Source: Thermoanaerobaculia bacterium
Lineage (GTDB): Bacteria; Acidobacteriota; Thermoanaerobaculia; UBA5066
Assembly (NCBI GenBank): GCA_038245905.1
Contig: JBBRRY010000014.1
Location: 20,614 to 84,613 of the forward strand
Reading direction: 5' to 3'
DNA length: 64,000 bases
Part shown: positions 1-64,000 of the stretch, one piece after another
Numbering within the stretch: the stretch's first letter is position 1
Layout: each line of letters begins with the position of its first letter
Made by a program: the position numbers and the translations under genes
Notes under the pieces: generated by a model
Databases searched by the model: none
What the model was told of the DNA's origin: nothing
What the model saw: only the letters and a program-made list of their open reading frames with translations

Positions 1-58
1 GAAGCTGAAGAAGGAGATCGAGGGAGCGGTGGAGATGCTCCTGGGATCGGCGAATTAG
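1..58 (+). CDS. 3' end of a CDS entering from the left edge (...KLKKEIEGAVEMLLGSAN*)
   Basis: Open frame with typical codon usage from position 2 to TAG at 56-58; product not identifiable. Confidence 0.45.
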   Translation, partial: KLKKEIEGAVEMLLGSAN

Positions 59-104
59 CGAGCCAGAAGAGCGCCGAAGTCGTGCAGATCATGTGTAGGT
101 CTCC

Positions 105-668
105 TCAGGCGATCCGGCCCGCCCGCAGGGCGAGGGGCCAGGAGATCGCCTTCTCCGCGGCGGCGTCGCCCCACGCGGCGGCGAGGCGCGGCGCGAGTTC
201 GGAGATGGGGTCGCGGCCGGTCTCCTTCGCGCAACGCTTCACGGCGGACCACGTGGAGAGGTAACCGAGCGTCCGTTCGAGATCCCACGCGGCCGTCATC
301 GTCACGGGCGGAACGGGGATTTCTTCGAATGGAAAGAGAAGATCGGCATAGCGGCGGGCGACGATCGCGCGCTCGGGCGGCCAGTACGCTTCGACGGACG
401 CGTGGAAGGCGCGGAAGACCGCATCGACCGCCGGCGAATCCGGGATGTCGAAGAGGTCGTACGCCCAGACGGCAATCGCCGCGCCCTCGCCCCCGACTCT
501 CTTCACCTCGGCTGCCTGCCCGCTCCCGGTGCCCGCGTCCCAGCAGACGGTGTGCCGCGTGACGAGCGCCGCCACCGCGTCGAAGAGCTCCGGCGGATAC
601 GTCGGCCGGAAGCGTGTGTAGTCGCCCGCGTGGCCCGAGAAGTGGTCCTGGAAAGTGGTCCCGCTCAG
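105..668 (-). pseudogene. Class I SAM-dependent methyltransferase with an in-frame internal deletion; probable CTG start
   Basis: FQDHFS..A.DY..FRPTYP, motif I WDAGTGSGQAA joined directly to EVKRV..AIAVWAY; the usual ~50-60 aa in between (motif II and AQALHWFD) is absent; CTG at 668 overlaps the guaB TGA. Confidence 0.7.
317..509. repeat. Dispersed motif pair: forward GGATTTCTTCGAATGGAAAGAG (centre 326) plus truncated reverse half CTCTCTTCACCTC (497-509)
   Basis: Read directly; the reverse copy stops at the methyltransferase deletion junction. Confidence 0.55.
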
Positions 669-2137
669 ATTTCTTCGCGCCGGTAGTTGGGAGCTTCCTT
701 CGTGATGATGACGTCGTGCGCGTGGCTCTCCCTCAGGCCGGCCGCCGTGATGCGGACGAATTTCGCCTTCTTCACGAGGTCGGGCAGGCTCGCCGCGCCG
801 GCGAGGCCCATGCCCGAACGCACGCCTCCGGTGAGCTGCGCCAGGAGCGTCGAGACGGGGCCCTTGTGCGGCACCATGCCCTCGATGCCCTCGGGCACCA
901 TCTTGCGCGGCTCCTCCTCGTCCTGGAAGTAGCGGTCGGCCGAGCCCTGTTTCATCGCGCCGATCGAGCCCATGCCGCGGTACGCCTTGAACGTGCGGCC
1001 CTGGTAGAGGATTGTTTCGCCGGGCGCCTCGTCGGTGCCCGCGAAGAGGCTGCCGATCATCACGGAGTGCGCGCCCGCGGCGAGGGCCTTTGTGACGTCG
1101 CCCGAGAACTTGATGCCGCCATCCGCGACGAGCGAGACGTTCGACTTGCCGAGACCCTTCACGCATTCCCGGATCGCGTGAATCTGCGGCACGCCCGCAC
1201 CGGTGACGACGCGCGTCGTGCAGATGGAACCCGGTCCGATGCCGATCTTCACGGCGTCCGCGCCCCGCCGGACGAGATCCCGTGTGCCTTCCGCCGTCGC
1301 CACGTTTCCCGCGAGCACGGGTGTCGAGGGAAACTTCCTCTTCAGGGACGTCAGGGCGGAAAGCACGCCCTCGCTGTGGCCGTGCGAGGAGTCGAGGACG
1401 AGGATGTCGACCTTCGCGGCGACGAGCTCACGGGCGCGGTCGAGGAGGTCGCTGCTCGCGCCCACGGCCGCGGCAACGCGCAGGCGCCCGAAGGAGTCCT
1501 TGCAGGCGCTCGGGTACTTGATCTGCTTCTGGATGTCCTTGACGGTTATGAGGCCCTTGAGATTTCCCGCCCGATCCACGACGAGGAGCTTCTCGATGCG
1601 GTGACGATGGAGGAGCTCCTTGGCCTGCTCGAGTGTCGTGCCCGGCGGACAGGTCACGAGGTTTTCCTTCGTCATGCGCTCGGAGATGGGGAGGTCCATG
1701 CGCGTCTCGAAACGAAGATCGCGATTCGTCAGGATGCCGACGAGCTTGCCGCGGTCGTCCACGACGGGAACACCCGAGATCCGGAAGTTCGCCATCACTT
1801 CGAGAGCCTCCGAGATCTTCTGCGTCGGACGGCACGTGACGGGGTCGACGATCATCCCGCTCTCCGACCGCTTCACCTTGTCGACCTCGGCCGCCTGGGC
1901 CTCGATCGTCAGGTTCTTGTGAATGACGCCGAGGCCGCCGTTCTGCGCCATCGCGATCGCGAGGCGCGACTCCGTGACCGTGTCCATCGCGGCCGCGAGA
2001 ATGGGGATGTTCAGGCCGATCCCCGTCGTGAGCCGGGTTTTCAGGTCGGTGTCGGCGGGATGGACCTTCGAGCGAGCGGGCAGGAGAAGAACGTCGTCGA
2101 ACGTGAGGGCGAGCGGGATCTCCCGTTCATTCACCAT
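665..2137 (-). CDS. guaB: IMP dehydrogenase
   Basis: [10 protein letters not shown], tandem CBS domains, catalytic [17 protein letters not shown]. Confidence 0.98.
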
Positions 2138-2177
2138 GCGGATTCATACCACAGAGGGCCCGTTTGAGGGGACGGCG

Positions 2178-5015
<2,838 letters not shown>

Positions 5016-5060
5016 GAGAGGAGGGCGCGCACGGCGCGCACGCGGAGGGCAGAGTTTAGC

Positions 5061-5102
5061 AGGGAGAGGGAGAAGAGGATTTTCTTAGAAAGGTGAGGAG
5101 AG
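5061..5102 (+). repeat. Dispersed motif, single intergenic forward copy GAGGATTTTCTTAGAAAGGTGAGGAGAG
   Basis: Near-consensus copy with GA-rich 5' tail. Confidence 0.75.
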
Positions 5103-5118
5103 TCTGACCGCTACGCGG

Positions 5119-6000
5119 TCAGAAGGCGTTCAATACGTAGTCGAGCGGGTTCACCGGCTTGCCGTCGGCGTGCACCTCGTAGTGAAGGTGCGGCCCGGTG
5201 GAGCGACCCGTCGAGCCCACGAGCGCCACGAGGTCGCCGCGCCTCACGCGCTGACCTTCGGCGACGCGCGCCGTCTGGAGATGACCGAACAGGGTGGTGA
5301 CGCCGTAGCCATGGGCGATCTCGACGAAACGGCCGTACCCCTTGTCCCAGCCGACGCGCACGATCGTGCCCGACGCCGGGGCGACGACGCGGTTCCCGGC
5401 GGGCGTCGAGATGTCGATGCCGGTGTGAAACTCGAGGTGGTTCGTGAACGGATCGGGACGGCTTCCGAAGCCCGCCGTGAGGACGCCGGCGGCGGGAACG
5501 ATCGTGGGCGTCAGGGCGAGCTGGTCGGCCTGAAGGGAGAGCTTCTTTTCGACGAGCTTGAGACGCGAGGAGAGTAGCGCGCCGCGGCGCCCGGCTTCGC
5601 TCAGGCCCGAGTCGATGGAATCCGCGGGATTGACCGGCACGGCTGAAAGTCCGCCGACGCCGCCAAGCCCCGGGTCGCGCACCGCCGATAGTCCGGCCAC
5701 GATCGAGAGCCGTCGCGTCCGGTCCTCGAATTCGGCCAGCATCTTCTCGATCGATTCGAGACGGGTGTTCGTGAGCGACGCCCGCGACCGGAGGTCGGAG
5801 TTCTCCGCCAGGATGGCGGTGACCTCGCTGTTCTTTCGGATCGAGCGGACCCAGAGTGTCGAGAAGGTCACGCCGAGGAGAACCGAAAGTCCGAAGCAGA
5901 TACCCAGAGACCACAGCAGCCGTGAAGAGACACGGAACTGCCGAAAACGCGCCCTGGCGTGGGGCAGGAAGATGATGGTGTGGTCTCGTTTTTTCGGCAT
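5119..6000 (-). CDS. M23 family metalloendopeptidase (TM anchor, coiled coil)
   Basis: HTGIDI, HLQ, GSTGRSTGPHLHYEV, VNP motifs. Confidence 0.93.
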   Translation of the reverse strand: MPKKRDHTIIFLPHARARFRQFRVSSRLLWSLGICFGLSVLLGVTFSTLWVRSIRKNSEVTAILAENSDLRSRASLTNTRLESIEKMLAEFEDRTRRLSIVAGLSAVRDPGLGGVGGLSAVPVNPADSIDSGLSEAGRRGALLSSRLKLVEKKLSLQADQLALTPTIVPAAGVLTAGFGSRPDPFTNHLEFHTGIDISTPAGNRVVAPASGTIVRVGWDKGYGRFVEIAHGYGVTTLFGHLQTARVAEGQRVRRGDLVALVGSTGRSTGPHLHYEVHADGKPVNPLDYVLNAF

Positions 6001-6100
6001 CCGTCTGGCTCCGTGGGCGCTCCCTTCCCTCTACTCCACTCGGTGACCGAAAAACTGTTGCACGAACCTACACGGGAAAGGCCTTCGCTTGAGCGATGGA

Positions 6101-6129
6101 ATTCTTAGTCCGTGCGGTGGGGGTGTCAA
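6101..6129 (-). promoter_or_regulatory. Putative sigma70 promoter for M23-secA
   Basis: Minus strand TTGACA (6129-6124), 17 nt spacer, AAGAAT (6106-6101). Confidence 0.45.
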
Positions 6130-6171
6130 GAAGAAACGTTTTCGCCATCCAACCCATTGACAAGAGGGCAT

Positions 6172-7698
6172 CTAGGTCAGTAGGGCTGAGTCCGGGGCAG
6201 GCCGATAGCGAAGTGCCTCGGCGATATGGGCCGGCTGAATCACCGGGGCCTCCTCGAGGTCCGCGATCGTCCGGGCGACGCGCAGAACGCGCTGGAACCC
6301 CCGCGCCGACAGCGTGAGCCGGTCGACCGCGCGCGTGAGCAGCGCCCGGGCTTCGGGCGCCGTCTTGAGAATCGTGCGGGCGAGACGTCCCGTCAGGGCC
6401 GCGTTCACGAGGCGTGGATCTCCGCTCCGGGCCGCCTGGAGAGCGCGGGCCCCCTCGACCCGGGCGCGAACTGCGTGGGAGGCCTCGCCGTCTCCGTCCC
6501 CGCCGAGGTCCGACGAGGCGAGGGCCGGCACCTCGACGTGGAGGTCGATCCGGTCCAGGAGCGGCCCGGAAATCTTCCGGCGATACCGCGCGACGTCGCG
6601 GGGCGAGCACGAACAGGCGCGGCGCGGATCACCGCGGAAGCCGCACGGGCACGGGTTCATCGCGCCGACGAGTAGGAATCGGGCCGGAAACGTCCTCGCC
6701 CCGGCCACGCGCGCAACGGAGACCATTCCGTCTTCGAGCGGCTCGCGCAACGCCTCGAGGGCGTCCCTCCGGAACTCGGGCAGCTCGTCGAGGAAGAGGA
6801 CTCCGAAATGAGCGAGCGAGAGCTCCCCCGGGCGCGGGTCGGCGCCACCGCCCGCAAGCGCCGCCGCCGAAGCGCTGTGATGAGGCGCGCGGAACGGGCG
6901 CTCGGAGAGGAGTCCGCTGCCCGCGGGAAGGCGGCCCGCGACGCTCCAGATGCGCGTGACCTCGAGGCTCTCCTCGCGCGAGAGAGCCGGGAGGATTCCG
7001 GGCAGACGTCTCGCCAGCATCGTCTTGCCCGAGCCGGGAGGCCCGGAGAACAGGATGTTGTGGCTCCCGGCCGCCGCGAGCTCCAGCGCCCGCCGCGCGA
7101 TCGCCTGGCCCCGGACGTCCGCGAGGTCCGGCCCGGATCCGGCGGCCGGCCGGTGGACGGCCGAGGGCGCGACGCGCGGCAGGGGCTCGCGGCCGAGCAG
7201 GTGGGCGATCGCCGCCCCGAGGTGAGGCGCGGCGAACACGGGGAGGGAAGGCACGGCCGCCGCCTCTTCTGCGTTTCCCATCGGCACGAGCAGGGCCCGC
7301 TCCTCGCGGCGCGAGGCTTCGGCGAAGGACAGAACGCCGGGCACGGGGCGGAGCTCGCCGTCGAGAGCAAGCTCCCCGACGAGCGTCACGTGCCGGAGAG
7401 CCTCGGCAGGCAGGTCGCCGTTGGCCGCGAGAATCGCGAGGGCGACGGCGAGGTCCAGCGCCGTGCCGGATTTCGGGAGGTCGGCGGGCGCGAGATTCAC
7501 GACGACGGCTTTCGGCGGGATCGGAAAGCCGACGTGGCGGAGCGCCGAGCGGACGCGCTCGCGGCATTCCTTCACGGCGGCGTCCGGCAGGCCGACGATC
7601 GTGAGGGCAGGAAGGCCCGCCCCGATCGCCGCTTCCACGACGACCGTGCGGCCCTCGAGGCCGGCGACCGTCGCGGAGTACGCCCGGGCGACGGTCAT
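6172..7698 (-). CDS. comM: YifB/ComM family Mg-chelatase-like AAA+ ATPase
   Basis: IVGLPDAAVKE, VNLAPADLPK, GPPGSGKT, PFRAPHH, LFLDELPEF, NPCPCG, SGPLLDRID. Confidence 0.93.
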   Translation of the reverse strand: MTVARAYSATVAGLEGRTVVVEAAIGAGLPALTIVGLPDAAVKECRERVRSALRHVGFPIPPKAVVVNLAPADLPKSGTALDLAVALAILAANGDLPAEALRHVTLVGELALDGELRPVPGVLSFAEASRREERALLVPMGNAEEAAAVPSLPVFAAPHLGAAIAHLLGREPLPRVAPSAVHRPAAGSGPDLADVRGQAIARRALELAAAGSHNILFSGPPGSGKTMLARRLPGILPALSREESLEVTRIWSVAGRLPAGSGLLSERPFRAPHHSASAAALAGGGADPRPGELSLAHFGVLFLDELPEFRRDALEALREPLEDGMVSVARVAGARTFPARFLLVGAMNPCPCGFRGDPRRACSCSPRDVARYRRKISGPLLDRIDLHVEVPALASSDLGGDGDGEASHAVRARVEGARALQAARSGDPRLVNAALTGRLARTILKTAPEARALLTRAVDRLTLSARGFQRVLRVARTIADLEEAPVIQPAHIAEALRYRPAPDSALLT

Positions 7699-7706
7699 GT
7701 CCGACT

Positions 7707-9590
7707 TCAGTTCACGGTGACGAGCGAAAGCACGAGGATCTGCCCGGCCTGGAGAGAGTGCGGCGAACGGATGCGGCGGTTCTGGCGCCGGATCTCGTCG
7801 ACGCTCACGCCGTAACGCGAGGCGATTCCGTAGAGCGTGTCGCCGGGCTTGACCCTGTGGCGAACGACGTGTCGCTCCGGCGCCGCAGGGCCTCCGGACG
7901 GCGTGTCTGCGAATCCTTCCGCGGGAATCGCGATCGCGGAGGGCATGGGCAGGCGAACGAGAACGACCGGAGCGGCCGTGGGCGGAACGGACGTAAAGGG
8001 CCCAACCTCCGACGCCTGCCGGACGGCGGCCGCGGGCGTCGGGACGCCGCGAATCTCGCCTTTGGGCGAGGAGGAAGCAGCGACGAGGACGTCGTGGGAA
8101 GCGGTAGCGCGCTTCGTCGGGACGACGAGAACGGTGCCCTTCTTCGGGTGGGCCGTGCGCGGCAGGTCGTTCCAGTCGCAGAGTTCGGCGATCGAGACGC
8201 CTGCCCGGCGCGCGATTCTTCGAAGCGTCTCGCCTTTCTTGACGACGATGCGCCTTTCGGTGATCGCTGGCGCGGAGGGAAGCGACGCGATACGGGGGGC
8301 CAGGAGCGCCGCCGTCCCCGCGGGGACGCGCAGCTCGTACGAGGGCACGCCGTGCGGCGTGGACCGCGTGCGGAGCTCGCTGTTCAGGAGCTGGAGGTCG
8401 GGAAGCGCGTTACCCGTGAGCTCGGCCACGCGCGCGAGGTCGACCGGCTTCTTCACGGTCACGGTCTCCCAGGCGAGGGGTGGATCGGGCACGACGTCGA
8501 AGCCGAATCGGGTCGGATCCTTGGCGATGAGCGCCGTCGCGAGAACGAACGGTACGTAATCGCGAGTCTCGCGCCGGAGCGTGCTCCCGGCCGAAAGCTC
8601 CCAGAAGTCGCGCGCGCCCGTGCGCTGGAGGCTCCTGAGGATCTTGCCCTCGCCGGCGTCGTAGGCCGCCATCGCGAGATGCCAGTCCCCGAACATCTCG
8701 TAGAGGTCCCGGAAATAGGCGGCGGCGGCACGGGTCGACTTCACGGGATCGCTACGCTCGTCGAACGAGGCGTTCCGCCTCAGGCCGTAGCGCTTGCCGG
8801 TGCCCGGGATGAACTGCCAGAAGCCATGAGCGGCCGCGCGGGAGTGGGCCTGGTATTTGAACGCCGACTCGATCATCGCGACATAGACGAGGTCCTCGGG
8901 AACGCCTTCCTCCTTGAGGATGCCGCGCATGACGTTCATGTAGCGCCCGCTACGCTTGAGGGCGGCCGCGAACGCCATGGGAGTCCGGAACTGATAGAAG
9001 GCGACGGCCCGGAGGACGGCGTCGTTCACGACGATCGGAATGTCGAAACCGGCTCCCGCGGGAGCCGATGCGATTTCCGTCTTGGCCTTCTCGATCTCGT
9101 CGCGGGAGGGAAGGGGAGCCCTCGCGACGAGGCTGTCGCGCGGGTCCTCCGCCGGCGGTCGCTCGGCCTCGGCCACGCGGTTTCCGGCCTCGATCGCGGG
9201 GCGGTAAAGCGCGATCGAGTCATAGAGTTCGGCCGCGAAAGCGAGATCGGATGCGTTTCCGGAACGCGCCGATACCCGGAACGTATCGAGAGCGCTCTGG
9301 AAGGCCTCGCGGGCGCAGTCGCTCTGGCCGGCGAGAGCAAGGGCCTTCCCGCTGTAGAAGAGTTCCGTGGCCTGAATTCGGGCGGCCTGGGTCGCGTCCG
9401 GCTCCTCGAGGGCGGGTGGGTGAGCCAGCTGCGCCTTCCGCGGGTCCGTCGCGCAGCCCGAAAGGGCGGCGACGAGAGCCCCCAAGGCGATTTGTGAGGC
9501 CCGGCCGGAGAGCCGGGAAGGAGTGGTCATCGAGGACGAGTGGACTCGACCGGGAGCGCTTTGGTCAAGCGAAATCGATTCTGGGTTCAT
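7707..9590 (-). CDS. MltD-like lytic transglycosylase with two LysM domains (lipoprotein; start may be ATG 9530)
   Basis: LSGC lipobox, AMIES, GFWQFIPGTG, ETRDYVP, LysM repeats. Confidence 0.9.
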   Translation of the reverse strand: MNPESISLDQSAPGRVHSSSMTTPSRLSGRASQIALGALVAALSGCATDPRKAQLAHPPALEEPDATQAARIQATELFYSGKALALAGQSDCAREAFQSALDTFRVSARSGNASDLAFAAELYDSIALYRPAIEAGNRVAEAERPPAEDPRDSLVARAPLPSRDEIEKAKTEIASAPAGAGFDIPIVVNDAVLRAVAFYQFRTPMAFAAALKRSGRYMNVMRGILKEEGVPEDLVYVAMIESAFKYQAHSRAAAHGFWQFIPGTGKRYGLRRNASFDERSDPVKSTRAAAAYFRDLYEMFGDWHLAMAAYDAGEGKILRSLQRTGARDFWELSAGSTLRRETRDYVPFVLATALIAKDPTRFGFDVVPDPPLAWETVTVKKPVDLARVAELTGNALPDLQLLNSELRTRSTPHGVPSYELRVPAGTAALLAPRIASLPSAPAITERRIVVKKGETLRRIARRAGVSIAELCDWNDLPRTAHPKKGTVLVVPTKRATASHDVLVAASSSPKGEIRGVPTPAAAVRQASEVGPFTSVPPTAAPVVLVRLPMPSAIAIPAEGFADTPSGGPAAPERHVVRHRVKPGDTLYGIASRYGVSVDEIRRQNRRIRSPHSLQAGQILVLSLVTVN

Positions 9591-10963
9591 TCGGCTTTGA
9601 CGTGGAACTTCAGCGAGAGGAGGAGTTTGCTGATGTCTTTGAGGCCCGCGAAATCGACGTCGAATCGCTTTTCGGCACCGAGGGTCGCGCCCGCCCCGTC
9701 ACCGAAGGAGAGACCGATGGTGACATGGCGAGTTTTCGCGAGCGTTTCCTTGGAGACCCCGAGATCGAAGGACTGAGCGACGTCTTTCTTGTGGTTACGC
9801 GTCGAACCGAGGAGATCGTCCAGCGAGACGTCGGCGGCGCTCTTGCTCTTCTGGGGGCTGCTATGCGCCGGCCTTTGAGTGGCAACCTTCCGAAGCTTTT
9901 CGAGCTCCGAAAGGATGTCCACGTTCGATCGCACGCGGACGTGTTTCATCGAGGCGGACGAATCAATGGACGTTTCGTTTGCAGGGGGCTGGATCTCCGC
10001 GAAACTCACTTCGCCCGCCGCGTCGTCGCCGGGCTGGAAAGCGGCGTCAAAAGGGGCCGTGACAGGGGGCAGCTCGGCCGACGTCACGACGGAAAGCTCG
10101 GCCGAGGTGACCGCCGGAGCAAGACGCACTTCGGCCTGTCGCGATTCCTCCCGTGCCGTCTCCTGAAAGCGCCTCAGGCGCGAGATCGTCGAATCGGGAT
10201 CCCCGGCCTCCGGAGCCGTGGCGGTTGCCACCGCGGACCCCACGGCCGCCCCTTCGATGGCCATCGCGTCGATGGCCGCGCCGATCCCGGACGCCGCCGC
10301 GTGGGAGGACATCGGGGGCTGGGGCGCGGGAGTCGGCGCGGACGCGACGACGGTGGGGCGCCTCTGCTCGACGGCCATGCGGCCTTTCAGGGAGCGAAGG
10401 GTCAGTTTCGAGATCGCCTTCAGCGTCTCGAAGACGCCGGTGCCGTTCGTGGCCGACGACTCGTACCACTCGATGGAGCGGTCGGCGTTGAGGGAGTCGT
10501 TCATCTCGTCGATCGTGAGGATGTTCGGAAGGTCGCGCTTGTTGTATTGAAGGACGCGGGGCGTGGCGTCGAGAGAGATCCCGATCTCGGCGAGGTTTTC
10601 GCGGAGGTTGCGGAGGCTCTCGACGTTCGGGTCCTTCATGGGCCGCTGGGAATCGGCGACGAAAACGATGCCGTCCACGCCCTTGAGCACGAGCTTTCGT
10701 GTCGTGTTGTAGAAAACCTGTCCCGGAACGGTGTACAGCTGGAGGCGGGTCTTGAAGCCGCCGATGACGCCCACGTCGAGCGGAAGCAGGTCGAAAAAGA
10801 GCGTACGGTCCGTCTCGGTCTCGAGGCACACCATCTCACCGCGTGACGTGGGCGCCGTTCGCCCATAGATCACGTGGAGATTCGTCGTCTTTCCGCAGAG
10901 GCCCGGACCGTAGTACACGATCTTCGCGGCCATCTGCATCGTCGCGTAGTTGAAAAAAACCAT
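9587..10963 (-). CDS. MglA-family small GTPase with long C-terminal extension
   Basis: KIVYYGPGLCGKTTNL, TETDRTLFFD, LYTVPGQ, QYNKRD; start taken at MVFFNY (ATG 10963). Confidence 0.88.
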   Translation of the reverse strand: MVFFNYATMQMAAKIVYYGPGLCGKTTNLHVIYGRTAPTSRGEMVCLETETDRTLFFDLLPLDVGVIGGFKTRLQLYTVPGQVFYNTTRKLVLKGVDGIVFVADSQRPMKDPNVESLRNLRENLAEIGISLDATPRVLQYNKRDLPNILTIDEMNDSLNADRSIEWYESSATNGTGVFETLKAISKLTLRSLKGRMAVEQRRPTVVASAPTPAPQPPMSSHAAASGIGAAIDAMAIEGAAVGSAVATATAPEAGDPDSTISRLRRFQETAREESRQAEVRLAPAVTSAELSVVTSAELPPVTAPFDAAFQPGDDAAGEVSFAEIQPPANETSIDSSASMKHVRVRSNVDILSELEKLRKVATQRPAHSSPQKSKSAADVSLDDLLGSTRNHKKDVAQSFDLGVSKETLAKTRHVTIGLSFGDGAGATLGAEKRFDVDFAGLKDISKLLLSLKFHVKAE

Positions 10964-11089
10964 AAAAAAAGGCCCTGCCGACCTCCTGAGGGGCATGTGA
11001 TGTTACACCGGGGGTCAATCCCTTTGGTATCATGACGAATCCCGGTGCGGTCTCGGAGCCGGGCGGGGGCGGGAGGGCCTTGCGCCGCG

Positions 11090-12148
11090 ATGGCTAACGA
11101 TTTCAAGGGTTTGGACGGACGATCTCGCGAGGTCCTCGCGTCTGTGATCGTCGCATACATCGAGAGCGCCGTGCCCGTGTCGTCGCGTCAGCTGACGAAA
11201 GGCGGAAAGTTCGGTCTCTCCTCGGCTTCGCTGCGCAACGCGATGGCCGACCTCGAGGATCTCGGCTTCCTGACGCATCCGCACGTTTCGGCGGGCCGCG
11301 TGCCGACGGATCTCGGTTATCGCGCGTTCGTCCGCGAGCTGATGCCGACTCTCGAGCCGAGTGAGACCGACCGCGCCCGGATCGCCGAGGAGCTTTCCCC
11401 CGAGCCCTTCGAGACGGAGCGTTTCCTGAAGGCCACATCGCGCGTGCTGTCGCGCCTGACCGGGGAGGTAGCCGTCGTCGCGGTCCCCGCCTCCATGAGC
11501 TTCATTCTCGCGTCCGTGCACTTCACACGTGTGGCCGAACGCAAGATCCTCGTGTCCGAGGTCTCCGACACGGGCCTCGTGGAGAGCCGTCTGATCGAGA
11601 CACGCGATGACTTCCCGCAGCAGGAGCTCGACGGCATCTCGAACCGGCTCACGATCGACTTCGCGGGAAGGAGCCTCGGCGAGATCCGCGTCCTCCTGGT
11701 CGCGTCCCTCGGAGAGGAGAAGGTCCGCATGGACCACGCTCTCACGCGGGCCCTCGAGCTCGGGCGTCGGGCCTTTGCCGAATCGCGGCCGCCGGAAGAA
11801 GCTGTGTACCTGGAAGGCACCGAGTCGTTGCTCGAGAAGCCCGAGTTCCGGAACGACCTCGAGGCGCTTCGGCGGATGTTTCGCGCCTTCGAGGAGAAGG
11901 CCCGCCTCGTAAACCTCCTTACGGACTGCGTCAGCTCCGACGGTCTCGCGATCGTCATCGGATCGGAAAACCCCTTGACGGACGAGACCGGCAGCGCCGT
12001 CGTCTCCGCGCCCTATCGCCGGGGGGACCGCGTGCTCGGAGCTCTCGGCGTGATCGGGCCCCGGCGGATGGAATACGCGCGGGTCGTCCCGCTCGTAGAC
12101 GAGCTCTCGCGTTACGTCAGCCGACGGCTCACGGAAGGAGCCGCATGA
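11090..12148 (+). CDS. hrcA: Heat-inducible transcription repressor
   Basis: SSASLRNAMADLEDLGFLTHPHVSAGRVPTDLGYR, LGVIGPRRMEY; first gene before grpE-dnaK. Confidence 0.96.
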   Translation: MANDFKGLDGRSREVLASVIVAYIESAVPVSSRQLTKGGKFGLSSASLRNAMADLEDLGFLTHPHVSAGRVPTDLGYRAFVRELMPTLEPSETDRARIAEELSPEPFETERFLKATSRVLSRLTGEVAVVAVPASMSFILASVHFTRVAERKILVSEVSDTGLVESRLIETRDDFPQQELDGISNRLTIDFAGRSLGEIRVLLVASLGEEKVRMDHALTRALELGRRAFAESRPPEEAVYLEGTESLLEKPEFRNDLEALRRMFRAFEEKARLVNLLTDCVSSDGLAIVIGSENPLTDETGSAVVSAPYRRGDRVLGALGVIGPRRMEYARVVPLVDELSRYVSRRLTEGAA

Positions 12149-12873
12149 GCGGCCCGCGAAAGCCTCACCGGGAGGAGGAAGACATCATCTTCCTCGAGAC
12201 CGAGAGCCGCGACGACGTCGCGCGCGCGCTCGCGGAGGCCGAGCGTGCCATCGAGGCCGTCGAGGAAAAGCACCGTCGCGTCGAAGAGGCGCGGCCCGTC
12301 GCGATCGCCGAGCCGGATCCCGTGCCTGCGCCCGCTCCCCGAGACCCGCCCACGCCGGATCCGCGCATCGCGGTTCTCGAGGACGAGGTTGCCAAGGAGC
12401 GCGAACGCGCGATCCGTGCCGAAGAGGACGGGGGTCGCGTTCGCGAGGCGCTTCTGCGCAAGTCGGCGGACTTCGACAACCTGAAGCGCCGCACCGAAAA
12501 GGACAAGGCCGACTATTTCCGGTTTGCGCTGGCCGAAGCCTTTACGGACATCCTGAGCGTCGTCGACAATTTCGAGCGCGCTCTCCAGCACCGTGGCGGC
12601 GCGACCGGAGACGAGTTTCACGCGGGAATCGACATGATCGCCCGGCAGCTGGCCGACACGCTCAAGAAGTACGGTGTCGTCGAGGTGCCGGCGCGCGAGC
12701 TCCCGTTCGACCCGAACGTGCACGAGGCCGTCGTCCGCGAGGAGTCCGAGACGGCCGCTCCGGGGACGATTCTCGAGGTTCTCCAGAAGGGGTACCTGCT
12801 TCACGACCGCTTGCTCCGGCCCGCCCGTGTGAAAGTCGCGGCGAGCCCGGCGGTCCGGGACTCGAAGAGATGA
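12145..12873 (+). CDS. grpE: Nucleotide exchange factor GrpE
   Basis: ADFDNLKRR, VDNFERAL, FDPNVHEAV, KGYLLHDRLLRPARVKV. Confidence 0.97.
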   Translation: MSGPRKPHREEEDIIFLETESRDDVARALAEAERAIEAVEEKHRRVEEARPVAIAEPDPVPAPAPRDPPTPDPRIAVLEDEVAKERERAIRAEEDGGRVREALLRKSADFDNLKRRTEKDKADYFRFALAEAFTDILSVVDNFERALQHRGGATGDEFHAGIDMIARQLADTLKKYGVVEVPARELPFDPNVHEAVVREESETAAPGTILEVLQKGYLLHDRLLRPARVKVAASPAVRDSKR

Positions 12874-12888
12874 ACGAGGAGGCGCCAA

Positions 12889-14739
12889 TTGGGTAAGATT
12901 CTCGGCATCGATCTCGGGACGACGAACTCCTGTGTCGCAGTCGTCGAGGTCGGTTCGCCGCAGGTCGTTCCGAATCGCGAAGGAGCGCGGACGACGCCGT
13001 CGATCGTCGGCTTCACGGAGGACGGAGAGCGGCTCGTGGGCCAGATCGCGAAGCGCCAGGCGATCACGAACCCCACGCAGACGATCTACGCCGTGAAGCG
13101 GCTCGTCGGCCGCAAAATGACGGACGCCGAAGTGAAGCACGCGCGCGAGCACCTGTCGTATGCGCTCGTGGAGGCGCCAAACGGCGACGTGAAGATCCGC
13201 GTCCGCGACCGGGACTACTCGCCTGAGGAGATTTCATCGTTCACGCTGCGTGAAATCAAGGAGTTCTGCGAAGAAGCGCTCGGTGAAGAGATCAAGGAAG
13301 CGATCATCACGGTCCCCGCGTACTTCGACGACTCGCAGCGGCAGGCCACACGCGATGCGGGCCGTCTCGCGGGCCTCGAGGTCCTGCGCATCATCAACGA
13401 GCCCACGGCGGCCGCGCTCGCGTACGGGCTCGAGAAGAACCGGAAGCAGGAGACGATCGCGGTCTACGACCTCGGAGGCGGCACGTTCGACATCTCGATC
13501 CTCCGGATCGACAACGGCATGTTCGAGGTCCTCGCGACCTCGGGGGACACGTTTCTCGGCGGAGAGGACTTCGACCGGGTGATCATGGACTGGCTGCTCG
13601 CCGAATTCCTGACGCAGACTGGTATCGACCTGAGACAGGACCGCCTCGCGCTCCAGCGGCTCAAGGAGGCCGCCGAGAAGGCGAAGTGCGAATTGTCGAC
13701 CGCGCTCGAGACGATGGTCGCACTTCCGTTCATCGCGTCCGACGCCTCGGGTCCGAAGCACATCAACAAGCTCCTGACGCGCGACACGTTCGAGGCGCTC
13801 GCGGCTGACCTCATCCAGCGGACCGAGGGTCCGTGCCGGAATGCGCTCGAGGCGGCCGGCCTCAAGCCCGAGCAGGTCGACACGATCATCCTCGTCGGCG
13901 GCCAGACGCGGACCCCGAAGGTCCAGCAGATGGTCGAGACGATTTTCGGAAAGCCGCCGAACCGCTCCATCAACCCCGACGAAGTGGTCGCGGTGGGTGC
14001 CGCGATTCAAGCGGGAGTCCTGCGCGGCGACATCAAGGACCTCGTTCTTCTCGACGTGACGCCTCTGTCGCTCGGCCTCGAGACGCACGGCGGCATCTTC
14101 GTCAAGCTCATCGAGCGCAACTCCACGATCCCGACGAAGAACACCCAGATCTTCACGACCGTGGCCGACAACCAGACGACGGTCGAGATCCACGTCCTGC
14201 AGGGCGAGCGCGACATCGCCAAGGAGAACAAGTCCCTCGGCAAGTTCCAGCTCGTCGGCATTCCGGCGGCGGCGAAGGGTGTGCCCCAGGTCGAGCTCAC
14301 CTTCGCGATCGACTCGTCAGGAATCGTGAACGTCTCGGCAAAGGATCTGGCGACCGGCAAGGCGCAGGGTCTTCAGATCAGTCCCGCGGGCGGCCTCTCG
14401 CAGGCGGAGATCGAGAAGATCATCGAGGAGGCAACGGCAAACAAGGCGGCAGATACGAAGCGCAAAGAGCTTCGCCAGCTGAAAAACAAGCTCGAAGGGA
14501 TGATCGGGGGAAACGACCGGATCTTCCGCGAATTCGGCAACCTCCTCCAGCCCGAAGAGAAGGATCGCGTCCAACGCACTCTCGAGAACGCTCGCGAAGT
14601 GATGACGGGGGATGACCGGGGGCCCATCGACGACGCGATGATCGACATGAAAGGCGTTTCGCGCATTCTCACGCAGGCGATGCTCTACAAGCCCGAGTCC
14701 AAGGAGCGCCGGGGCGACGGTGCGGAGAAACCGGCCTGA
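12889..14739 (+). CDS. dnaK: Chaperone DnaK (TTG start)
   Basis: [41 protein letters not shown]; SD GAGGAGG. Confidence 0.97.
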
Positions 14740-14762
14740 AGTCGGTTCCTGGCCAGTAAACC

Positions 14763-15887
14763 GTGAGTGCATCCGTTCGCGATTACTACGAAGTTCTCGG
14801 TGTGGGACGAAACGCGTCCCCCGAGGAGATCAAGGGCGCCTACCGGAAGGCGGCGCTGCAGCACCATCCCGACAAGAACCCGGGCGACACGCGCGCCGAG
14901 GACAAGTTCAAGGAGGCCGCGGAGGCTTACTCGGTCCTTTCCGATCCCGATAAGCGCGCGCGTTTCGACCGCTTCGGAGTCGAAGGCGTGCGCGGCGCGG
15001 GCGGGGGGACTGGCTTCGACCCGACTCAGTTCGTGGACTTCGCCGACATCCTCGGAGACCTGTTCGGTTTCGCTTCGGGCGGCGACACGCGCGCGTCCCG
15101 GCGTACGGGCGAGGACCTGAAAGCCGACGTGACACTGTCCTTTGAGGACGCCGCCTTCGGCTCTGAAGTCTCGGTTCCGATCCAGCGATACGAGCGCTGC
15201 GACGCGTGCCGAGGCCAAGGTGGGCGCGGCGGAGCCGTGCCGCTGACCTGCCCAACGTGCCGGGGCCAGGGCCGCGTCCAATACAGGCAGGGGTTCTTCG
15301 CGGTCGCGCGCCCATGCCCCGACTGCGGAGGCTCGGGCGAGCGAGTCAAGGACCCGTGCCCGGACTGTCGCGGTGACGGGCGCACGCGCCACGCGCGAAC
15401 GTTGACGGTGGCGATTCCGCCCGGCGTGGACGAGGGCGCGCGGCTGCGCCTCACGGGTGAGGGAAACGCGGGCCGGCGGGACGGGCGCCCCGGCGATCTC
15501 TACGTCTTCATCTCGGTGATGTCGCACGAGCAGTTTCGGCGTGATGGCTTCGACGTCGTGCTCACGTGGGCCATCCCGTTCCACGTCGCGGCTCTCGGGG
15601 GGACGCTCCGCGTGCCGACGCTGCACGGCGACGCGACGTTCGACGTGCCTTCCGGTACCGCGGCGGGCCGCGTCTTCACGCTCAAGGGCAAGGGAGTCCC
15701 GCGCCTAGACGGCCGCGGGAAGGGTGACCAGCACGTCCTCCTGACGGTCCGGGTGCCGAAGAAGATGACGCACGCGCAGAAAGAGGCCGTCGAGAAGCTC
15801 GCGGAAGCGTTCGGGTCGGAGTCGGGAACGCCCACGAAAGACGAAAGAGGATTCTTCGAAAGGTTGAAGGATTTTCTTGGTTCCTAG
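14763..15887 (+). CDS. dnaJ: Chaperone DnaJ
   Basis: J domain with HPD, four CxxCxGxG repeats. Confidence 0.97.
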
Positions 15888-16105
15888 CGGCACGGCCGTC
15901 CGCATCGAGGTGCCGGCGGCGCTCGCCGAGAGGATCGAAGAGCCAGAAGGGGATTTCTTAGACGGATTAGGAGGCCTGGAGTTCTCGTCCACGGTCTCGA
16001 CGGACGGCAACGTCCTGATCTGGGTTGACTCCGTAGACCGGGCGGAGGCTCTCGCGAGGCTCGCCGCGATCGGACTTCCCGGCCTTTCCACCTTCGAAGA
16101 AATCC
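15845..16105. repeat. Dispersed motif: forward copies (centres 15857, 15960) and reverse copy (16096)
   Basis: GGATTCTTCGAAAGG, GGATTTCTTAGACGG, CCACCTTCGAAGAAATCC; spacing 136. Confidence 0.7.
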
Positions 16106-16731
16106 CCCGGGACTGGGTGGCCGAGTCGGCTGCTTTGAGGAGAGCGGTCCTCGTGGAGCGATATCTCTTCGATCCCCACGACGGCGACTTGGCTTCAGCC
16201 GTGCCGCCCGGCGTGCGGCGTCTCCATCTCCCCGCCGTCCGGGCCTTCGGGACGGGCTCGCACGAGTCCACGCGCCTCGCCGTGCGCCTCCTTCTCGCCC
16301 TTGACCTCCGCGGGGCGCGCGTCCTCGATGTCGGCTGCGGCACCGGAACGCTGGCTTTCGTGGCCGCGCTCGAAGGCGCACGCCACGTCATCGCGTTCGA
16401 CCTCGACCCCTATGCCGCGTTCGCGACGCGCGAGCAGGCGCGCGCGAACGGCATCCTCGGCGTTTCGGCATTCGCGGGGCCTCTCGACGCGCTCGCGGCG
16501 AAAACCCGCTTCGACGTCGTCGTCGCGAACATGATTCAGGAAGAGGTCGCGCCTCTGCTCCCGGCGATCCACGATCGCCTCGCGCCGAGCGGCCGGCTGC
16601 TGTGCTCGGGGCAGCTCGTGGAGAGGGAGGAAGACTTCCGATATTTGCTTCGGAAGACAGGCTTCCGGCCGGTCCGTTCGCTTCGAGAAAACGAGTGGTT
16701 CGGGTCAGCCTGGATTTCTTCGAATGGCTGA
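15877..16731 (+). CDS. prmA: Ribosomal protein L11 methyltransferase
   Basis: [31 protein letters not shown]; position after dnaJ. Confidence 0.88.
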
Positions 16732-17494
16732 GGACACTCTCTCTCGTCCGCCGCGCGTCTACGTGCCGGATCTCGCGGAGTTCCTGGGGAGCTCCGACGA
16801 GAACCTGAAGATTTCTTTGAAGGTGGAAGAGCGAGATCACGTCCGCTCGAGGCGCCTCACGGATGGCGACGAAGTCGTCGCGCTCGACGGAAAGGGCCTT
16901 CGGCTGCGCGCGACGCTGACTCGCAGCGGCTCGGCCTTGGCCCTCTTACCATTTAGGCAAATCTCCTCTTCCTCTGTTGTTTCTTCTTCTCTCCCCGGCG
17001 AGCCCGCGAATCGCGTGACCGTGCTGCTCGCGTGCGCGGAGCCCGCGCGGGTCGAATGGGCAATCGAGAAGGGCACGGAGTGCGGCGCGGCCGGCTTCGT
17101 GCTGCTGGACGCCGAGCGCTCCCAGCGTGCGCACGTTGCGGCGCTCTCGTCGCCTGCGCGGCTCGAGCGTCTCCGCCGCATCGCGGTCGAGGCAACGAAG
17201 CAGTGCGACCGAACTCTCGTGCCGGTCGTGGAGGGTCCGAAGAGCACGAAAGAGTTTCTTAGAGGGGGAAGAGGGAAGGAGACGCTGTTCGTAGCGGACC
17301 CCGCGGGTGCGCCGATGGGCTCGTTCGCGCCAGAAGCCGCGACGGTCGCCATCGGCCCCGAGGGAGGATTCGCTCCGTCCGAACTCTCTCAATTCAAAGA
17401 AAATCATTCTTTTGTTCTCTCTCTCGGTCCCCGCATCCTCCGCCTCGAAACGGCCGTGGTCGTGGCGCTCACGCGGTTGGTCGATCCCGGCTGA
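16724..17494 (+). CDS. rsmE: 16S rRNA m3U1498 methyltransferase
   Basis: IEKGTECG, EATKQC, IGPEGGF, SLGPRILRLETA. Confidence 0.92.
   Translation: MAEDTLSRPPRVYVPDLAEFLGSSDENLKISLKVEERDHVRSRRLTDGDEVVALDGKGLRLRATLTRSGSALALLPFRQISSSSVVSSSLPGEPANRVTVLLACAEPARVEWAIEKGTECGAAGFVLLDAERSQRAHVAALSSPARLERLRRIAVEATKQCDRTLVPVVEGPKSTKEFLRGGRGKETLFVADPAGAPMGSFAPEAATVAIGPEGGFAPSELSQFKENHSFVLSLGPRILRLETAVVVALTRLVDPG
16807..16970. repeat. Dispersed motif pair in rsmE (centres 16818/16954)
   Basis: GAAGATTTCTTTGAAGGTGGAAGAG ... CTCTTACCATTTAGGCAAATCTCC; spacing 136; weaker forward copies at 16651 and 16721. Confidence 0.7.
17250..17410. repeat. Dispersed motif pair in rsmE (centres 17261/17396)
   Basis: AGAGTTTCTTAGAGGGGGAAGAG ... 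CTCTCTCAATTCAAAGAAAATC; spacing 135. Confidence 0.7.
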
Positions 17495-17554
17495 GATCGC
17501 CGCCGGATCGGGCGGCTCGTTTCGGTTAGCATCCCCCCGAAGACGGAGGACGCG

Positions 17555-18502
17555 ATGAGCTTCGAAAACGTCAAGAAGGTCTGGATGAACGGGAAGCTGA
17601 TCGACTTCGCGGACGCGAAGATACACATCTTCACCCACGCCCTGCACTACGGGTCTGGCGTCTTCGAAGGGGAGCGCTGCTACAACACGGCGCGCGGGCC
17701 CGCGATCTTCCGCCTCGACGATCACCTCGACCGCCTCTTCTGGTCCGCGAAAATCTACCGGATGGTGATTCCGTACGCGATCGACCAGCTCCGGGAGGCG
17801 ACGCTCGAGGTCGTGCGCGCGAACGACTTCAAGGCGTGTTACATCCGGCCCCTCGTCTACCGCGGCTACGGCGCGCTCGGAGTCAACCCGTTCCCGAACC
17901 CCGTGGACGTGGCGATCGGCTGCTACGAGTGGGGAAAGTATCTCGGCGCGGACGCCCTCGAGCAGGGAGTCGACACGTGCTGCTCGTCCTGGATGCGCAT
18001 CGCGCCGAACACGATGCCCGCCATGGCGAAGGCCACCGCGAACTACGCGAACAGCCAGCTCATCAAGATGGAAGCGATCACGAACGGCTATCACGAGGGG
18101 ATTGCGCTCGATCACAACGGGCGCATCTCCGAGGGCTCTGGCGAAAATCTCTTCCTCGTCTGGAAGGGCCGCCTCTACACGCCGCCGCTCTCGGCCTCGA
18201 CGCTGCCCGGCATCACGCGCCTGTCCGTGATCCAGCTCGCGCGCGAGCTGGATTTCCAGATGGAAGAGAAGACGATTCCGCGCGAGATGATCTACGCGGC
18301 CGACGAGATGTTCTTCACCGGTACGGCCGCCGAAATCACGCCGATCCGCTCCGTGGACCGGATTCCGGTCGGGAACGGCAAACGCGGTCCGATGACGGAG
18401 GCTTTGCAGAAGGCCTTCTTCGACATCGTCGAGGGCCGGGTGGACGACCGATACGGCTGGCTGACGCCGGTCTATTCGGCGGTACCCACCGTCTCGCGGT
18501 AG
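17555..18502 (+). CDS. ilvE: Branched-chain amino acid aminotransferase
   Basis: HALHYGSGVFEG, AKATANY, EGSGENLF, LPGITR, GTAAEITP. Confidence 0.96.
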   Translation: MSFENVKKVWMNGKLIDFADAKIHIFTHALHYGSGVFEGERCYNTARGPAIFRLDDHLDRLFWSAKIYRMVIPYAIDQLREATLEVVRANDFKACYIRPLVYRGYGALGVNPFPNPVDVAIGCYEWGKYLGADALEQGVDTCCSSWMRIAPNTMPAMAKATANYANSQLIKMEAITNGYHEGIALDHNGRISEGSGENLFLVWKGRLYTPPLSASTLPGITRLSVIQLARELDFQMEEKTIPREMIYAADEMFFTGTAAEITPIRSVDRIPVGNGKRGPMTEALQKAFFDIVEGRVDDRYGWLTPVYSAVPTVSR

Positions 18503-18511
18503 GTCGTTCCC

Positions 18512-19288
18512 TCACGCACGCCTTCGCGTCGCGATCAGCTCGGCCACGATCGCGATCGCGATCTCCTCGGGGGACTCGGCCCCGATGTCGAGGCCGATGG
18601 GATTCTTCGCGCGGCCCAGCTCGTCTTCCGTGAAGCCCTCGTTCCGCAGCTCGTCGAAGAGGGCCTTACGCTTGGCCTTGCTGCCGATCATGCCGAGATA
18701 CGCGACGGGCGCGTGACGGAGGCGGCGGAACGCGAGGCCGTCCGTCACGTGCCCGCGAGAGACGATGGCCACGAAGTCCTTCGAATCCGGGAGCGGCAGG
18801 TCCGCATAGTCGTCCCCGACGTGGACGAGCCGGGCGCCGGGCGGGAAGGCGGCGGGGTCGAGCTGCTCCTCCCGCTCGTCCGCGACGGTGACTTCGTACC
18901 CGCTGAACGCCGCGGCGCGGGCCAGCGCGCGTCCGCAGTGGCCGGCACCCACCACGAGAAGGCGGGGCGCGCGCTCGACGATCTCGAGAAGAACGGACGC
19001 GCTCCCGCCGCAGACCGCGCCGAACGTGTTCTCACCTGTCGGGACGAACGGATAATCGCGCGTGAACGGGAGGCCGTGGGCCAGGAGCAGCTTCTTCGCG
19101 TCGGCGATGACGAGCGACTCGAACTTGCCGCCTCCGATCGTCCCCTCGGTTGCCCCGTCGGGCAGGACGAGCATCCGTGCCGTCGTCTCCCGGGGCGTGG
19201 AGCCCACGGCGGAGACGACCGTCGCCATCGCGAGCCGGCCGTGGCGCTCGAGGAGTCGCGGGAGCTCTACGAAGAATTGATGGCTCAT
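18512..19288 (-). CDS. XdhC/CoxI family molybdenum cofactor chaperone
   Basis: GSTPR, GTIGGG, CGG, GAGHCG, YLGMIGS, PIGLDIGAESPEEIA; start MSHQFF. Confidence 0.92.
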   Translation of the reverse strand: MSHQFFVELPRLLERHGRLAMATVVSAVGSTPRETTARMLVLPDGATEGTIGGGKFESLVIADAKKLLLAHGLPFTRDYPFVPTGENTFGAVCGGSASVLLEIVERAPRLLVVGAGHCGRALARAAAFSGYEVTVADEREEQLDPAAFPPGARLVHVGDDYADLPLPDSKDFVAIVSRGHVTDGLAFRRLRHAPVAYLGMIGSKAKRKALFDELRNEGFTEDELGRAKNPIGLDIGAESPEEIAIAIVAELIATRRRA

Positions 19289-19926
19289 GTGAGGAGATCC
19301 TCGGCCCTGTCGACGTCGTGGAGGATGGACTCGTCGAAGCCCTCGAGGTGCAGCACCTTCACGTCGGGCTCGGCGAAGAGGCGGTTTAGCCGCGCGGAGT
19401 CGGGCCACGAGAGGAGCCGCGCGCGCAGCGCCTCGGGGATCACGAGCGGGTGGCCGCGGCGGCGGGCGTGGGTGGGGACGACGACCGTCGTCTGGCTCGC
19501 TTCGACAGAACGCGCCGCGTCCAGAACCGTTCGGAGAGAAGATTTGCTTAGAAAGGGAAGATCGGCGGGGGAGATCGCGAAGTGCGTCGAAACGGGGCTC
19601 GCTGTGGCAAGGCCTGCCTTCACGGATGTGAACATCCCGTTCGGCCAGTTCACGTTCTCGACGAATCGCGGGGACGGAGCGGCTGATCCGTCCCCCGATA
19701 CCCTTCTAAGCAGGTTCTCTTCGATCGTGGCTCGAATGTCGGCGGCGCCGCATCCGAGGACAATGAGCAAATCGTCTATTCCCGCTTCCAGCCACGTCTC
19801 ACAGACTTTCTGAAGCAATGGCTTCCTGTCATTGCCGACCGGAGCGAGCATCTTCGGCGAGCCGAAGCGCGAAGAGGCGCCGGCCGCGAGGAGCACTCCG
19901 GAGACGAAGGCTTTAGGTCCGCTCAG
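19285..19926 (-). CDS. mocA: MocA-type molybdenum cofactor cytidylyltransferase (probable CTG start)
   Basis: LLAAGASSRFG.PK, GMFTSVKAG, ADLPF, GHP, DVD; lies in the xanthine-dehydrogenase-family operon. Confidence 0.85.
   Translation of the reverse strand: MSGPKAFVSGVLLAAGASSRFGSPKMLAPVGNDRKPLLQKVCETWLEAGIDDLLIVLGCGAADIRATIEENLLRRVSGDGSAAPSPRFVENVNWPNGMFTSVKAGLATASPVSTHFAISPADLPFLSKSSLRTVLDAARSVEASQTTVVVPTHARRRGHPLVIPEALRARLLSWPDSARLNRLFAEPDVKVLHLEGFDESILHDVDRAEDLLT
19537..19722. repeat. Dispersed motif pair in mocA (centres 19550/19707)
   Basis: AGAAGATTTGCTTAGAAAGGGAAG ... ACCCTTCTAAGCAGGTTCTCTTC; spacing 157. Confidence 0.7.
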
Positions 19927-20171
19927 TCTTCGCCCTCGAAGCACGCGCGACCGGCTCGGCAGTCGTCGAGGAACGCGGGCTGGCCGTCCGGGCCGACGGG
20001 CCCCATGACCTGCAGGCACCAGTACGCGGCCGACGTCGAGGGGTGCTCGCGGGCGTGATCCTCCCAGTTACCCGTCGCGACGAACATCGTTTTCGTGCGC
20101 AGGTGGCGGCAGCACAGCGCCGGGTCGAGCGTGACGGCGTCCGAGCCGCCGAGTCCGTCTTGCGCGCTCAT
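19923..20171 (-). CDS. Small Cys-rich hypothetical protein (82 aa) in the molybdoenzyme operon
   Basis: 4-bp start/stop overlaps with both neighbours; CCRHLRTK, YWC, GPDG, C-x5-C. Confidence 0.8.
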   Translation of the reverse strand: MSAQDGLGGSDAVTLDPALCCRHLRTKTMFVATGNWEDHAREHPSTSAAYWCLQVMGPVGPDGQPAFLDDCRAGRACFEGED

Positions 20172-21175
20172 GCGAATTCCTCCGTCCCGTCGGAGAGGCC
20201 GGCCGCCGCGAGAAGGGTCCGGCGGACGACGGCCGCGACCATCGGGAGCTTGTACGCGTTCTTTTCGAGAGGGGTCGCGCCGTCGAGCGCGGCCTGTCCG
20301 GCCTGCGCCGCGAGCGCCGCGTCGATTCTCTTGCCCTCGACGAGCGCCTCGGCCGCCTTCGCGCGGAACGGGACGGGCGCCGCGGAACCGATCACGATTC
20401 GGACGTCCTTCGCGACGCCGCCCGCGTCGCGGTATGCGACCGCCGCGTCCGCAAGCGGCCAGTCGAACGACTGCTTCTGCTTAATTTTCCGGTATGCCGA
20501 ACGCAGGCCTTGCGCCTTGTCGACGTGGATCTCCACAATCAGCTCGCCGGGCTTGAGCGCGTTCTCCGAGAAGATATCGACCTCTGGTCGCACGAAGAAG
20601 TCCGCGGCAGGGATCGTGCGCCCGCCGCCTGCCGCGAGCGTCTCGATCCGCGCGTTCAGGGCGAGGAGAGCGACGCCGGCCGCCGAAGGGTGGACGATCG
20701 CGCACGTGTTATTCCCGAAGACGGCATGGAATTCGTTCTCGCCGGATTTCGCGAGGCACTCGACGCCGCCCTTCTTGAGGCACTGGAACTCCGACGAGCG
20801 GAAGTACCAGCAGCGCGGGCGCTGGCAGAGGTTCCCCGCGAGCGTCGCCGCGTTGCGGATCTGCGGCGTCGCGGCGCCGAGGCAGGCGTCCGCGAGGGCG
20901 GGGAATTCGGACTTCAGGCCCTCCGCAATCGCACTCAATGTCACCAACGCGCCGATTGAGACGGCGCCGGAAGATTTTCTTTGAATGGAAGAATGGGACG
21001 TCAGCCGCCTCAGGTCCACGACCTGGTCCGGTGCCAGGTTGTACTCCTTCAGTCGGTCGAGGAGCTCCGTTCCCGCTCCCTTACCTTCAGAAGAAATCTT
21101 CTCTTTCTTCGCCTTGGCGAGGAGGCCGACCGCCTCCTCCCAGGACTTCGGCTGCAACCTTTCGAAGCTCTTCAC
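20168..21175 (-). CDS. FAD-binding subunit, PaoB/YagS type, with a Cys cluster for 4Fe-4S
   Basis: GAGTELL, ATPQIRNAATLAGNLCQRPRCWYFR..C..C..C, NAYKL; GTG overlaps upstream TGA. Confidence 0.93.
   Translation of the reverse strand: MKSFERLQPKSWEEAVGLLAKAKKEKISSEGKGAGTELLDRLKEYNLAPDQVVDLRRLTSHSSIQRKSSGAVSIGALVTLSAIAEGLKSEFPALADACLGAATPQIRNAATLAGNLCQRPRCWYFRSSEFQCLKKGGVECLAKSGENEFHAVFGNNTCAIVHPSAAGVALLALNARIETLAAGGGRTIPAADFFVRPEVDIFSENALKPGELIVEIHVDKAQGLRSAYRKIKQKQSFDWPLADAAVAYRDAGGVAKDVRIVIGSAAPVPFRAKAAEALVEGKRIDAALAAQAGQAALDGATPLEKNAYKLPMVAAVVRRTLLAAAGLSDGTEEFA
20970..21110. repeat. Dispersed motif pair in the FAD subunit gene (centres 20982/~21089)
   Basis: GAAGATTTTCTTTGAATGGAAGAA ... CTTACCTTCAGAAGAAATCTTCTC; spacing about 107. 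Confidence 0.7.
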
Positions 21176-23529
21176 GCCCTCACCTCCCGCTTCGGGACCT
21201 TCCCGAGCGCATCGAGGATCCTTGCTGGCGTGATCGGGAGTGCCGTCGGCCGGATGCCTGTGGCGTGCGCGATCGCGTTGGCGACCGCGGCAGCCGTCGG
21301 CACCGTCGCGGGCTCGCCGATGCCGCGCGCGTGCGCGTTGTTCTTTCCCGGGTAAAAGTCCACGAGGAGCGGGACGATCTCCGGCGCGTCCTTGCTCCCG
21401 AGGACCTTGTAGAACTCGACGTTCGGGTTCAGCACGCGGCCGGAGCGCTCGTCCACGATGCGCTCCTCGAAGAGTGCGTAGCTGATTCCCTGAAGAATCC
21501 CGCCGCGGATCTGGCTCTCGACGCCCGTCTTCCACACGGGCTGGCCGCAGTCGTGGACCGCGACGACCTTCTTCACGGCGACGACGCCGGTCTCGACGTC
21601 CACGACGACCTCGGCGAACTGCGCTCCGAAGATCCGGGTGTCGCTTCCGTCGTAGTCCTTCGCGCGGTCGCCCGTCGCGACGAGCGTCTCGCCGGGCAGG
21701 CGCGAGCACACCTTCCTGAATTCCGCGGTCTTGCCCTTCGCGGAAAAGACGCCGTTCGCGAGCGCGACCTCGGACGCGGGCGCGCCGAGGAGGTTCGAGG
21801 CGACGTCGAGGAGCTTCTCGCGCGCGTGAACCGCGGCGGCGCGGACGGCCGGAATGAGGGACCCGGTCGTGACGGAGCCGCCGGAGGCGGGCCCGAACGG
21901 AAAGCGCGAATCGCCGATCTTCACGCGGAGGCTCTCCACGGGCAGACTCAGCTCCTCGGCGACGACCATCGCGATCGGGTTGCGCACGCCGCCCCCGATG
22001 TCCTGGACGCCGTTCTCGACCTCGACGCTCCCGTCGCGGTGGATCCGGACGAGGACCTGCGAGCCGGGCGCGACGAACGTGTACCAGAGGGACGCGGCGC
22101 AGCCGAGGCCGCGGCGGAGCGGGCTTCCCGCGGCCGCGGCGGCGGCGTTCGCCTTCGTGATCTCGGCCCGCCGGGACCAGCCGAACTCCTTCGCTCCGAT
22201 TTCCCACTCGGCGCGCCGGACCTCGGAGGGGTCGTTCTGGAGCCGGAGCGCGAGCGGGTCCATCCCGAGCTTGTCGGCAAGCGCTTCGAGCGCCGTCTCG
22301 ACCGCGAAGCAGCCCTGCGGGTGGCCGGGTGCGCGCATCGCGCAGCCGGGGCCGAGGTGCGTGAAGACGTCCGACTCAGCGACCTTCACGGCCGGAAATC
22401 CGTACGCGGACTTCACGAATCCGCCCGTGCCCGTTCCCGTCGCGACACCGGCGGTGCCGAAGGACTCGTAGTCGGCGGCCGTCACGGTCCCGTCCTTCCG
22501 GTAGCCGAGCTTCACGCGGTTCCACGAGTCGGGGCGGTTTCCGGACGACAGCTGATCCTCCTTGCGGTCGAGGACCATGAGGACCGGCTTGCCGGCCTTC
22601 TTTGCGAGCTTCGCCGTGAAGACGCCGTAGTCGCGCGCGCCGAACTTCGAGCCGAAGCCGCCGCCCGCGAACTCGGCGCGGACGATGACCTTGTCCTTCG
22701 CAAGCTTGAACACCTCGCTAAGCTCGTCCCGCACGCTGAACGTTCCCTGGGTCGACGCTGTGACCTCGAGCGTGTCGCCGACCCACTCGGCGAACATCGA
22801 GTGCGTTTCCATGCAGACGTGCGTCTGGACGGACGTCGTCGTCACGACCTCGAGCGTCCCGTCCGCCTCGGCGAAGCCCTTGTCGACGCCGCCGTTTTCG
22901 CCCTTGAGCGAGTTCTTCGGCCCGCGGACGTTGCCGGTCTGCGGAAGGACGGCCGCGGCGCCGGGCTCGTCGCCCGCGCTGCGCTTCTCCTCGACGGGCT
23001 TCTGGAAAACGAGGGGCGAGCCCTCCTTCCGGGCGGCCGCGAGGTTCACGGTGTGCGGGAGGACGTCGTAGGCGATCTTGACGGCGCGAAGGGCGCCTTC
23101 CGCGGCCGCGGGCGTCGGCGCGGCGAGGGCGAGGATCGCTTCGCCGTGATACCGGACAATGGTCTTTTTCGGGTTCTCGATGACGACGCCGGGGACTCGT
23201 TCGGCCTGAGAGGTGTCGATCGAGAGGATCTTTGCGTGGGCGTGGGGCGAGCGGACGATTCGCGCGTGAAGCATCCCCGGCTTCCGCACGTCGTGCGTGT
23301 AGACGGCGCGGCCCGTGACCTTGATCGGGCCATCGAGTCGCGGGCGGCGGCGCCCCGTCACGGGCCGAGGCCCGACCGGATAGGGCGCTGGGTCGCCAGG
23401 AGGAAGAGAGATTTTCTTAGAAAGTGTGTGGCCAGCGAGCCCGATCTCGACCGTCACTGTGGCTCCCGCTGCCCCTGGCACCTTCAAAGAAGTCTTTTCT
23501 TTCTCTTTCTCTTTTTTCTCCTCAGCCAT
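21172..23529 (-). CDS. Molybdopterin-binding subunit, PaoC/YagR type
   Basis: KVTGRAVY, RSPHAHA, GGGFGSK, AMRAPG, QDIGGG, GIGEP. Confidence 0.94.
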   Translation of the reverse strand: MAEEKKEKEKEKTSLKVPGAAGATVTVEIGLAGHTLSKKISLPPGDPAPYPVGPRPVTGRRRPRLDGPIKVTGRAVYTHDVRKPGMLHARIVRSPHAHAKILSIDTSQAERVPGVVIENPKKTIVRYHGEAILALAAPTPAAAEGALRAVKIAYDVLPHTVNLAAARKEGSPLVFQKPVEEKRSAGDEPGAAAVLPQTGNVRGPKNSLKGENGGVDKGFAEADGTLEVVTTTSVQTHVCMETHSMFAEWVGDTLEVTASTQGTFSVRDELSEVFKLAKDKVIVRAEFAGGGFGSKFGARDYGVFTAKLAKKAGKPVLMVLDRKEDQLSSGNRPDSWNRVKLGYRKDGTVTAADYESFGTAGVATGTGTGGFVKSAYGFPAVKVAESDVFTHLGPGCAMRAPGHPQGCFAVETALEALADKLGMDPLALRLQNDPSEVRRAEWEIGAKEFGWSRRAEITKANAAAAAAGSPLRRGLGCAASLWYTFVAPGSQVLVRIHRDGSVEVENGVQDIGGGVRNPIAMVVAEELSLPVESLRVKIGDSRFPFGPASGGSVTTGSLIPAVRAAAVHAREKLLDVASNLLGAPASEVALANGVFSAKGKTAEFRKVCSRLPGETLVATGDRAKDYDGSDTRIFGAQFAEVVVDVETGVVAVKKVVAVHDCGQPVWKTGVESQIRGGILQGISYALFEERIVDERSGRVLNPNVEFYKVLGSKDAPEIVPLLVDFYPGKNNAHARGIGEPATVPTAAAVANAIAHATGIRPTALPITPARILDALGKVPKREVRA
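23403..23523. repeat. Dispersed motif pair at the 5' end of the Mo subunit gene (centres 23419/23486)
   Basis: GAGAGATTTTCTTAGAAAGTG ... CACCTTCAAAGAAGTCTTTTC plus long TC tract; spacing 67. Confidence 0.72.
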
Positions 23530-24148
23530 GTTTCACCTCCGCCTTCGCGGCCGCGTCGCACGCGGCGAAGACGCCTCCGTACGTCCCGCACCGGCAGAGG
23601 TTGCCGGCCACTGCCTCCTTCACATCGTGCGCGGTCGGGTGGGCGTTCTTCGCGAGGAGCCCGGTGCAGGAGACGACCATCCCGGGTGTGCAGAAGCCGC
23701 ACTGGAGCGCGTCCGCGTCGACGAAGGCTCTCTGAATCGGGGACATGGCGTCGGGGGAGCCGAGACCTTCGATCGTCGTGACCTTCCGCCCGTCCGCGTC
23801 GTGGACCAGCGTGAGACAGGAGTTCACGGCGAGGCCGTCGAGAAGGACCGTGCAGGCGCCGCAGGCGCCGCGGTCGCATCCGATCTTCGTGCCCGTCATC
23901 CCCCACGAATCGCGCAGCGCCTCGGCCAGTGTCGTGCGAGGCTCGAACAGGCCCTTCTTCACGGCGCCGTTCAGCGTGATGCTGACGGGCAGCCCGCCGC
24001 CCGCGAAGGTTGCGGCCTTCGCGCGCTCTTCGGCGAGCACGGCGGCCCCCGCGGTGGCGGAGGCGACGGCGGTCGTCGCAAGGCCCTTGATGAGTCCGCG
24101 GCGGGTGAATCCGCCCGTGCCGTCCCGATGGTCTCTCTCGTCGGCCAT
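23522..24148 (-). CDS. 2Fe-2S subunit, PaoA/YagT type, with Tat signal
   Basis: FTRRGLIK twin-arginine, GCDRGACGACTV, QCGFCTPG, GNLCRCG; SD AGGAGG before ATG 24148. Confidence 0.94.
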   Translation of the reverse strand: MADERDHRDGTGGFTRRGLIKGLATTAVASATAGAAVLAEERAKAATFAGGGLPVSITLNGAVKKGLFEPRTTLAEALRDSWGMTGTKIGCDRGACGACTVLLDGLAVNSCLTLVHDADGRKVTTIEGLGSPDAMSPIQRAFVDADALQCGFCTPGMVVSCTGLLAKNAHPTAHDVKEAVAGNLCRCGTYGGVFAACDAAAKAEVKHG

Positions 24149-24207
24149 GACCCCTCCTGAAGCAGTGGGGACTATACCGCCGTCCCGCGGAGAATCCGTC
24201 GCGTCCG

Positions 24208-24237
24208 TTGACGGCAAGTGCCTGAAAAGCCTATCCT
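24208..24237 (+). promoter_or_regulatory. Putative sigma70 promoter for pilT-recX-alaS
   Basis: TTGACG (24208-13), 18 nt spacer, TATCCT (24232-37). Confidence 0.4.
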
Positions 24238-24270
24238 TGCCGCTATTCCGGAGTGATCGGGAGGGCCTCG

Positions 24271-25449
24271 ATGCACATCAACGACCTGCTCAAGATCTCG
24301 GTCGAGCGGAAGGCGTCCGACCTCCACCTGAAGGTGGGTGCGCACCCGATCATTCGGGTGGATGGCGAGCTGATTCCTCTCGTGGACCTCAAGCGCCTCA
24401 TGCAGGAAGACACGATCGCGATGGCGTTCTCGATCATGTCTTCCCGGCAGAAGGAAAAGTTCAAGAACAACTTCGAGATCGACATCGCATACTCGGTGCC
24501 GGGCCTCGGGCGATTTCGCTGCAACATCTTCCAGCAGCGAGGCACGGTCGGAATGGTCTGCCGCGTAATCCCGGCCCGCATCCTCACGATCCGCGACCTC
24601 CTGCTCCCGCCCATCCTGGAGCGGATCTGCGAGGAGACGCGCGGCCTCATCCTCGTGACAGGCACGACGGGCTCGGGCAAGTCCACGTCGCTCGCGGCCA
24701 TGATCGACCAGATCAACTCCTCGCGAGCCGAGCACATCATGACGATCGAGGACCCGGTCGAATTTCTCCATCGGGACAAGAAATCGATCATCAACCAGCG
24801 CGAGCTCGAGGTCGACACGCGCTCGTTCGCGTCGGCCATCCGGGCGGCCCTCCGGCAGGATCCCGACGTCATTCTCGTGGGCGAGATGCGCGACTTCGAG
24901 ACCGTGGAGACAGCGCTCGTGGCGGCCGAGACCGGCCACCTCGTCATGTCGACCCTCCATACGATGGACGCGACGGAGACGGTCAACCGCATCATCTCGG
25001 TCTTTCCGCCGCACCAGCAGAAGCAGATCCGTCTGCAGCTTGCGGCCGTCATCAAGGCCGTCTGCTCGATGCGGCTTCTCCCGCGCGCGGACGGTCTCGG
25101 GCGCGTGCCGGCCGTCGAGGTCCTGATCGCGACGAACTACATCCGCGATTGCATCGAGAACAAGGAAAAGACGAAGTACATCCACGACGCCATCAAGGCC
25201 GGCACCTCGCAGTACGGGATGCAGACGTTCGACCAGTCGCTTTTCCAGCTCTACAAGACAGGTCTCATCACGCTGGAAGAGGCGGTCCGCCGCTCGAGCA
25301 ACCCGAACGAGTTCAAGCTCAAGATCCAGGGCATCCAGTCCACGTCGGACATGGCGAACGAGCAGATGGAGGCATCTCTCGAGTCGCCGGACGCCATGAA
25401 TCCGCAGGACACGGCGTCGCCCTTCGACTTCTCGAACCAGCCCGGCTGA
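24271..25449 (+). CDS. pilT: Type IV pilus retraction ATPase PilT family
   Basis: ASDLHL, GTTGSGKST, TIEDPVE, ALRQDPDVILVGEMRD, GHLVMSTLHT, GMQTFDQ. Confidence 0.95.
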   Translation: MHINDLLKISVERKASDLHLKVGAHPIIRVDGELIPLVDLKRLMQEDTIAMAFSIMSSRQKEKFKNNFEIDIAYSVPGLGRFRCNIFQQRGTVGMVCRVIPARILTIRDLLLPPILERICEETRGLILVTGTTGSGKSTSLAAMIDQINSSRAEHIMTIEDPVEFLHRDKKSIINQRELEVDTRSFASAIRAALRQDPDVILVGEMRDFETVETALVAAETGHLVMSTLHTMDATETVNRIISVFPPHQQKQIRLQLAAVIKAVCSMRLLPRADGLGRVPAVEVLIATNYIRDCIENKEKTKYIHDAIKAGTSQYGMQTFDQSLFQLYKTGLITLEEAVRRSSNPNEFKLKIQGIQSTSDMANEQMEASLESPDAMNPQDTASPFDFSNQPG

Positions 25450-25455
25450 CCCGAA

Positions 25456-25906
25456 TTGGACGCCTCGAGCGCCGCGCTGGCCGCCCTGGCCCGGCGCGCG
25501 CACACACGACGCGAGCTCGAGCAGAAGCTCGGTCGCAAGGGTTTCGACCGCGCGGAGATCAGGATTCTGCTCGACGACTTCGAAGAGCATGGCCTGCTGA
25601 ACGACGCGAAGACGGCCACCGCACTCGCGGCGTGGCGCCTCCGGACCGGGCGGGGGCGCAGCCGCATCGCGTCCGAGCTGGCGGGGAAGGGCGTTTCCCG
25701 AGCGGACGTGGACGCGGCGCTCGCGTCTCTCGACCCTCGAGACGAGGCGGAGGCCCTGCGGGCGGCCCTCGAGAGGCGCGGACGCGCCCTCCCGGCCGGA
25801 TTGACGCGGCAGGCCCGGTCGAAGAAACTGTTCGACCACCTCGTGAGGCGCGGGTTCGCCCCCGCCGCCATCCTCGAGGCGCTGCACAGGAAAGGCGATT
25901 CCACGG

Positions 25907-25920
<14 letters not shown>
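25456..25920 (+). CDS. recX: Regulatory protein RecX (TTG start)
   Basis: LARRAHT..EL..KL..KGF, GLLND, GR.RI..EL..KGV, LVRRGF; directly upstream of alaS. Confidence 0.85.
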
Positions 25921-28648
<2,728 letters not shown>

Positions 28649-28683
28649 GCCCCTGTATCCCTCTGGTTTATAATATTAGGGCG

Positions 28684-29427
28684 ATGCCGTCTCTCAGGAT
28701 TGGTCTGGCGCGGGTGTCGGTTGCGGCTTTGCTCGCGGCGTCGAATGGGCTCCACGCGGACGTCCATCTCGTGCGGCAGGCGAACGGTTCGGCGCTGATC
28801 TTCAACGACAGCGTTGGCAGCGGCTGGCGCGTGAACGGCGGCGTCCCCTCGGACAGCTACCTCGTCTCGCGCCGGAGCACGCCGACCCCTTACGATACGG
28901 CGATCGAGAGCGAGGCCCGGGCGGCGGGCGTCGATGCGGCTCTCGTCAAGAGCGTCATGCTCGTGGAGTCCAACTACAACCCGCGCGCGGTTTCCCGAAA
29001 GGGCGCCCGCGGCCTCATGCAGCTCATGCCGGAGACCGCCCGTCGCTTCGGGGTGTCGGACCGCCACGACGCGGGTCAGAGCATCCGGGCCGGCGTCCAT
29101 TATCTGGCAACCCTCCTCGAACAATTCAAAGGCGATGTCTCGCTTGCGCTCGCGGGATACAACGCCGGCGAGGGCGCCGTTGCGCGGCACGCGGGCGTTC
29201 CGCCCTATCGCGAGACGCGCGAATACATCCGGCGGGTCCTCGTGGCGCGTCATGGCGAGGGAGCCGCGTCTCCCGCAATCGGGGGCGGATTCCGCGGGAC
29301 GAAGACCGGCCCTGTCCTGCGCACGTCCTCGGTGCGCGTCTCGAACCAGAACGGAACCCGCGTGTTCTCGAATACGGCCGTGGAATTCGCGGAGCGACAG
29401 GCGCCGGCTCTCGGGCGCGTGCGCTGA
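28684..29427 (+). CDS. Secreted SLT-family lytic transglycosylase
   Basis: Signal peptide, VESNYNPRAVSRKGARGLMQLMP, LAGYNAGEG, ETREY. Confidence 0.93.
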   Translation: MPSLRIGLARVSVAALLAASNGLHADVHLVRQANGSALIFNDSVGSGWRVNGGVPSDSYLVSRRSTPTPYDTAIESEARAAGVDAALVKSVMLVESNYNPRAVSRKGARGLMQLMPETARRFGVSDRHDAGQSIRAGVHYLATLLEQFKGDVSLALAGYNAGEGAVARHAGVPPYRETREYIRRVLVARHGEGAASPAIGGGFRGTKTGPVLRTSSVRVSNQNGTRVFSNTAVEFAERQAPALGRVR

Positions 29428-29442
29428 GGCGGCGGAGGCGGG

Positions 29443-30723
29443 ATGACGTCTTCGCGGGGATCCGAGACGACGAGGGCCTTTCGGCCCGCCCCCTTCTTCG
29501 ATCACGGGCTCTTCCTCCTCCATCTGAACCGCGGAAAGGAAGAGATGGCGCGTGGGTATCACGAAACGGCTCGGCGCGAGTTCGAGGAAGCGCGGCGGCT
29601 CCGGCCGCGCGACCCGGAAGTACTTCTGAATCTCTCGATTACGCTCTTTCATCTCGGACAGTTCGACGAGGCCGAGACGATGACGCGTGATCTCCTCGCC
29701 GAGCACGCGGAGTCGGTGCCGCTCCTGTTCAACCTCGGCCTCATCCTCTTCAAGTCGGGCCGGGACCGCGAGGCGCGCGAGCCTCTCGAGAAGGTGCTCG
29801 GATTCGCGCCGGCCCATCGGAAGGCCCATCTCACCCTCGGGCTCCTCGCGCAGCGGCGGGGCGCGTGGGACGAGGCCCAACGGCATTTCCGGATGGCGGG
29901 AGCCGAATTGAAAGACGGCTCTGAGGGCGACGACTCGGTCGCCCGGACGGCGCGCGCGGCGGCCGCGGAGGTGCGCATCGCGACCGCTACTCGGACGTCC
30001 GTGAACGACACACGGCCGAGTCCCGCCGTGGTCGTAAAGCCCGAGCCCCTGGACTCACTTACGGCGAGCGGAAAGCTCAAGCTTTCCTCGGGTGCGAGAC
30101 CGCGACCGTCCGCGGCCGTTCTCGCGGGAATGGACAGCGCGGCCCACGCCGTGGCCCGGCCTCTCGGGCCTTTTTCTCCCAAGCCCGGCGGGTTTCTCTC
30201 CGTGATGTGCGGCGGCGGCGTGCGCGTGCGGCGCGGCATCGTCGTCGGGCGTTCCGGGGCGCCGATCCTCGATGTCGCACCCTCTCAGACACCCGACGGG
30301 CTCGACCGGATTCTCATTGGAGCGTCGGGGGACGGCGTTCTCCTCCTTGCGGATCCCGGCCGCGTGCCGTGGCTCAAGGCGCTCATGGGCGAGGCCCTCT
30401 CCGTGCATCCCGAGCGCCTCCTCGCCTTCGAAAGCTCCCTCGCGTGCCGCGCGGACGTGACACCGGACGCGGGCAGCCGGACGGCGCCGCCCTTCCTGAA
30501 GCTGGCGGGCAGCGGAGCCGTGGCGCTCGCCGTTTCGACCGAACCGGCCCGCTTCGAGGTTGAACGGGGGCAACCCCTCGCGATCGCCGCGCGCGCGGTC
30601 GTCGCGTACGGGGGCGAGGTCGTGCCGGAGCTTCTCGAGGACTCGGATCCGCTCTCCCGTCTCGGAGCGGGCGCATCGATGCGCTTCACCGGGACCGGGT
30701 TCGTTCTCGCGGACGCGCGCTGA
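29443..30723 (+). CDS. TPR protein with C-terminal AIM24-like domain
   Basis: N-terminal TPR helices (FNLGLILFKSGR..EA), low-complexity linker, C-terminal G.G.L/LLAFE/G.G.V/FTGTG pattern. Confidence 0.7.
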   Translation: MTSSRGSETTRAFRPAPFFDHGLFLLHLNRGKEEMARGYHETARREFEEARRLRPRDPEVLLNLSITLFHLGQFDEAETMTRDLLAEHAESVPLLFNLGLILFKSGRDREAREPLEKVLGFAPAHRKAHLTLGLLAQRRGAWDEAQRHFRMAGAELKDGSEGDDSVARTARAAAAEVRIATATRTSVNDTRPSPAVVVKPEPLDSLTASGKLKLSSGARPRPSAAVLAGMDSAAHAVARPLGPFSPKPGGFLSVMCGGGVRVRRGIVVGRSGAPILDVAPSQTPDGLDRILIGASGDGVLLLADPGRVPWLKALMGEALSVHPERLLAFESSLACRADVTPDAGSRTAPPFLKLAGSGAVALAVSTEPARFEVERGQPLAIAARAVVAYGGEVVPELLEDSDPLSRLGAGASMRFTGTGFVLADAR

Positions 30724-30727
30724 ACCT

Positions 30728-31726
30728 CTAGGGTCCGCTTTTCCAGGGATCCGAGAAGAGGGGATTCTCGAGAAACGACGTGTCCGTGAGGCTCTCGAGG
30801 AACGACACGAGATCGCTCTTTTCACCCGGCGTGATCGCGAAGCCTCGGACGAGAGGGCTGCGAGTCGGGGAGGGAAGTCCCCCCGAGGCGTAGTGGTCGA
30901 TCACGGACTCGAGTGTGCCGAATCGGCCGTCGTGCATGTACGGCGCCGTGACGGCGACGTTTCGAAGCGTCGGCGTGCGGAAGTGTTCGCCGAGGCCGTT
31001 GTCCTCGAAGGCGGGAACCGGCGGCGGCCCTCCCTCCCAGACGACCGGACCTCCGAAGGTGAAGCCCCCGTGACACGTCGAGCACCCAAGATCCTTCGAG
31101 AAGAAGAGAGCCATGCCCCGGCGCGCGGGGGGAGAAAGGGCGTCACGCTGGTCATTCCACAGGAGGCGATCGTAGGGGGACCGGCCCGAGATGATGGTCC
31201 TCTCGAACGACGCAATCGCTCTTTGAACGTTCCCGAGACTCACGGGCGCCTTTTCGTGGGGAAAGGCTTCGGAGAAGAGCTTCGAGTACAGAGGATCGGC
31301 GCCGAGGCGCCCGGTGACCTCCGTTTCGCGGCCTCCTAGGTTCATCTCCCTGGGTGTTTTCCCGAGAAGCGGGACCAGCATCTGCTCCTCGAGCCTCCGC
31401 TGGCCCGCGTCGATCCAGGTCAGCGACGCTCCGTACGCCACGTTTGCGAGGCTCATCGCGCTCCTCGGGTGGGCCTCGCCGGTGGAACCGAGAGAGCGCG
31501 CGCGGCCGTCCGTGAAGGCGCGCTTCTGCTGGTGGCACGAAGCGCACGCCTGAGTCCCGTTCCCGGAAAGCCTCACGTCGTAGAAGAGCCGGCGTCCGAG
31601 AGCGACCTTCTCCGCGGTGATGGGATTGTCTTCAGGAACGCGCGGCGGGGGAAATCCCGGTGGGAGCCGCCAGGAGTATCCCGCCGCCGCGAGAAGGAGG
31701 ACCGTTGCGAAGGGGAAGGCCGTGAC
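30728..31726 (-). CDS. MbnH/MauG-like di-heme cytochrome c peroxidase; no canonical start for the N-terminal part
   Basis: In-frame signal-like VTAFPFATVLLLAAAG, W.LPPGFP.P.VPEDNP.T.EKV.LGRRLFYD.RLS, CASCH, CSTCH, PTLRNVAVTAPYMHDG; the ORF track starts too late (31576). Confidence 0.8.
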   Translation of the reverse strand, partial: VTAFPFATVLLLAAAGYSWRLPPGFPPPRVPEDNPITAEKVALGRRLFYDVRLSGNGTQACASCHQQKRAFTDGRARSLGSTGEAHPRSAMSLANVAYGASLTWIDAGQRRLEEQMLVPLLGKTPREMNLGGRETEVTGRLGADPLYSKLFSEAFPHEKAPVSLGNVQRAIASFERTIISGRSPYDRLLWNDQRDALSPPARRGMALFFSKDLGCSTCHGGFTFGGPVVWEGGPPPVPAFEDNGLGEHFRTPTLRNVAVTAPYMHDGRFGTLESVIDHYASGGLPSPTRSPLVRGFAITPGEKSDLVSFLESLTDTSFLENPLFSDPWKSGP

Positions 31727-31727
31727 G

Positions 31728-32408
31728 CTACCAGCGCGCGGGAGCGTTCGGGTCCGTGAGCGACGAGGTCTGCGAGGCGAGCTGCTTCCGTTCGGCTACC
31801 CACTTCCCGAAATCCTGCAGCGCCGCCGGATCGACGCCGGCGGGATCGGCCTGCCTCTTTTCGACGTAGTTCTGCATCGCGGCGGCGAGCTCGTCGGCGC
31901 GCTTGCGGTCCGCGCTGAAGAGGGTCATGTACGCGGACTTCGCCTCGTCGAGCTTGTTGAGACCGAGATAGGCCTCGGCGCGATATTCGATCGCGGGCGT
32001 GTAGGTCTTCTCGAGCGCGAGCGCCTTGTCGTAGGCCTCGAGCGCCACCGGGAAGTTGCCGGTCTTCCGGTACCCGTATCCGAGGCTGCCCCATGCCTGG
32101 AACATCTGCGCGTTCCTCGCGACCGCCTTGAGGAATTTTTTGATCGATGATTCGTGAGCGCTCTTGCTCTTCTCGAGCAGCTTCGCCTTCTTCGCCGCGT
32201 CGCTTTCGGCCGACGCTTCGGTTTCGTACTTGTCCGCCTTGTCGCGATAGGAGATTCCGTCGTTGTAGTACTCGACCGCTTCCTGCTCGGGGGACGGAGT
32301 CGGGGCCTGGACGCGCGGCATCGACGAACTGCCGGATGCGGCGGCGACCCCGGGGACGACGAGCGCTGTCAGGGAAAGGGCGAGGGCGATTGCCGGGGTC
32401 TTGCGCAT
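31728..32408 (-). CDS. Secreted TPR protein
   Basis: Signal peptide, TPRs (AWGSLGYGYRKTG..A..AYDKAL; AIEYRAEAYLGL). Confidence 0.85.
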   Translation of the reverse strand: MRKTPAIALALSLTALVVPGVAAASGSSSMPRVQAPTPSPEQEAVEYYNDGISYRDKADKYETEASAESDAAKKAKLLEKSKSAHESSIKKFLKAVARNAQMFQAWGSLGYGYRKTGNFPVALEAYDKALALEKTYTPAIEYRAEAYLGLNKLDEAKSAYMTLFSADRKRADELAAAMQNYVEKRQADPAGVDPAALQDFGKWVAERKQLASQTSSLTDPNAPARW

Positions 32409-32447
32409 GGGATCTCCTAGCGGCGGGAACGATACCGCGACCGAGTC

Positions 32448-33866
32448 TCAAATGGCGAGTTTGCCGATCTCCGCCTCCGTCTCGTCGAGAAGTGTGCGGA
32501 TCAGCTCCGGGTCTTCGTGCTCGGCGTAGATCCGGATGATGGGCTCGGTGCCCGAGAGGCGGTGCAGGAGCCAGCCGCGCGATCCGAAAACCAGCTTCAC
32601 GCCGTCCATGTCGTCGATGCCGGTGACGCGCTGGCCGCAGCGCGAGGCCGGGGGACCGGACCTCAGGCCGTCGAGAAACGCGCGGAGTACGGGCATCGGG
32701 AGATGGAGGTCCCGCCGGCCGTAGTGGAGAGCGCCGTAGTCGGCGTCCTGCCGGGCGACGATGGCCTCGAGCGAGCCGCCCGAGTGCGCGATGGCTTCGA
32801 GGACGAGGAGGGCTGAGAGGATGCCGTCGCGCTCGGGGAGATGGAACGCGACGCCGAGGCCGCCGGACTCCTCGCCGCCGATCGCGACCTCGCCGGAGAT
32901 CATCTTTTCCGCGATGTGCTTGAACCCGATCGGGGTGACGTGGAGCCTGACGCCGAGGCTCTGTGCGACGCGGTCGAGGAGCATCGACGTCGAGAACGTC
33001 TTCGCGATGCCTCCCCGGATCCGGCCGCGGCGCGTGAGACTCTCGGCGAGGAGCGCAAGCACGCGATGAGGGGTGACGAAGCGGCCGGAGGCGTCGAGGA
33101 CGCCGAGCCGGTCACCGTCGCCGTCGCTTGAGAGAACGACGTCGAATTGCCCGCCGGAGAGGGCCTCCCGCGCGGCGCCGAGATTCGCCGGAATGGGCTC
33201 GGGATGGACGCCCCCGAAGAGAGGATCGCGGGTGGCGCGCATGGAAACGACCGTCGTGGGATGGGACGTGCCCACGATCTCCTCGAGAAGCGTCCCCGCG
33301 GCTCCGTGGATCGCGTCGAAGAGCACCCGGATCCCCGCCTCGCGGATCGCATCGAGGTCGACGAGGGCCGCGAGCGCGCCCCGGTAAGGTGTTGCGAGGT
33401 CCAGTGTTTCGACCGAGCCGCCGGCGCGCTCGGGCAGCGGCCGCCCGGCCGCGCGCGCGATGGCGTCGTAGGTCGCGGGCATGGCGCTGCCGCCGAACGA
33501 CGACTTCACCTTGACGCCGTTCCAGGGTGCCGGATTGTGCGAGGCTGTGATGGCCAGCCCGGCTCTCAGCCCCCGCGTCGCCACGTGCCACGACGCGCAC
33601 GGCGTCGGGACGGCGCGGTCGGAGAGGAGGACCCGGAACCCGCGTGTCGCGAGAAAGTCCGCGCTGTCCCTTGCGAGCTCGGGGGACAGGAAGCGCGTGT
33701 CGAACACGAGAGGGAGCGTCCATGGGTCGCCCGGCTCCGTGTTCTCCTCGTCGATGGTCCAGGCGCCCACGGCGGTCACGACGTTTCGGACGCTGTCGAA
33801 GGTGAGCTCCCGGGCGATCCGGCCTCGCCAGCCGTCGGTTCCGAAGACGATGGAAGGCGCCGGCAT
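32448..33866 (-). CDS. Phosphoglucomutase/phosphomannomutase
   Basis: FGTDGWRG, TASHNP, DGDGDR, GEESGG, SGTEP. Confidence 0.95.
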   Translation of the reverse strand: MPAPSIVFGTDGWRGRIARELTFDSVRNVVTAVGAWTIDEENTEPGDPWTLPLVFDTRFLSPELARDSADFLATRGFRVLLSDRAVPTPCASWHVATRGLRAGLAITASHNPAPWNGVKVKSSFGGSAMPATYDAIARAAGRPLPERAGGSVETLDLATPYRGALAALVDLDAIREAGIRVLFDAIHGAAGTLLEEIVGTSHPTTVVSMRATRDPLFGGVHPEPIPANLGAAREALSGGQFDVVLSSDGDGDRLGVLDASGRFVTPHRVLALLAESLTRRGRIRGGIAKTFSTSMLLDRVAQSLGVRLHVTPIGFKHIAEKMISGEVAIGGEESGGLGVAFHLPERDGILSALLVLEAIAHSGGSLEAIVARQDADYGALHYGRRDLHLPMPVLRAFLDGLRSGPPASRCGQRVTGIDDMDGVKLVFGSRGWLLHRLSGTEPIIRIYAEHEDPELIRTLLDETEAEIGKLAI

Positions 33867-33956
33867 GTAAGGGTCGATTCTCGGGGAGCGCGCGCCGCCT
33901 GTCCAGCGCGGCCCGTGCTACGAACCCGTAGCGCGCGGGTCTAGAATCCGGTCCCT

Positions 33957-34550
33957 GTGTTCGTAAACGTCCCAAACGCGCTCACGCTGTTCCGCATTTT
34001 TCTCGTTCCGCTTCTCGTCGTCCTTCTTCTGACGAAGCTCCCGGCCCGTGAGTACATCGCGCTCGCCATCTTCCTCCTGGCCGCGCTGACCGACTGGCTG
34101 GACGGCTACTGGGCGCGCCGATTCAAGAAAGTCACGACGATGGGGACGCTCCTCGACCCCATCGCGGACAAGCTCCTCGTTTCGGCGGCGCTCATCTCCC
34201 TCGTCGACCTGCAGGAAGCGGATGCGTGGGCGGTCTGCATCATCATCGGGCGGGAGTTCGCGGTGTCGGGCCTGCGCTCGATCGCCTCGAGCCGCGGCAT
34301 CACGATTGCCGCTTCGAAGCTCGGCAAGTGGAAGATGGTGACGCAGGTCGTCGGGATCTCGCTCATGATCCTCGGCGGAAAGCTCGACGACATCGGACTC
34401 TGGCGCAAGACGGGCCGCGCGGCCCTCTACGTGATGACGGCGATGGCCCTGATCTCGGGCATCGACTACTTCCGCAGGTTCCTGAAGCCTCTCCTCGCGA
34501 AAGACCGCGAGGAGGAGGCCGCCCGGTCCGTGGGATCGGCGGGGGCTTAG
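33957..34550 (+). CDS. pgsA: CDP-diacylglycerol-glycerol-3-phosphate 3-phosphatidyltransferase
   Basis: PNALT..R, TDWLDGYWAR, GTLLDPIADK, GRE..VSGLR, GKWK. Confidence 0.95.
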   Translation: MFVNVPNALTLFRIFLVPLLVVLLLTKLPAREYIALAIFLLAALTDWLDGYWARRFKKVTTMGTLLDPIADKLLVSAALISLVDLQEADAWAVCIIIGREFAVSGLRSIASSRGITIAASKLGKWKMVTQVVGISLMILGGKLDDIGLWRKTGRAALYVMTAMALISGIDYFRRFLKPLLAKDREEEAARSVGSAGA

Positions 34551-35248
34551 CCGGCCGCGCGCCTCCGGAACACCGCCTTTTCAATCGGCCGGCCCGTCTT
34601 CTGGAACTTCAGCTCGTAGCTCGTACCGGTCGACCAGTCTCCCGCCTCTTCCGCGGAGAGCTTCTCGAAACCCGATTCGCTCGAGAGCACGCCGTCGATC
34701 ACCGAGAAGTACTCCTCGTGGTCGGACGCGACGCGCAGGAGGCCGCCGGGGACGAGGGCCCGCGCGGCCGCGGCGCCCCAGGCGGCGTCCACAAGGCGGC
34801 GCTTGTGGTGGCGCTTCTTCGGCCAGGGGTCCGGGAAGTAGACGTGCAGGGCCGCGAGGCAGCCGGGGGAGAGGCGTCGCTCGACGAACACCTTTCCGTC
34901 AATCCGCTCGACACGGAGGTTGAGAAGGCCCGCGCGCCCGGCCCTGAGGCGCACGATCTCGGCGTACTCGGGCTCGATCTCGACGCCGAACCAGTTTCGC
35001 TCCGGGTGCGCGGCCGCGGCGGCCAGCAGAAAACGCCCCTTGCCGACTCCGATTTCCATCTCGACGGGGGCGACGCGTCCGAACACCCCGAGGAAATCGA
35101 CGGGATCCGCATCCTCCGTCTCGCCCGGCAGGAAGATCTTCGGCGGAGGAATCCGCCCGAGATTGCGGGGAGCTTCGCCTCGCGGCCGGCGCGGCAGGGG
35201 CTCGGCTCCCGCGCGTCGGAGCGCCCGTCGGACGGACGGCCTAGACAA
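34547..35248 (-). CDS. trmB: tRNA (guanine-N7)-methyltransferase
   Basis: EIGVGKG, GVEI, YFPDPWPKKRHHKRR, ASDH, TSYE. Confidence 0.93.
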   Translation of the reverse strand: MSRPSVRRALRRAGAEPLPRRPRGEAPRNLGRIPPPKIFLPGETEDADPVDFLGVFGRVAPVEMEIGVGKGRFLLAAAAAHPERNWFGVEIEPEYAEIVRLRAGRAGLLNLRVERIDGKVFVERRLSPGCLAALHVYFPDPWPKKRHHKRRLVDAAWGAAAARALVPGGLLRVASDHEEYFSVIDGVLSSESGFEKLSAEEAGDWSTGTSYELKFQKTGRPIEKAVFRRRAAG

Positions 35249-35534
35249 GGATGGCCCTCGGGATCACGATGACGCGGATGCCCACGTCGCCCTCGACTCT
35301 CGCCTGACAGCCGAGGCGCACGTTCTCCCCGAGGTCGTATGCGATCTCGTTTGGCTGGATCGGCGAGAGGTTCTCGGGATTGACGACGCACGTCACGCGG
35401 CACGTCGAGCACGTGCCGCCCCCGCCGCACACGTGGCCGATCGCGATGCCGAGCTCCAGCGCCACGTCGAGCACCGTCCGGCCCGCGTCGACGTGGGCGC
35501 GCTTGCCCTCGTTCAGAAAGACGATCCTGGGCAA
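35241..35534 (-). CDS. 2Fe-2S ferredoxin (TTG start at 35534)
   Basis: HVCGGGGTCSTC...RLGCQ. Confidence 0.88.
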   Translation of the reverse strand: MPRIVFLNEGKRAHVDAGRTVLDVALELGIAIGHVCGGGGTCSTCRVTCVVNPENLSPIQPNEIAYDLGENVRLGCQARVEGDVGIRVIVIPRAILV

Positions 35535-35542
35535 TGGGTCCC

Positions 35543-36550
35543 TCAGAGCCTCGAGAGGACCGACCGTGTGAACGTGTTCGTGGTCGCGGTTCCGCCGACG
35601 TCCCGTGTCCGGGCCGACCCTTCCTCGAGGGCGGCGAAGAGGGCTTTCTCGACGCGCGAGGCCGTTGCCTCGTCCTTGAGGTGGCGGAGCATCATCACGG
35701 CCGAGAGGAGGAGCGCGGTCGGGTTCGCGATCCCCTTGCCGGCGATGTCGGGGGCGGAACCGTGCACCGACTCGAAGATGGCGCATGTCTCGCCGAGATT
35801 GGCGCCCGGCGTCACGCCGAGGCCGCCCACGAGGCCGGACGCAAGGTCACTCACGATGTCGCCGTAGAGGTTGTCGAGGACGAGAACGTCGAACTGCTTG
35901 GGGTTCATGACGAGCTTCATGCAGGCGGCGTCGACGATGACGTCGTTCACCACGATGTCCGGGTAGCCGGCTGCGACGTTGCGGCAGGAGTCTAGGAAGA
36001 GCCCGTCCGAGAGCTTCATGATGTTCGCCTTGTGGACGATCGTCACCATTCGCCGCCCGTGCGCCCGGGCGAACTCGAACGCGAAGCGTGCGATGCGGGT
36101 GGACGCCTTCTCGGTGATGATCTTGATGGACTCCACGACGCCGGGCACGACGACGTGCTCGATGCCCGAGTAGAGGCTCTCGGTGTTCTCCCGGACGACG
36201 ACGAGGTCGAGGTCGCCGTAGCGCGCGGGGACGCCGGGCACGTTCTTTACCGGCCGGAGGTTCGCGTAAAGATCGAGCGCCTGCCGAAGCGTCACGTTCA
36301 CGCTCTTGAAGCCCTTGCCGATCGGGGTCCCGACAGGGCCCTTCAGGCAGACCTTCGTGCGCTGGATGGAGGCGAGCGTCGCCGGAGGGAGCGGCATTCC
36401 GGCGACCTTGATGCTCTCTTCGCCGGCGTCATGGCGCTCCCAGGCGAGGTTGGCGCCGGCCGCGTCGAGGATGGCCGTCACGGACGCGGTGATCTCGGGG
36501 CCGATTCCGTCGCCGGGAAGAAGGGTCACGGTGCGGGGGGAGGAGGTCAC
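35543..36550 (-). CDS. Isocitrate/isopropylmalate dehydrogenase family (NAD-IDH type)
   Basis: PGDGIGPEI, SVNV.LR, RENTE, HKANIMK.SDG, NLYGDI.SD, HGSAPDIAGK. Confidence 0.93.
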   Translation of the reverse strand: MTSSPRTVTLLPGDGIGPEITASVTAILDAAGANLAWERHDAGEESIKVAGMPLPPATLASIQRTKVCLKGPVGTPIGKGFKSVNVTLRQALDLYANLRPVKNVPGVPARYGDLDLVVVRENTESLYSGIEHVVVPGVVESIKIITEKASTRIARFAFEFARAHGRRMVTIVHKANIMKLSDGLFLDSCRNVAAGYPDIVVNDVIVDAACMKLVMNPKQFDVLVLDNLYGDIVSDLASGLVGGLGVTPGANLGETCAIFESVHGSAPDIAGKGIANPTALLLSAVMMLRHLKDEATASRVEKALFAALEEGSARTRDVGGTATTNTFTRSVLSRL

Positions 36551-36555
36551 GTTCT

Positions 36556-37830
36556 TCAGGCCTTTCGTGCGTCGGCCGGCGCCGGGGAAAGGGCCGGGAC
36601 GCGGAGGACGCGGATGCGCTCGATCGCGCGAGGCGACGCGCGCTCAACGAGAAACTCGAGATCGCCTTCTCGGGTCCTGGCTCCGGCTCGCGGGATGCGG
36701 CCGAACTTGCGGAGCAGGAAGCCGGCGACCGTCTCGTCGTCGGAGTCGCCGAACGAGGCTCCGAGGTCCCGTTCGAGCGAGGCCAGAGGATACGCTCCTT
36801 CGAAGAGGAGCGAGGTCCCGTCGTGCTCGGGCTTTCCGGCGGGTTCGTCGTGCTCGTCGAAAATGTCGCCCACGATCTGCTCGATCAGGTCCTCCAGCGT
36901 GACGAGGCCGGCCACGGCGCCGCTCTCGTCGACGACGACCGCCATGTGAAAGCGGTGGCGCCGCATCTCGCGGAAGAGATCCTCCGAGCGCTTGAGCTCG
37001 GGCACGAAGATCGCCGGGCGGAGATAGCGGCTGAGCTCGAACGCCTTCTCCTCGGAGTCCGAGACGTCGAACAGGTCCTTGACGTGGAGGATGCCGATGA
37101 TGTCGTCGGAGCTCTGACGGGTGACGGGATAGCGGCTGTACCGGTGCTCCCGGCACGCGGCCTCGACCTCGAGGAAGGTCGCGGCGACGGGCAGGACGAC
37201 GATGCGCGCGCGGGGCACCATCGCCTCCCGCACGGGAATCTGCCCGAAGGCGAGAACGGCGTGCAGAAGCTCGCTCTCCTCACGCTTGAGACCGCCATGT
37301 TGGCGCGAGAGGTCGATGACGCTCTTGACGTCGTCCCCCGTGACGTCCGCCGGCGCATCGGCGCCGAGCGGGCCCAGGATCCAGCGCGCCACCGCCGAGA
37401 GGAGGCGCGTCACGGGCGCAAGCAGGCGCACGAAGAGCTCCATCGGGCCGACGAAGAGGAGCGCCACCTGCTCGGGGCGCCGCGCGGCGATCGTCTTGGG
37501 AGTCACTTCCGCGACGACGAGGAGGAGCGCGGACGTCAGGACCGTCGCGACGAGGACGCCCCACTTCTCGCCGAGGGCGACGATGGCGAGGCCGGCCCCG
37601 AGCGAACCCGCGGCTGCGTTTGCCAGCGTGCTACCGACGAGAAGAGTTCCGATCGTGCGCGGCAGATCGTCCCGCAGCCGCTCGAGCCGCGCGGCCTTTC
37701 TCTCCCCGGAAGTCCGGAGCCGGAAAACGGTCGCCTCGGAGAGAGACGTGATCGCGGTTTCCGCCGAAGAGAAGAACGCGGACGCCGCCGCGCAGAGGAC
37801 GTAGAGGACGATGAGAATCGTGAACGTCAT
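36556..37830 (-). CDS. CNNM/hemolysin family CBS-domain membrane protein
   Basis: SAFFSSAETA, EVTPK, YSRYPV, GLVTLEDLIEQIVGDI.DE. Confidence 0.92.
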   Translation of the reverse strand: MTFTILIVLYVLCAAASAFFSSAETAITSLSEATVFRLRTSGERKAARLERLRDDLPRTIGTLLVGSTLANAAAGSLGAGLAIVALGEKWGVLVATVLTSALLLVVAEVTPKTIAARRPEQVALLFVGPMELFVRLLAPVTRLLSAVARWILGPLGADAPADVTGDDVKSVIDLSRQHGGLKREESELLHAVLAFGQIPVREAMVPRARIVVLPVAATFLEVEAACREHRYSRYPVTRQSSDDIIGILHVKDLFDVSDSEEKAFELSRYLRPAIFVPELKRSEDLFREMRRHRFHMAVVVDESGAVAGLVTLEDLIEQIVGDIFDEHDEPAGKPEHDGTSLLFEGAYPLASLERDLGASFGDSDDETVAGFLLRKFGRIPRAGARTREGDLEFLVERASPRAIERIRVLRVPALSPAPADARKA

Positions 37831-38657
37831 CGAGTCTCTCCGGCGTCAAGCGCCCAGCCGGCGCCGCTCCGGACCACCGGAAGCGGCACGAGGGACTCTC
37901 CCTCGCACGGGCCGGCGATGCACAGTCCGCCTTCCGGGTCGAAAAGAGCTCCATGGTTCCGGCAGACGAGAAAGGCGCCGTCGGCCGTGAGCAGCGGCTC
38001 GCCGCCTCGGTCGAGCGGAATCGCCACGTGGGGGCACACGTTGCGGAAGGCGCGCGCGCCGTCCGGAGCGGCCACGAGGATCCCGGACACGGTTCCATTT
38101 CCATCGGAGCGAGGCTTGCGGAAGGCGAACGCGCGGAGAGAGGGGAGAGACTCGGAATTTTCTATGAAAGGGGAGCGGGAAGCGAACGCGCGAACGTGCT
38201 CCCGGCCTTCGTCGGACTCTGTGTCGGCGAATGTGCTGCCTGAGGACTCGTCGAGGAGGTGGCGGAGGGCCGCGGCGTCGGCAGGGGGCGTCGGCAGGAG
38301 CCGCGCTTCAGGCGCGGGCGAGAACCTCACAGCGTCGACACCGGCAGCGCGCGGCTCCCCGGCCAATCCCCCGACTCGAAGAAATAACAGCGTCACATGC
38401 TGCGATGAGCCGCCCGGAGCCGCTCCTGCGACGGTCTCGAACCTCCAGGGCTCGAGGGCGACGGGAGTCACGTCCATCTCCTCGCGCCACTCGCGGACGA
38501 GCGCGTCCTCGGGCGTCTCTCCCGGTTCCACCTTTCCGCCGGGAAACTCCCAAAGGCCGGCCCATGCGCGGCCGGCCGGCCGGCGCGCGAGGAGAAGCCG
38601 CCCCTCCCGCACGAAGACTCCAGCCACGACGAGAAGCGTTCCCGGCGCCGCGCTCAT
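37827..38657 (-). CDS. MutT-like NUDIX hydrolase fused to a Rieske 2Fe-2S domain
   Basis: WEFPGGKVEPGETPEDALVREWREE NUDIX box; C-terminal CPH...CRNHGALF..GLC..GPC; ATG overlaps the queG stop. Confidence 0.85.
   Translation of the reverse strand: MSAAPGTLLVVAGVFVREGRLLLARRPAGRAWAGLWEFPGGKVEPGETPEDALVREWREEMDVTPVALEPWRFETVAGAAPGGSSQHVTLLFLRVGGLAGEPRAAGVDAVRFSPAPEARLLPTPPADAAALRHLLDESSGSTFADTESDEGREHVRAFASRSPFIENSESLPSLRAFAFRKPRSDGNGTVSGILVAAPDGARAFRNVCPHVAIPLDRGGEPLLTADGAFLVCRNHGALFDPEGGLCIAGPCEGESLVPLPVVRSGAGWALDAGETR
38136..38386. repeat. Dispersed motif, degenerate pair in the NUDIX-Rieske gene (centres 38165/38378)
   Basis: GA tail + GGAATTTTCTATGAAAGGGGAG; weak reverse copy ACTCGAAGAAATAA. 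Confidence 0.4.
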
Positions 38658-39607
38658 CGCCGCACCGCCGCGCGCGCATTCCTCACGAGACCGTCCCGCG
38701 TCGCGCGCCAGACCGCGGAGCCGAAGAAGCGCGCGCGAAATCCCTCCTCCGAGAGCGCGAGGATCTCCGTGGGGTCGAGGGACGCGGCCCCGCCGAACGG
38801 CACGGCGCCGCGGGCCTCGTTGAAGGGACAGACGTCCTGGCAGTCGTCGCAGCCGAAGAGGCGGCCCGAGAGGGCGGCCTCTTCCTTCGCCGTGAAGGGC
38901 GTCCGCTTCTCGATCGTGAGATAGGAGAGGCACTTCCGCGCGTCGAGAACTCGCGGTTCCACGAACGCCTGCGTCGGGCAGGCGTCGAGGCACGCCGTGC
39001 ACGAACCGCAACGGTCGGCTCCCGGGTCGGCGGGCGCCGCCGTCGGAGCGAGCGCGACGTCGGTCAGGATCTCGCCGAGGACGACGTGCGAGCCGAGGCC
39101 CGGAACGATCAGGAGCCCGTTCTTCCCGATGAAACCAAGACCGGCGCGGACGGCGAGCTCGCGTTCGAGAAGCGGCGCGGTGTCGACGCACACGCGGAAG
39201 TGACTGCCCCGCGGCGCGAGCGGCCTCAAGTCTTCGACGACCTCCTTCAGGTGCCGGCGGACGACCCGATGGTAGTCCTCTCCGCGGGCGTACTGCGCCA
39301 CGTTTCCGGGACCGACGCCGGGGATCGCGCGGGCGACGGCGAGGACCGACTTCGTGAACGGAAGGATCGCGTCGAAGCGCATGCGTGCCGCGGCGTCGCG
39401 CTCGAGATACGCCATTTCCCCGTGGAACCCGTTCTCGAGCCACGCGCGGTAGCGTTCGAAAGAGAGCGGCTGGGAGGCCGCGAGGACTCCCGCGGCCGCG
39501 AAGCCGCGTGCGCGCGCCGCATCGACCGCCGCCCGTGAGAGGCCGGCGGGATCGTCCGGGACAGGCGGGGGAGGCTGGCGGGGAGCGCGCGAGGCGGCGG
39601 GCCGCAT
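38654..39607 (-). CDS. queG: Epoxyqueuosine reductase
   Basis: HGEMAYL, YARGEDYH, VDTAPLLER, GFIGKN, CGSCTACLDACPT, GCDDCQDVCPFN. Confidence 0.95.
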   Translation of the reverse strand: MRPAASRAPRQPPPPVPDDPAGLSRAAVDAARARGFAAAGVLAASQPLSFERYRAWLENGFHGEMAYLERDAAARMRFDAILPFTKSVLAVARAIPGVGPGNVAQYARGEDYHRVVRRHLKEVVEDLRPLAPRGSHFRVCVDTAPLLERELAVRAGLGFIGKNGLLIVPGLGSHVVLGEILTDVALAPTAAPADPGADRCGSCTACLDACPTQAFVEPRVLDARKCLSYLTIEKRTPFTAKEEAALSGRLFGCDDCQDVCPFNEARGAVPFGGAASLDPTEILALSEEGFRARFFGSAVWRATRDGLVRNARAAVRR

Positions 39608-39650
39608 GACACTTCAGTCTAGCAACCCATTTCGTATCATCCCCGTACCC

Positions 39651-40745
39651 ATGCCGCCACGCACGCACACGCACCCGTACGCGCTCGCGTTCGTTCTCGT
39701 CCTCGTTCTTGGAACGGGCGTCCTCTGCTTCGTCGTCCTCCGTCCCTTCATGACCGCGATCGCATGGGGCGCGATCCTCGCGGTTGCCCTCTGGCCGCTC
39801 TGGCGGCGCCTGAAGGCGCGTCTTCCCGGACGCACGACGCTCGCCGCCGCCGTCTTCTCGGTCCTGGCGGGTCTCGTCGTCCTGCTTCCGGCCGTCCTCC
39901 TCGGAAAGGCGATCGTGAATCAGGCGTCGGACGTGGTGACGAGCGTCGGAGAGAAGCTCCGCGCCCGGGAGCTACGGTCGCTCGAGGATGTGCTGGCGGT
40001 GCCGGGCGTCGGCCGAGCGATCGCGTGGGTCCAGACGCGAACCGGGCTCTCGGCCGACGAGCTCCAGACGAAGGGCGCCGAGTTCGCGGCGCGGGCGTCG
40101 GCGGTGCTCGCGGCCCAGGGCGGAACCGTCGCGCTCTCGCTGATCGAGGCGATCCTCACGTTTGTCCTCACCTTGTTCCTGCTGTTCTACCTTCTCGTCG
40201 ACGGGGAGAGCATTGCCGAGGCCGTCAGCGACCTCATCCCGATCGACGACGCCGTCCGTCACGGGATCATTCAGTCGCTCGGCGGGATGATGGAATCAAT
40301 CTTCAAGGGCTCCCTCGTGTGCGCGGTGGTTCAGGGCGCGTGCGGCGGCTTCGCCTGGCTGGTCGCGGGCTTCCCGTCGGCGATTCTCGCGGGCGTCGCG
40401 ATGGGGATCTTCTCCCTGCTCCCGATTGGCGGCACGGCGATCGTCTGGCTGCCGGGGCTCGTCGTGCTCTTCATACAGGGGCGGACCGGGATGGCGATCT
40501 TCTTCCTGCTCTGGAACGTGCTCGTGACGTCCATCCTGGCCGACAACATCCTGAAGCCGCTCCTGATCGGCGACAAGGACACGGACATGTCGACTCTGGT
40601 CGTCTTCCTGGGGGTTTTTGGCGGCATCCCGGCCTTCGGGCTCCTGGGCGTCTTCATCGGCCCGATGGCGCTTGCCGTGGGCGTGATGGTAGTTCGCGTG
40701 CTGCGCACTCTCGCACGCGAGGCGCGTGTCAGCGGATCAGCTTGA
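39651..40745 (+). CDS. AI-2E family transporter
   Basis: Multiple TM helices, DNILKP, GVFGG..FG.LG.FIGP. Confidence 0.9.
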   Translation: MPPRTHTHPYALAFVLVLVLGTGVLCFVVLRPFMTAIAWGAILAVALWPLWRRLKARLPGRTTLAAAVFSVLAGLVVLLPAVLLGKAIVNQASDVVTSVGEKLRARELRSLEDVLAVPGVGRAIAWVQTRTGLSADELQTKGAEFAARASAVLAAQGGTVALSLIEAILTFVLTLFLLFYLLVDGESIAEAVSDLIPIDDAVRHGIIQSLGGMMESIFKGSLVCAVVQGACGGFAWLVAGFPSAILAGVAMGIFSLLPIGGTAIVWLPGLVVLFIQGRTGMAIFFLLWNVLVTSILADNILKPLLIGDKDTDMSTLVVFLGVFGGIPAFGLLGVFIGPMALAVGVMVVRVLRTLAREARVSGSA

Positions 40746-40851
40746 CGATCAGCACCTGAAGGACCGCGCCTGTGGCCGCGAGCACGAGAACAAGAATGAC
40801 CCAGGGAATCAGGTGGTCGTAGCGGGCCGCCGCATCCCTCAGTTTCTGCAT
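40729..40851 (-). CDS. Small single-pass membrane protein (40 aa, MQKLRDAAARYDHLIPWVILVLVLAATGAVLQVLIVKLIR)
   Basis: SD-like GAGGAG 4 nt before ATG, GC3-biased codons, hydrophobic helix; below the ORF-track cutoff; alternative ATG at 40863. Confidence 0.6.
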   Translation of the reverse strand: MQKLRDAAARYDHLIPWVILVLVLAATGAVLQVLIVKLIR

Positions 40852-40891
40852 GAGGCTCCTCATCTTCGATCCCGCTTAATATAAGCGACGG

Positions 40892-42325
40892 ATGAGTGAC
40901 AAGCCTGAGGACGCGGCGAAACGCGACGTCGCGGCTCTCGCCGCCGATCTGGCGGGCCAGATCGCATCTCTCTCGGCGTTCGCCGGCTCGGGTCTCGCGT
41001 CACACGGGTTCAGAGGGGCACCCCTCGGTTCCACGGCGGGCGTACCTGGATACGCGGGGCCGCGGACGATGCTGGAGAACGCCGGGCGTTTCGTGTCGCC
41101 CGTGCTCCCGGCCGGAGCCGCGCTGCGCCCCCTCAAAGCTGCCCTCCTGCGCGTGCTCCGGATCGTCACGCGGGACCAGACGACGTTCAATTCCGCGCTT
41201 CTCGAGGCCCTGCGCGGGGCGCTGGTCGAGACGGAGGCGAGCCTCAGCGGTCTCGCGTCGGCGTCAAAGGAGGCGGAAGAGGCTGCGCGGCGCGCGGAGG
41301 CCGCCACGGGCGTGGCGACGGAGCGCCTGGAACGGGCGGTCGCCGACCTTTCGGCTCTCTCGGCGCGGGTCGGAAGGGAAGCCGCAGCTCGTGAGAACGC
41401 GGGCCGCGACCTCGCGGGGAGCCAGCGCCGGCTGGATGACCTCGAAAAGGACCGCGACGCGCGCTTCGAGACGCTGGCGCGGGAGAGGGAGAGAGAGTCC
41501 GAGAAGTCCGGAGAGATTCTCAGAAGGTTGGATGACGCGAGCGAAGGGCTCCGGATGCTGCGCCTCGAATGGTCCTCCCTTCGAAGCAATTTGCAGGCGA
41601 TCGCGACTGATCGAACGCCGGTCGAGCGGGCCGCCCTCGCGACGACCGGTTCGAACTTACGCCCCGAAGACCCCTTGCGAGCGGGCCTCTACGTCGACTT
41701 CGAGGAGCACTTCCGGGGCAGCGAGGCCGACATCCGCGAGCGCCAGGCGAAGGACGCGGCCCGGTTCCGGGGCGCGGTGCTTCCCGTGGCCGATCTCGGC
41801 TGCGGCCGGGGGGAGTTTCTCGAGGCGCTGAAGGCGGAAGGCGTGACGGGAATCGGCTGCGACGCGAATCCCGTCATGGCGACGCGCGCGACCGAGAAGG
41901 GTCTCACCGTCGATGCTGCGGACCTTTTCGCGTGGCTCGGCGCGCGCGGGGACGGCTCGCTCTCGGGCATCACGGCGTTCCAGGTCGTCGAGCACCTTGC
42001 TCCGGCTTCGCTGTTCGACCTCGTAGGGTTGGCCGTCCGGAAGCTCGCTCCGGGGGGCCGTGTCCTCTTCGAGAGCGTGAACCCCGAGTCCGTCTACGCG
42101 ATGCGGTGGTTCTGGATGGACCTCACGCACGTGCGGCCCGTGCCGGCCCCCGCCCTCGCGCAGCTTTTCCGGGCGTCGGGCCTCCGAGATGTCGAGGTGG
42201 ATTTTCGCTCGCCGGTGCCCGACGCGGAGGGTCTGCCCGCGGGTGTCGCGGAGGACCCGCGCTTCGCGCCGCTCGCGCGTCTCCTCTTCGCGCCGCAGGA
42301 TTACGCCGTCACCGGCGTGAAGTAG
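40892..42325 (+). CDS. Coiled-coil plus class I SAM methyltransferase (surface-glycan associated type)
   Basis: Y..FEEHFRGS, DLGCGRGEFL, AFQVVEHL, NPES, MDLTHVRP, QDYA. Confidence 0.88.
   Translation: MSDKPEDAAKRDVAALAADLAGQIASLSAFAGSGLASHGFRGAPLGSTAGVPGYAGPRTMLENAGRFVSPVLPAGAALRPLKAALLRVLRIVTRDQTTFNSALLEALRGALVETEASLSGLASASKEAEEAARRAEAATGVATERLERAVADLSALSARVGREAAARENAGRDLAGSQRRLDDLEKDRDARFETLARERERESEKSGEILRRLDDASEGLRMLRLEWSSLRSNLQAIATDRTPVERAALATTGSNLRPEDPLRAGLYVDFEEHFRGSEADIRERQAKDAARFRGAVLPVADLGCGRGEFLEALKAEGVTGIGCDANPVMATRATEKGLTVDAADLFAWLGARGDGSLSGITAFQVVEHLAPASLFDLVGLAVRKLAPGGRVLFESVNPESVYAMRWFWMDLTHVRPVPAPALAQLFRASGLRDVEVDFRSPVPDAEGLPAGVAEDPRFAPLARLLFAPQDYAVTGVK
41481..41592. repeat. 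Dispersed motif pair in the methyltransferase gene (centres 41522/41583)
   Basis: GA tail + GAGAGATTCTCAGAAGGTTGGA ... TCCTCCCTTCGAAGCAATTT; spacing 61. Confidence 0.6.
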
Positions 42326-42344
42326 GAAGGCCAAGGGGAGAGAG

Positions 42345-43382
42345 ATGGCGCGCGTCCTCGTCTGCACTGCGCAGGTGCCATTCGCCTCGGGCGGCGCCGA
42401 ACGTCACGCCGAGGGGCTCGTGCGCGAGATCGTCGCCGCAGGACACGAGGTCGAGCTCGTGCGCCTTCCGTTCAAGTGGTACCCGCGCGCGGAGATTTTG
42501 ACCTCCGCGCTCGCGTGGCGACTTCTGGATCTCTCGGAGGCCGACGGGAAGCGTGTCGATCTCGTGATCCCGCTGAAGTTCCCGTCCTATCTCGTGAGGC
42601 ACGAGAACAAGGTCGTGTGGCTGATCCATCAGTTCCGCCAGGCCTACGATCGATTTGGGACGGCAGAGAGCGACTTCACCGCCTCTCCCGAGGACACACG
42701 CTGGCGCGAGCTCATCGCCGAGACCGATCGCACGGGTCTCACGGAGGCGCGAAAGATCTTCACGAACGCCCGGAACACCGCGGACCGCCTCGCGCGCTTC
42801 AACGGGATCGAGGCCGAAGCGCTCTATCATCCGCCGCCGCTCGCGGGCCGCTACCGCACGGAGGTGGCTCAGGGCTTCGCGCTCGCCGCGGGCCGACTGG
42901 ACGCCTGGAAGCGCGTGGATCTCGCGATCGGCGCCGCGGCGGCGGGGAAGTTCCGGCTCGTGATCGCGGGCGACGGCGCCGACCGCGCGAGGCTGGAGGC
43001 GCTGGCCAGGAGGAGCGGCGCCGACGTGCGCTTCACGGGCCGCGTGTCCGACGACGAGCTCCTGCGCCTCTACGCGACGTCGAGCGTCGTGATCTTCCCC
43101 CCGGCGGACGAGGACTATGGGTACATCGCGCTCGAAGCGTTCCTTTCGAAGAAGCCCGTGGTGACGTGCACGGATTCTGGCGGCCCTCTGGAGTTCGTCG
43201 TCGACGGCGAGAACGGCCGCGTCGTCCCGCCCGACGCCGCCGCGCTCGGAGGGGCGGTCGCGGAGCTTCTTGCGAATGAGAAGAAGGCTTCGGAGCTCGG
43301 AGAAAGAGGCTTTGAAAGGGTGAGAGACATCCGGTGGGACCATGCCGTCCGGGCCCTGCTGGCGGCGGGCGGAATCGGGTGA
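42345..43382 (+). CDS. GT4 family glycosyltransferase
   Basis: PF..GGAE, KFPSY, WLIHQ.R, GRL..WKR, EDYGYIALEA, DSGGPLE. Confidence 0.92.
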   Translation: MARVLVCTAQVPFASGGAERHAEGLVREIVAAGHEVELVRLPFKWYPRAEILTSALAWRLLDLSEADGKRVDLVIPLKFPSYLVRHENKVVWLIHQFRQAYDRFGTAESDFTASPEDTRWRELIAETDRTGLTEARKIFTNARNTADRLARFNGIEAEALYHPPPLAGRYRTEVAQGFALAAGRLDAWKRVDLAIGAAAAGKFRLVIAGDGADRARLEALARRSGADVRFTGRVSDDELLRLYATSSVVIFPPADEDYGYIALEAFLSKKPVVTCTDSGGPLEFVVDGENGRVVPPDAAALGGAVAELLANEKKASELGERGFERVRDIRWDHAVRALLAAGGIG

Positions 43383-43514
43383 TCGTGAAAGCCAATGAAC
43401 GGTCGCGGCCGCTCTCTATCGGATTCATCGGTCCGCTGCCCCCCACCCGGTCCGGCATCGCCGACTACGACTCCGAAATCCTCTCTTCACTTTCTAAGCA
43501 AATCTCTCTTTCCC
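43301..43514. repeat. Dispersed motif pair spanning two GT genes (centres 43313/43495)
   Basis: AGAGGCTTTGAAAGGGTGAGAG ... CTCTCTTCACTTTCTAAGCAAATCTCTCTTTCCC; spacing 182. Confidence 0.68.
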
Positions 43515-45907
43515 TGGTTCCTTACGAGCCAGCCGAGGCGCAGGGGGCGCTCGTCGCGCCGCACGACGTTCTTCTCTTCCAGCTCGGAAACGACCCGCTG
43601 CACGCTCCATCTGTCGAAGCGCTCTTCGACCCCCGGAGGCGGACGCCCGCCGTCGTCGTGCTTCACGACTTCGTGATCCACCATCTCTTCGCCGCCGCGT
43701 ACCTCGAGCGGGGGCGCGAGGACGATTACGCGCGAGAGCTCGAGCGCGCCCATGGCGCCCGGGGACGCGCTCTCGCGGAACGTGGCAGGCGCGGCGCGCG
43801 GACTCCCGTGTGGGACCAGGACCCGTGGGCGTTCCCGATGTCGGCGGGCGTGATCCGCGCGGCGGACGCCGTCGTCACCCACTCGGAGCTCGTGAAGGGC
43901 GCGGTTCTCGGGGAGAGCCCGGAGACGCGCACCGTCCTTCTCCCGCATCACGTGGTCCACGCCCCCTGCACGGAGCGCGCCGAGGCGCGCCGCGCGCTCG
44001 GGCTGCCGCTCGATCGGCCGATGGCCGTAACGCTCGGCGTCGTGACGCCTGCCAAGAGGGTCGACAGAATCCTCGAGGCCCTCGCCGCGCTGCCTCCCGC
44101 GCGACGCCCATTCCTCTTCGTGGGCGGCGCGGTCGCCGACGACGATCCCCTTCACCGCTTCGTGGAGGAGCACGGGCTCGGGGGCGACGTCGCATTCGGC
44201 GGCTACCTCCGCGAGTCCGATTTCTGGCGCGCGGCGTCCGCCGCGGACTTCGGTGTGAATCTTCGTCATCCGACGATGGGAGAAACATCGGGCGCCGTCT
44301 GTCGCCTCGCGGGAAGCGGCCTCCCGATGATCGTCTCGGACACGGGGTGGTTTCGCGAGCTTCCTGACTCGTTCGCCGCGAAGATTCCCGTCGGCGGAGA
44401 CGAGGTCGCGCGGCTGGCCGAGGAGATGACCCGGCTCGCGTTCGAGCCGGACGTCGCGAGGCTCCGCGCGCGCGCGGCTTCGGAGTGGGGGGAAGAGCGG
44501 CGTCCCGACCGGATCGCGCTCTTGTATCGAGACGTGCTGGAGAGCGTCGCCGGAGAAGGGGCGAAGCGGCCGCGCGGCCGCTTGCGTGCGGCCCGGCCCT
44601 CGTCGCGGCTCTCGGTCGGGTTCATCGGGCCTTTTCCTCCGGTTCGTTCTGGAATCGCGGATTACGATGCCGAGCTTTTTCCGGCGCTCGCGGCCCTCAC
44701 GGAGGCACGAGCCTGGCAGCCCGAGAAGGCGCACGAGGCCCTGACGGCCGGCCACGACGTTCTGCTCTTCGAGATCGGGAACGATCCCCTCCACGTGCCT
44801 TCCGTCGAAGCGCTCTTCGATCCCGGGCGGAAGACACCGGCCGTCGTGGTCCTCCACGAGTTCGTGCTCCACCATCTCTTCGCGGCGGGCTACCTCACGC
44901 GCGGCCGCGAGGGCGACTACGAGCGCGAGCTCGAGCGCGCGCACGGCTCGCGCGGGAAGGCGTTCACGGCGACCCGGCGACGCGCCCCGCTCGTGCCCGT
45001 ATGGGATCTCGACCCATGGGCGTTCCCGATGTCGGCCGGCGTGATTCGCGCGGCGGAGGCGGTCATTGCGCATTCCGCGCTCGTCACGGGCGCGGTCCTG
45101 GACGCATGTCCGGGCACCCGCGTCGTGACGATTCCGCAACACGTCGCGCTCGCCCCCCGTTTCTCGCCCGCGGAGGCGCGCGCGGCCCTGGGCCTACCGC
45201 TGGACCGGCCGGTCGGCATCACGCTTGGAATCGTGGGGCCGGCGAAACGAATCGGAAGAATTTTCGAGGCCCTCGCGGCGCTGCCGGCCGGACGCCGGCC
45301 ATTTCTTTTCGTCGGAGGTGCCGTCGCCGAGGACGATTCCCTGCGAATTTTCGTGAAAGAGAACGGCCTCGCCGGGGACGTGAAATTCGGAGGGTATCTC
45401 TCGGAGGAGGATCTCTCTCGCGCGGCGTCGGCGGCGACGTTCGCCGTGAACCTGAGGTTCCCGACGTTGGGCGAAACGTCGCATGCGGTCTGCCGGCTCG
45501 CAGGGTATGGACTTCCGCTCATCGTCTCGGACACGGGCTGGTTCCGCGAGCTGCCGGACGCCTTCACGGACAAGATCCCGATCGGGGGCGGTGAGGTCGC
45601 GCGCCTGTCTCGGGCGATGGAGCGTCTGTCGTTCGAAGAAGACCTCGCCCTCGACCGCGGTGCCGCCGCGGCCGCCTGGGCCGTGGCCCTCCGGCCCGAG
45701 CGCATCGCGGAAGCCACCCTCGACGTCCTCCTGGAGGCCGCGGCGGGATGGTCACGGCCCCGCGGCGTCTCCGGGCAGGTCTCGGAAGCGCTCATGCGCC
45801 TTGGCCTCGCGCGGCCGGGCCCATACGGCGCGGCGAGCCGCGTGCCCGACGGCATCCTCGTCGCGGAAGTCGCGGCGCGGGCGGCGGGAATCCTGCCGGC
45901 TTCTTAG
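43379..45907 (+). CDS. Tandem double GT4-like glycosyltransferase
   Basis: Two closely similar ~410-aa units, each GP.PP.RSGIADY, GNDPLH, VVLH, NLR.PT.GETS, G.P.IVSDTGWF.ELPD; GTG overlaps upstream TGA. Confidence 0.9.
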   Translation: MIVKANERSRPLSIGFIGPLPPTRSGIADYDSEILSSLSKQISLSLVPYEPAEAQGALVAPHDVLLFQLGNDPLHAPSVEALFDPRRRTPAVVVLHDFVIHHLFAAAYLERGREDDYARELERAHGARGRALAERGRRGARTPVWDQDPWAFPMSAGVIRAADAVVTHSELVKGAVLGESPETRTVLLPHHVVHAPCTERAEARRALGLPLDRPMAVTLGVVTPAKRVDRILEALAALPPARRPFLFVGGAVADDDPLHRFVEEHGLGGDVAFGGYLRESDFWRAASAADFGVNLRHPTMGETSGAVCRLAGSGLPMIVSDTGWFRELPDSFAAKIPVGGDEVARLAEEMTRLAFEPDVARLRARAASEWGEERRPDRIALLYRDVLESVAGEGAKRPRGRLRAARPSSRLSVGFIGPFPPVRSGIADYDAELFPALAALTEARAWQPEKAHEALTAGHDVLLFEIGNDPLHVPSVEALFDPGRKTPAVVVLHEFVLHHLFAAGYLTRGREGDYERELERAHGSRGKAFTATRRRAPLVPVWDLDPWAFPMSAGVIRAAEAVIAHSALVTGAVLDACPGTRVVTIPQHVALAPRFSPAEARAALGLPLDRPVGITLGIVGPAKRIGRIFEALAALPAGRRPFLFVGGAVAEDDSLRIFVKENGLAGDVKFGGYLSEEDLSRAASAATFAVNLRFPTLGETSHAVCRLAGYGLPLIVSDTGWFRELPDAFTDKIPIGGGEVARLSRAMERLSFEEDLALDRGAAAAAWAVALRPERIAEATLDVLLEAAAGWSRPRGVSGQVSEALMRLGLARPGPYGAASRVPDGILVAEVAARAAGILPAS

Positions 45908-45922
45908 GAGGGGAAGAGGGAG
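45899..45922 (+). repeat. Dispersed motif, degenerate forward copy at convergent stop codons
   Basis: CTTCTTAGGAGGGGAAGAGGG; its TTAG supplies both stop codons. Confidence 0.45.
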
Positions 45923-46803
45923 CCGATCCTGATCCCCGCCTGGTCCCCTTCGAAGCGATCCAGCTTTTCCTTCGCGAGCGCCAGCAGGCGTGCCGCCGGA
46001 GCGGGATTCCCGCGACCGATGTGGACCCGCGCAGCCGCCAGCTGAATGAGGCCCTGCAGAAAGGTCTTGTCGTCGCCCGTGCTGAGCTTCCAGAGCAGCT
46101 CCCATTCCTCGTGGGCCTCGAAAAAGCGGCCCGCGCGAAATTCCTCGAGGCCCTTCGCGAAGAGGGGTGAACCGCCGCCCGAGAAGCGTCTCGGGGCCTC
46201 CGGTGTCAGAAAGCCCCGCCGCCCAAGCTCACCCGCGAGGTCGTCCGGGTCCGTCACGACGAAGCCGTCGATGCCGAGATCTCGGGCGGCCGCGACGAGC
46301 TCGGACCTGTCATCGGCATAAAGCGCGTCCTCCGCCCGCGCGCCAGCGAGGGCGAGAGCCGCCTCGAAGTGCGCGGCTTCCGGCTTCGCGGCGCCGACCT
46401 CGAACGAGAGGACCCGCAGGGGAACGAGGCGGGGGAGCGCCGGCAGGACTGCGAGGACGCCCTCCCAGTGAAGGGAATTCGTGTTCGAGATGAGGACCGG
46501 CGTGACGTCCGGGAAGAGCTGGCCTAGAGCGGCGACGGCTGACGGAACGGGCGTGAAGATGTCGCGCCACGCCGGGATCCAGATGTCGTCGGGGAGGTGC
46601 GGAAGGCCAGCCGCGCTCTCGACGGCGCGAAAGAACGCGTCGGCCCGGAGTCGCCCGAGATCGAACTCCCGTTCGAGCGGGCCGAAGACGTGGGGCGCGA
46701 GGGATTCCGCGGCGACGCCCGTCGCCGCAGCGAGCCGGCGGAGCGTGCGGCCGTGGTCGAAGCGGACGAGGACTTTTCCGAGGTCGACGAGGAGGGTGCG
46801 CAG
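45904..46803 (-). CDS. HAD-family phosphatase (YihX-like) fused to DUF309; probable CTG start
   Basis: Manual translation: LRTLLVDLGKVL, ISNTN, SFEVGAAKP, YADD..LV.AA..LGI, running in frame into FFEAHEEWE..W...LQGLIQLAAA. Confidence 0.82.
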   Translation of the reverse strand: MRTLLVDLGKVLVRFDHGRTLRRLAAATGVAAESLAPHVFGPLEREFDLGRLRADAFFRAVESAAGLPHLPDDIWIPAWRDIFTPVPSAVAALGQLFPDVTPVLISNTNSLHWEGVLAVLPALPRLVPLRVLSFEVGAAKPEAAHFEAALALAGARAEDALYADDRSELVAAARDLGIDGFVVTDPDDLAGELGRRGFLTPEAPRRFSGGGSPLFAKGLEEFRAGRFFEAHEEWELLWKLSTGDDKTFLQGLIQLAAARVHIGRGNPAPAARLLALAKEKLDRFEGDQAGIRIGSLFPS

Positions 46804-46815
46804 GGTTCCGCCTTT

Positions 46816-47634
46816 TCAGGGGCGGGCGAGCTGGCCGGTCAGAAGATAGGGGTCGCCTGTGCGGAGATCCGTCACGGTCGCATAGCAGAGAGCGCGCGCC
46901 CCGTTCGGCGTGTTCACGAAGACGCTCAGCCGCCAGGGGCTGCCGGGCGGGGGAGACGCCGACGCGAAATCGCCGTTGAAAATGTCATTGAGCTGGTGGA
47001 GCGAGTAGGGAGGGACGCTCACGAGGACGGCCTTGAAGGGAATTCCGGAGGCGTCCCACAGGCGCACGCCGGCCTCGAGCGGGATCCCGGTGGGGTTCAT
47101 GACGACCGCATTCGTCCGATGGTTCTCGTCGTTGGGTATGCCCGTGACGGTGAGGTCGCCGGCGAACGAGTTGTCGAACCCGACGGAGTTTCGGGACGGC
47201 TGGCCGGGGGAGAACTGGCCGTAGGTGCCGGGCACGGCGCCGGCCACGTTATACGTGTTGCTCGTGACGTGAACGGGCGTCCCGGAAGAGCTCCGGACCT
47301 CGAGAAGGCCATAGCTCGAGGCAAGCCCGAACGTCGAGAGCACGATGTCCGGGAGCGTGACCGACGCGAGCGGCCCGAGGTTTTCCGGAAGCCGGTACAC
47401 GGGGCGCGTCGTTCCGTCGCGGTCGGCCTCGCCGTAGACGATGTCGACGACCGCGGCGACGAGCGGGTCCGGGTTGAAGATCGTGACGTCCGTCCGGTAG
47501 ACGCCCGACGCGCCGTTTACGTGCACACCCGGAAGGAACGAATCCGTCGACGAGATCGTGTCCGTCGAGGCGACCTGCCCGCGGAGGAGGCAGGCCCCGA
47601 CAAGGATCGCGGCGGGAAGGGACGACGACTTCAT
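46816..47634 (-). CDS. Secreted beta-rich hypothetical protein
   Basis: Signal peptide, HVNGASGVYRTDVTIFNP, SNTYN..GTYGQ, RTN..VMN, YATVTD..TGDP. Confidence 0.8.
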   Translation of the reverse strand: MKSSSLPAAILVGACLLRGQVASTDTISSTDSFLPGVHVNGASGVYRTDVTIFNPDPLVAAVVDIVYGEADRDGTTRPVYRLPENLGPLASVTLPDIVLSTFGLASSYGLLEVRSSSGTPVHVTSNTYNVAGAVPGTYGQFSPGQPSRNSVGFDNSFAGDLTVTGIPNDENHRTNAVVMNPTGIPLEAGVRLWDASGIPFKAVLVSVPPYSLHQLNDIFNGDFASASPPPGSPWRLSVFVNTPNGARALCYATVTDLRTGDPYLLTGQLARP

Positions 47635-47683
47635 CGGTTCCTCCGTTCTCGTCGATTGTCGCAAGGATCAGGCCCGGAAAAGA

Positions 47684-47710
47684 AAACGCCCCGGCGTCGC
47701 CGGGGCGTTT
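47684..47710 (-). terminator. Rho-independent terminator after the small lipoprotein gene
   Basis: Inverted repeat AAACGCCCCGGCG-T-CGCCGGGGCGTTT running into a T-rich tail on the minus strand. Confidence 0.85.
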
Positions 47711-47732
47711 CGACGGGTTCCTGAGGAACCGC

Positions 47733-47975
47733 TTACTTCTTGGCGGGGGCGGAGGTCGTGGTGGCCGTGGAGACCGTCGTGGTCGTGGTCGCCGTCGTGG
47801 CCGTCATGGCGTCCGGAGCGGTGCTCGTCGTGGTCGTGGTCGTCGTCTTGGCGGTCTCTTCGACGACCTTCGGGGCCTCGGTCTTCATTTCGGGCTTCTT
47901 CTCCTCGGGCTTGGCGCAGGCAACGAGTGAGAAGGAGACGGCGACGAGGGCGAGGGCGGACATGAACTTCTTCAT
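47733..47975 (-). CDS. Small Thr-rich lipoprotein (80 aa)
   Basis: SD AAGGAG, MKK + hydrophobic core + LVAC lipobox, poly-Thr tail, own terminator. Confidence 0.85.
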   Translation of the reverse strand: MKKFMSALALVAVSFSLVACAKPEEKKPEMKTEAPKVVEETAKTTTTTTTSTAPDAMTATTATTTTTVSTATTTSAPAKK

Positions 47976-48134
47976 TTTCGGGGGTGCTCCTTGTTTTCTT
48001 GATGGATCAGGTCTTGATTGGCCTGTCTGGTTATTTTGGATCCGAGAATCGAACTCCGGGACTCGAGGGACTAGGGGTTTTCGGTTACACCACCATCCGT
48101 TAGACGGTCGGTTCCGCCTCGAGCTTCATGGAGG

Positions 48135-48162
48135 AGGATACAGAATTTGACCCTTCTGTCAA
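48135..48162 (-). promoter_or_regulatory. Putative sigma70 promoter of the lipoprotein gene, overlapped by a TTGAC-N6-GTCAA palindrome
   Basis: Minus strand TTGACA (48162-57), 16 nt spacer, TATCCT (48140-35); palindrome at 48147-48162. Confidence 0.55.
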
Positions 48163-48227
48163 GCCCATGAGTGATTTGAGCCCCCCGCTCGAGGCCTCGG
48201 CCGCCTGTTAGACTTCACGGCCCGCTC

Positions 48228-49529
48228 ATGTTCGACTCCCTCTCAAACCGTCTCCAGCGCGTCTTCAAAGAACTCCGTGGCGAGGGTCATCTCACGGAGT
48301 TCCACGTCGACGAGGCCCTGAAGGAGATCCGGACGGCACTCCTCGAGGCGGACGTGAACCTCCAGGTCGTCAAGGACTTCACCGCCCGGGTCCGGGAGAA
48401 GGCGGTTGGACAGGAAGTCCTCACGTCGTTCTCGCCGGCCCAGCAGGTCATCAAGATCGTGAGGGACGAGCTCACGCGGGTCCTCGGCGGCGAGCAGGCG
48501 CCTCTCTCGCTCAAACGGCGACCTTCCGTGGTCCTGCTCGTGGGTCTCCAGGGTTCGGGTAAGACGACCACGGCCGCGAAGCTGGCGCTCTACCTGAAGA
48601 CCACGTTTCGGAAGCAGGTGCTCCTTGTGCCCGCGGACGTCCAGCGGCCTGCCGCGACGGAGCAGCTTCGCACGCTCGCGAAGGAGAACGGCCTCATGGC
48701 GTTCGACCCGAAGGGCGAGCCGGACGCCGTCAAACGCGCGAGATCCGCCGTGAAGGACGCGAAACTTCTCGGCTACGACGTCGCAATCGTCGACACGGCG
48801 GGGCGGCTGCACATCGACGAGCTCCTGATGGACGAGGTGGCCCGGATTCGGGAGGCGTGCGAGCCCGACGAGATCCTCTTCGTGGCGGACGCGATGACCG
48901 GCCAGGATGCCGTGCGCTCGGCTGAGGCTTTTGCCGCAAAACTGCCGCTCACGGGTGTCATCCTCACGAAGACGGACGGCGATGCCCGCGGAGGCGCCGC
49001 GCTTTCGATCGCGACAGTCGTGGGCAAGCCCCTGAAGTTCGTCGGCACGGGTGAGAAGGTGGGCGCGCTGGAGCTGTTCCATCCCGATCGCGCGGCCTCG
49101 CGCCTTCTGGGTCTCGGCGACGTCCTTACCCTCATCGAGAAAGTCTCGGCCGAGACCGACGAGGCCGCCGCCCTCCGCACCGCCGAGAAGCTCCGCAAGA
49201 ACACGTTCACGCTGACCGACCTACGTGAGCAGATGGCGCAGCTCAAGAAGATGGGACCTCTCGGAGGGCTTCTCGGCCACCTGCCGAAGATCGGGCCGCT
49301 AAAGGGCCTTGCGAACCTCGACATACCGGACGACGCCACGAAGAGCCTCGAAGCTATGATCGATTCAATGACGCTGGCCGAACGCGAGGATCCGAAGGTC
49401 CTCGACGCAAGCCGCAAGAAGCGCATCGCGAGGGGCTCCGGGACGTCCGTGCCCGAGGTGAACCAGCTTCTCAAGCAATATCTGTCGATGAAGAAGATGA
49501 TGAAGGGGGCCGCGCGCATGCGCGGCTGA
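48228..49529 (+). CDS. ffh: Signal recognition particle protein
   Basis: LLEADV, GLQGSGKTT, DTAGR, TKTDGDARGG, M domain RIARGSG. Confidence 0.98.
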   Translation: MFDSLSNRLQRVFKELRGEGHLTEFHVDEALKEIRTALLEADVNLQVVKDFTARVREKAVGQEVLTSFSPAQQVIKIVRDELTRVLGGEQAPLSLKRRPSVVLLVGLQGSGKTTTAAKLALYLKTTFRKQVLLVPADVQRPAATEQLRTLAKENGLMAFDPKGEPDAVKRARSAVKDAKLLGYDVAIVDTAGRLHIDELLMDEVARIREACEPDEILFVADAMTGQDAVRSAEAFAAKLPLTGVILTKTDGDARGGAALSIATVVGKPLKFVGTGEKVGALELFHPDRAASRLLGLGDVLTLIEKVSAETDEAAALRTAEKLRKNTFTLTDLREQMAQLKKMGPLGGLLGHLPKIGPLKGLANLDIPDDATKSLEAMIDSMTLAEREDPKVLDASRKKRIARGSGTSVPEVNQLLKQYLSMKKMMKGAARMRG

Positions 49530-49561
49530 CCTCGTCTCTCAGGAAAACGGAAGGAATCGCC

Positions 49562-49795
49562 ATGCTCAAGATCCGTCTGCGCCGCGTCGGCGGCACCAAC
49601 GCCCCTGCCTATCGCATCGTCGTGTCGGACTCGCGCCGCACCCCGACCGCGAAGATCGTCGAGGAGCTCGGGCACTTCGACCCCACGAAGAATCCGCCGA
49701 TCGTGGATTTCGACCGCGACAAGGCGAAAGCCTGGATCGCGAAGGGTGCGACTCCGTCGGATACGGTCAAGCGGCTGATCGCCCAGAGGGCCTGA
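49562..49795 (+). CDS. rpsP: 30S ribosomal protein S16
   Basis: MLKIRLRRVG..N.P.YRIVV.DSR, GATPSDTV. Confidence 0.97.
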   Translation: MLKIRLRRVGGTNAPAYRIVVSDSRRTPTAKIVEELGHFDPTKNPPIVDFDRDKAKAWIAKGATPSDTVKRLIAQRA

Positions 49796-49824
49796 GCGCC
49801 TCCGGGAGAGGTGGGTCGAGTCCG

Positions 49825-50346
49825 ATGGCGCCTGCGCCCGACGACCGGATCGTCATCGGCCGCGTCGTGAAGCCCCACGGGCTCGGCGGAGAGCTCGTCG
49901 TCGAGCTGCTCACGGATTTTCCGGAGAGATTCCGCGAGGGTCTGAGAGTGCAGTTCCTCGCGACGCACGGCGGCCTTCGCGAGGCGCGCCTCGCGTCCTC
50001 GAGGCCTCACGGTGGGCGTGTGCTCGTCACGTTCGAAGGAATCTCCGACGTGACCGCTGCCGAAAACCTCAGGGGTGCCGAGCTGTGCGTGAATCCGGGC
50101 GACGAGGCGCCGCGTCCGCCCGGCTATGTCTACCACTGGGAGATCGAGGGCGCCGAGGCCGTCGACGCGGCGGGCAGCCCGCTCGGTCGTGTCACCAAGC
50201 TCGAGGACGCGGGCGGCCGTCCCCTCCTCGTCCTCGAGACGCCGCGCGGGCCGCGTGACGTTCCGTTCGCGAGTCCAATCGTCGTGTCGGTGGACGTCCC
50301 CGGGAAACGCATCGTCCTCGACCCGCCGCCGGGCCTTCTGGACTAG
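49825..50346 (+). CDS. rimM: Ribosome maturation factor RimM
   Basis: [22 protein letters not shown] barrel, PPPGLLD; synteny. Confidence 0.95.
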
Positions 50347-50355
50347 GCTGGGAGC

Positions 50356-51105
50356 GTGCGTTTCGACGTCGTCACGCTGTTTCCCGGCTATTTCGCCTCG
50401 CCGCTCGGGGAATCGCTGGTCGGGCGCGCGGTGGAGTCGGGAATCCTCGAGATCCACCTCGTCGACTTGCGCGATTTCTGCGACGACCCGCACCGCAAGG
50501 TGGACGACGAGCCTTACGGGGGAGGGCCCGGGATGGTTCTCACCGCGCCGCCGGTCTTCGCCGCGGTCGAGGCTTTGCGCGAAGAGCGCGGCGCGCCGCC
50601 GCCTCACGTCGCCTTCCTCTCGCCCCAGGGCCGCCGCTTCGACGCGGCTCTCGCGAAGGAGCTGGCGGCGCGGCCGCGCGTCGCGCTCGTCTGTGGGCGT
50701 TACGAAGGGATCGACGAACGGACGCGCAGCGCGGGCCTCTTCGACGCGGAGATCTCGCTCGGCGACTTCGTCCTGTCCGGCGGCGAGGTCGCGGCCCTCG
50801 CGATCCTCGAAGCAGTCTCCCGGTATCTGCCTGGCGTGGTCCAGGCTGCCGGCAGCGTCGAGGCGGACAGCTTCGAGGACGGGCTGCTCGACTACCCGCA
50901 CTTCAGCCGCCCGCGCTCGTTCCGCGGCCTCGAGGTCCCCGAGGTGCTGTTTTCGGGCCACCACGAGAAGATCCGGCGCTGGCGGAGGGAGCAGCAGCTC
51001 CGCGCTACGCTCGAGAGGCGGCCAGATCTGCTGGAAGATGCCGTGCTCGGGGAGGAAGAAAGGGCACTCCTGGAGAGACTTGCGGGGGAGCGGCGTTCCC
51101 CTTAG
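50356..51105 (+). CDS. trmD: tRNA (guanine-N1)-methyltransferase
   Basis: [41 protein letters not shown]. Confidence 0.98.
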
Positions 51106-51197
51106 AATCGCTCCTCACGGGTGAACGGTCTTCGGGGTGCCAAGTCGTCGTGTCCCCGCCTGATTCCTCCCGTCACCATGATTTTGGAGGTTCCGCG

Positions 51198-51548
51198 ATG
51201 ACGGACAAGCTGTTGATGGCCGAGAAGGCCGCCCTGAGACTCGACGTTCCCCCGTTCTCGCCCGGAGACACGGTTAAGGTTCACGTGAAGGTCAAGGAAG
51301 GCGAGAAGGAACGCATCCAGGTGTTCCATGGCCTCGTGATCGCCCGCAAGGGCGGCGGCGTCCGCGAGACGTTCACCGTCCGCAAGATCTCGCAGGGTGT
51401 CGGCGTGGAGCGCACCTTCCCCGTGCATTCGCCGGTGCTCGAGAAGATCGAGGTCGAGCGGCACGGTCAGGTGCGGCGCGCGAAACTGTACTACCTGCGG
51501 AATCGTCGCGGCAAGGCTGCCCGCATCGCGGAGAAGCGCGACAACTGA
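51198..51548 (+). CDS. rplS: 50S ribosomal protein L19
   Basis: [40 protein letters not shown]; SD GGAGG. Confidence 0.98.
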
Positions 51549-51561
51549 TCTCGGAGGCAGG

Positions 51562-52248
51562 ATGGGATCTGGCGGGAGTCGGAACGCATGCGACCTTGCG
51601 GAGGAGCGGGACCGGGTGGCGGAGCTCTTCGCCATCGAGGGTGACGCACGTGCCGAGGGCTACTCGCTGATCGCCGGCGTGGACGAGGTGGGCAGGGGTT
51701 GTGTCGCCGGGCCCGTGTATGCCGGTGCGGTCGTGTTCGAGGGCCTGTTGACGCTGCCGGGGCTCGACGATTCGAAGGCGCTTCTTCCCGAAGTCCGCGA
51801 GGCTCTCGCGAACCGGATTCGCGGCGCGGCGGCGAGCGTCGCGGTCGGAGCGGCCACGGCGGCCGAGATCGACGCGATCGGAATCGTCGCGGCCACGTTC
51901 CTCGCAATGCGGCGCGCCCTCGATCTCGTGCGCGTCTCAGGGTGCGTTCCGTCGCTCGTCCTCGTCGACGCATTCCGCATTCCGGGGCAGGGCGTTCCAC
52001 AGCGGGCGTACATCCGCGGCGACCAGCGCGTGGCGGTCATTGCGGCGGCCTCCATCGTCGCGAAGGTGGCCCGTGACGCGCGCATGAACGAGCTCGATCT
52101 GCTTTTCCCCGTGTACGGATTCGGCTCGCACCGCGGCTACGCGACGCCCGAGCATCTCTCCGCCCTCCGGCGCCATGGTCCCTGCCCGGAACACCGGCTC
52201 ACATTCGATCGTGTTGTCGTGCGTCGCGGCGCGGCAAAGGCGGCGTGA
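51562..52248 (+). CDS. rnhB: Ribonuclease HII
   Basis: AGVDEVGRG..AGPV, DDSK, LVDA, AAASIVAKV.RD, H.GY.T.EH. Confidence 0.95.
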   Translation: MGSGGSRNACDLAEERDRVAELFAIEGDARAEGYSLIAGVDEVGRGCVAGPVYAGAVVFEGLLTLPGLDDSKALLPEVREALANRIRGAAASVAVGAATAAEIDAIGIVAATFLAMRRALDLVRVSGCVPSLVLVDAFRIPGQGVPQRAYIRGDQRVAVIAAASIVAKVARDARMNELDLLFPVYGFGSHRGYATPEHLSALRRHGPCPEHRLTFDRVVVRRGAAKAA

Positions 52249-52255
52249 CGGAATC

Positions 52256-55200
52256 ATGGCAAGCAAACGCGACGCGCTCGTAGCTTCGGCCGAGAAGTCC
52301 CTGGCGAAGGGAAAGGTCGATTCCGCTCTCAAGGACTACCAGAAGGTCCTCGAGGAGACGCCGGGCGACGTCAACATCCTGAACAAGGTCGGCGACCTCC
52401 TCACGCGCCTGAACCGGAACGAGGAGGCGATCCCGTATTTCACGAAGATCGCCGAGCACTTCGCGCGGGACGGCTTCTTCCTGCGCGGCATCGCGATCTA
52501 CAAGAAGATCAACCGCCTGGATCCGTCGCGCCTCGACGTGTACGAACGGCTCGCCGAGCTCTACGCCAAGCAGGGCCTCCTCACCGAGGCGAAGAGCCAG
52601 TACCAGGTTCTCGCGGACTATCACGCGAAGAACGACAACGCCGTCGGTGCGGTCGGGATCTACCAGAAGATGGTCCAGACGGATCCGTCGAATATTCAGC
52701 TTCACGTGAAGCTGGCGGACCTTTACACCCAGGCCCGCCGCAAGGTCGACGCCCTGAAGGAATACGCCGTCGTCGCGGCCCTTCTGCGCGAGCGCGGGGC
52801 CATCGACGAGTCGATCCAGGTCTACGAGAAGGCGCTCCAGATGGCGCCGGACAACGCCGAGATCCTGCGGTCGTTCGTCCCGATCCTGCTGACGTCCGGC
52901 CGTGCGAAGGACGCGCGGGCGGCACTGCGCCGCGCGCTCGAAGCCACTCCGCGCTCGGTCCCGCTTTTCCTCATGTCGGCCGAGGCCGCGCTCGCCGACG
53001 GCGACATGACGGACGCCCAGGAATGGCTCTCGAAGGCCCAGTCGATCGAGCCCTCCGGGGCTGAAGTGGTCGCTCTCGCGCTGAAGATCCAGCAGGCCGG
53101 AGGCACGACGATTCTCTCGTTCGAGGCCGCGGCGGTCCTTGCGGATCAGGCGATGCGGCGGGGTGAGGCGAAGAAGGCTCTCTCCATCCTCGCGCCGCTT
53201 GCGGAGGCGAATCCGGGCCGGGAAGACGTGCTCCAGCGCGTCATACAGGTCGCGGAGGCGGCTGGCGACGCGCCCTCGGTGGTCCGCTGGCGGTCGGCCC
53301 TGGTCGATCTCCACAAGGGTCAGGGCCGCATCGGGGATGCCGCCACGGGCCTGAGAGTCCTTCTGCAGCTCGTGCCCGACTCGGCGGAGTACCGGATGAG
53401 GCTCTCGCAGCTGGAGCCGCCGGTCGCCCGGGTCGACGCGGATCGAACCGGGTCGCGGGGCGCTCCGACGATTGCCGTGGTTCCGCCGCTCGAGACGAGC
53501 GGGAAGCGGCCGCGACCCTCCCCCGAGTCGACCGGCCAGAGGCGCCTTCCCGTCGAGCCTGCGGCCCCGATTCCGCCGCCTCCGTCCTTCGCTCCTTCAC
53601 CGGCGGCCCCCAGCGCCACGGAAGGAGAGTTCATTCTCGACTTCGAGGACGATCAGCTCCTCCCTGAGCCGGGCTCGACGGGGCCGATTCCGAACGCCGT
53701 ACGCCGCCTCTCGCAGCCCGGGATGACCTCGTTCGCTCCGCCTCCTTCTCCCGTCACGGTCGTGCCGCCCCGGCTGCCGCTTCCTCCAGCGGAGCGCCTC
53801 GAGAGCGCGGTCGAAGCGGAGCCGGCTCCGGCGCCGCCGTCTCTCGAGGAACCCGGCTTCAACTGGTCCGATGCGCCTCGTCCCGCGCCCCGCGAGACCG
53901 ACCTCGAGGTCTCGGCGGCGCTGCCCGGTGAGGGATTCCGGCCTGCGACCGGATTTGTTCCCCTTCCGGACGAGGGAGACGTCGAGTTCTCCGGCGAGCC
54001 TCTTCCGGCCGTCGAGGCCGCGCCGCCGTCTGCGCCGCCGCACGCGCCGCCGCAGGAGCCCGAAGTCGCCGTGCCCGCCGAGGCCCTTGGCTCGGATGCG
54101 GTCGAGTCCGCGCTCGCCGAGGCCGATGTTTTTCGCAAGTACGGCCTCTACGACAAAGCCGTCGACCATCTTCGCGGAGTCCTGAGGCGCGCGCCGGACA
54201 CTCTTGCGCTCCGGGAGAAGCTCTTCGAGCTTGCGCTCGAGGGCGGGAGGAAGAAAGTCGCGCTCGCCGAGGCCGAGCGGCTGAAGACTCTTTACCGCGC
54301 TGCCGGGCGGGACGACCGCGTCTCGGCGATCGACGCCCTCCTCGTCGAGCGCACGAGTGCCGAGATGGGCGAGGGAACGGATTCTTCGGGCCTTCCCGCC
54401 GCTCTCCGGCAGACGCTTCCACCGTCTACCCCGTCCGTCAAGGTTCCCGAAGTCCCGGCAGCCGACGCGCCGGCGAAGCCCGCGGAGCCGGCTGGAGCGC
54501 CAGAAACGGAACCGCCGGCGGACGAGCTCCTCGAGATCGATTTCTGTCTCGAGCAGGGCATGGTCGTGGACGCTTCCGAGAGACTCCAGGCGCTCGAGCG
54601 GAAGTTCGCCGGACACGCTCAGCTCGTGAGGCGCCGCACGCGGCTCGACGGCGGAGGTGGCGAGGATTCGCGCCCCGCTCTCCGCGACATCCTCTCGGAG
54701 GACTTCGAGTCGGTCCTGGATGCCGAATTAGGGCGCGCGCTCACCGAGGAAATGACGCGCGGGGCCGAGAGCGCGCCTCCGGTGGCGCCGCCGCCTGCGC
54801 CTTCGCCTCCCATGGACGAGTCGGCGCTGTTCTCGGACGAGCAGGAGTTCTTCAACTTCGCGGGCGAGCTGCAGACGGAGATGAAGCAGGAGTCCGGCGC
54901 TCCGGAACCTCCCGAGGTCGGCGGGGGAGACGTCCCGCTCGAGGAGATCTTCCGGGAGTTCAAGAAGGGCGTCGAGCAGCAGCTTTCGCCCGAGGACTAC
55001 GAGACGCACTACAACCTCGGCATCGCGTACAAGGAAATGTCCCTCACCGACGAGGCGATCAGCGAGTTCCAGCGCGCCGCGAAGAGCCCGCAGTACGCGG
55101 TGGAATGCTGCTCGATGCTCGGTTTGTGCTTCCTCGAGAAGGGCCTCCCGCAGCTCGCGATCAAGTGGTACCGCAAGGGACTCGACGCCCCGAACATCCG

Positions 55201-55357
55201 TGAGGACGACCGCCTGGGGCTGCAGTACGACCTCGCGAACATCTATGCTGACACGGGCGATCGCGAGAACGCCTACCGGACGTTCCTGGAGATCTATGGG
55301 TCGAATGCTTCGTTCCGGGACGTCGGCGAGCGGCTGAAGGAACTCGCGCCCGCGTGA
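52256..55357 (+). CDS. Large TPR protein, SgmX-like architecture
   Basis: N-terminal TPR array, Pro-rich linker, EADVFRKYGL motif, C-terminal DYETHYNLGIAYKEM..DEAI.EFQ TPRs. Confidence 0.8.
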   Translation: MASKRDALVASAEKSLAKGKVDSALKDYQKVLEETPGDVNILNKVGDLLTRLNRNEEAIPYFTKIAEHFARDGFFLRGIAIYKKINRLDPSRLDVYERLAELYAKQGLLTEAKSQYQVLADYHAKNDNAVGAVGIYQKMVQTDPSNIQLHVKLADLYTQARRKVDALKEYAVVAALLRERGAIDESIQVYEKALQMAPDNAEILRSFVPILLTSGRAKDARAALRRALEATPRSVPLFLMSAEAALADGDMTDAQEWLSKAQSIEPSGAEVVALALKIQQAGGTTILSFEAAAVLADQAMRRGEAKKALSILAPLAEANPGREDVLQRVIQVAEAAGDAPSVVRWRSALVDLHKGQGRIGDAATGLRVLLQLVPDSAEYRMRLSQLEPPVARVDADRTGSRGAPTIAVVPPLETSGKRPRPSPESTGQRRLPVEPAAPIPPPPSFAPSPAAPSATEGEFILDFEDDQLLPEPGSTGPIPNAVRRLSQPGMTSFAPPPSPVTVVPPRLPLPPAERLESAVEAEPAPAPPSLEEPGFNWSDAPRPAPRETDLEVSAALPGEGFRPATGFVPLPDEGDVEFSGEPLPAVEAAPPSAPPHAPPQEPEVAVPAEALGSDAVESALAEADVFRKYGLYDKAVDHLRGVLRRAPDTLALREKLFELALEGGRKKVALAEAERLKTLYRAAGRDDRVSAIDALLVERTSAEMGEGTDSSGLPAALRQTLPPSTPSVKVPEVPAADAPAKPAEPAGAPETEPPADELLEIDFCLEQGMVVDASERLQALERKFAGHAQLVRRRTRLDGGGGEDSRPALRDILSEDFESVLDAELGRALTEEMTRGAESAPPVAPPPAPSPPMDESALFSDEQEFFNFAGELQTEMKQESGAPEPPEVGGGDVPLEEIFREFKKGVEQQLSPEDYETHYNLGIAYKEMSLTDEAISEFQRAAKSPQYAVECCSMLGLCFLEKGLPQLAIKWYRKGLDAPNIREDDRLGLQYDLANIYADTGDRENAYRTFLEIYGSNASFRDVGERLKELAPA

Positions 55358-55385
55358 GACGCGCCGGGCTCTCCTGAGATCCGCC

Positions 55386-56390
55386 GTGTCCGGCACGGCC
55401 GCTCCGCTTCTTTCCGTCCGCGCCCTCACGATCGCGGTGCCCGGCCCGTCCGGTGAAGAGGTCTCCGCGGTCGACGGTGTTTCGTTCGACGTCGACGCGG
55501 GAGAGATCGTCGCGCTCGTGGGCGAATCCGGGTGCGGCAAGACGCTGACGTCGCTCGCGCTCGTCGACCTCCTGCCCCCGCCGCTCCGCATGGTCTCGGG
55601 GGACGTGCTCTTCGAAGGCCGGGACGTGCACGTGCTCCGTGCCCGCGAGAAGGAACGCCTCCGCGGCGGCGGCATCGGGCTCGTCTTTCAGGAGTCCGCC
55701 TCCGCGCTCGATCCGGTGCGGACGATCGGCAGCGAGCTCGCGGCGGTCATCGTGCGGCATCGTGGGCTGTCGCGCGCGGTCGCCGAGGACGAGGCCGAGC
55801 GCTGGTTGAAGCGCGTCGCGCTGCCGGATCCCGCGCGCCAGATGCGGGCGTATCCGCACCAGCTCTCGGGCGGCATGCGGCAGCGCGTGCTCCTCGCGCT
55901 GGCCCTCGCGGGCGGTCCGCGGCTTCTCGTTGCCGACGAGCCGACGGCCGCCCTCGACGTGACGGTCCAGGCGCAGATTCTGGAGCTCCTCCTCGCTCTT
56001 CGGCAGGAGCTCGCGCTCGCCATTCTCCTCGTCACGCACGATCTGGCTGTCGTCGCGGAAGCCGCCGGCCGAGTGCTCGTGATGTACGCCGGCGAGATCG
56101 TCGAGAGTGCGCCCGTCGACGAGCTCTTTTCGAAGCCCCGGCACCCGTATACGCGGGGGCTGCTGGCGTCGAGGCCGGGACTCGCGCCGGCGGGAGCGCG
56201 GCGCCTCGCGGCGCTCGAGGGCTCGGTTCCCGAGCCGGGCAAGCGGCCTCCGGGATGCGCGTTCGAGCCACGATGTAAGGAGGCCTTCGGACGTTGCTCC
56301 GCGGCGCGCCCGACGCTCGTCCCTTCGGGAGCGGGCTCCGAGGCCGCCTGTTTTCTTCTCGACGAACCAGAGAGGGGGCGCATCCGATGA
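55386..56390 (+). CDS. Oligopeptide/dipeptide ABC ATPase (OppD/DppD type)
   Basis: GESGCGKT, YPHQLSGGMRQR, ADEPT, HPYT, C-terminal GC.F.PRC. Confidence 0.93.
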   Translation: MSGTAAPLLSVRALTIAVPGPSGEEVSAVDGVSFDVDAGEIVALVGESGCGKTLTSLALVDLLPPPLRMVSGDVLFEGRDVHVLRAREKERLRGGGIGLVFQESASALDPVRTIGSELAAVIVRHRGLSRAVAEDEAERWLKRVALPDPARQMRAYPHQLSGGMRQRVLLALALAGGPRLLVADEPTAALDVTVQAQILELLLALRQELALAILLVTHDLAVVAEAAGRVLVMYAGEIVESAPVDELFSKPRHPYTRGLLASRPGLAPAGARRLAALEGSVPEPGKRPPGCAFEPRCKEAFGRCSAARPTLVPSGAGSEAACFLLDEPERGRIR

Positions 56391-57367
56391 GCCTCCGCGT
56401 AGACGCGCCGCTCCTTTCCGTCCGAGACCTGCACAAGACGTTTGAATCGCGGCACGGCCGCGTGACGGTCCTTCGCGGCGTCGCCTTCGATCTCGCGGCG
56501 GGATCCACACTCGCCCTCGTCGGGGAGTCGGGCTCCGGAAAGACGACGACGGCGCGCCTGATTCTCCGGCTGACCGCGGCCGACCGGGGCTCGGTGCAGT
56601 TCGACGGGACGGACTGGCTCGCGCTTCCGCGCCGCGAGCTCGATCGCCGGCGCCGGGAGCTCGGGGTCGTGTTCCAGGATCCCGCAACCTCTCTCGATCC
56701 GCGGCTCACCATCGGAGAGATCGTGGTGGAGCCCCTTGCGATTCACGCGATCGGCTCCCGGGCCTCTCGCCGCGAGAAAGCGGCGGACCTCGTCGCGTCC
56801 GTGGGGTTACCCGCGTCGGCCCTCGTCCGCCATCCGAGCGAGCTCTCGGGCGGTCAGCGGCAGCGTGTGGCCATCGCGCGCGCCCTAGCGACCGAGCCGC
56901 GTCTCGTGGTGCTCGACGAGCCGGTCTCGGCGCTCGACGTCTCGGTCCGCTCCCAGATCCTCAACCTGCTCAAAGGCCTCCAGCAAGACACGCCGTCGCG
57001 TCCGGCGTATCTCTTCATCGGCCACGACCTCGGTGTCGTGAGGTGGATCGCAGACCGCACGGCGGTGATGTACATGGGCCGTATCGTCGAGGAGGCCGCA
57101 ACGGCAGCCCTTTTTTTCTCTCCGAGGCACCCGTACACGGAGCAACTCCTGGCCTCCCGGCCCCGGGACACGCCAGGGCCGAGGGCCGCACCTCGTTTTT
57201 ACTTCGGCGAGCCTCCGTCTCCCGCCGCTCCTCCTTCCGGATGCCCGTTTCACCCGCGCTGCGCCTCGGCACGGCCGGTCTGCTCGCAGGAGGTGCCCGC
57301 CCTTGTCGCGGATCCCGCCGAGGACGGACGAAGTGTCGCCTGCCACGCCCCGCTCGGAGGCGATTGA
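56387..57367 (+). CDS. Oligopeptide/dipeptide ABC ATPase (OppF/DppF type)
   Basis: [34 protein letters not shown]. Confidence 0.93.
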   Translation: MSLRVDAPLLSVRDLHKTFESRHGRVTVLRGVAFDLAAGSTLALVGESGSGKTTTARLILRLTAADRGSVQFDGTDWLALPRRELDRRRRELGVVFQDPATSLDPRLTIGEIVVEPLAIHAIGSRASRREKAADLVASVGLPASALVRHPSELSGGQRQRVAIARALATEPRLVVLDEPVSALDVSVRSQILNLLKGLQQDTPSRPAYLFIGHDLGVVRWIADRTAVMYMGRIVEEAATAALFFSPRHPYTEQLLASRPRDTPGPRAAPRFYFGEPPSPAAPPSGCPFHPRCASARPVCSQEVPALVADPAEDGRSVACHAPLGGD

Positions 57368-57458
57368 CGAGGCCTCGAGGGAAACTTTTTCGCCCCGGTT
57401 CCGTAATGTCTGACGAATGGTCTTCCACTATTATCCTCTTCGGTTTCAGGAGGTTCCC

Positions 57459-59126
57459 GTGAGTCTTGAGCAGAAGTCGGTCGGCCTCGCGCGCACCTGC
57501 CATCGGGCGGCGACGGCGGTCCTCGCCACGGTGCTTTTCGCGGGGGCCTCGTTCGCCGAGGACTCCATTTCGGTACCCGTCGCGTCGAAGGCTCGGAGGG
57601 CGATCCCCCTCCCGGCGGGCGAGAGAATCGAGCTGACCCTTCAGCAGGCGATCCAGCTGACGCTGCAAAACGTGCTCGACCTCGACGTCGCGGCCTACAC
57701 GCTCGAGGAATCTCGTTTCGGGATCCTCTCGGCGCGCGGCGCGTTCGACCCGAACTTCGAGGTCGACCTCGGCCTGACCGACACGAAGTCGCCCACGACG
57801 TCTCGGATCCAGTCTCCCGAATCGAAGACGGCCTTCGGGAACACGTTCCTGACGGGGCTTCTTCCGTACGGCACGACGTACAGCGCCGGCTGGACGAATA
57901 CCCGGCGCGACTCCGAAGTGCCCGGCTTCACGACGGTCAACCCGACGTACAGCAGCAACCTCTCGTTCGGCGTCACGCAGCCGCTCCTTCGGAACTTCGG
58001 GCAAACCGTGAACGAGCGCTTCGTCGTCCAGGCGAAGATCGGCGAGGGCCAGAACGCCTACGGCTTCGTCACGGCCGTGCAGACGGCGGTCCAGACGGCC
58101 GAGAACGCATACTGGGACCTCGTCTACGCCGACGAGAACCTCAAGGCCAAGAAGGAGGCGTTGGACCGGGCCAACGACCTCAACCGGATCACGAGGATCA
58201 AGATCGACGTCGGTGCGCTCGCGCCGATCGACATCGTCCAGACCGAGGTCACGATCGCCCAGCGCGAGCAGGACATCATCATCGCCGAGGGCCTGATCGG
58301 CGACGCGCAGGACCGCCTCCGGCGCCTCCTGAACGTCCAGTCGAATGCGGACTGGAGCCGCCCCATCGTCCCGACGGACCGGCCCACGCGGGAGTCGCTC
58401 CAGACGAGCTTCGTCGCCGACGTGAACCAGGGCTACGAGGCGGCGCTGAAGGCGCGCCCCGAGATCAAGCAGTCCCTCCTGAACATCGAGTCGAGGAAGG
58501 TCACGTACGCGTACTCGAAGAACCAGCTCAGGCCGCGCCTCGATCTCTCGGCTGGCTACGGTTTCGCGGGCCTCGGCGCGAACGCGCTCATCACGAACCC
58601 GGACGGGACCACGGACCAGCTCTCCTACTCGGACGCCCTCAAACAGATCGGCCGCCGGGACTACCCGGCCTGGAACGTCGGCCTCGTTTTCGCCGTCCCG
58701 ATCGGCAACCGCACGGCCAAGGGGAACTCCGCGATCGCGAACGCCGACCTCGAGCTCGCACGTACGAACCACGCAATCGCGAAGGCGAACCTCCAGATCG
58801 AGGTCCGCGCCGCGGCGCGCAACATCGACACGGCCTACCGGAGCGTGCTCGCCTCGCGGAAGGCCCGCGAGCTCGCCGAACGCAACCTCGACGCCGAGAA
58901 GAAGAAGTACGAGAACGGGATGACGACGTCGTTCCAGGTCGCCCAGATCCAGAACGACCTCACGACGGCCGTCACGAGCGAGCTTCTCTCGGTCGCGGTC
59001 TATCTGAAGTCGCAGGTCTCCTGGCACAAGGCGATCGGCGACCTCCTTCCCCGGAAGAACGTCGTCATCGAAGGCCTGCCCGCTTTCACGGCCGCGTCGC
59101 TGGTGGACGAGGGCCCCGCGAAGTGA
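57459..59126 (+). CDS. TolC family outer membrane efflux protein
   Basis: Signal peptide, [27 protein letters not shown]; SD AGGAGG before GTG. Confidence 0.9.
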
Positions 59127-59869
59127 GCGACGGGGGCGCCGCCGCCGCCACCGTCCCCGCGGCAGAGCTCCCGATCTCGCCGATCTCGGCGGTCGTCGGG
59201 ACCTTCTCGAGTCCGTCCGAGACGTTCCGGCGCCTCGTCGCCCGGCCGACGTGGTGGTTGCCCTTCCTTCTGAGCCTCGTTCTCGGCACGCTCACGTTCG
59301 TGGTTGCCTCTCCCAAGATCGACCTCGAAGGGACCATTCGGGAGTCCGTCGAAAAGTCCGGTCGTTCGGTTCCGGCCGGCGCGGTCGAGCGGCAGGTCGC
59401 CTTCATGCAGAAATGGTCCGCAGTCGTCACAGCAGGGTTCGTCGTCGTCGGGACCGGCGCGTTCTTCGCCATTGCGTTGATTCTCTGGGGTGCCGCGAAG
59501 ATGATGGGAGCCGACGCGCGGTACCCGCAGCTGCTGGCGATCTGGGGGCACGCCGGACTTCCGAGTGTGATCGGGTCCCTCGTCGCGATTCCCCTCTTCC
59601 TGAGGTTGCCGGACGGCTCGCTCACGCAAGCGGCCGCGCAGAAAGTCTTGGCGTCGAATCTCGGAGCCTTCCTCGACGATTCGGCACCCGCGGCGCTCCG
59701 GACGTTCGGCGGCTCGATCGACATCTTCTCGTTCGCGGTGCTTTTCCTCCTCGTCCTCGGCTTCCGCCGCCTTCCCGGGCTTGGGAGGGGTGCCGCGACG
59801 GCCATTCCGATCGTGCTTTGGGCTCTCTTCGTCGCCGGCAAGGTCGCGTGGCGCGCGGTGATGGGCTGA
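59123..59869 (+). CDS. YIP1 family membrane protein
   Basis: SP.ETF..L..RP.WW.P followed by five TM helices; lies between tolC and an ABC ATPase. Confidence 0.8.
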
Positions 59870-59877
59870 GGCGGCCG

Positions 59878-60660
59878 ATGCTCATCGAGATGGTGGATAT
59901 CGAGAAGACGTACTCCGTGGGTGAGGAGAAGGTGCGCGCACTCCGCGGCGTTACGTTCTCGATCGACCGAGGCGAGTATGTGGCGATCATGGGGCCGTCG
60001 GGTTCGGGCAAGTCCACCCTGATGAATTTGATTGGCTGCCTCGATACGCCCACGGGCGGCGTCTACAAGCTCAACGGAACGCCCGTGCAGGAGATGACCG
60101 ACGACGACCTGGCGCGCGTCCGGAACCGCGAGATCGGATTCGTCTTCCAGACGTTCAACCTGCTTGCCCGCACGAGCGCGCTCGCCCAGGTCGAGCTGCC
60201 GCTGGTCTACGCCGGCGTCTCGAAGAAGGAGCGGCGCGAGCGGGCGGAGAAGGCGCTCGCCCACGTCAGCCTTTCGGACCGCGCCCATCACAACCCGAAC
60301 GAGCTTTCGGGCGGGCAGCGGCAGCGCGTCGCGATCGCGCGTGCCCTCGTGACCGGGCCGTCTCTCCTCCTCGCGGACGAACCGACGGGAAACCTCGACT
60401 CGGGAACGGGCGAGGAGATCATGCGGCTCTTCCGGGAGCTGAACGAGCAGGGGAACGCGATCATCATCGTCACGCACGAGGAAGACATCGCGGCCCATGC
60501 GCGCCGGATCATCCGCATCCGCGACGGGCGGATTTCGGAAGATCGGCCGAACGACTCGAGCCGGGCCGAGCTCGTCGCGAAGGCGAAGAGAGACGCGCTC
60601 GAGGGCGCCCTCCAGGAGCCCGCTCCGGTCCCCGCGAACGGCACCGCTCCGCTGGCCTGA
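59878..60660 (+). CDS. MacB/LolD-type ABC ATP-binding protein
   Basis: [45 protein letters not shown]. Confidence 0.94.
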
Positions 60661-60681
60661 TCCGCCCGCTACACTCCGCTG

Positions 60682-61554
60682 ATGCTGACGGATGTCTTCG
60701 CGCTGGTGCTCCTCCAGCTCGCGCTCGGCGTGGCGTTCTGGACGGCGGTCACCTCGTCGAAGGATTTGTCGGGGGGATTTTTTGTTCTGCACGCGGGCAC
60801 CGTCGCCATCTGTCTTTCACTCGTGTGGCTGGTGTCAGGCAGTAGAGAAGATTTGCTTGGAAAGGGGATGGCGGCGGAGTCGGTGCCGCTCGTGGCGCCG
60901 CGGTTGCTTCTCCTCGCGGCGCTCGGGGCGGCCATTGCGGCAACGCTTGCGGCGCGCCTGAGCACGCCGGCAGCTCTTACCCTCTCAAAGAAATCTCTCT
61001 TTCTTTCTCTTAGCAGAATCCTCCTCTTCTCGTCTTTCCTCCTCTCTTTCGCCCTTCTCTTCTCACGGCTGAGCGGCGAACCGTTCCTTTCTCGCCGCGG
61101 CCTGGGCCCGCTGTGGCTCTTCGGCGGGCTGCTGCTCGGAGCGCTCCTTTTCGGCGCTGTCGTTTGGGCGATGAATCTCGGGCACTGGTATCTCGTCTCG
61201 TCCTCGATCCCTTTCATCCTTCTCGTGCGGGCGACCGAGGCGTTCGCCGTGCTCGCGGTTCTGCGCACGGCCTACGCTGCGGTCGCCCTCGGCGCCCTCG
61301 CGAGCGTGTCGACCGGCGAGGCGGGGGAGGCGCTCGCGAGCCTTCTCGACCCGATGCGCGACGGTTTCTTCTTCTGGTCGCGCGTGCTGTGGGGTCTCGC
61401 AGCGCCGCTCCTCCTCGCCCCGTTCGTCGTGAAGACAGCGCGGATGAAGTCCAACCAGGCGGCGACGGGCCTTCTCTATGTGGGCCTCGTCTTCGTCCTC
61501 GTGGGCGAGCTTCTCGCTTCCTATCTCACGTTACGGTCGGGACTTCCCGTCTGA
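60682..61554 (+). CDS. Polytopic membrane protein with GHWYL and NQAATGLLY motifs
   Basis: About 8 hydrophobic helices; AMNLGHWYL and SNQAATGLLY look conserved; function unknown. Confidence 0.75.
   Translation: MLTDVFALVLLQLALGVAFWTAVTSSKDLSGGFFVLHAGTVAICLSLVWLVSGSREDLLGKGMAAESVPLVAPRLLLLAALGAAIAATLAARLSTPAALTLSKKSLFLSLSRILLFSSFLLSFALLFSRLSGEPFLSRRGLGPLWLFGGLLLGALLFGAVVWAMNLGHWYLVSSSIPFILLVRATEAFAVLAVLRTAYAAVALGALASVSTGEAGEALASLLDPMRDGFFFWSRVLWGLAAPLLLAPFVVKTARMKSNQAATGLLYVGLVFVLVGELLASYLTLRSGLPV
60845..61062. repeat. Dispersed motif pair in the membrane protein gene (centres 60859/60987)
   Basis: GAGAAGATTTGCTTGGAAAGGGGA ... CTCTTACCCTCTCAAAGAAATCTCTC plus long TC tract; spacing 128. Confidence 0.7.
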
Positions 61555-62713
61555 AGGCGGCGCGCGGCCCGGGGAGCGTGGCCGAGAGCGCGGCCGCGAG
61601 AAGCGGAAGACCCGCGAGAACCGGGAAAACGGCCGCGACCCCCTGACGGTCGGCGAGGGCCCCGAGCAGCGGCACGCCGATGCCCCCGATCCCGATCGCG
61701 AGACCCATTGTCACGCCGCCCGCGATGCCTTCACGCCCGGGCAGGTACTCCTGACCCAGGACCACGGCGACGCTGTAGGTGCCGACCGTGCCGGCTCCGA
61801 TCAGGACGAGGCTGAGGAGACCGGCGGGCCCCGGCGCACGGAGGAAAAAGAGGAGGAGCGGTGCGAGGGGGAGAAGGAAGCCGACGAGAACCGCGCGGCG
61901 GCCGAAGCGATCCGCCAGACGGCCGCCCGCCAGAGTGGCGAGGGCCCCGGCCAGGAGCATCGCCGTCACGGCGAGAGCCGCCTTCTCCTTAGCGACTCCG
62001 CGGACCGTCACGAGATACAGGGGAACGAACGAGACGAGGCCAAAGGCGAACAGAGAGCGGATGACGATGACTCCGGAGAGTCTCGCGAACGCTCCCCATC
62101 GCGGCCGGTCGGCGCCGCCCCGGTCGAGCCGCTGTGTGGCCTGGTGCCTCAGGGGCCGCAGGCGCGGAAGCTCGCGAACGAGGAGAGCCGCCATGAGTCC
62201 GGCGGGCACGATCATCCAGGTCACGCGCGCGACGCCTCCGGACCCCGCCAGGGCCGCGATCGCGACCGGCCCGAGGGCGATGCCGAGGTTTCCCCCCACC
62301 GAAAACACGCTCATGCCGGTCGCGCGGCGCTCGCCGGACGCATAGTTCGCGTAGCGCGCGCTCTCGGGATGGAACGCCGCGACGCCCGCGCCTGAGATCA
62401 GGACCGCGGCGATCGTCGCCGGATAGCTCGTGACGGCGCCGGCGAGCGCGAGGCCGCCTCCCGCGGCGAGGACGCCGAGCGGGATGAGAAAGGGAAGAGG
62501 GCGGCGGTCGGAGAGGTGCCCGAGAAGCGGCTGGATGAGGGAGGAGAGCAGCGTCGCGGCGAGGACGATCCCGCCCGCCGCCGCGTACGTCAGCCCCCGC
62601 TCGGCGATGAGGAACGGCAGCAGCGCTGGCACGGCTCCCTGGTTCATGTCGTTGACGACGTGCCCGGCGGCGAGCCAGGAAAGGGCGCGGCGGTCGAGGG
62701 ACCTGCTGACCAT
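61526..62713 (-). CDS. MFS transporter (Fsr-like)
   Basis: H..ND, QPLLG.LSDR, AAFHPE, FSVGGNLG, GGRLADRFGRR. Confidence 0.92.
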   Translation of the reverse strand: MVSRSLDRRALSWLAAGHVVNDMNQGAVPALLPFLIAERGLTYAAAGGIVLAATLLSSLIQPLLGHLSDRRPLPFLIPLGVLAAGGGLALAGAVTSYPATIAAVLISGAGVAAFHPESARYANYASGERRATGMSVFSVGGNLGIALGPVAIAALAGSGGVARVTWMIVPAGLMAALLVRELPRLRPLRHQATQRLDRGGADRPRWGAFARLSGVIVIRSLFAFGLVSFVPLYLVTVRGVAKEKAALAVTAMLLAGALATLAGGRLADRFGRRAVLVGFLLPLAPLLLFFLRAPGPAGLLSLVLIGAGTVGTYSVAVVLGQEYLPGREGIAGGVTMGLAIGIGGIGVPLLGALADRQGVAAVFPVLAGLPLLAAALSATLPGPRAAFRREVPTVT

Positions 62714-62728
62714 GTGGAGCGAATGGTA

Positions 62729-62935
62729 GAAGAAGATTTTCCTTCGGAAGAAAGAAAGAGAAAAGAGAGAAAAGAAAGATTTCTTTGAAAGTGGAGGAGA
62801 GAGCGGCCATCTAGTGGTGCATGCTCCTTCCGTGCGCGTATCGGTTTATTGCTCCGAATGCATGGAGCGGATCGAGCTGCCCCCGCCCGCCTCGGAGGCG
62901 GCTGGCCAAGTCGAATGCCCTTCTAAGAAATCTTC
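62729..62935. repeat. Dispersed motif: forward copies (centres 62745, 62786) and reverse copy (62924)
   Basis: Long GA tract, AAAGATTTCTTTGAAAGTGGAGGAGAG ... CCCTTCTAAGAAATCTTC; spacing 138. Confidence 0.72.
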
Positions 62936-63326
62936 AATTCCCCCCGAGCATTCTTCAATTTCCTTTTCTCATTCTCCTGACGTAGTGGGCGGTGCCCGTG
63001 TCGATCGCTGCTCTCGTTGTTCCTCCTCGGCTCTCTATGTCCAGAAGGACTTCGACCAGCGCCTCGGGTGCGTGATTCTCGCTGCGGGCGCCGCCCTCGC
63101 GCTCGGAGTGTCGTGGCGTTTCGGCGGGATCTGGTTCGTGCCGGTCCTCCTCGCGTTCGCCGCGGCGGACCTCGTCCTCGCGCGGCGCGTCCCGCCGGTC
63201 GTCATCTGCTACCAGTGCGACACGGAATACCGGGATGTCCCGGACGCGTCGTCGGTTCGCGCGTACGACCCCCACATAGCGGAACGCTTCGCGGAAACGA
63301 AAACCGTTCGGCGCATGAATCCCTGA
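62814..63326 (+). CDS. Cys-rich (Zn-ribbon-like) membrane protein; start GTG 62814 or 62832
   Basis: CSEC, CSRC..LYVQKDF, two TM helices, CYQC. Confidence 0.75.
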   Translation: MVHAPSVRVSVYCSECMERIELPPPASEAAGQVECPSKKSSIPPEHSSISFSHSPDVVGGARVDRCSRCSSSALYVQKDFDQRLGCVILAAGAALALGVSWRFGGIWFVPVLLAFAAADLVLARRVPPVVICYQCDTEYRDVPDASSVRAYDPHIAERFAETKTVRRMNP

Positions 63327-63353
63327 CCGGATCGGCTATCCTCGCGGTTCCGC

Positions 63354-64000
63354 ATGCGCCCACTCGGCACCTACCGGCTCGCTCCGGCGCTTCCCGAAGC
63401 GCTCTCCCCGCTCTCGCCTCTCGCGCGCGATCTCCGCGCGACCTGGCGCGAGGAAGTGCGCGCTCTCTTTCGCGACATCGACCCGGAGGAGTGGGAGAGA
63501 AGCGGAAATCCGGTCGTCCTGCTCAGGACGGCCGACCCGGCGCGTCTCGCGGCCCTCGCCGGCGACCCGGCCTACGTGGAACGCGTCCTGGCCGTGGGGC
63601 GAGCGATCGACGCCGAGGATGCGGCTTCGCCGGGGCACCCGGTCGCGGCCGCGCTCGCGGCGTCGGGCGACCGGATTGCCTACTTCTGCGCCGAGTTCGG
63701 GCTCACGGAGATCCTGCCCATCTACTCGGGCGGACTCGGCGTCCTCGCGGGCGACCACCTCAAGTCCTCGAGTGATCTCGGCGTGCCGCTCGTGGGCGTC
63801 GGACTTTTCTACCGCGAAGGATTTTTCCGCCAGATGCTGACGGCGGACGCGCGGCAGAAGGAGGGCTATCCGGTCGTCGACCCGCACGACCTGCCGATCG
63901 ACATTCTTCCGACGCCGGCCGGTGTGGCGCCGATCGTGACCGTACGCGTGGGCGAACGGGATGTCCATCTCCTCGTCCGGCGCGTTCGCGTGGGGCGGAC
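63354..64000 (+). CDS. glgP: Alpha-glucan (glycogen) phosphorylase, 5' part, runs off the window
   Basis: Manual translation: GNPV, IAYFCAEFGL...PIYSGGLGVLAGDHLKSSSDLGVPLVGVGLFYREGFF.Q. Confidence 0.93.
   Translation, partial: MRPLGTYRLAPALPEALSPLSPLARDLRATWREEVRALFRDIDPEEWERSGNPVVLLRTADPARLAALAGDPAYVERVLAVGRAIDAEDAASPGHPVAAALAASGDRIAYFCAEFGLTEILPIYSGGLGVLAGDHLKSSSDLGVPLVGVGLFYREGFFRQMLTADARQKEGYPVVDPHDLPIDILPTPAGVAPIVTVRVGERDVHLLVRRVRVGR

Follow-up and report, generated by a model that had tools for sequence, protein, structure and literature searches.

The 64-kb stretch of DNA analysed here (the window) belongs to a genome, G000, of 3.8 Mb and 68% GC, and carries a series of core genes in and between which a word of ~35 bp recurs. 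This word, hereafter called an arm, has the consensus (purine tract)-GATTTCTT[A/T/C]GAAGGTGAAGAGGG, which may also be written (purine tract)-GA-TTTCTT-A-GAA-GGTGAAGAGGG; its inner end is sharp, in contrast to an outer end that is fuzzy or iterated. A 36-nt weight matrix derived from the genome matches 619 times across G000 and, at a score above 16, 28 times in the window, close to the ~30 copies claimed in the original prediction. All 13 positions cited there carry the motif, and the ends of the range given, 317 and 62935, fall on copies (cores 320-329 and 62921-62930). Two arms are termed convergent when their GAGGG ends point inward and their purine tracts outward.

308..343, + strand: unpaired arm, core 320-329, score 33.8.
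5069..5104, + strand: unpaired intergenic arm between the end of an M23 peptidase gene and the start of secA (strands by Pfam), core 5081-5090, score 38.0.
15839..16114: cluster in the order + + - covering the 3' end of dnaJ and the 5' part of prmA (genes by Pfam), cores 15851-15860 (+), 15954-15963 (+) and 16093-16102 (-), scores 25.2, 21.1 and 28.8.
16800..16972: convergent pair in rsmE (identified by Pfam and PDB RsmE chains), cores 16812-16821 (+) and 16951-16960 (-), 139 nt apart, scores 38.6 and 19.9.
17243..17414: second convergent pair in rsmE, coding for STKEFLRGGRGK and SELSQFKENHSF, cores 17255-17264 (+) and 17393-17402 (-), scores 35.8 and 28.0.
19532..19725: convergent pair in a MobA-like NTP-transferase gene (19285-19896, - strand; Pfam NTP_transf_3), cores 19544-19553 (+) and 19704-19713 (-), scores 33.5 and 19.6.
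20964..21108: convergent pair in a FAD-binding subunit gene (20168-21175, - strand), cores 20976-20985 (+) and 21087-21096 (-), scores 32.3 and 29.3.
23401..23504: intergenic convergent pair between the 2Fe-2S and Mo-binding subunit genes, cores 23413-23422 (+) and 23483-23492 (-), 70 nt apart, scores 35.3 and 33.1.
26813..26848, + strand: unpaired arm in the catalytic domain of alaS, coding for GYVLRKVIR, core 26825-26834, score 25.3.
27383..27594: pair in alaS with a weak left arm, cores near 27395 (+) and at 27573-27582 (-), right-arm score 27.9.
28172..28282: convergent pair in the C-terminal linker of alaS, coding for DSLRKKDKE and SSPSKKF, cores 28184-28193 (+) and 28261-28270 (-), 77 nt apart, scores 21.9 and 33.5.
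38147..38182, + strand: unpaired arm in a NUDIX/Rieske gene (- strand), core 38159-38168, score 25.3.
43478..43513, - strand: unpaired high-scoring arm near the 5' end of a glycosyltransferase ORF whose Pfam Glycos_transf_1 match lies further downstream, core 43492-43501, score 42.3.
60841..61031: cluster in the order + - - at the 5' end of an ORF for which a Pfam search gave no family, cores 60853-60862 (+), 60984-60993 (-) and 61010-61019 (-), scores 27.3, 34.8 and 22.3.
62727..62942: intergenic cluster in the order + + - between a divergent MFS gene (start 62713, - strand) and the next + strand gene, cores 62739-62748, 62780-62789 and 62921-62930, scores 26.5, 46.6 and 26.5.

Genes were called with a crude codon-usage caller, and the Pfam check, which confirmed alaS, covered only ~25 genes of the window. 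Several long ORFs read in the original prediction are wrong-strand shadows: ORF 1923-5096 (+) shadows secA at 2178-5015 (-), and the Mo, FAD and 2Fe-2S subunit genes lie on the - strand.

Over-representation of the word in this lineage goes beyond what composition and coding account for, as with the uptake sequences USS and DUS. TTTCTTAGAA is the top-ranked 10-mer in G000, with 109 copies against 0.4 expected from base composition, and GATTTNCTTNGAA at no more than one mismatch is found 9 times in the window, compared with a mean of 0.57 and a maximum of 3 in 100 dinucleotide shuffles. Synonymous shuffling, named beforehand as the test able to overturn the prediction, left it standing: when codons were permuted within each called gene (8 shuffles), in-gene matches averaged 67 (range 52-74) against 453 observed, and convergent pairs 3.4 (1-6) against 132, so that proteins cannot explain the enrichment. 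Occurrence on both strands and in different frames is likewise borne out, with 256 + and 265 - copies counted in 20-kb segments, all three reading frames used in both orientations and, in one count, 115 in-gene copies on the strand of the gene versus 128 on the opposite one. Peptides of the kind listed in the original prediction do recur (PSSPSKKS, FKEN, DFLEGEE). Most copies lie inside genes, as had been claimed, but about a quarter are intergenic, a ~4-fold enrichment; intergenic density is 3-5 times the genic one, and copies between genes follow a cleaner consensus (N6 = A in 60% versus 36%).

A bias with respect to replication, a check proposed with the prediction, was sought on draft contigs with GC skew as a proxy, and under these terms the strand difference (n+ minus n-) shows no link to skew (rho = 0.01, p = 0.90), the counts being 145/148 in positive-skew and 111/117 in negative-skew segments. 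A skewed word of the Chi or KOPS type is rejected on this result. Chi is a single word of 5-8 nt, skewed with replication direction; the arm resembles it and other polar signals in being asymmetric and orientation-dependent, a pair offering each direction of travel one correct copy, and differs in its lack of skew, its 35-bp length and its exclusively convergent arrangement.

What does not hold is the description of a dispersed single motif, as the main unit is an inward-facing pair under a strict orientation rule. Neighbouring matches no more than 400 nt apart comprise 183 in the order +-, 33 ++, 27 -- and only 16 -+, and just 3 of these divergent neighbours are within 200 nt. Among 402 strong matches, a convergent partner stands within 400 nt on the inner side in 74-78% and on the outer side in 5%. 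Larger clusters follow the order (+)n...(-)m, arms being sometimes iterated with a period of 24-31 nt, and the rule reappears in the related genome G021 (33 +- versus 2 -+) and in a sister-genus genome, G049. Altogether 415 of the 619 arms sit in convergent clusters, with spacers of host sequence that are 40-300 bp long and a distance between arms that is mostly ~120 bases; the 204 unpaired arms have comparable scores (28.4, versus 29.6 for paired ones). Pairs occur about once per 12-20 kb in a near-Poisson scatter (mean 1.0 and variance 1.38 per 20 kb, with 66 of 154 segments empty), and 130 of the 183 (71%) are intragenic. The motif is thus a lineage-specific DNA-level signal whose unit consists of two inward-facing arms flanking ordinary host sequence, and this convergent-pair layout matches nothing described so far.

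The host character of the spacers is evident from protein comparisons. Within genes they are ordinary coding sequence that aligns to PDB homologues, and the spacer aligned to an outgroup protein in 19 of the 19 cases where a match spanned the pair (130 proteins queried, 25 with matches); they are mutually unrelated, except for those in six paralogous kinase genes. The arms overlie variable protein loops, with an amino-acid identity of 0.73 versus 0.81. Many substitute host sequence base for base, without an indel, and some are insertions of 9-13 residues relative to the outgroup (p136, p173, p61 and p105). Both arms of the rsmE pair 17243..17414 align to solved RsmE chains with a gap of 0 to 1 residue, and the FAD-subunit pair aligns to PDB 5y6q_B across arms and spacer with a single 1-residue gap, the 25 residues between its arms containing the conserved GTELLDRLK. 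Arms have been written over genes mainly by base substitution, together with small indels, in loops where the protein tolerates change, which agrees with the proposed accumulation at permissive positions, as known for USS and DUS (compare PMC2817400).

Rickettsia palindromic elements (RPEs) are inserted as complete units of ~100-150 bp and so lengthen the protein. Like these and in-frame MITEs, the present repeats lie in coding genes, are read through and become surface or linker peptides; unlike in RPEs, the stretch between the arms is conserved host sequence and many arms come without an indel. A MITE or RPE origin is rejected, given interiors that align to PDB and outgroup homologues and are unrelated to one another.

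Between genomes of ~77% identity, site positions are largely common (51 of 61 and 55 of 62 strong sites, 84-89%), most sites being older than the split of G000 and G021; those found in one species alone mostly coincide with indels. In the alaS linker, both arms of 28172..28282 are present in all four aligned genus genomes though the flanks have indels. Both arms of the FAD-subunit pair occur in G001 and G021 and neither in G017, with no indel there, while the intergenic pair 23401..23504 is kept in G021 and G001 and gapped as a whole in G017. The weak left arm of 27383..27594 scores 15.1 in G000 and 33.6 in G021, and is missing from G001 and G017 with no indel inside it; the unpaired alaS arm 26813..26848 is partly kept in G021 and G001. 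Paired arms are retained in 45 of 50 cases versus 16 of 25 for unpaired ones. Identical codons make up 0.764 of the arms versus 0.664, synonymous identity is above background, and rare AT-ending codons are kept in two species in spite of a genome-wide GC3 of ~0.9 (arms 0.45/0.48, versus 0.88/0.94). Such AT-rich rare codons at positions shared across 77% identity show nucleotide-level selection or drive and, with the shuffle enrichment and the use of all frames and both strands, uphold the claim that the constraint is on the DNA, not the protein.

This evidence bears directly on the idea that the arms are a relic, merely inherited from a past and now inactive burst of mobile or templated writing, whether by tiny insertion units, by transposon ends inserted in pairs, or by patches that are primer-like or templated by a reverse transcriptase. 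The age of most sites, the arms that are 9-13-residue insertions, the indels at single-species sites and the random placement of pairs along the genome would suit such an origin, as would the sharp inner and fuzzy or iterated outer ends, which primers or transposon tips facing their target leave. A relic should nevertheless decay, whereas AT-rich third positions are held in both species and the arms exceed background in synonymous identity. Many arms also replace host bases without an indel, host-derived spacers exclude the classical MITE and RPE routes, and searches of G000 and of 24 of the 28 genomes of the genus gave no reverse transcriptase (RVT_1) and no RAYT transposase (Y1_Tnp), although most of the family's other genera do have Y1_Tnp. 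An inactive relic is accordingly regarded as unlikely.

The same transposase enters the comparison with REPs, RAYT-dependent hairpins that lie outside genes and have a short spacer of fixed length. The arms share with REP, BIME and REPIN elements their shortness, hundreds of copies per genome, inverted doublets, lineage specificity and vertical inheritance, and depart from them in that 71% of pairs are intragenic, variable stretches of host DNA form the spacers, and arms do not covary; membership is rejected on the intragenic position, the lack of covariation and the Y1_Tnp searches just given.

Folding of the transcript was considered as well. A convergent pair reads alike on both strands, so that a gene in either orientation would present a 5' purine arm first and a 3' pyrimidine arm second, and the AU-rich core following the GGUGAAGAGGG/CCCUCUUCACC stem might then act as a translation-gated bidirectional terminator or as an RNase III target, clearing RNA that is untranslated or antisense. 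The weak A/U-rich hybrid follows the stem in this arm order only, arms do pair in the predicted fold, ~60 called genes terminate within or just before a purine arm, and most of the pairs whose spacers are shortest lie between genes or at the edge of one. Against selection for a hairpin stands the absence of arm-to-arm covariation (z = 0.09); A.C mismatches in mRNA orientation are, moreover, as frequent as G.U wobbles (463 versus 479, p = 0.63). For the pair 23401..23504 the fold energy is unremarkable (z-score -1.19, with 24 of 200 shuffles equally stable), loops of 40-300 nt set the pairs apart from known intrinsic terminators, and an Rfam search of the window gave no match. Pairs occupy merely 1-2% of intergenic regions (4 of 345 convergent and 24 of 1486 tandem ones), and 8 lie in divergent promoter regions; at 62727..62942, in such a region, the two arms need not share one transcript. 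Rho is found in this genus and in all others. Intrinsic bidirectional terminators are rejected, as most pairs are inside genes and the fold energy is ordinary, and an RNA-level element of any such kind appears quite improbable.

Inverted repeats around 40-300 bp segments also recall invertons, in which a site-specific recombinase would flip the spacer and so recode or switch off many genes in a phase-variable manner. Inverton families with one common repeat consensus are known in Bacteroides. Intragenic invertons, with repeats flanking tens to hundreds of bp and one example of 57 bp, are described in bioRxiv 10.1101/2023.03.11.532203. Here, by contrast, one consensus serves ~180 loci, paired arms are non-identical, with a central base that differs in 57% of pairs and would make an unfavourable crossover core, and spacers encode conserved residues of essential genes (alaS, rsmE, the FAD subunit), whose flipping would be lethal or costly. 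Every spacer inspected is colinear in a four-genome alignment of 9.6 kb, BLAST blocks between G000 and G021 continue through the pairs, and in public contigs aligned to 9 kb, consensus assemblies blind to minority orientations and rare forms, no inversion or strand-changing joint appears at the arms. Phase-variable inversion is thus very improbable.

The two readings of the original prediction, an uptake signal and a site for a chromosome-organising DNA-binding protein, remain the leading ones. On the latter, a lineage-specific protein (nucleoid-associated, domesticated transposase-like or a global regulator) would bridge or loop the 40-300 bp between head-to-head arms, its sites being kept by ordinary purifying selection. 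REP and BIME elements in E. coli serve gyrase and IHF, and ~300 units in 3.8 Mb are comparable to the BIME copy number there. Arms match the consensus independently of one another, as separate protein contacts would; strict orientation and 24-31 nt iteration resemble the multiple binding sites at transposon ends; and nucleotide-level constraint, conserved places, better retention of paired arms and the occurrence of pairs alike in genes, tandem and convergent spacers and divergent promoter regions all fit. Yet no candidate protein was found, the helical periodicity that face-of-helix looping usually gives was sought in the arm spacing and not seen, and a chromosome organiser would be expected to scatter its sites more evenly than the near-Poisson pattern. 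It is also hard to picture selection alone producing ~260 arms of ~25 bits in coding DNA without mutational or transfer drive. Paired protein sites are the main rival reading, somewhat less probable than the favoured one.

To our knowledge, neither USS nor DUS depends on a partner at a distance of 40-300 bp. In other respects the likeness is close, since the arm is a lineage-specific over-represented word with hundreds of copies on both strands, found in core genes at poorly conserved residues and in several frames, denser and cleaner between genes, stable in position among relatives and maintained at the nucleotide level (for the USS and DUS properties, see PMC2817400 and bioRxiv 10.1101/2025.10.24.684340). 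It differs in the strictly oriented convergent pair 40-300 bp apart, in a ~35-bp arm with a purine tract, in a pair density about ten times below that of USS and DUS, and in a host that is acidobacterial and not proteobacterial. Its codons are rare ones, in contrast to the correlation of USS frames with preferred codons (PMC2817400). Nor is the unit a single copy, most arms being clustered, and the inverted pairs of USS and DUS are tight terminator hairpins (10.1101/2025.10.24.684340). As the pair rule appears in no description of USS, DUS, Chi, KOPS, parS or matS, plain membership in USS/DUS is not established.

Tentatively, and with a probability that stays below even, the favoured reading is a self-DNA signal resembling USS and DUS that would serve a polar step of uptake or recombination, each arm promoting the transfer of its partner. 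The arms would be candidate recognition sites for a polar DNA transaction favouring self DNA, most likely uptake and recombination in natural transformation, as with USS and DUS. If, by an assumption fitted to the orientation rule, an arm promotes import or recombination solely of the DNA on its GAGGG side, a lone arm could not carry itself into a recipient, because it would lie at the end of the incoming piece, but it could carry a partner lying a short way inside and pointing back. Two convergent arms would then promote each other. Under such reciprocal hitch-hiking, convergent pairs and (+)n...(-)m arrays are expected and divergent pairs should be nearly absent, and biased transfer (molecular drive), possibly with selection, would build and hold arms wherever the protein tolerates them. 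The stronger version, a self-promoting two-arm inward-facing word whose arms drive each other's transfer or retention through polar import or recombination, is a possible but rather uncertain proposal; the similar scores of paired and unpaired arms count against pure mutual help, which predicts otherwise. Against uptake speaks the similarity of spacers between species, which is not raised (synonymous identity 0.60 versus a background of 0.667). Were the proposal true, the signal would be strong enough to write ~300 units into essential-gene coding sequence across an Acidobacteriota genus, and would be without precedent both as an uptake-type signal outside Proteobacteria and in having a pair as its unit.

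Lineage specificity, also part of the original prediction, is supported. The motif occurs in 28 of 28 genomes of one Thermoanaerobaculia genus, uncultured bacteria from soil and sediment represented by MAGs, at 43-245 strict copies each, compared with 0-20 in the sister genus, 0-2 in eight other genera and 0-2 in 16 genomes from other families. The comM-like gene (6172-7698, - strand) and a PilT-like ATPase gene (24253-25449, + strand), invoked earlier in support of uptake, are both in the window, and G000 has further competence-type genes (ComEC, DprA, ComEA twice, a secretin twice and PilT/PilB-type ATPases). ComEC is, however, encoded in all ten genera of the family, motif-bearing or not, so that competence genes do not discriminate, and their equal presence in motif-free genera weighs against uptake. 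A secreted ComEA-like protein with two helix-hairpin-helix domains, which gives merely a weak match in 4 of the 28 genus genomes and is also present in the motif-free genomes G041 and G060, offers a weak lead as a candidate receptor.

All 13 positions at which the original prediction had placed the AT-rich word in the window carry it, and GATTTNCTTNGAA, with at most one mismatch, is matched there 9 times against 0.57 expected from dinucleotide shuffles. The window corresponds to C14:20614-84613 of the source genome, G000, a draft of 3.80 Mb in 113 contigs with 67.8% GC. Across this genome no 10-mer is more over-represented than TTTCTTAGAA (109 copies; 0.4 expected), and the core TT[TG]CTTNGAA occurs 334 times. 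A 36-nt weight matrix refined on this genome yields 619 matches with a score above 16, 28 of them in the window; the reversed matrix yields 230 at the same threshold, a control that is not clean because the arm, as each copy of about 35 bp is called here, is purine-rich and nearly mirror-symmetric. The consensus runs from a purine (GA) tract, some 20 nt long, through GA-TTTCTT-N-GAA-GGTGAAGAGGG and ends sharply at the final GGG. Position N is A in 60% of intergenic copies and A, C or T in 36%, 28% and 34% of those within genes, a mix explained by the stop codons that TTAGAA and TTTGAA yield in some frames.

The pairing of these copies, previously described as some thirty single dispersed motifs, is a new finding. 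Among neighbouring matches no more than 400 nt apart, 183 converge (+-), with the GAGGG ends inward, against 16 that diverge (-+, 3 of them within 200 nt), 33 ++ and 27 --; for 402 strong matches, a reverse-oriented partner lies within 400 nt in 74-78% of cases on the GAGGG side and in 5% on the purine-tract side. Clusters follow the formula (+)n...(-)m, represented by +- (126), ++- (18), +-- (13) and +-+- (6); tandem arms repeat every 24-31 nt, and arrays of them adjoin glyS and tolB. The spacing of pairs has a median of 117 nt (5-95%: 50-275 nt), is distributed 56/76/51 modulo 3 and has no convincing helical or codon periodicity, the best value being R = 0.175 at period 5 with an uncorrected p of about 0.004. 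Nine units account for 22 of the 28 arms in the window, and a tenth has a weak left arm. The rule also holds in G021, a genome of the same genus (33 vs 2), and in the sister-genus genome G049, whose arms lack the purine tract and start with CCGGRGATTTCTT. Along the chromosome the distribution is near-Poisson, with no regular spacing, and the strand bias between replichores for which a check had been proposed was not found. Wider + ... - pairs, 0.4-6 kb across, enclose ordinary genes, which speaks against a master copy or autonomous element.

The stretches between paired arms have genomic composition and are mutually unrelated, except in six paralogous Ser/Thr kinase genes of the source genome (C24:11447, 14191, 27682 and 31342; C11:59930; C25:29577), where the pair occupies the same two places in the N-lobe (PE[ED]F[LF]E.EE ... 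YSFEEIP). The outgroup kinase reads PEDLAGDPE at this place, which suggests that an older peptide was drawn toward the motif. The spacer of the FAD subunit gene codes for the conserved residues GTELLDRLK, and a single-residue gap is all that interrupts the alignment of both arms with PDB 5y6q_B; against solved RsmE chains, the RsmE arms align with a gap of 0-1 residue. When 130 pair-bearing proteins were searched against 400 kb of the motif-free outgroup genome G028, 25 were matched, and in all 19 matches that span the pair the spacer aligns as protein. Relative to these homologues the arms lie in variable loops, some replacing sequence base for base and some as insertions of 9-13 residues. 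Since the spacers are host coding sequence that aligns as protein in homologues, and are mutually unrelated, insertion of the whole unit in the manner of a MITE or RPE is excluded.

Gene positions come from a crude codon-usage caller built for this analysis (3197 genes called), which was checked by Pfam for about 25 genes of the window. Of the 334 core copies, 243 lie within called genes (115 sense, 128 antisense) and 91 are intergenic; 246 of the 3197 genes contain at least one arm, in all three frames of both orientations, and arm density has no link with GC content or codon nativeness. Within-gene shuffling of synonymous codons lowers the in-gene matches from 453 to 67 (range 52-74 in 8 shuffles), and the constraint therefore acts on the DNA rather than the protein, as originally proposed; a protein motif as the cause is ruled out by this control together with the use of all frames and both strands. 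The host genes named earlier fared unevenly: dnaJ, prmA, rsmE, alaS, the MobA-like gene, the glycosyltransferase and the comM-like gene stand, and several open reading frames proved by Pfam to be wrong-strand shadows, secA and the Mo, FAD and 2Fe-2S subunits lying on the - strand. The relevant features of the window are as follows.

1923-5096, + strand: shadow open reading frame with no Pfam family; the real gene is secA (2178-5015, - strand)
20043-20984 and 20938-23781, + strand: shadow open reading frames with no Pfam family, over the - strand genes for the FAD and Mo-binding subunits
20168-21175, - strand: FAD subunit gene, a real gene under the shadow frames
21172-23361, - strand: Mo-binding subunit gene, a real gene under the shadow frames
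24253-25449, + strand: PilT-like T2SSE ATPase
6172-7698, - strand: comM-like Mg-chelatase-family gene
48228-49529, + strand: ffh (SRP54)

The PilT-like ATPase, the comM-like gene and ffh form an ordinary housekeeping context. At 68% GC this genome has many shadow frames of about 1000 aa, which can mislead a reading by eye; the long shadow frames and recurrent low-complexity peptides that arise from arms can likewise mislead annotation of these metagenome-assembled genomes.

The proposal that the word is lineage-specific is borne out by counts of a strict form (at most one mismatch in 14 nt), which has 43-245 copies in each of the 28 genomes of the genus, 0-20 in eight sister-genus genomes, 0-2 in 26 genomes from eight further genera of the family and 0-2 in 16 from two further families of the order, including the unpublished G030. 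In a GTDB scan with one genome per species, matches fell almost only in records titled Thermoanaerobaculia or Acidobacteriota. The word-bearing records represent many naming styles and assemblers, some with contigs of several Mb, and this diversity, together with orthologous sites in diverged genomes, rules out an assembly or library artefact. In 400 kb of the outgroup G028 no comparable word was found, only intergenic arrays of the TTTCGGATTTCGAATTT type. Arrays of degenerate TTTCGGATTTCGAATTTG-type units lie there between genes at C1 ~49.3-49.5 kb, 195.2-195.4 kb, 181.0 kb and 399.1 kb, some of them in divergent inverted sets separated by about 110-130 nt; in the source genome, similar runs of GGATTCGGATTTCGG adjoin some arms (C4:~89974 and C30:~14895). 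The arm core (GGATTTC...) may have an origin connected with such arrays and runs.

Sites are stable over long divergence. In an alignment of the source genome with G021 (261 kb, ~77% identity), an orthologous site is present for 51 of 61 strong sites of the former and 55 of 62 of the latter, and the lineage-specific sites are mostly at indels. Where the amino acid is kept, 76.4% of codons in arms are identical vs 66.4% in the background; the two species have a GC3 of 0.45 and 0.48 in arms vs 0.88 and 0.94 in the background, and amino-acid identity is lower in arms (0.73 vs 0.81). By these comparisons it is at the nucleotide level that the arms are maintained, in the face of the codon pressure of the genome. 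The spacers have no such maintenance, being less conserved than the background in synonymous (0.60 vs 0.667) and amino-acid identity (0.72 vs 0.81), which could reflect either the choice of arm-tolerant places or faster local change. Retention is higher for paired arms (45/50) than for unpaired ones (16/25; p ~0.01-0.02, from a chi-square estimated by hand). The FAD pair is present in three of four aligned genomes; in the fourth, G017 of the same genus, both arms are absent, with about 12 substitutions in 24 nt and no indel.

Readings of the arms as an RNA-level signal, an inverton or a relic are less likely than those taken up below. A co-evolving hairpin was rejected: the two arms of a pair are no more alike than those of permuted pairs (z = 0.09), with no covariation, A.C mismatches equal G.U wobbles in the mRNA orientation, and the fold energy is ordinary. 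No known RNA family was found in the window, a general terminator of the genome is not supported, and loss of Rho in the genus fails as an explanation, Rho being present. The 16S rRNA 3' end and trailer of genus genomes (L169-L171) read GGATCACCTCCTTTCTAAAGGACC and have TCACCT and TTCTAA (TCACCT..TTCTAA) in common with the pyrimidine arm, the complementary reading CTTCACCTTCTAAGAAATC; on that resemblance the purine arm could pass for an extended Shine-Dalgarno sequence without GGAGG. Some 19 purine arms precede a called start by 20-40 nt. Rearrangement at arms, as an inverton would entail, was not seen in public Logan contigs over 9 kb, which are blind to rare forms; no RNA data set was among the sequencing runs listed as carrying the sequence. 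Reverse transcriptase and RAYT partners are missing from the source genome and from 24 of the 28 genomes of the genus; RAYTs are common in other genera of the family. Y1_Tnp (RAYT-like, frames of ~320 aa) occurs in 17/17 genomes of genus g18, 7/8 of g12 and 4/28 of the motif-rich genus, RVT_1 in 4/28 of the latter and 0/8 of g12, and the motif-rich genus appears to have lost these enzymes of mobile elements.

Any explanation has to cover four facts: an asymmetric word of ~35 bp, its strict inward facing at a short and variable distance, the independence of the arms, and long-term nucleotide-level maintenance inside the genes of one lineage. In its nucleotide-level maintenance, poorly conserved residues, cleaner intergenic consensus and stable positions the element resembles USS and DUS as these are described in two sources (PMC2817400; 10.1101/2025.10.24.684340); it differs in that its unit has two arms. 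An arm acting in a polar way would promote import or recombination of DNA on its GAGGG side only and, lying at the end of the transferred piece, could not itself be recombined; a partner a short way inside, pointing back, would be carried along, reciprocally for both arms. Convergent pairs and (+)n...(-)m arrays would thus be self-reinforcing and divergent pairs would not, and the orientation rule would follow from the polarity. An uptake or recombination signal made of polar arms is on these grounds the leading reading, tentative and short of probable. Paired sites for a DNA-binding protein, kept by ordinary selection, are nearly as likely, and taken alone this alternative is rather unlikely; it would mean a proteome-wide cost paid for a DNA-level function, with rare codons and imposed peptides in 246 of 3197 genes.

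In the searched library there was no paper on Thermoanaerobaculia repeats or an "inverted repeat" there, none relevant on an uptake sequence in Acidobacteria and, for four 12-letter words of the motif, only unrelated primer and virus papers. Tests of the features that define MITE/RPE, REP/BIME, Chi-type words and terminators went against the element, and it is filed as a lineage-specific over-represented DNA signal word that departs from USS/DUS by its two-arm unit. Self-marking of DNA by an uptake word is known from only two bacterial families, and the invasion of coding sequence by such words is still debated; the element offers an independent case in a very different, uncultured phylum, and its convergent-pair rule is an extra constraint on any mechanism, pointing to a polar process. 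Were its reader not an uptake or recombination machine, the element would stand further from anything known. As an uptake or recombination signal, it would imply that abundant Acidobacteriota of soils and sediments exchange genes with sequence selectivity, and would supply a ready-made oligonucleotide to fish out the receptor.

The source genome carries the usual uptake genes, and one candidate lead for a partner is a predicted secreted protein of 224 aa that resembles ComEA and has two HHH_3 (HhH) domains (C12:35123-35797, - strand; L199:2621-3295). Most genomes of the genus have a full-length relative; beyond it such relatives occur in the sister genus and in one genome each of two other genera, and in most other genera only single-domain ComEA was found, a distribution that fits imperfectly. 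The comparison of gene content across genera covered five Pfam families and one protein. In the gene itself a purine arm overlaps the start and a pyrimidine arm encodes a Ser-rich linker (PSSPSKKS).

Follow-up and report, generated by a model that had tools for sequence, protein, structure and literature searches.

Inward-facing pairs of a long asymmetric motif in the genes of one acidobacterial genus: putative paired DNA recognition sites

Words that are hyper-abundant in genes (uptake sequences, Chi, HIP1) offer a rare view of whole-genome DNA transactions, and several of them were explained only after decades. Known uptake sequences act as single sites, and we know of no described uptake sequence that requires a head-to-head partner. 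Correia elements and the Rickettsia palindromic elements are insertions, whose copies share their interior. Uptake sequences are described as favoring poorly conserved genes and positions (PMC2817400); copy counts from the same source, set against genome sizes, give a density of roughly one per 1-3 kb. REPINs are described as inverted REP doublets that are mobilised by RAYT transposases and are extragenic (only 14 of the 1,067 commonest 16-mers overlap a gene); their cores are palindromic, their spacings are fixed at 71 and 110 bp, their hairpins show compensatory changes, and a RAYT gene is linked to them (PMC3116915).

The pairs of Table 1 lie in a 64,000-nucleotide stretch of DNA (the window, by which the entire stretch is meant) from one genus of uncultured Acidobacteria, which carries hundreds of copies of the motif. 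This motif is GATTTCTTNGAAGGTGAAGAGGG preceded by a purine tract. It is part of an asymmetric arm of ~45-60 bp, whose outer portion is a purine tract made up of GAR-like repeats; an AT-rich core, ATTTCTTNGAA, comes next and then GGTGAAGAGGG. Twelve copies of TTTCTTNGAA are present in the window against 0.20 expected (none of 100 shuffles gets to 12); genome-wide, the 10-mer TTTCTTAGAA has 56 copies and its complement 53, with ~0.2 of each expected. Enrichment of the motif over dinucleotide shuffles is at least 60-fold, and the motif read backwards has no copy in any genome of the genus. Position-weight (PWM) scores are bimodal, and the strong sites of the genome number 568. The flanks of the pairs are of low complexity, and target-site duplications are not definable there.

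Sites come predominantly as pairs of one orientation. PWM scanning of the window reproduced all 12 pairs of a preliminary description of this DNA, each distance being longer by 5 bp because the center is defined differently. Forward-then-reverse center distances are 141, 141, 140, 162, 112, 72, 180, 79, 218, 66, 187, 286, 133 and 143 bp; those of 218 and 286 bp involve weak sites and the other 12 are the ones already listed (Table 1). Close reverse-then-forward arrangements had been said to be missing, the nearest being at 307 bp, and this stands: the nearest clean one is at 302 bp, and two closer ones (10 and 160 bp) involve sites of less than 11 bits. Genome-wide, 159 of 184 forward-reverse neighbors lie within 300 bp of each other, compared with 6 of 164 reverse-forward neighbors (a 26-fold orientation asymmetry); for neighbors pointing in the same direction the corresponding figures are 21 of 86 (forward-forward) and 23 of 75 (reverse-reverse). 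A strong inward partner is found for 338 of the 568 strong sites, a strong outward partner for 12. The same rule is seen in a second species (45 of 51 forward-reverse, 6 of 50 reverse-forward, over 400 kb) and in 120 metagenome contigs (90 of 99 and 2 of 43, respectively). The orientation-specific two-site architecture that had been proposed is genuine.

Table 1. Paired and unpaired motif sites in the window (pairs called by position-weight scan with a threshold of at least 8 bits; scores in bits in parentheses)
Feature	Span	Forward arm	Reverse arm	Location or basis
Pair 1	15948..16108	15948-15967 (20.6)	16089-16108 (27.1)	prmA, N-terminal domain (Pfam PrmA)
Pair 2	16806..16966	16806-16825 (28.6)	16947-16966 (10.4), degenerate	inside rsmE
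Pair 3	17249..17408	17249-17268 (25.3)	17389-17408 (24.0)	inside rsmE
Pair 4	19538..19719	19538-19557 (27.0)	19700-19719 (17.6)	PWM scan
Pair 5	20970..21101	20970-20989 (30.1)	21082-21101 (13.2)	junction of FAD-binding subunit and molybdopterin subunit genes, dehydrogenase operon
Pair 6	23407..23498	23407-23426 (31.6)	23479-23498 (27.6)	just past 2Fe-2S subunit gene stop codon, at large-subunit gene start, minus strand
Pair 7	27389..27588	27389-27408 (16.8)	27569-27588 (25.5)	inside alaS
Pair 8	28178..28276	28178-28197 (20.4)	28257-28276 (24.6)	inside alaS
Pair 9	41510..41595	41510-41529 (18.8)	41576-41595 (21.2)	PWM scan
Pair 10	43301..43507	43301-43320 (10.9), weak	43488-43507 (27.4)	PWM scan
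Pair 11	60847..60999	60847-60866 (22.3)	60980-60999 (24.7)	PWM scan
Pair 12	62774..62936	62774-62793 (30.8)	62917-62936 (25.7)	PWM scan
Unpaired strong forward site	5075..5094 (+)	(29.3)		PWM scan
Unpaired site	center 323 (+)	(at least 17.6)		
Unpaired site	center 15854 (+)	(at least 17.6)		
Unpaired site	center 16718 (+)	(at least 17.6)		
Unpaired site	center 26828 (+)	(at least 17.6)		

Distances between partners had been seen as clustering at 61-74, 128-138 and 175-182 bp, and the looping or wrapping of a ~65-bp unit, or of multiples of it, had been suggested; the clusters do not hold, and looping or wrapping is not supported. Among 405 pairs from this genome, the second species and the metagenome contigs (counted by the earlier center convention, and not fully independent because some are orthologous), the three clusters contain 46, 35 and 7 pairs, and the supposed gaps at 75-127 and 139-174 contain 165 and 63. 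The spacings make up a single broad continuous distribution, which rises abruptly near 65 bp, has its median at ~117-122 and trails off towards 300 (the outer limits being 31 and 300 bp). They do not follow multiples of 65, and the 159 pairs of the genome show no period of 3, 10, 10.5, 11 or 21 bp (Rayleigh p 0.31-0.72). The value of ~65 bp is a mere lower bound, roughly where two arms abut. A rigid protein bridge across such short loops is disfavored by the spacings, which lack 10-11 bp phasing.

Predicted coding DNA contains 433 of the 568 sites (76%), in all three frames and on both strands (these counts of coding location, strand and frame rest on the gene calls of a crude codon-bias caller; the Pfam check of host genes covered 26). 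Intergenic DNA, ~7% of the genome, holds the remaining 24%, a 3.4-fold enrichment, and intergenic pairs occupy the entire spacer, from 25-50 nt past the stop codon, a bin that holds 34 sense sites. As had been noticed in the window, pairs can straddle gene boundaries (21 of 159 genome-wide), but 113 of the 159 lie wholly within one gene. Only 2 of the 46 non-intragenic pairs are located between convergent genes, which is not an enrichment and bears out the earlier judgment that these are not terminator hairpins; intrinsic terminators and paired-uptake hairpins are likewise rejected by center-to-center spacings that are mostly at least 65 bp and by a terminator scan (9 found, 9.4 expected). Unpaired sites have no transcription-strand preference (36 sense, 41 antisense). 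The overall density is 0.15 per kb, and the distribution is clustered rather than even (variance 3.2, mean 1.9 units per 20 kb). Sites are about 4-fold denser in the gene quartile with the lowest GC3 than in that with the highest, and they fall in variable protein segments.

Host genes include alaS, leuS, another class I tRNA synthetase gene, hisD, prmA and rsmE. Arms overlay native codons of AlaS, PrmA and RsmE, with small insertions at the outer tract. Nearly all of 24 orthologues retain both arms of Pair 1. The reverse arm of Pair 2, degenerate in this genome, scores 18-32 bits in most orthologues and lies at a Ser-rich insertion that outgroup RsmE lacks. Pair 7 (partners 27398+ and 27578-) does bracket the conserved AlaS segment FYPEGGGQV, as first described, and alignment with outgroup AlaS places its arms over native codons; the reverse arm of Pair 8 falls in a 15-residue AlaS insertion relative to outgroups and is also present in the orthologue from the genome designated G020. 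In G020, Pair 12 has a degenerate reverse arm with a 15-nt deletion. That the DNA between partners is unrelated was confirmed by comparing 138 interiors all against all: only 3 match, and these are in paralogous kinase genes.

The motif is confined to the genus. Exact copies of GATTTCTTNGAARG number 49-204 per genome in 24 of 24 same-genus genomes, 0-2 in six same-family genomes of other genera, 0-2 in 16 other genomes of the order and 0-3 in each of 141 other genomes of the class; sister genera with similar G+C content have 0-3 copies of the motif. Within the genus, sites are shared at orthologous positions in 24 species whose DNA identity is 71-78%. The G020 orthologue scores at least 12 bits at 50 of 70 sites, compared with 2 of 70 in a control shifted by 400 bp, and about 10 of the 18 sites without a G020 match of at least 8 bits are alignment offsets, not real losses. 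Third-codon-position entropy is 0.56 in cores and 0.89 elsewhere (p=0.002; 6 cores). Some arms come or go between species as indels of ~45-70 nt.

Use of all frames and both strands, together with the strand balance of unpaired sites, favors an action of these elements at the level of DNA rather than of protein or mRNA. Our tentative proposal, drawn from this sequence analysis, is that the pairs may be paired double-stranded-DNA recognition sites of a genus-specific protein, accumulated and kept as DNA uptake sequences are. The arm would be read as double-stranded DNA by a genus-restricted protein or complex, and the working unit, with two sites presumably engaged at once, would be two inward-pointing arms, from nearly abutting (~65 bp center to center) to ~300 bp apart. 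Sites would have been written into existing DNA by substitutions and small purine-tract expansions where the protein sequence tolerates them (an origin as an inserted mobile unit is not envisaged) and retained thereafter through purifying selection or a drive process, in parallel with the accumulation of uptake sequences in competent bacteria. As to what the protein might do, our first guess is self-DNA recognition in uptake, recombination or repair, and our second a nucleoid or bridging protein. The genome has competence genes (ComEC, DprA and a ComEA-like gene), but these are so widespread that their presence says little and is permissive only. Conceivably, though here we are more doubtful, the pairs constitute an undescribed class of chromosomal bracket element, with genus-specific machinery reading two inward sites and acting on the short native DNA between them, which might for instance be the unit in which self-DNA is taken up, repaired or altered by segmental gene conversion; if so, this pressure would have reshaped coding sequence in hundreds of housekeeping genes genus-wide.

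The purine arm and the pyrimidine arm could instead act in RNA, or as single strands, by forming a long-range stem with a modulating effect on processing, on access by Rho or on translation. A forward-reverse pair is identical on both strands, so that every transcript has its purine arm on the 5' side; minimum-free-energy folding joins the arms by at least 10 base pairs in 130 of 144 pairs (a figure without a control), and arm-arm pairing is seen in two of three folded pairs, on both strands. G-U pairs give the tracts many possible registers, so that covariation would not be required, and the forward arm contains a Shine-Dalgarno-like AGGTGA, which directly precedes the prmA start codon in some orthologues. 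We nevertheless consider such a stem unlikely: partner arms resemble each other no more than random arms do (summed identity 27.99, compared with 27.54 +/- 0.30 for shuffled partners, no position exceeding z=2.1); the arm-arm duplex energy of -35.5 kcal/mol is no better than the -34.1 of unrelated arms or the -36.2 of random genomic 54-mers; and in 24 orthologues 42-56% of arm positions are pairable in any register tried, slid registers being equal. Unpaired sites lack the sense/antisense bias, and a stem alone should tolerate the opposite arm order, which is almost absent. Known structured RNA families are rejected by the absence of Rfam matches in the window and by fold z-scores of -1.9 to +0.4 (6 folds). 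Composition or codon usage, acting with no sequence-specific cause, has next to no probability as the source of the motif: GAR-rich flanks do resemble Glu/Lys/Arg-rich coding DNA, and GAAGAAGAA is over-used in sister genera too, but the shuffle, reversed-motif, frame, orientation and sister-genus controls refute it.

The pairs might also be selfish DNA, relic or active, with the arms as the terminal inverted repeats of an old miniature transposon family, or as conversion-homogenised sites, with no present host function. Miniature inverted-repeat elements typically have an inward inverted layout and a size of 65-300 bp, and the filling of whole spacers by intergenic pairs, the gain or loss of some arms as indels and the small protein insertions at outer tracts are in keeping. 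The interiors, however, share no similarity beyond the 3 paralogous cases (which also rejects a Correia-like or RPE-like MITE) and are native conserved coding sequence, as in alaS; no forward-reverse pair surrounds a transposase-sized repeated unit; and the REP-element tyrosine transposase (PF01797) was not found in this genome and occurs in only 3 of 24 genus genomes. Strong motif at orthologous sites despite ~25% DNA divergence would be unexpected of unselected relics, and we regard a selfish origin as improbable. Recombination sites at which an invertase or excisionase flips or removes the bracketed DNA would be inverted repeats of one common sequence around short segments, as the arms are, and a recombinase synapse would impose such a strict relative orientation. 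Flipping or deletion would, however, wreck the essential genes alaS, leuS, another class I tRNA synthetase gene and hisD, and none of the 24 aligned orthologous regions has its orientation or reading frame disturbed, making this very improbable. Public contigs over the region have no strand-changing joint at the arms among the joints listed, contigs being apt to drop rare forms.

Paired recognition sites of a genus-specific protein are our preferred reading only in the tentative sense given above. Because the motif is cleanly present or absent between sister genera, phylogenetic profiling should be able to find the responsible protein. The motif is usable as a metagenome marker of the genus. 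Its conservation is so strong that codons are constrained in many core genes, alaS, leuS, prmA and rsmE among them.

None of the repeat families tested matches the architecture of the pairs, which are neither terminators nor REPINs, MITEs or a structured RNA. REPINs, as far as their published description goes, are similar in being over-represented short sequences found as inverted doublets more commonly than as singlets, with long-term vertical persistence. Here, in contrast, sites are largely coding, the spacer is variable in length and unrelated in sequence, the arms do not covary and no Y1 transposase was found in the genome; a REP-RAYT system is rejected on these grounds. Correia and Rickettsia palindromic elements have inverted terminal arms and a total length of 100-300 bp, with some copies translated in frame, but the interior here is the host gene's own sequence and is distinct at every locus. 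HIP1 of cyanobacteria is likewise described as a hyper-abundant, selection-maintained word in genes, its function obscure for decades and possibly linked to methylation, transformation or gene transfer; it is an unoriented and unpaired 8-bp palindrome, whereas the site here is long, asymmetric and paired. The uptake sequences of Pasteurellaceae and Neisseriaceae (USS/DUS) are alike in being lineage-specific short words with hundreds of copies, located within coding sequence in every frame and on either strand and kept at orthologous positions in genomes that have competence genes, and the motif here also occupies weakly constrained positions. Its density is several-fold lower than theirs, its arm is far longer and has purine tracts, and 60-76% of sites are in head-to-head pairs 65-300 bp apart, the opposite order being nearly absent; the preponderance of inward over outward strong partners is not what the sufficiency of single sites would lead one to expect. 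A long asymmetric site and a strict head-to-head rule, features absent from uptake sequences, Chi and HIP1, and restriction to a single genus within an uncultured class of Acidobacteria set these pairs apart.

The motif is recovered from the sequence itself, by k-mer enrichment in the window together with a listing of TTCTNNGA sites, as the common word ~GATTTCTTNGAAGGTG with purine-rich flanks. The window contains 12 copies of TTTCTTNGAA, where dinucleotide shuffles predict 0.20; the whole assembly (3.80 Mb in 113 contigs, 68% G+C) contains 56 of TTTCTTAGAA and 53 of its complement, where ~0.2 of each are expected. Alignment of 393 seeds yields an invariant core surrounded, from about -22 to +25, by DNA that is purine-rich on the same strand. 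(In longer views of the single copy, or arm, an outer tract of GAAGAG-like repeats is followed by the core and then by GGTGAAGAGGG; about a tenth of arms carry an extra CGAAGAG box ~10-20 nt upstream.) Scores against a 20-column weight matrix are bimodal, and 568 sites in the genome (290 and 278 on the two strands) are strong, that is, score 18 bits or more. An nhmmer profile built from 250 arms has 228 matches at E<=0.01 and does not exceed the weight matrix in sensitivity. Short, degenerate arms of this kind largely escape a repeat finder, which recovered just one pair (I20) in the whole window; pairs were instead detected by k-mer and position-weight scans.

The arms are arranged as pairs, a forward arm followed by a reverse arm. 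Forward-to-reverse distances in the window (sites of at least 8 bits) are 141, 141, 140, 162, 112, 72, 180, 79, 218, 66, 187, 286, 133 and 143 bp; twelve of these reproduce the twelve distances of the preliminary description, each increased by 5, and its nearest reverse-then-forward distance, 307, is recovered as 302. The inequality of orientation classes extends genome-wide: 159 of 184 forward-reverse neighbours lie within 300 bp of each other, but only 6 of 164 reverse-forward neighbours do (forward-forward, 21/86; reverse-reverse, 23/75). The sign-test probability for 159 versus 6 is, by our own arithmetic, ~1e-39. Seen from the individual strong site, an inward partner 25-300 bp away is itself strong for 338 of the 568 and scores at least 8 bits for 432; the corresponding numbers for an outward partner are 12 and 37. 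The same rule is found in 400 kb of another species (forward-reverse 45/51, reverse-forward 6/50) and in 120 environmental contigs found using the arm sequence (90/99 and 2/43).

The preliminary description had placed distances in three clusters, near 61-74, 128-138 and 175-182 bp. In a set of 405 pairs from three data sets (partly orthologous, hence not independent) these clusters hold 46, 35 and 7 pairs and the gaps between them 165 and 63; the clusters are a small-sample effect. The distribution instead has a steep onset at ~65 bp (in the convention of the preliminary description), peaks at 65-95, has a median of ~117-122 and a tail that is gone by 300. No period of 3, 10, 10.5, 11 or 21 bp is found among 159 pairs (Rayleigh p 0.31-0.72). 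The lower bound corresponds approximately to abutment of two arms if each extends ~25-30 nt inward. Of the architecture originally proposed, the two-site arrangement stands on the orientation rule, while wrapping of DNA in 65-bp multiples does not survive the spacing data.

Pairs are found in ordinary host DNA. The Pfam-confirmed genes of the window are dnaJ, prmA, rsmE, alaS and those for the three subunits of a molybdopterin dehydrogenase. By the gene calls of a crude codon-bias caller made for this analysis (3,111 genes, 93% of the genome), coding DNA holds 433 of the 568 sites, of which 209 are sense and 224 antisense, with each of the three frames in use; the remaining 135 are intergenic, 24% of sites versus ~7% of the genome. 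Of 159 strong pairs, 113 lie inside one gene and 25 are wholly intergenic; pairs do straddle gene boundaries, as had been described, with 17 having one intergenic arm and 4 spanning two genes. The 19 most site-rich genes checked are ordinary core genes, among them hisD and genes for two class I tRNA synthetases, alanine racemase, a NuoG-like subunit, Ser/Thr kinases and acyl-CoA ligases. Site density, with the motif masked, is 0.238 per kb in the lowest-GC3 quartile of genes versus 0.063 in the highest, a roughly four-fold difference. No site at all occurs in 38 of 154 20-kb bins of the source genome.

The motif is confined to a genus. Among named relatives, the AlaS gene is closest to those of uncultured Thermoanaerobaculia (phylum Acidobacteriota). 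Exact GATTTCTTNGAARG occurs 98 times in the source genome and 49-204 times per genome in 24 of 24 genomes of the same genus, whereas 16 genomes from two further families of the order have 0-2 copies; a backwards control of the word has 0 copies in every genus genome. Among 151 genomes drawn from across the class, tens of copies are found solely in the genus (the source genome and 9 of 9 others), with 0-2 in six genomes of four other genera of the family and 0-3 in all else. An analogous AT-rich paired word was not found in 400 kb of the sister-genus genome G082 by an exact 9-mer screen, an insensitive one that barely detects the real motif in 400 kb of the source genome itself. (Two unpublished genomes serve as outgroup rows in the copy-number and transposase surveys, and one of them, G025, is also among the 4-5 outgroups of the AlaS, RsmE and PrmA alignments; all conclusions hold with the remaining outgroups when G025 and the other, G030, are set aside.)

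Within the genus, sites persist. Six of them recur almost throughout 24 orthologues of one segment of the window that are 71-78% identical, and an additional pair is present in the dnaJ-prmA spacer of some species only. Third-codon-position entropy is 0.56 in six cores versus 0.89 elsewhere (p=0.002). An orthologous site of at least 12 bits is present in G020, the genome used for site-by-site comparison, for 50 of 70 sites versus 2 of 70 in a shifted control; of 18 sites with no match of at least 8 bits, about 10 are alignment offsets. By a coarser pairwise measure (20 pairs), core identity is 0.73 versus 0.74 outside the arms, so that what is conserved is a recognizable motif rather than each base.

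Places of individual features (window coordinates unless a contig of the source genome is named)
Feature	Position	Strand	Observation and reading
Orthologue set	15700-17600		Segment compared in 24 orthologues
Recurring sites	15958, 16816, 17259	+	Forward arms
Recurring sites	16099, 16957, 17399	-	Reverse arms
Insertion in loci L012, L013, L018	~15885-15900 (dnaJ-prmA spacer)		~45 nt, G+C-rich, in three species: G run, short loop, C run; occupies the place of the extra arm of other species; possibly a separate repeat family, or a terminator
alaS reverse arm	28275-28290	-	Upstream CGAAGAG box forms a 5-bp hairpin, then T-rich core; flagged by terminator scan; likely coincidence, since seen at this arm alone
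Pairs in paralogous Ser/Thr kinase genes	C11:~59934, C24:~11451, C25:~29581		Same place, same 96-bp spacing
Family D1	47748-47856		Overlapping CGTGGT/CGTCGT repeats, periods 9 and 18 nt; looks like Arg-Gly-rich low-complexity coding DNA
Families D2, D3	52336-52840		Direct repeats 162 and 324 bp apart; suggest a protein with tandem 54-residue repeats
Contig-depth excess	24340-25273, 25741-26674		Summed depth 5-40x that of neighbouring bins (four sediment and metagenome runs); probably contigs of other organisms aligning to very conserved gene parts; not a copy-number signal

The DNA between partners had been described as unrelated coding sequence. Alignment with outgroup proteins shows interiors to be native (the FYPEGGGQV block of AlaS is an example), and 138 of them are mutually dissimilar, apart from three that share a position in paralogous kinase genes. 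The kinase-gene pairs are either older than the gene duplications or kept in every copy. In the alignments with outgroup AlaS, RsmE and PrmA proteins the motif cores overlie existing codons, and the outer purine tracts coincide with short Glu- or Ser-rich insertions (5-15 residues). Differences between species are short indels in the purine tracts, and a few arms are gained or absent as 45-70 nt indels. Judged by such comparisons, the pairs would not be insertions of a mobile unit. An autonomous element is rejected, forward-reverse neighbours 300-6000 bp apart surrounding ordinary, unrelated genes. No strand-changing joint at arms is present among the joints listed for 15000-29000 in public assembled contigs, in which rare forms are invisible. 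A REP-element tyrosine transposase (Y1/RAYT type) was not found in the source genome; its domain is present in 3 of 24 genus genomes versus 11 of 16 genomes of two sister families (up to 9 copies), so the usual REP machinery has been largely lost from the genus that carries the motif.

Inverted arms could act in RNA, by pairing with each other as a stem, or be recognized in duplex DNA. An RNA role of the pair as a whole is unlikely. Two partner arms resemble each other no more than random arms do (summed identity 27.99 versus 27.54 +/- 0.30; no position beyond z=2.1), their duplex energy matches the values for unrelated arms and random genomic segments, six folds have z-scores between -1.9 and +0.4, and only 42-56% of arm positions are pairable in any register over the 24 orthologues. 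Rfam has no match to any known RNA family in the window, and unpaired sites are without strand preference (36 sense, 41 antisense). Moreover, a stem would be equally workable with its arms in the opposite order, yet that order is nearly absent. Together these properties favour a site recognized in duplex DNA, where each asymmetric arm would be read with respect to its partner.

Bidirectional terminators are rejected, since only 2 of 46 pairs outside genes lie between convergent genes, which is no enrichment, and the terminator scan is also against them. Sigma-70-type promoters are not found at arms (0 of 4 promoter-like sites in 15000-29000 coincide with one). Anti-Shine-Dalgarno mimicry is rejected on an ordinary 16S 3' tail in five genus genomes and on the variability of the motif position that would need A for pairing. 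As to a phage link, viral contigs contain no match to the 21-nt arm; the 15-nt core matches 84 stretches, once each and mostly in AT-rich contigs, consistent with chance level.

The feature is real and strongly non-random, and it is conserved and specific to the genus. Searches of the literature on inverted repeats in coding DNA and on Thermoanaerobaculia repeats yielded no description of an arrangement like it, and the element lacks features that define REPINs, MITEs, terminators and known RNAs. It is most nearly analogous to uptake sequences, REPINs and HIP1. REPINs, as described in PMC3116915, are extragenic, hairpin-forming and RAYT-linked inverted doublets of fixed spacing; the likeness is in the inverted doublet. 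ComEC, DprA and a ComEA-like gene are present, which permits an uptake reading and no more. The favoured, still tentative, reading is that the arms are paired sites at which a genus-specific protein would recognize duplex DNA, and that they built up in positions that tolerate them, as uptake sequences do. The motif resembles uptake sequences in being lineage-specific, in occurring in all frames and in the preference for poorly conserved positions that PMC2817400 ascribes to them; its obligatory head-to-head pairing sets it apart from them, and so do its length and density.
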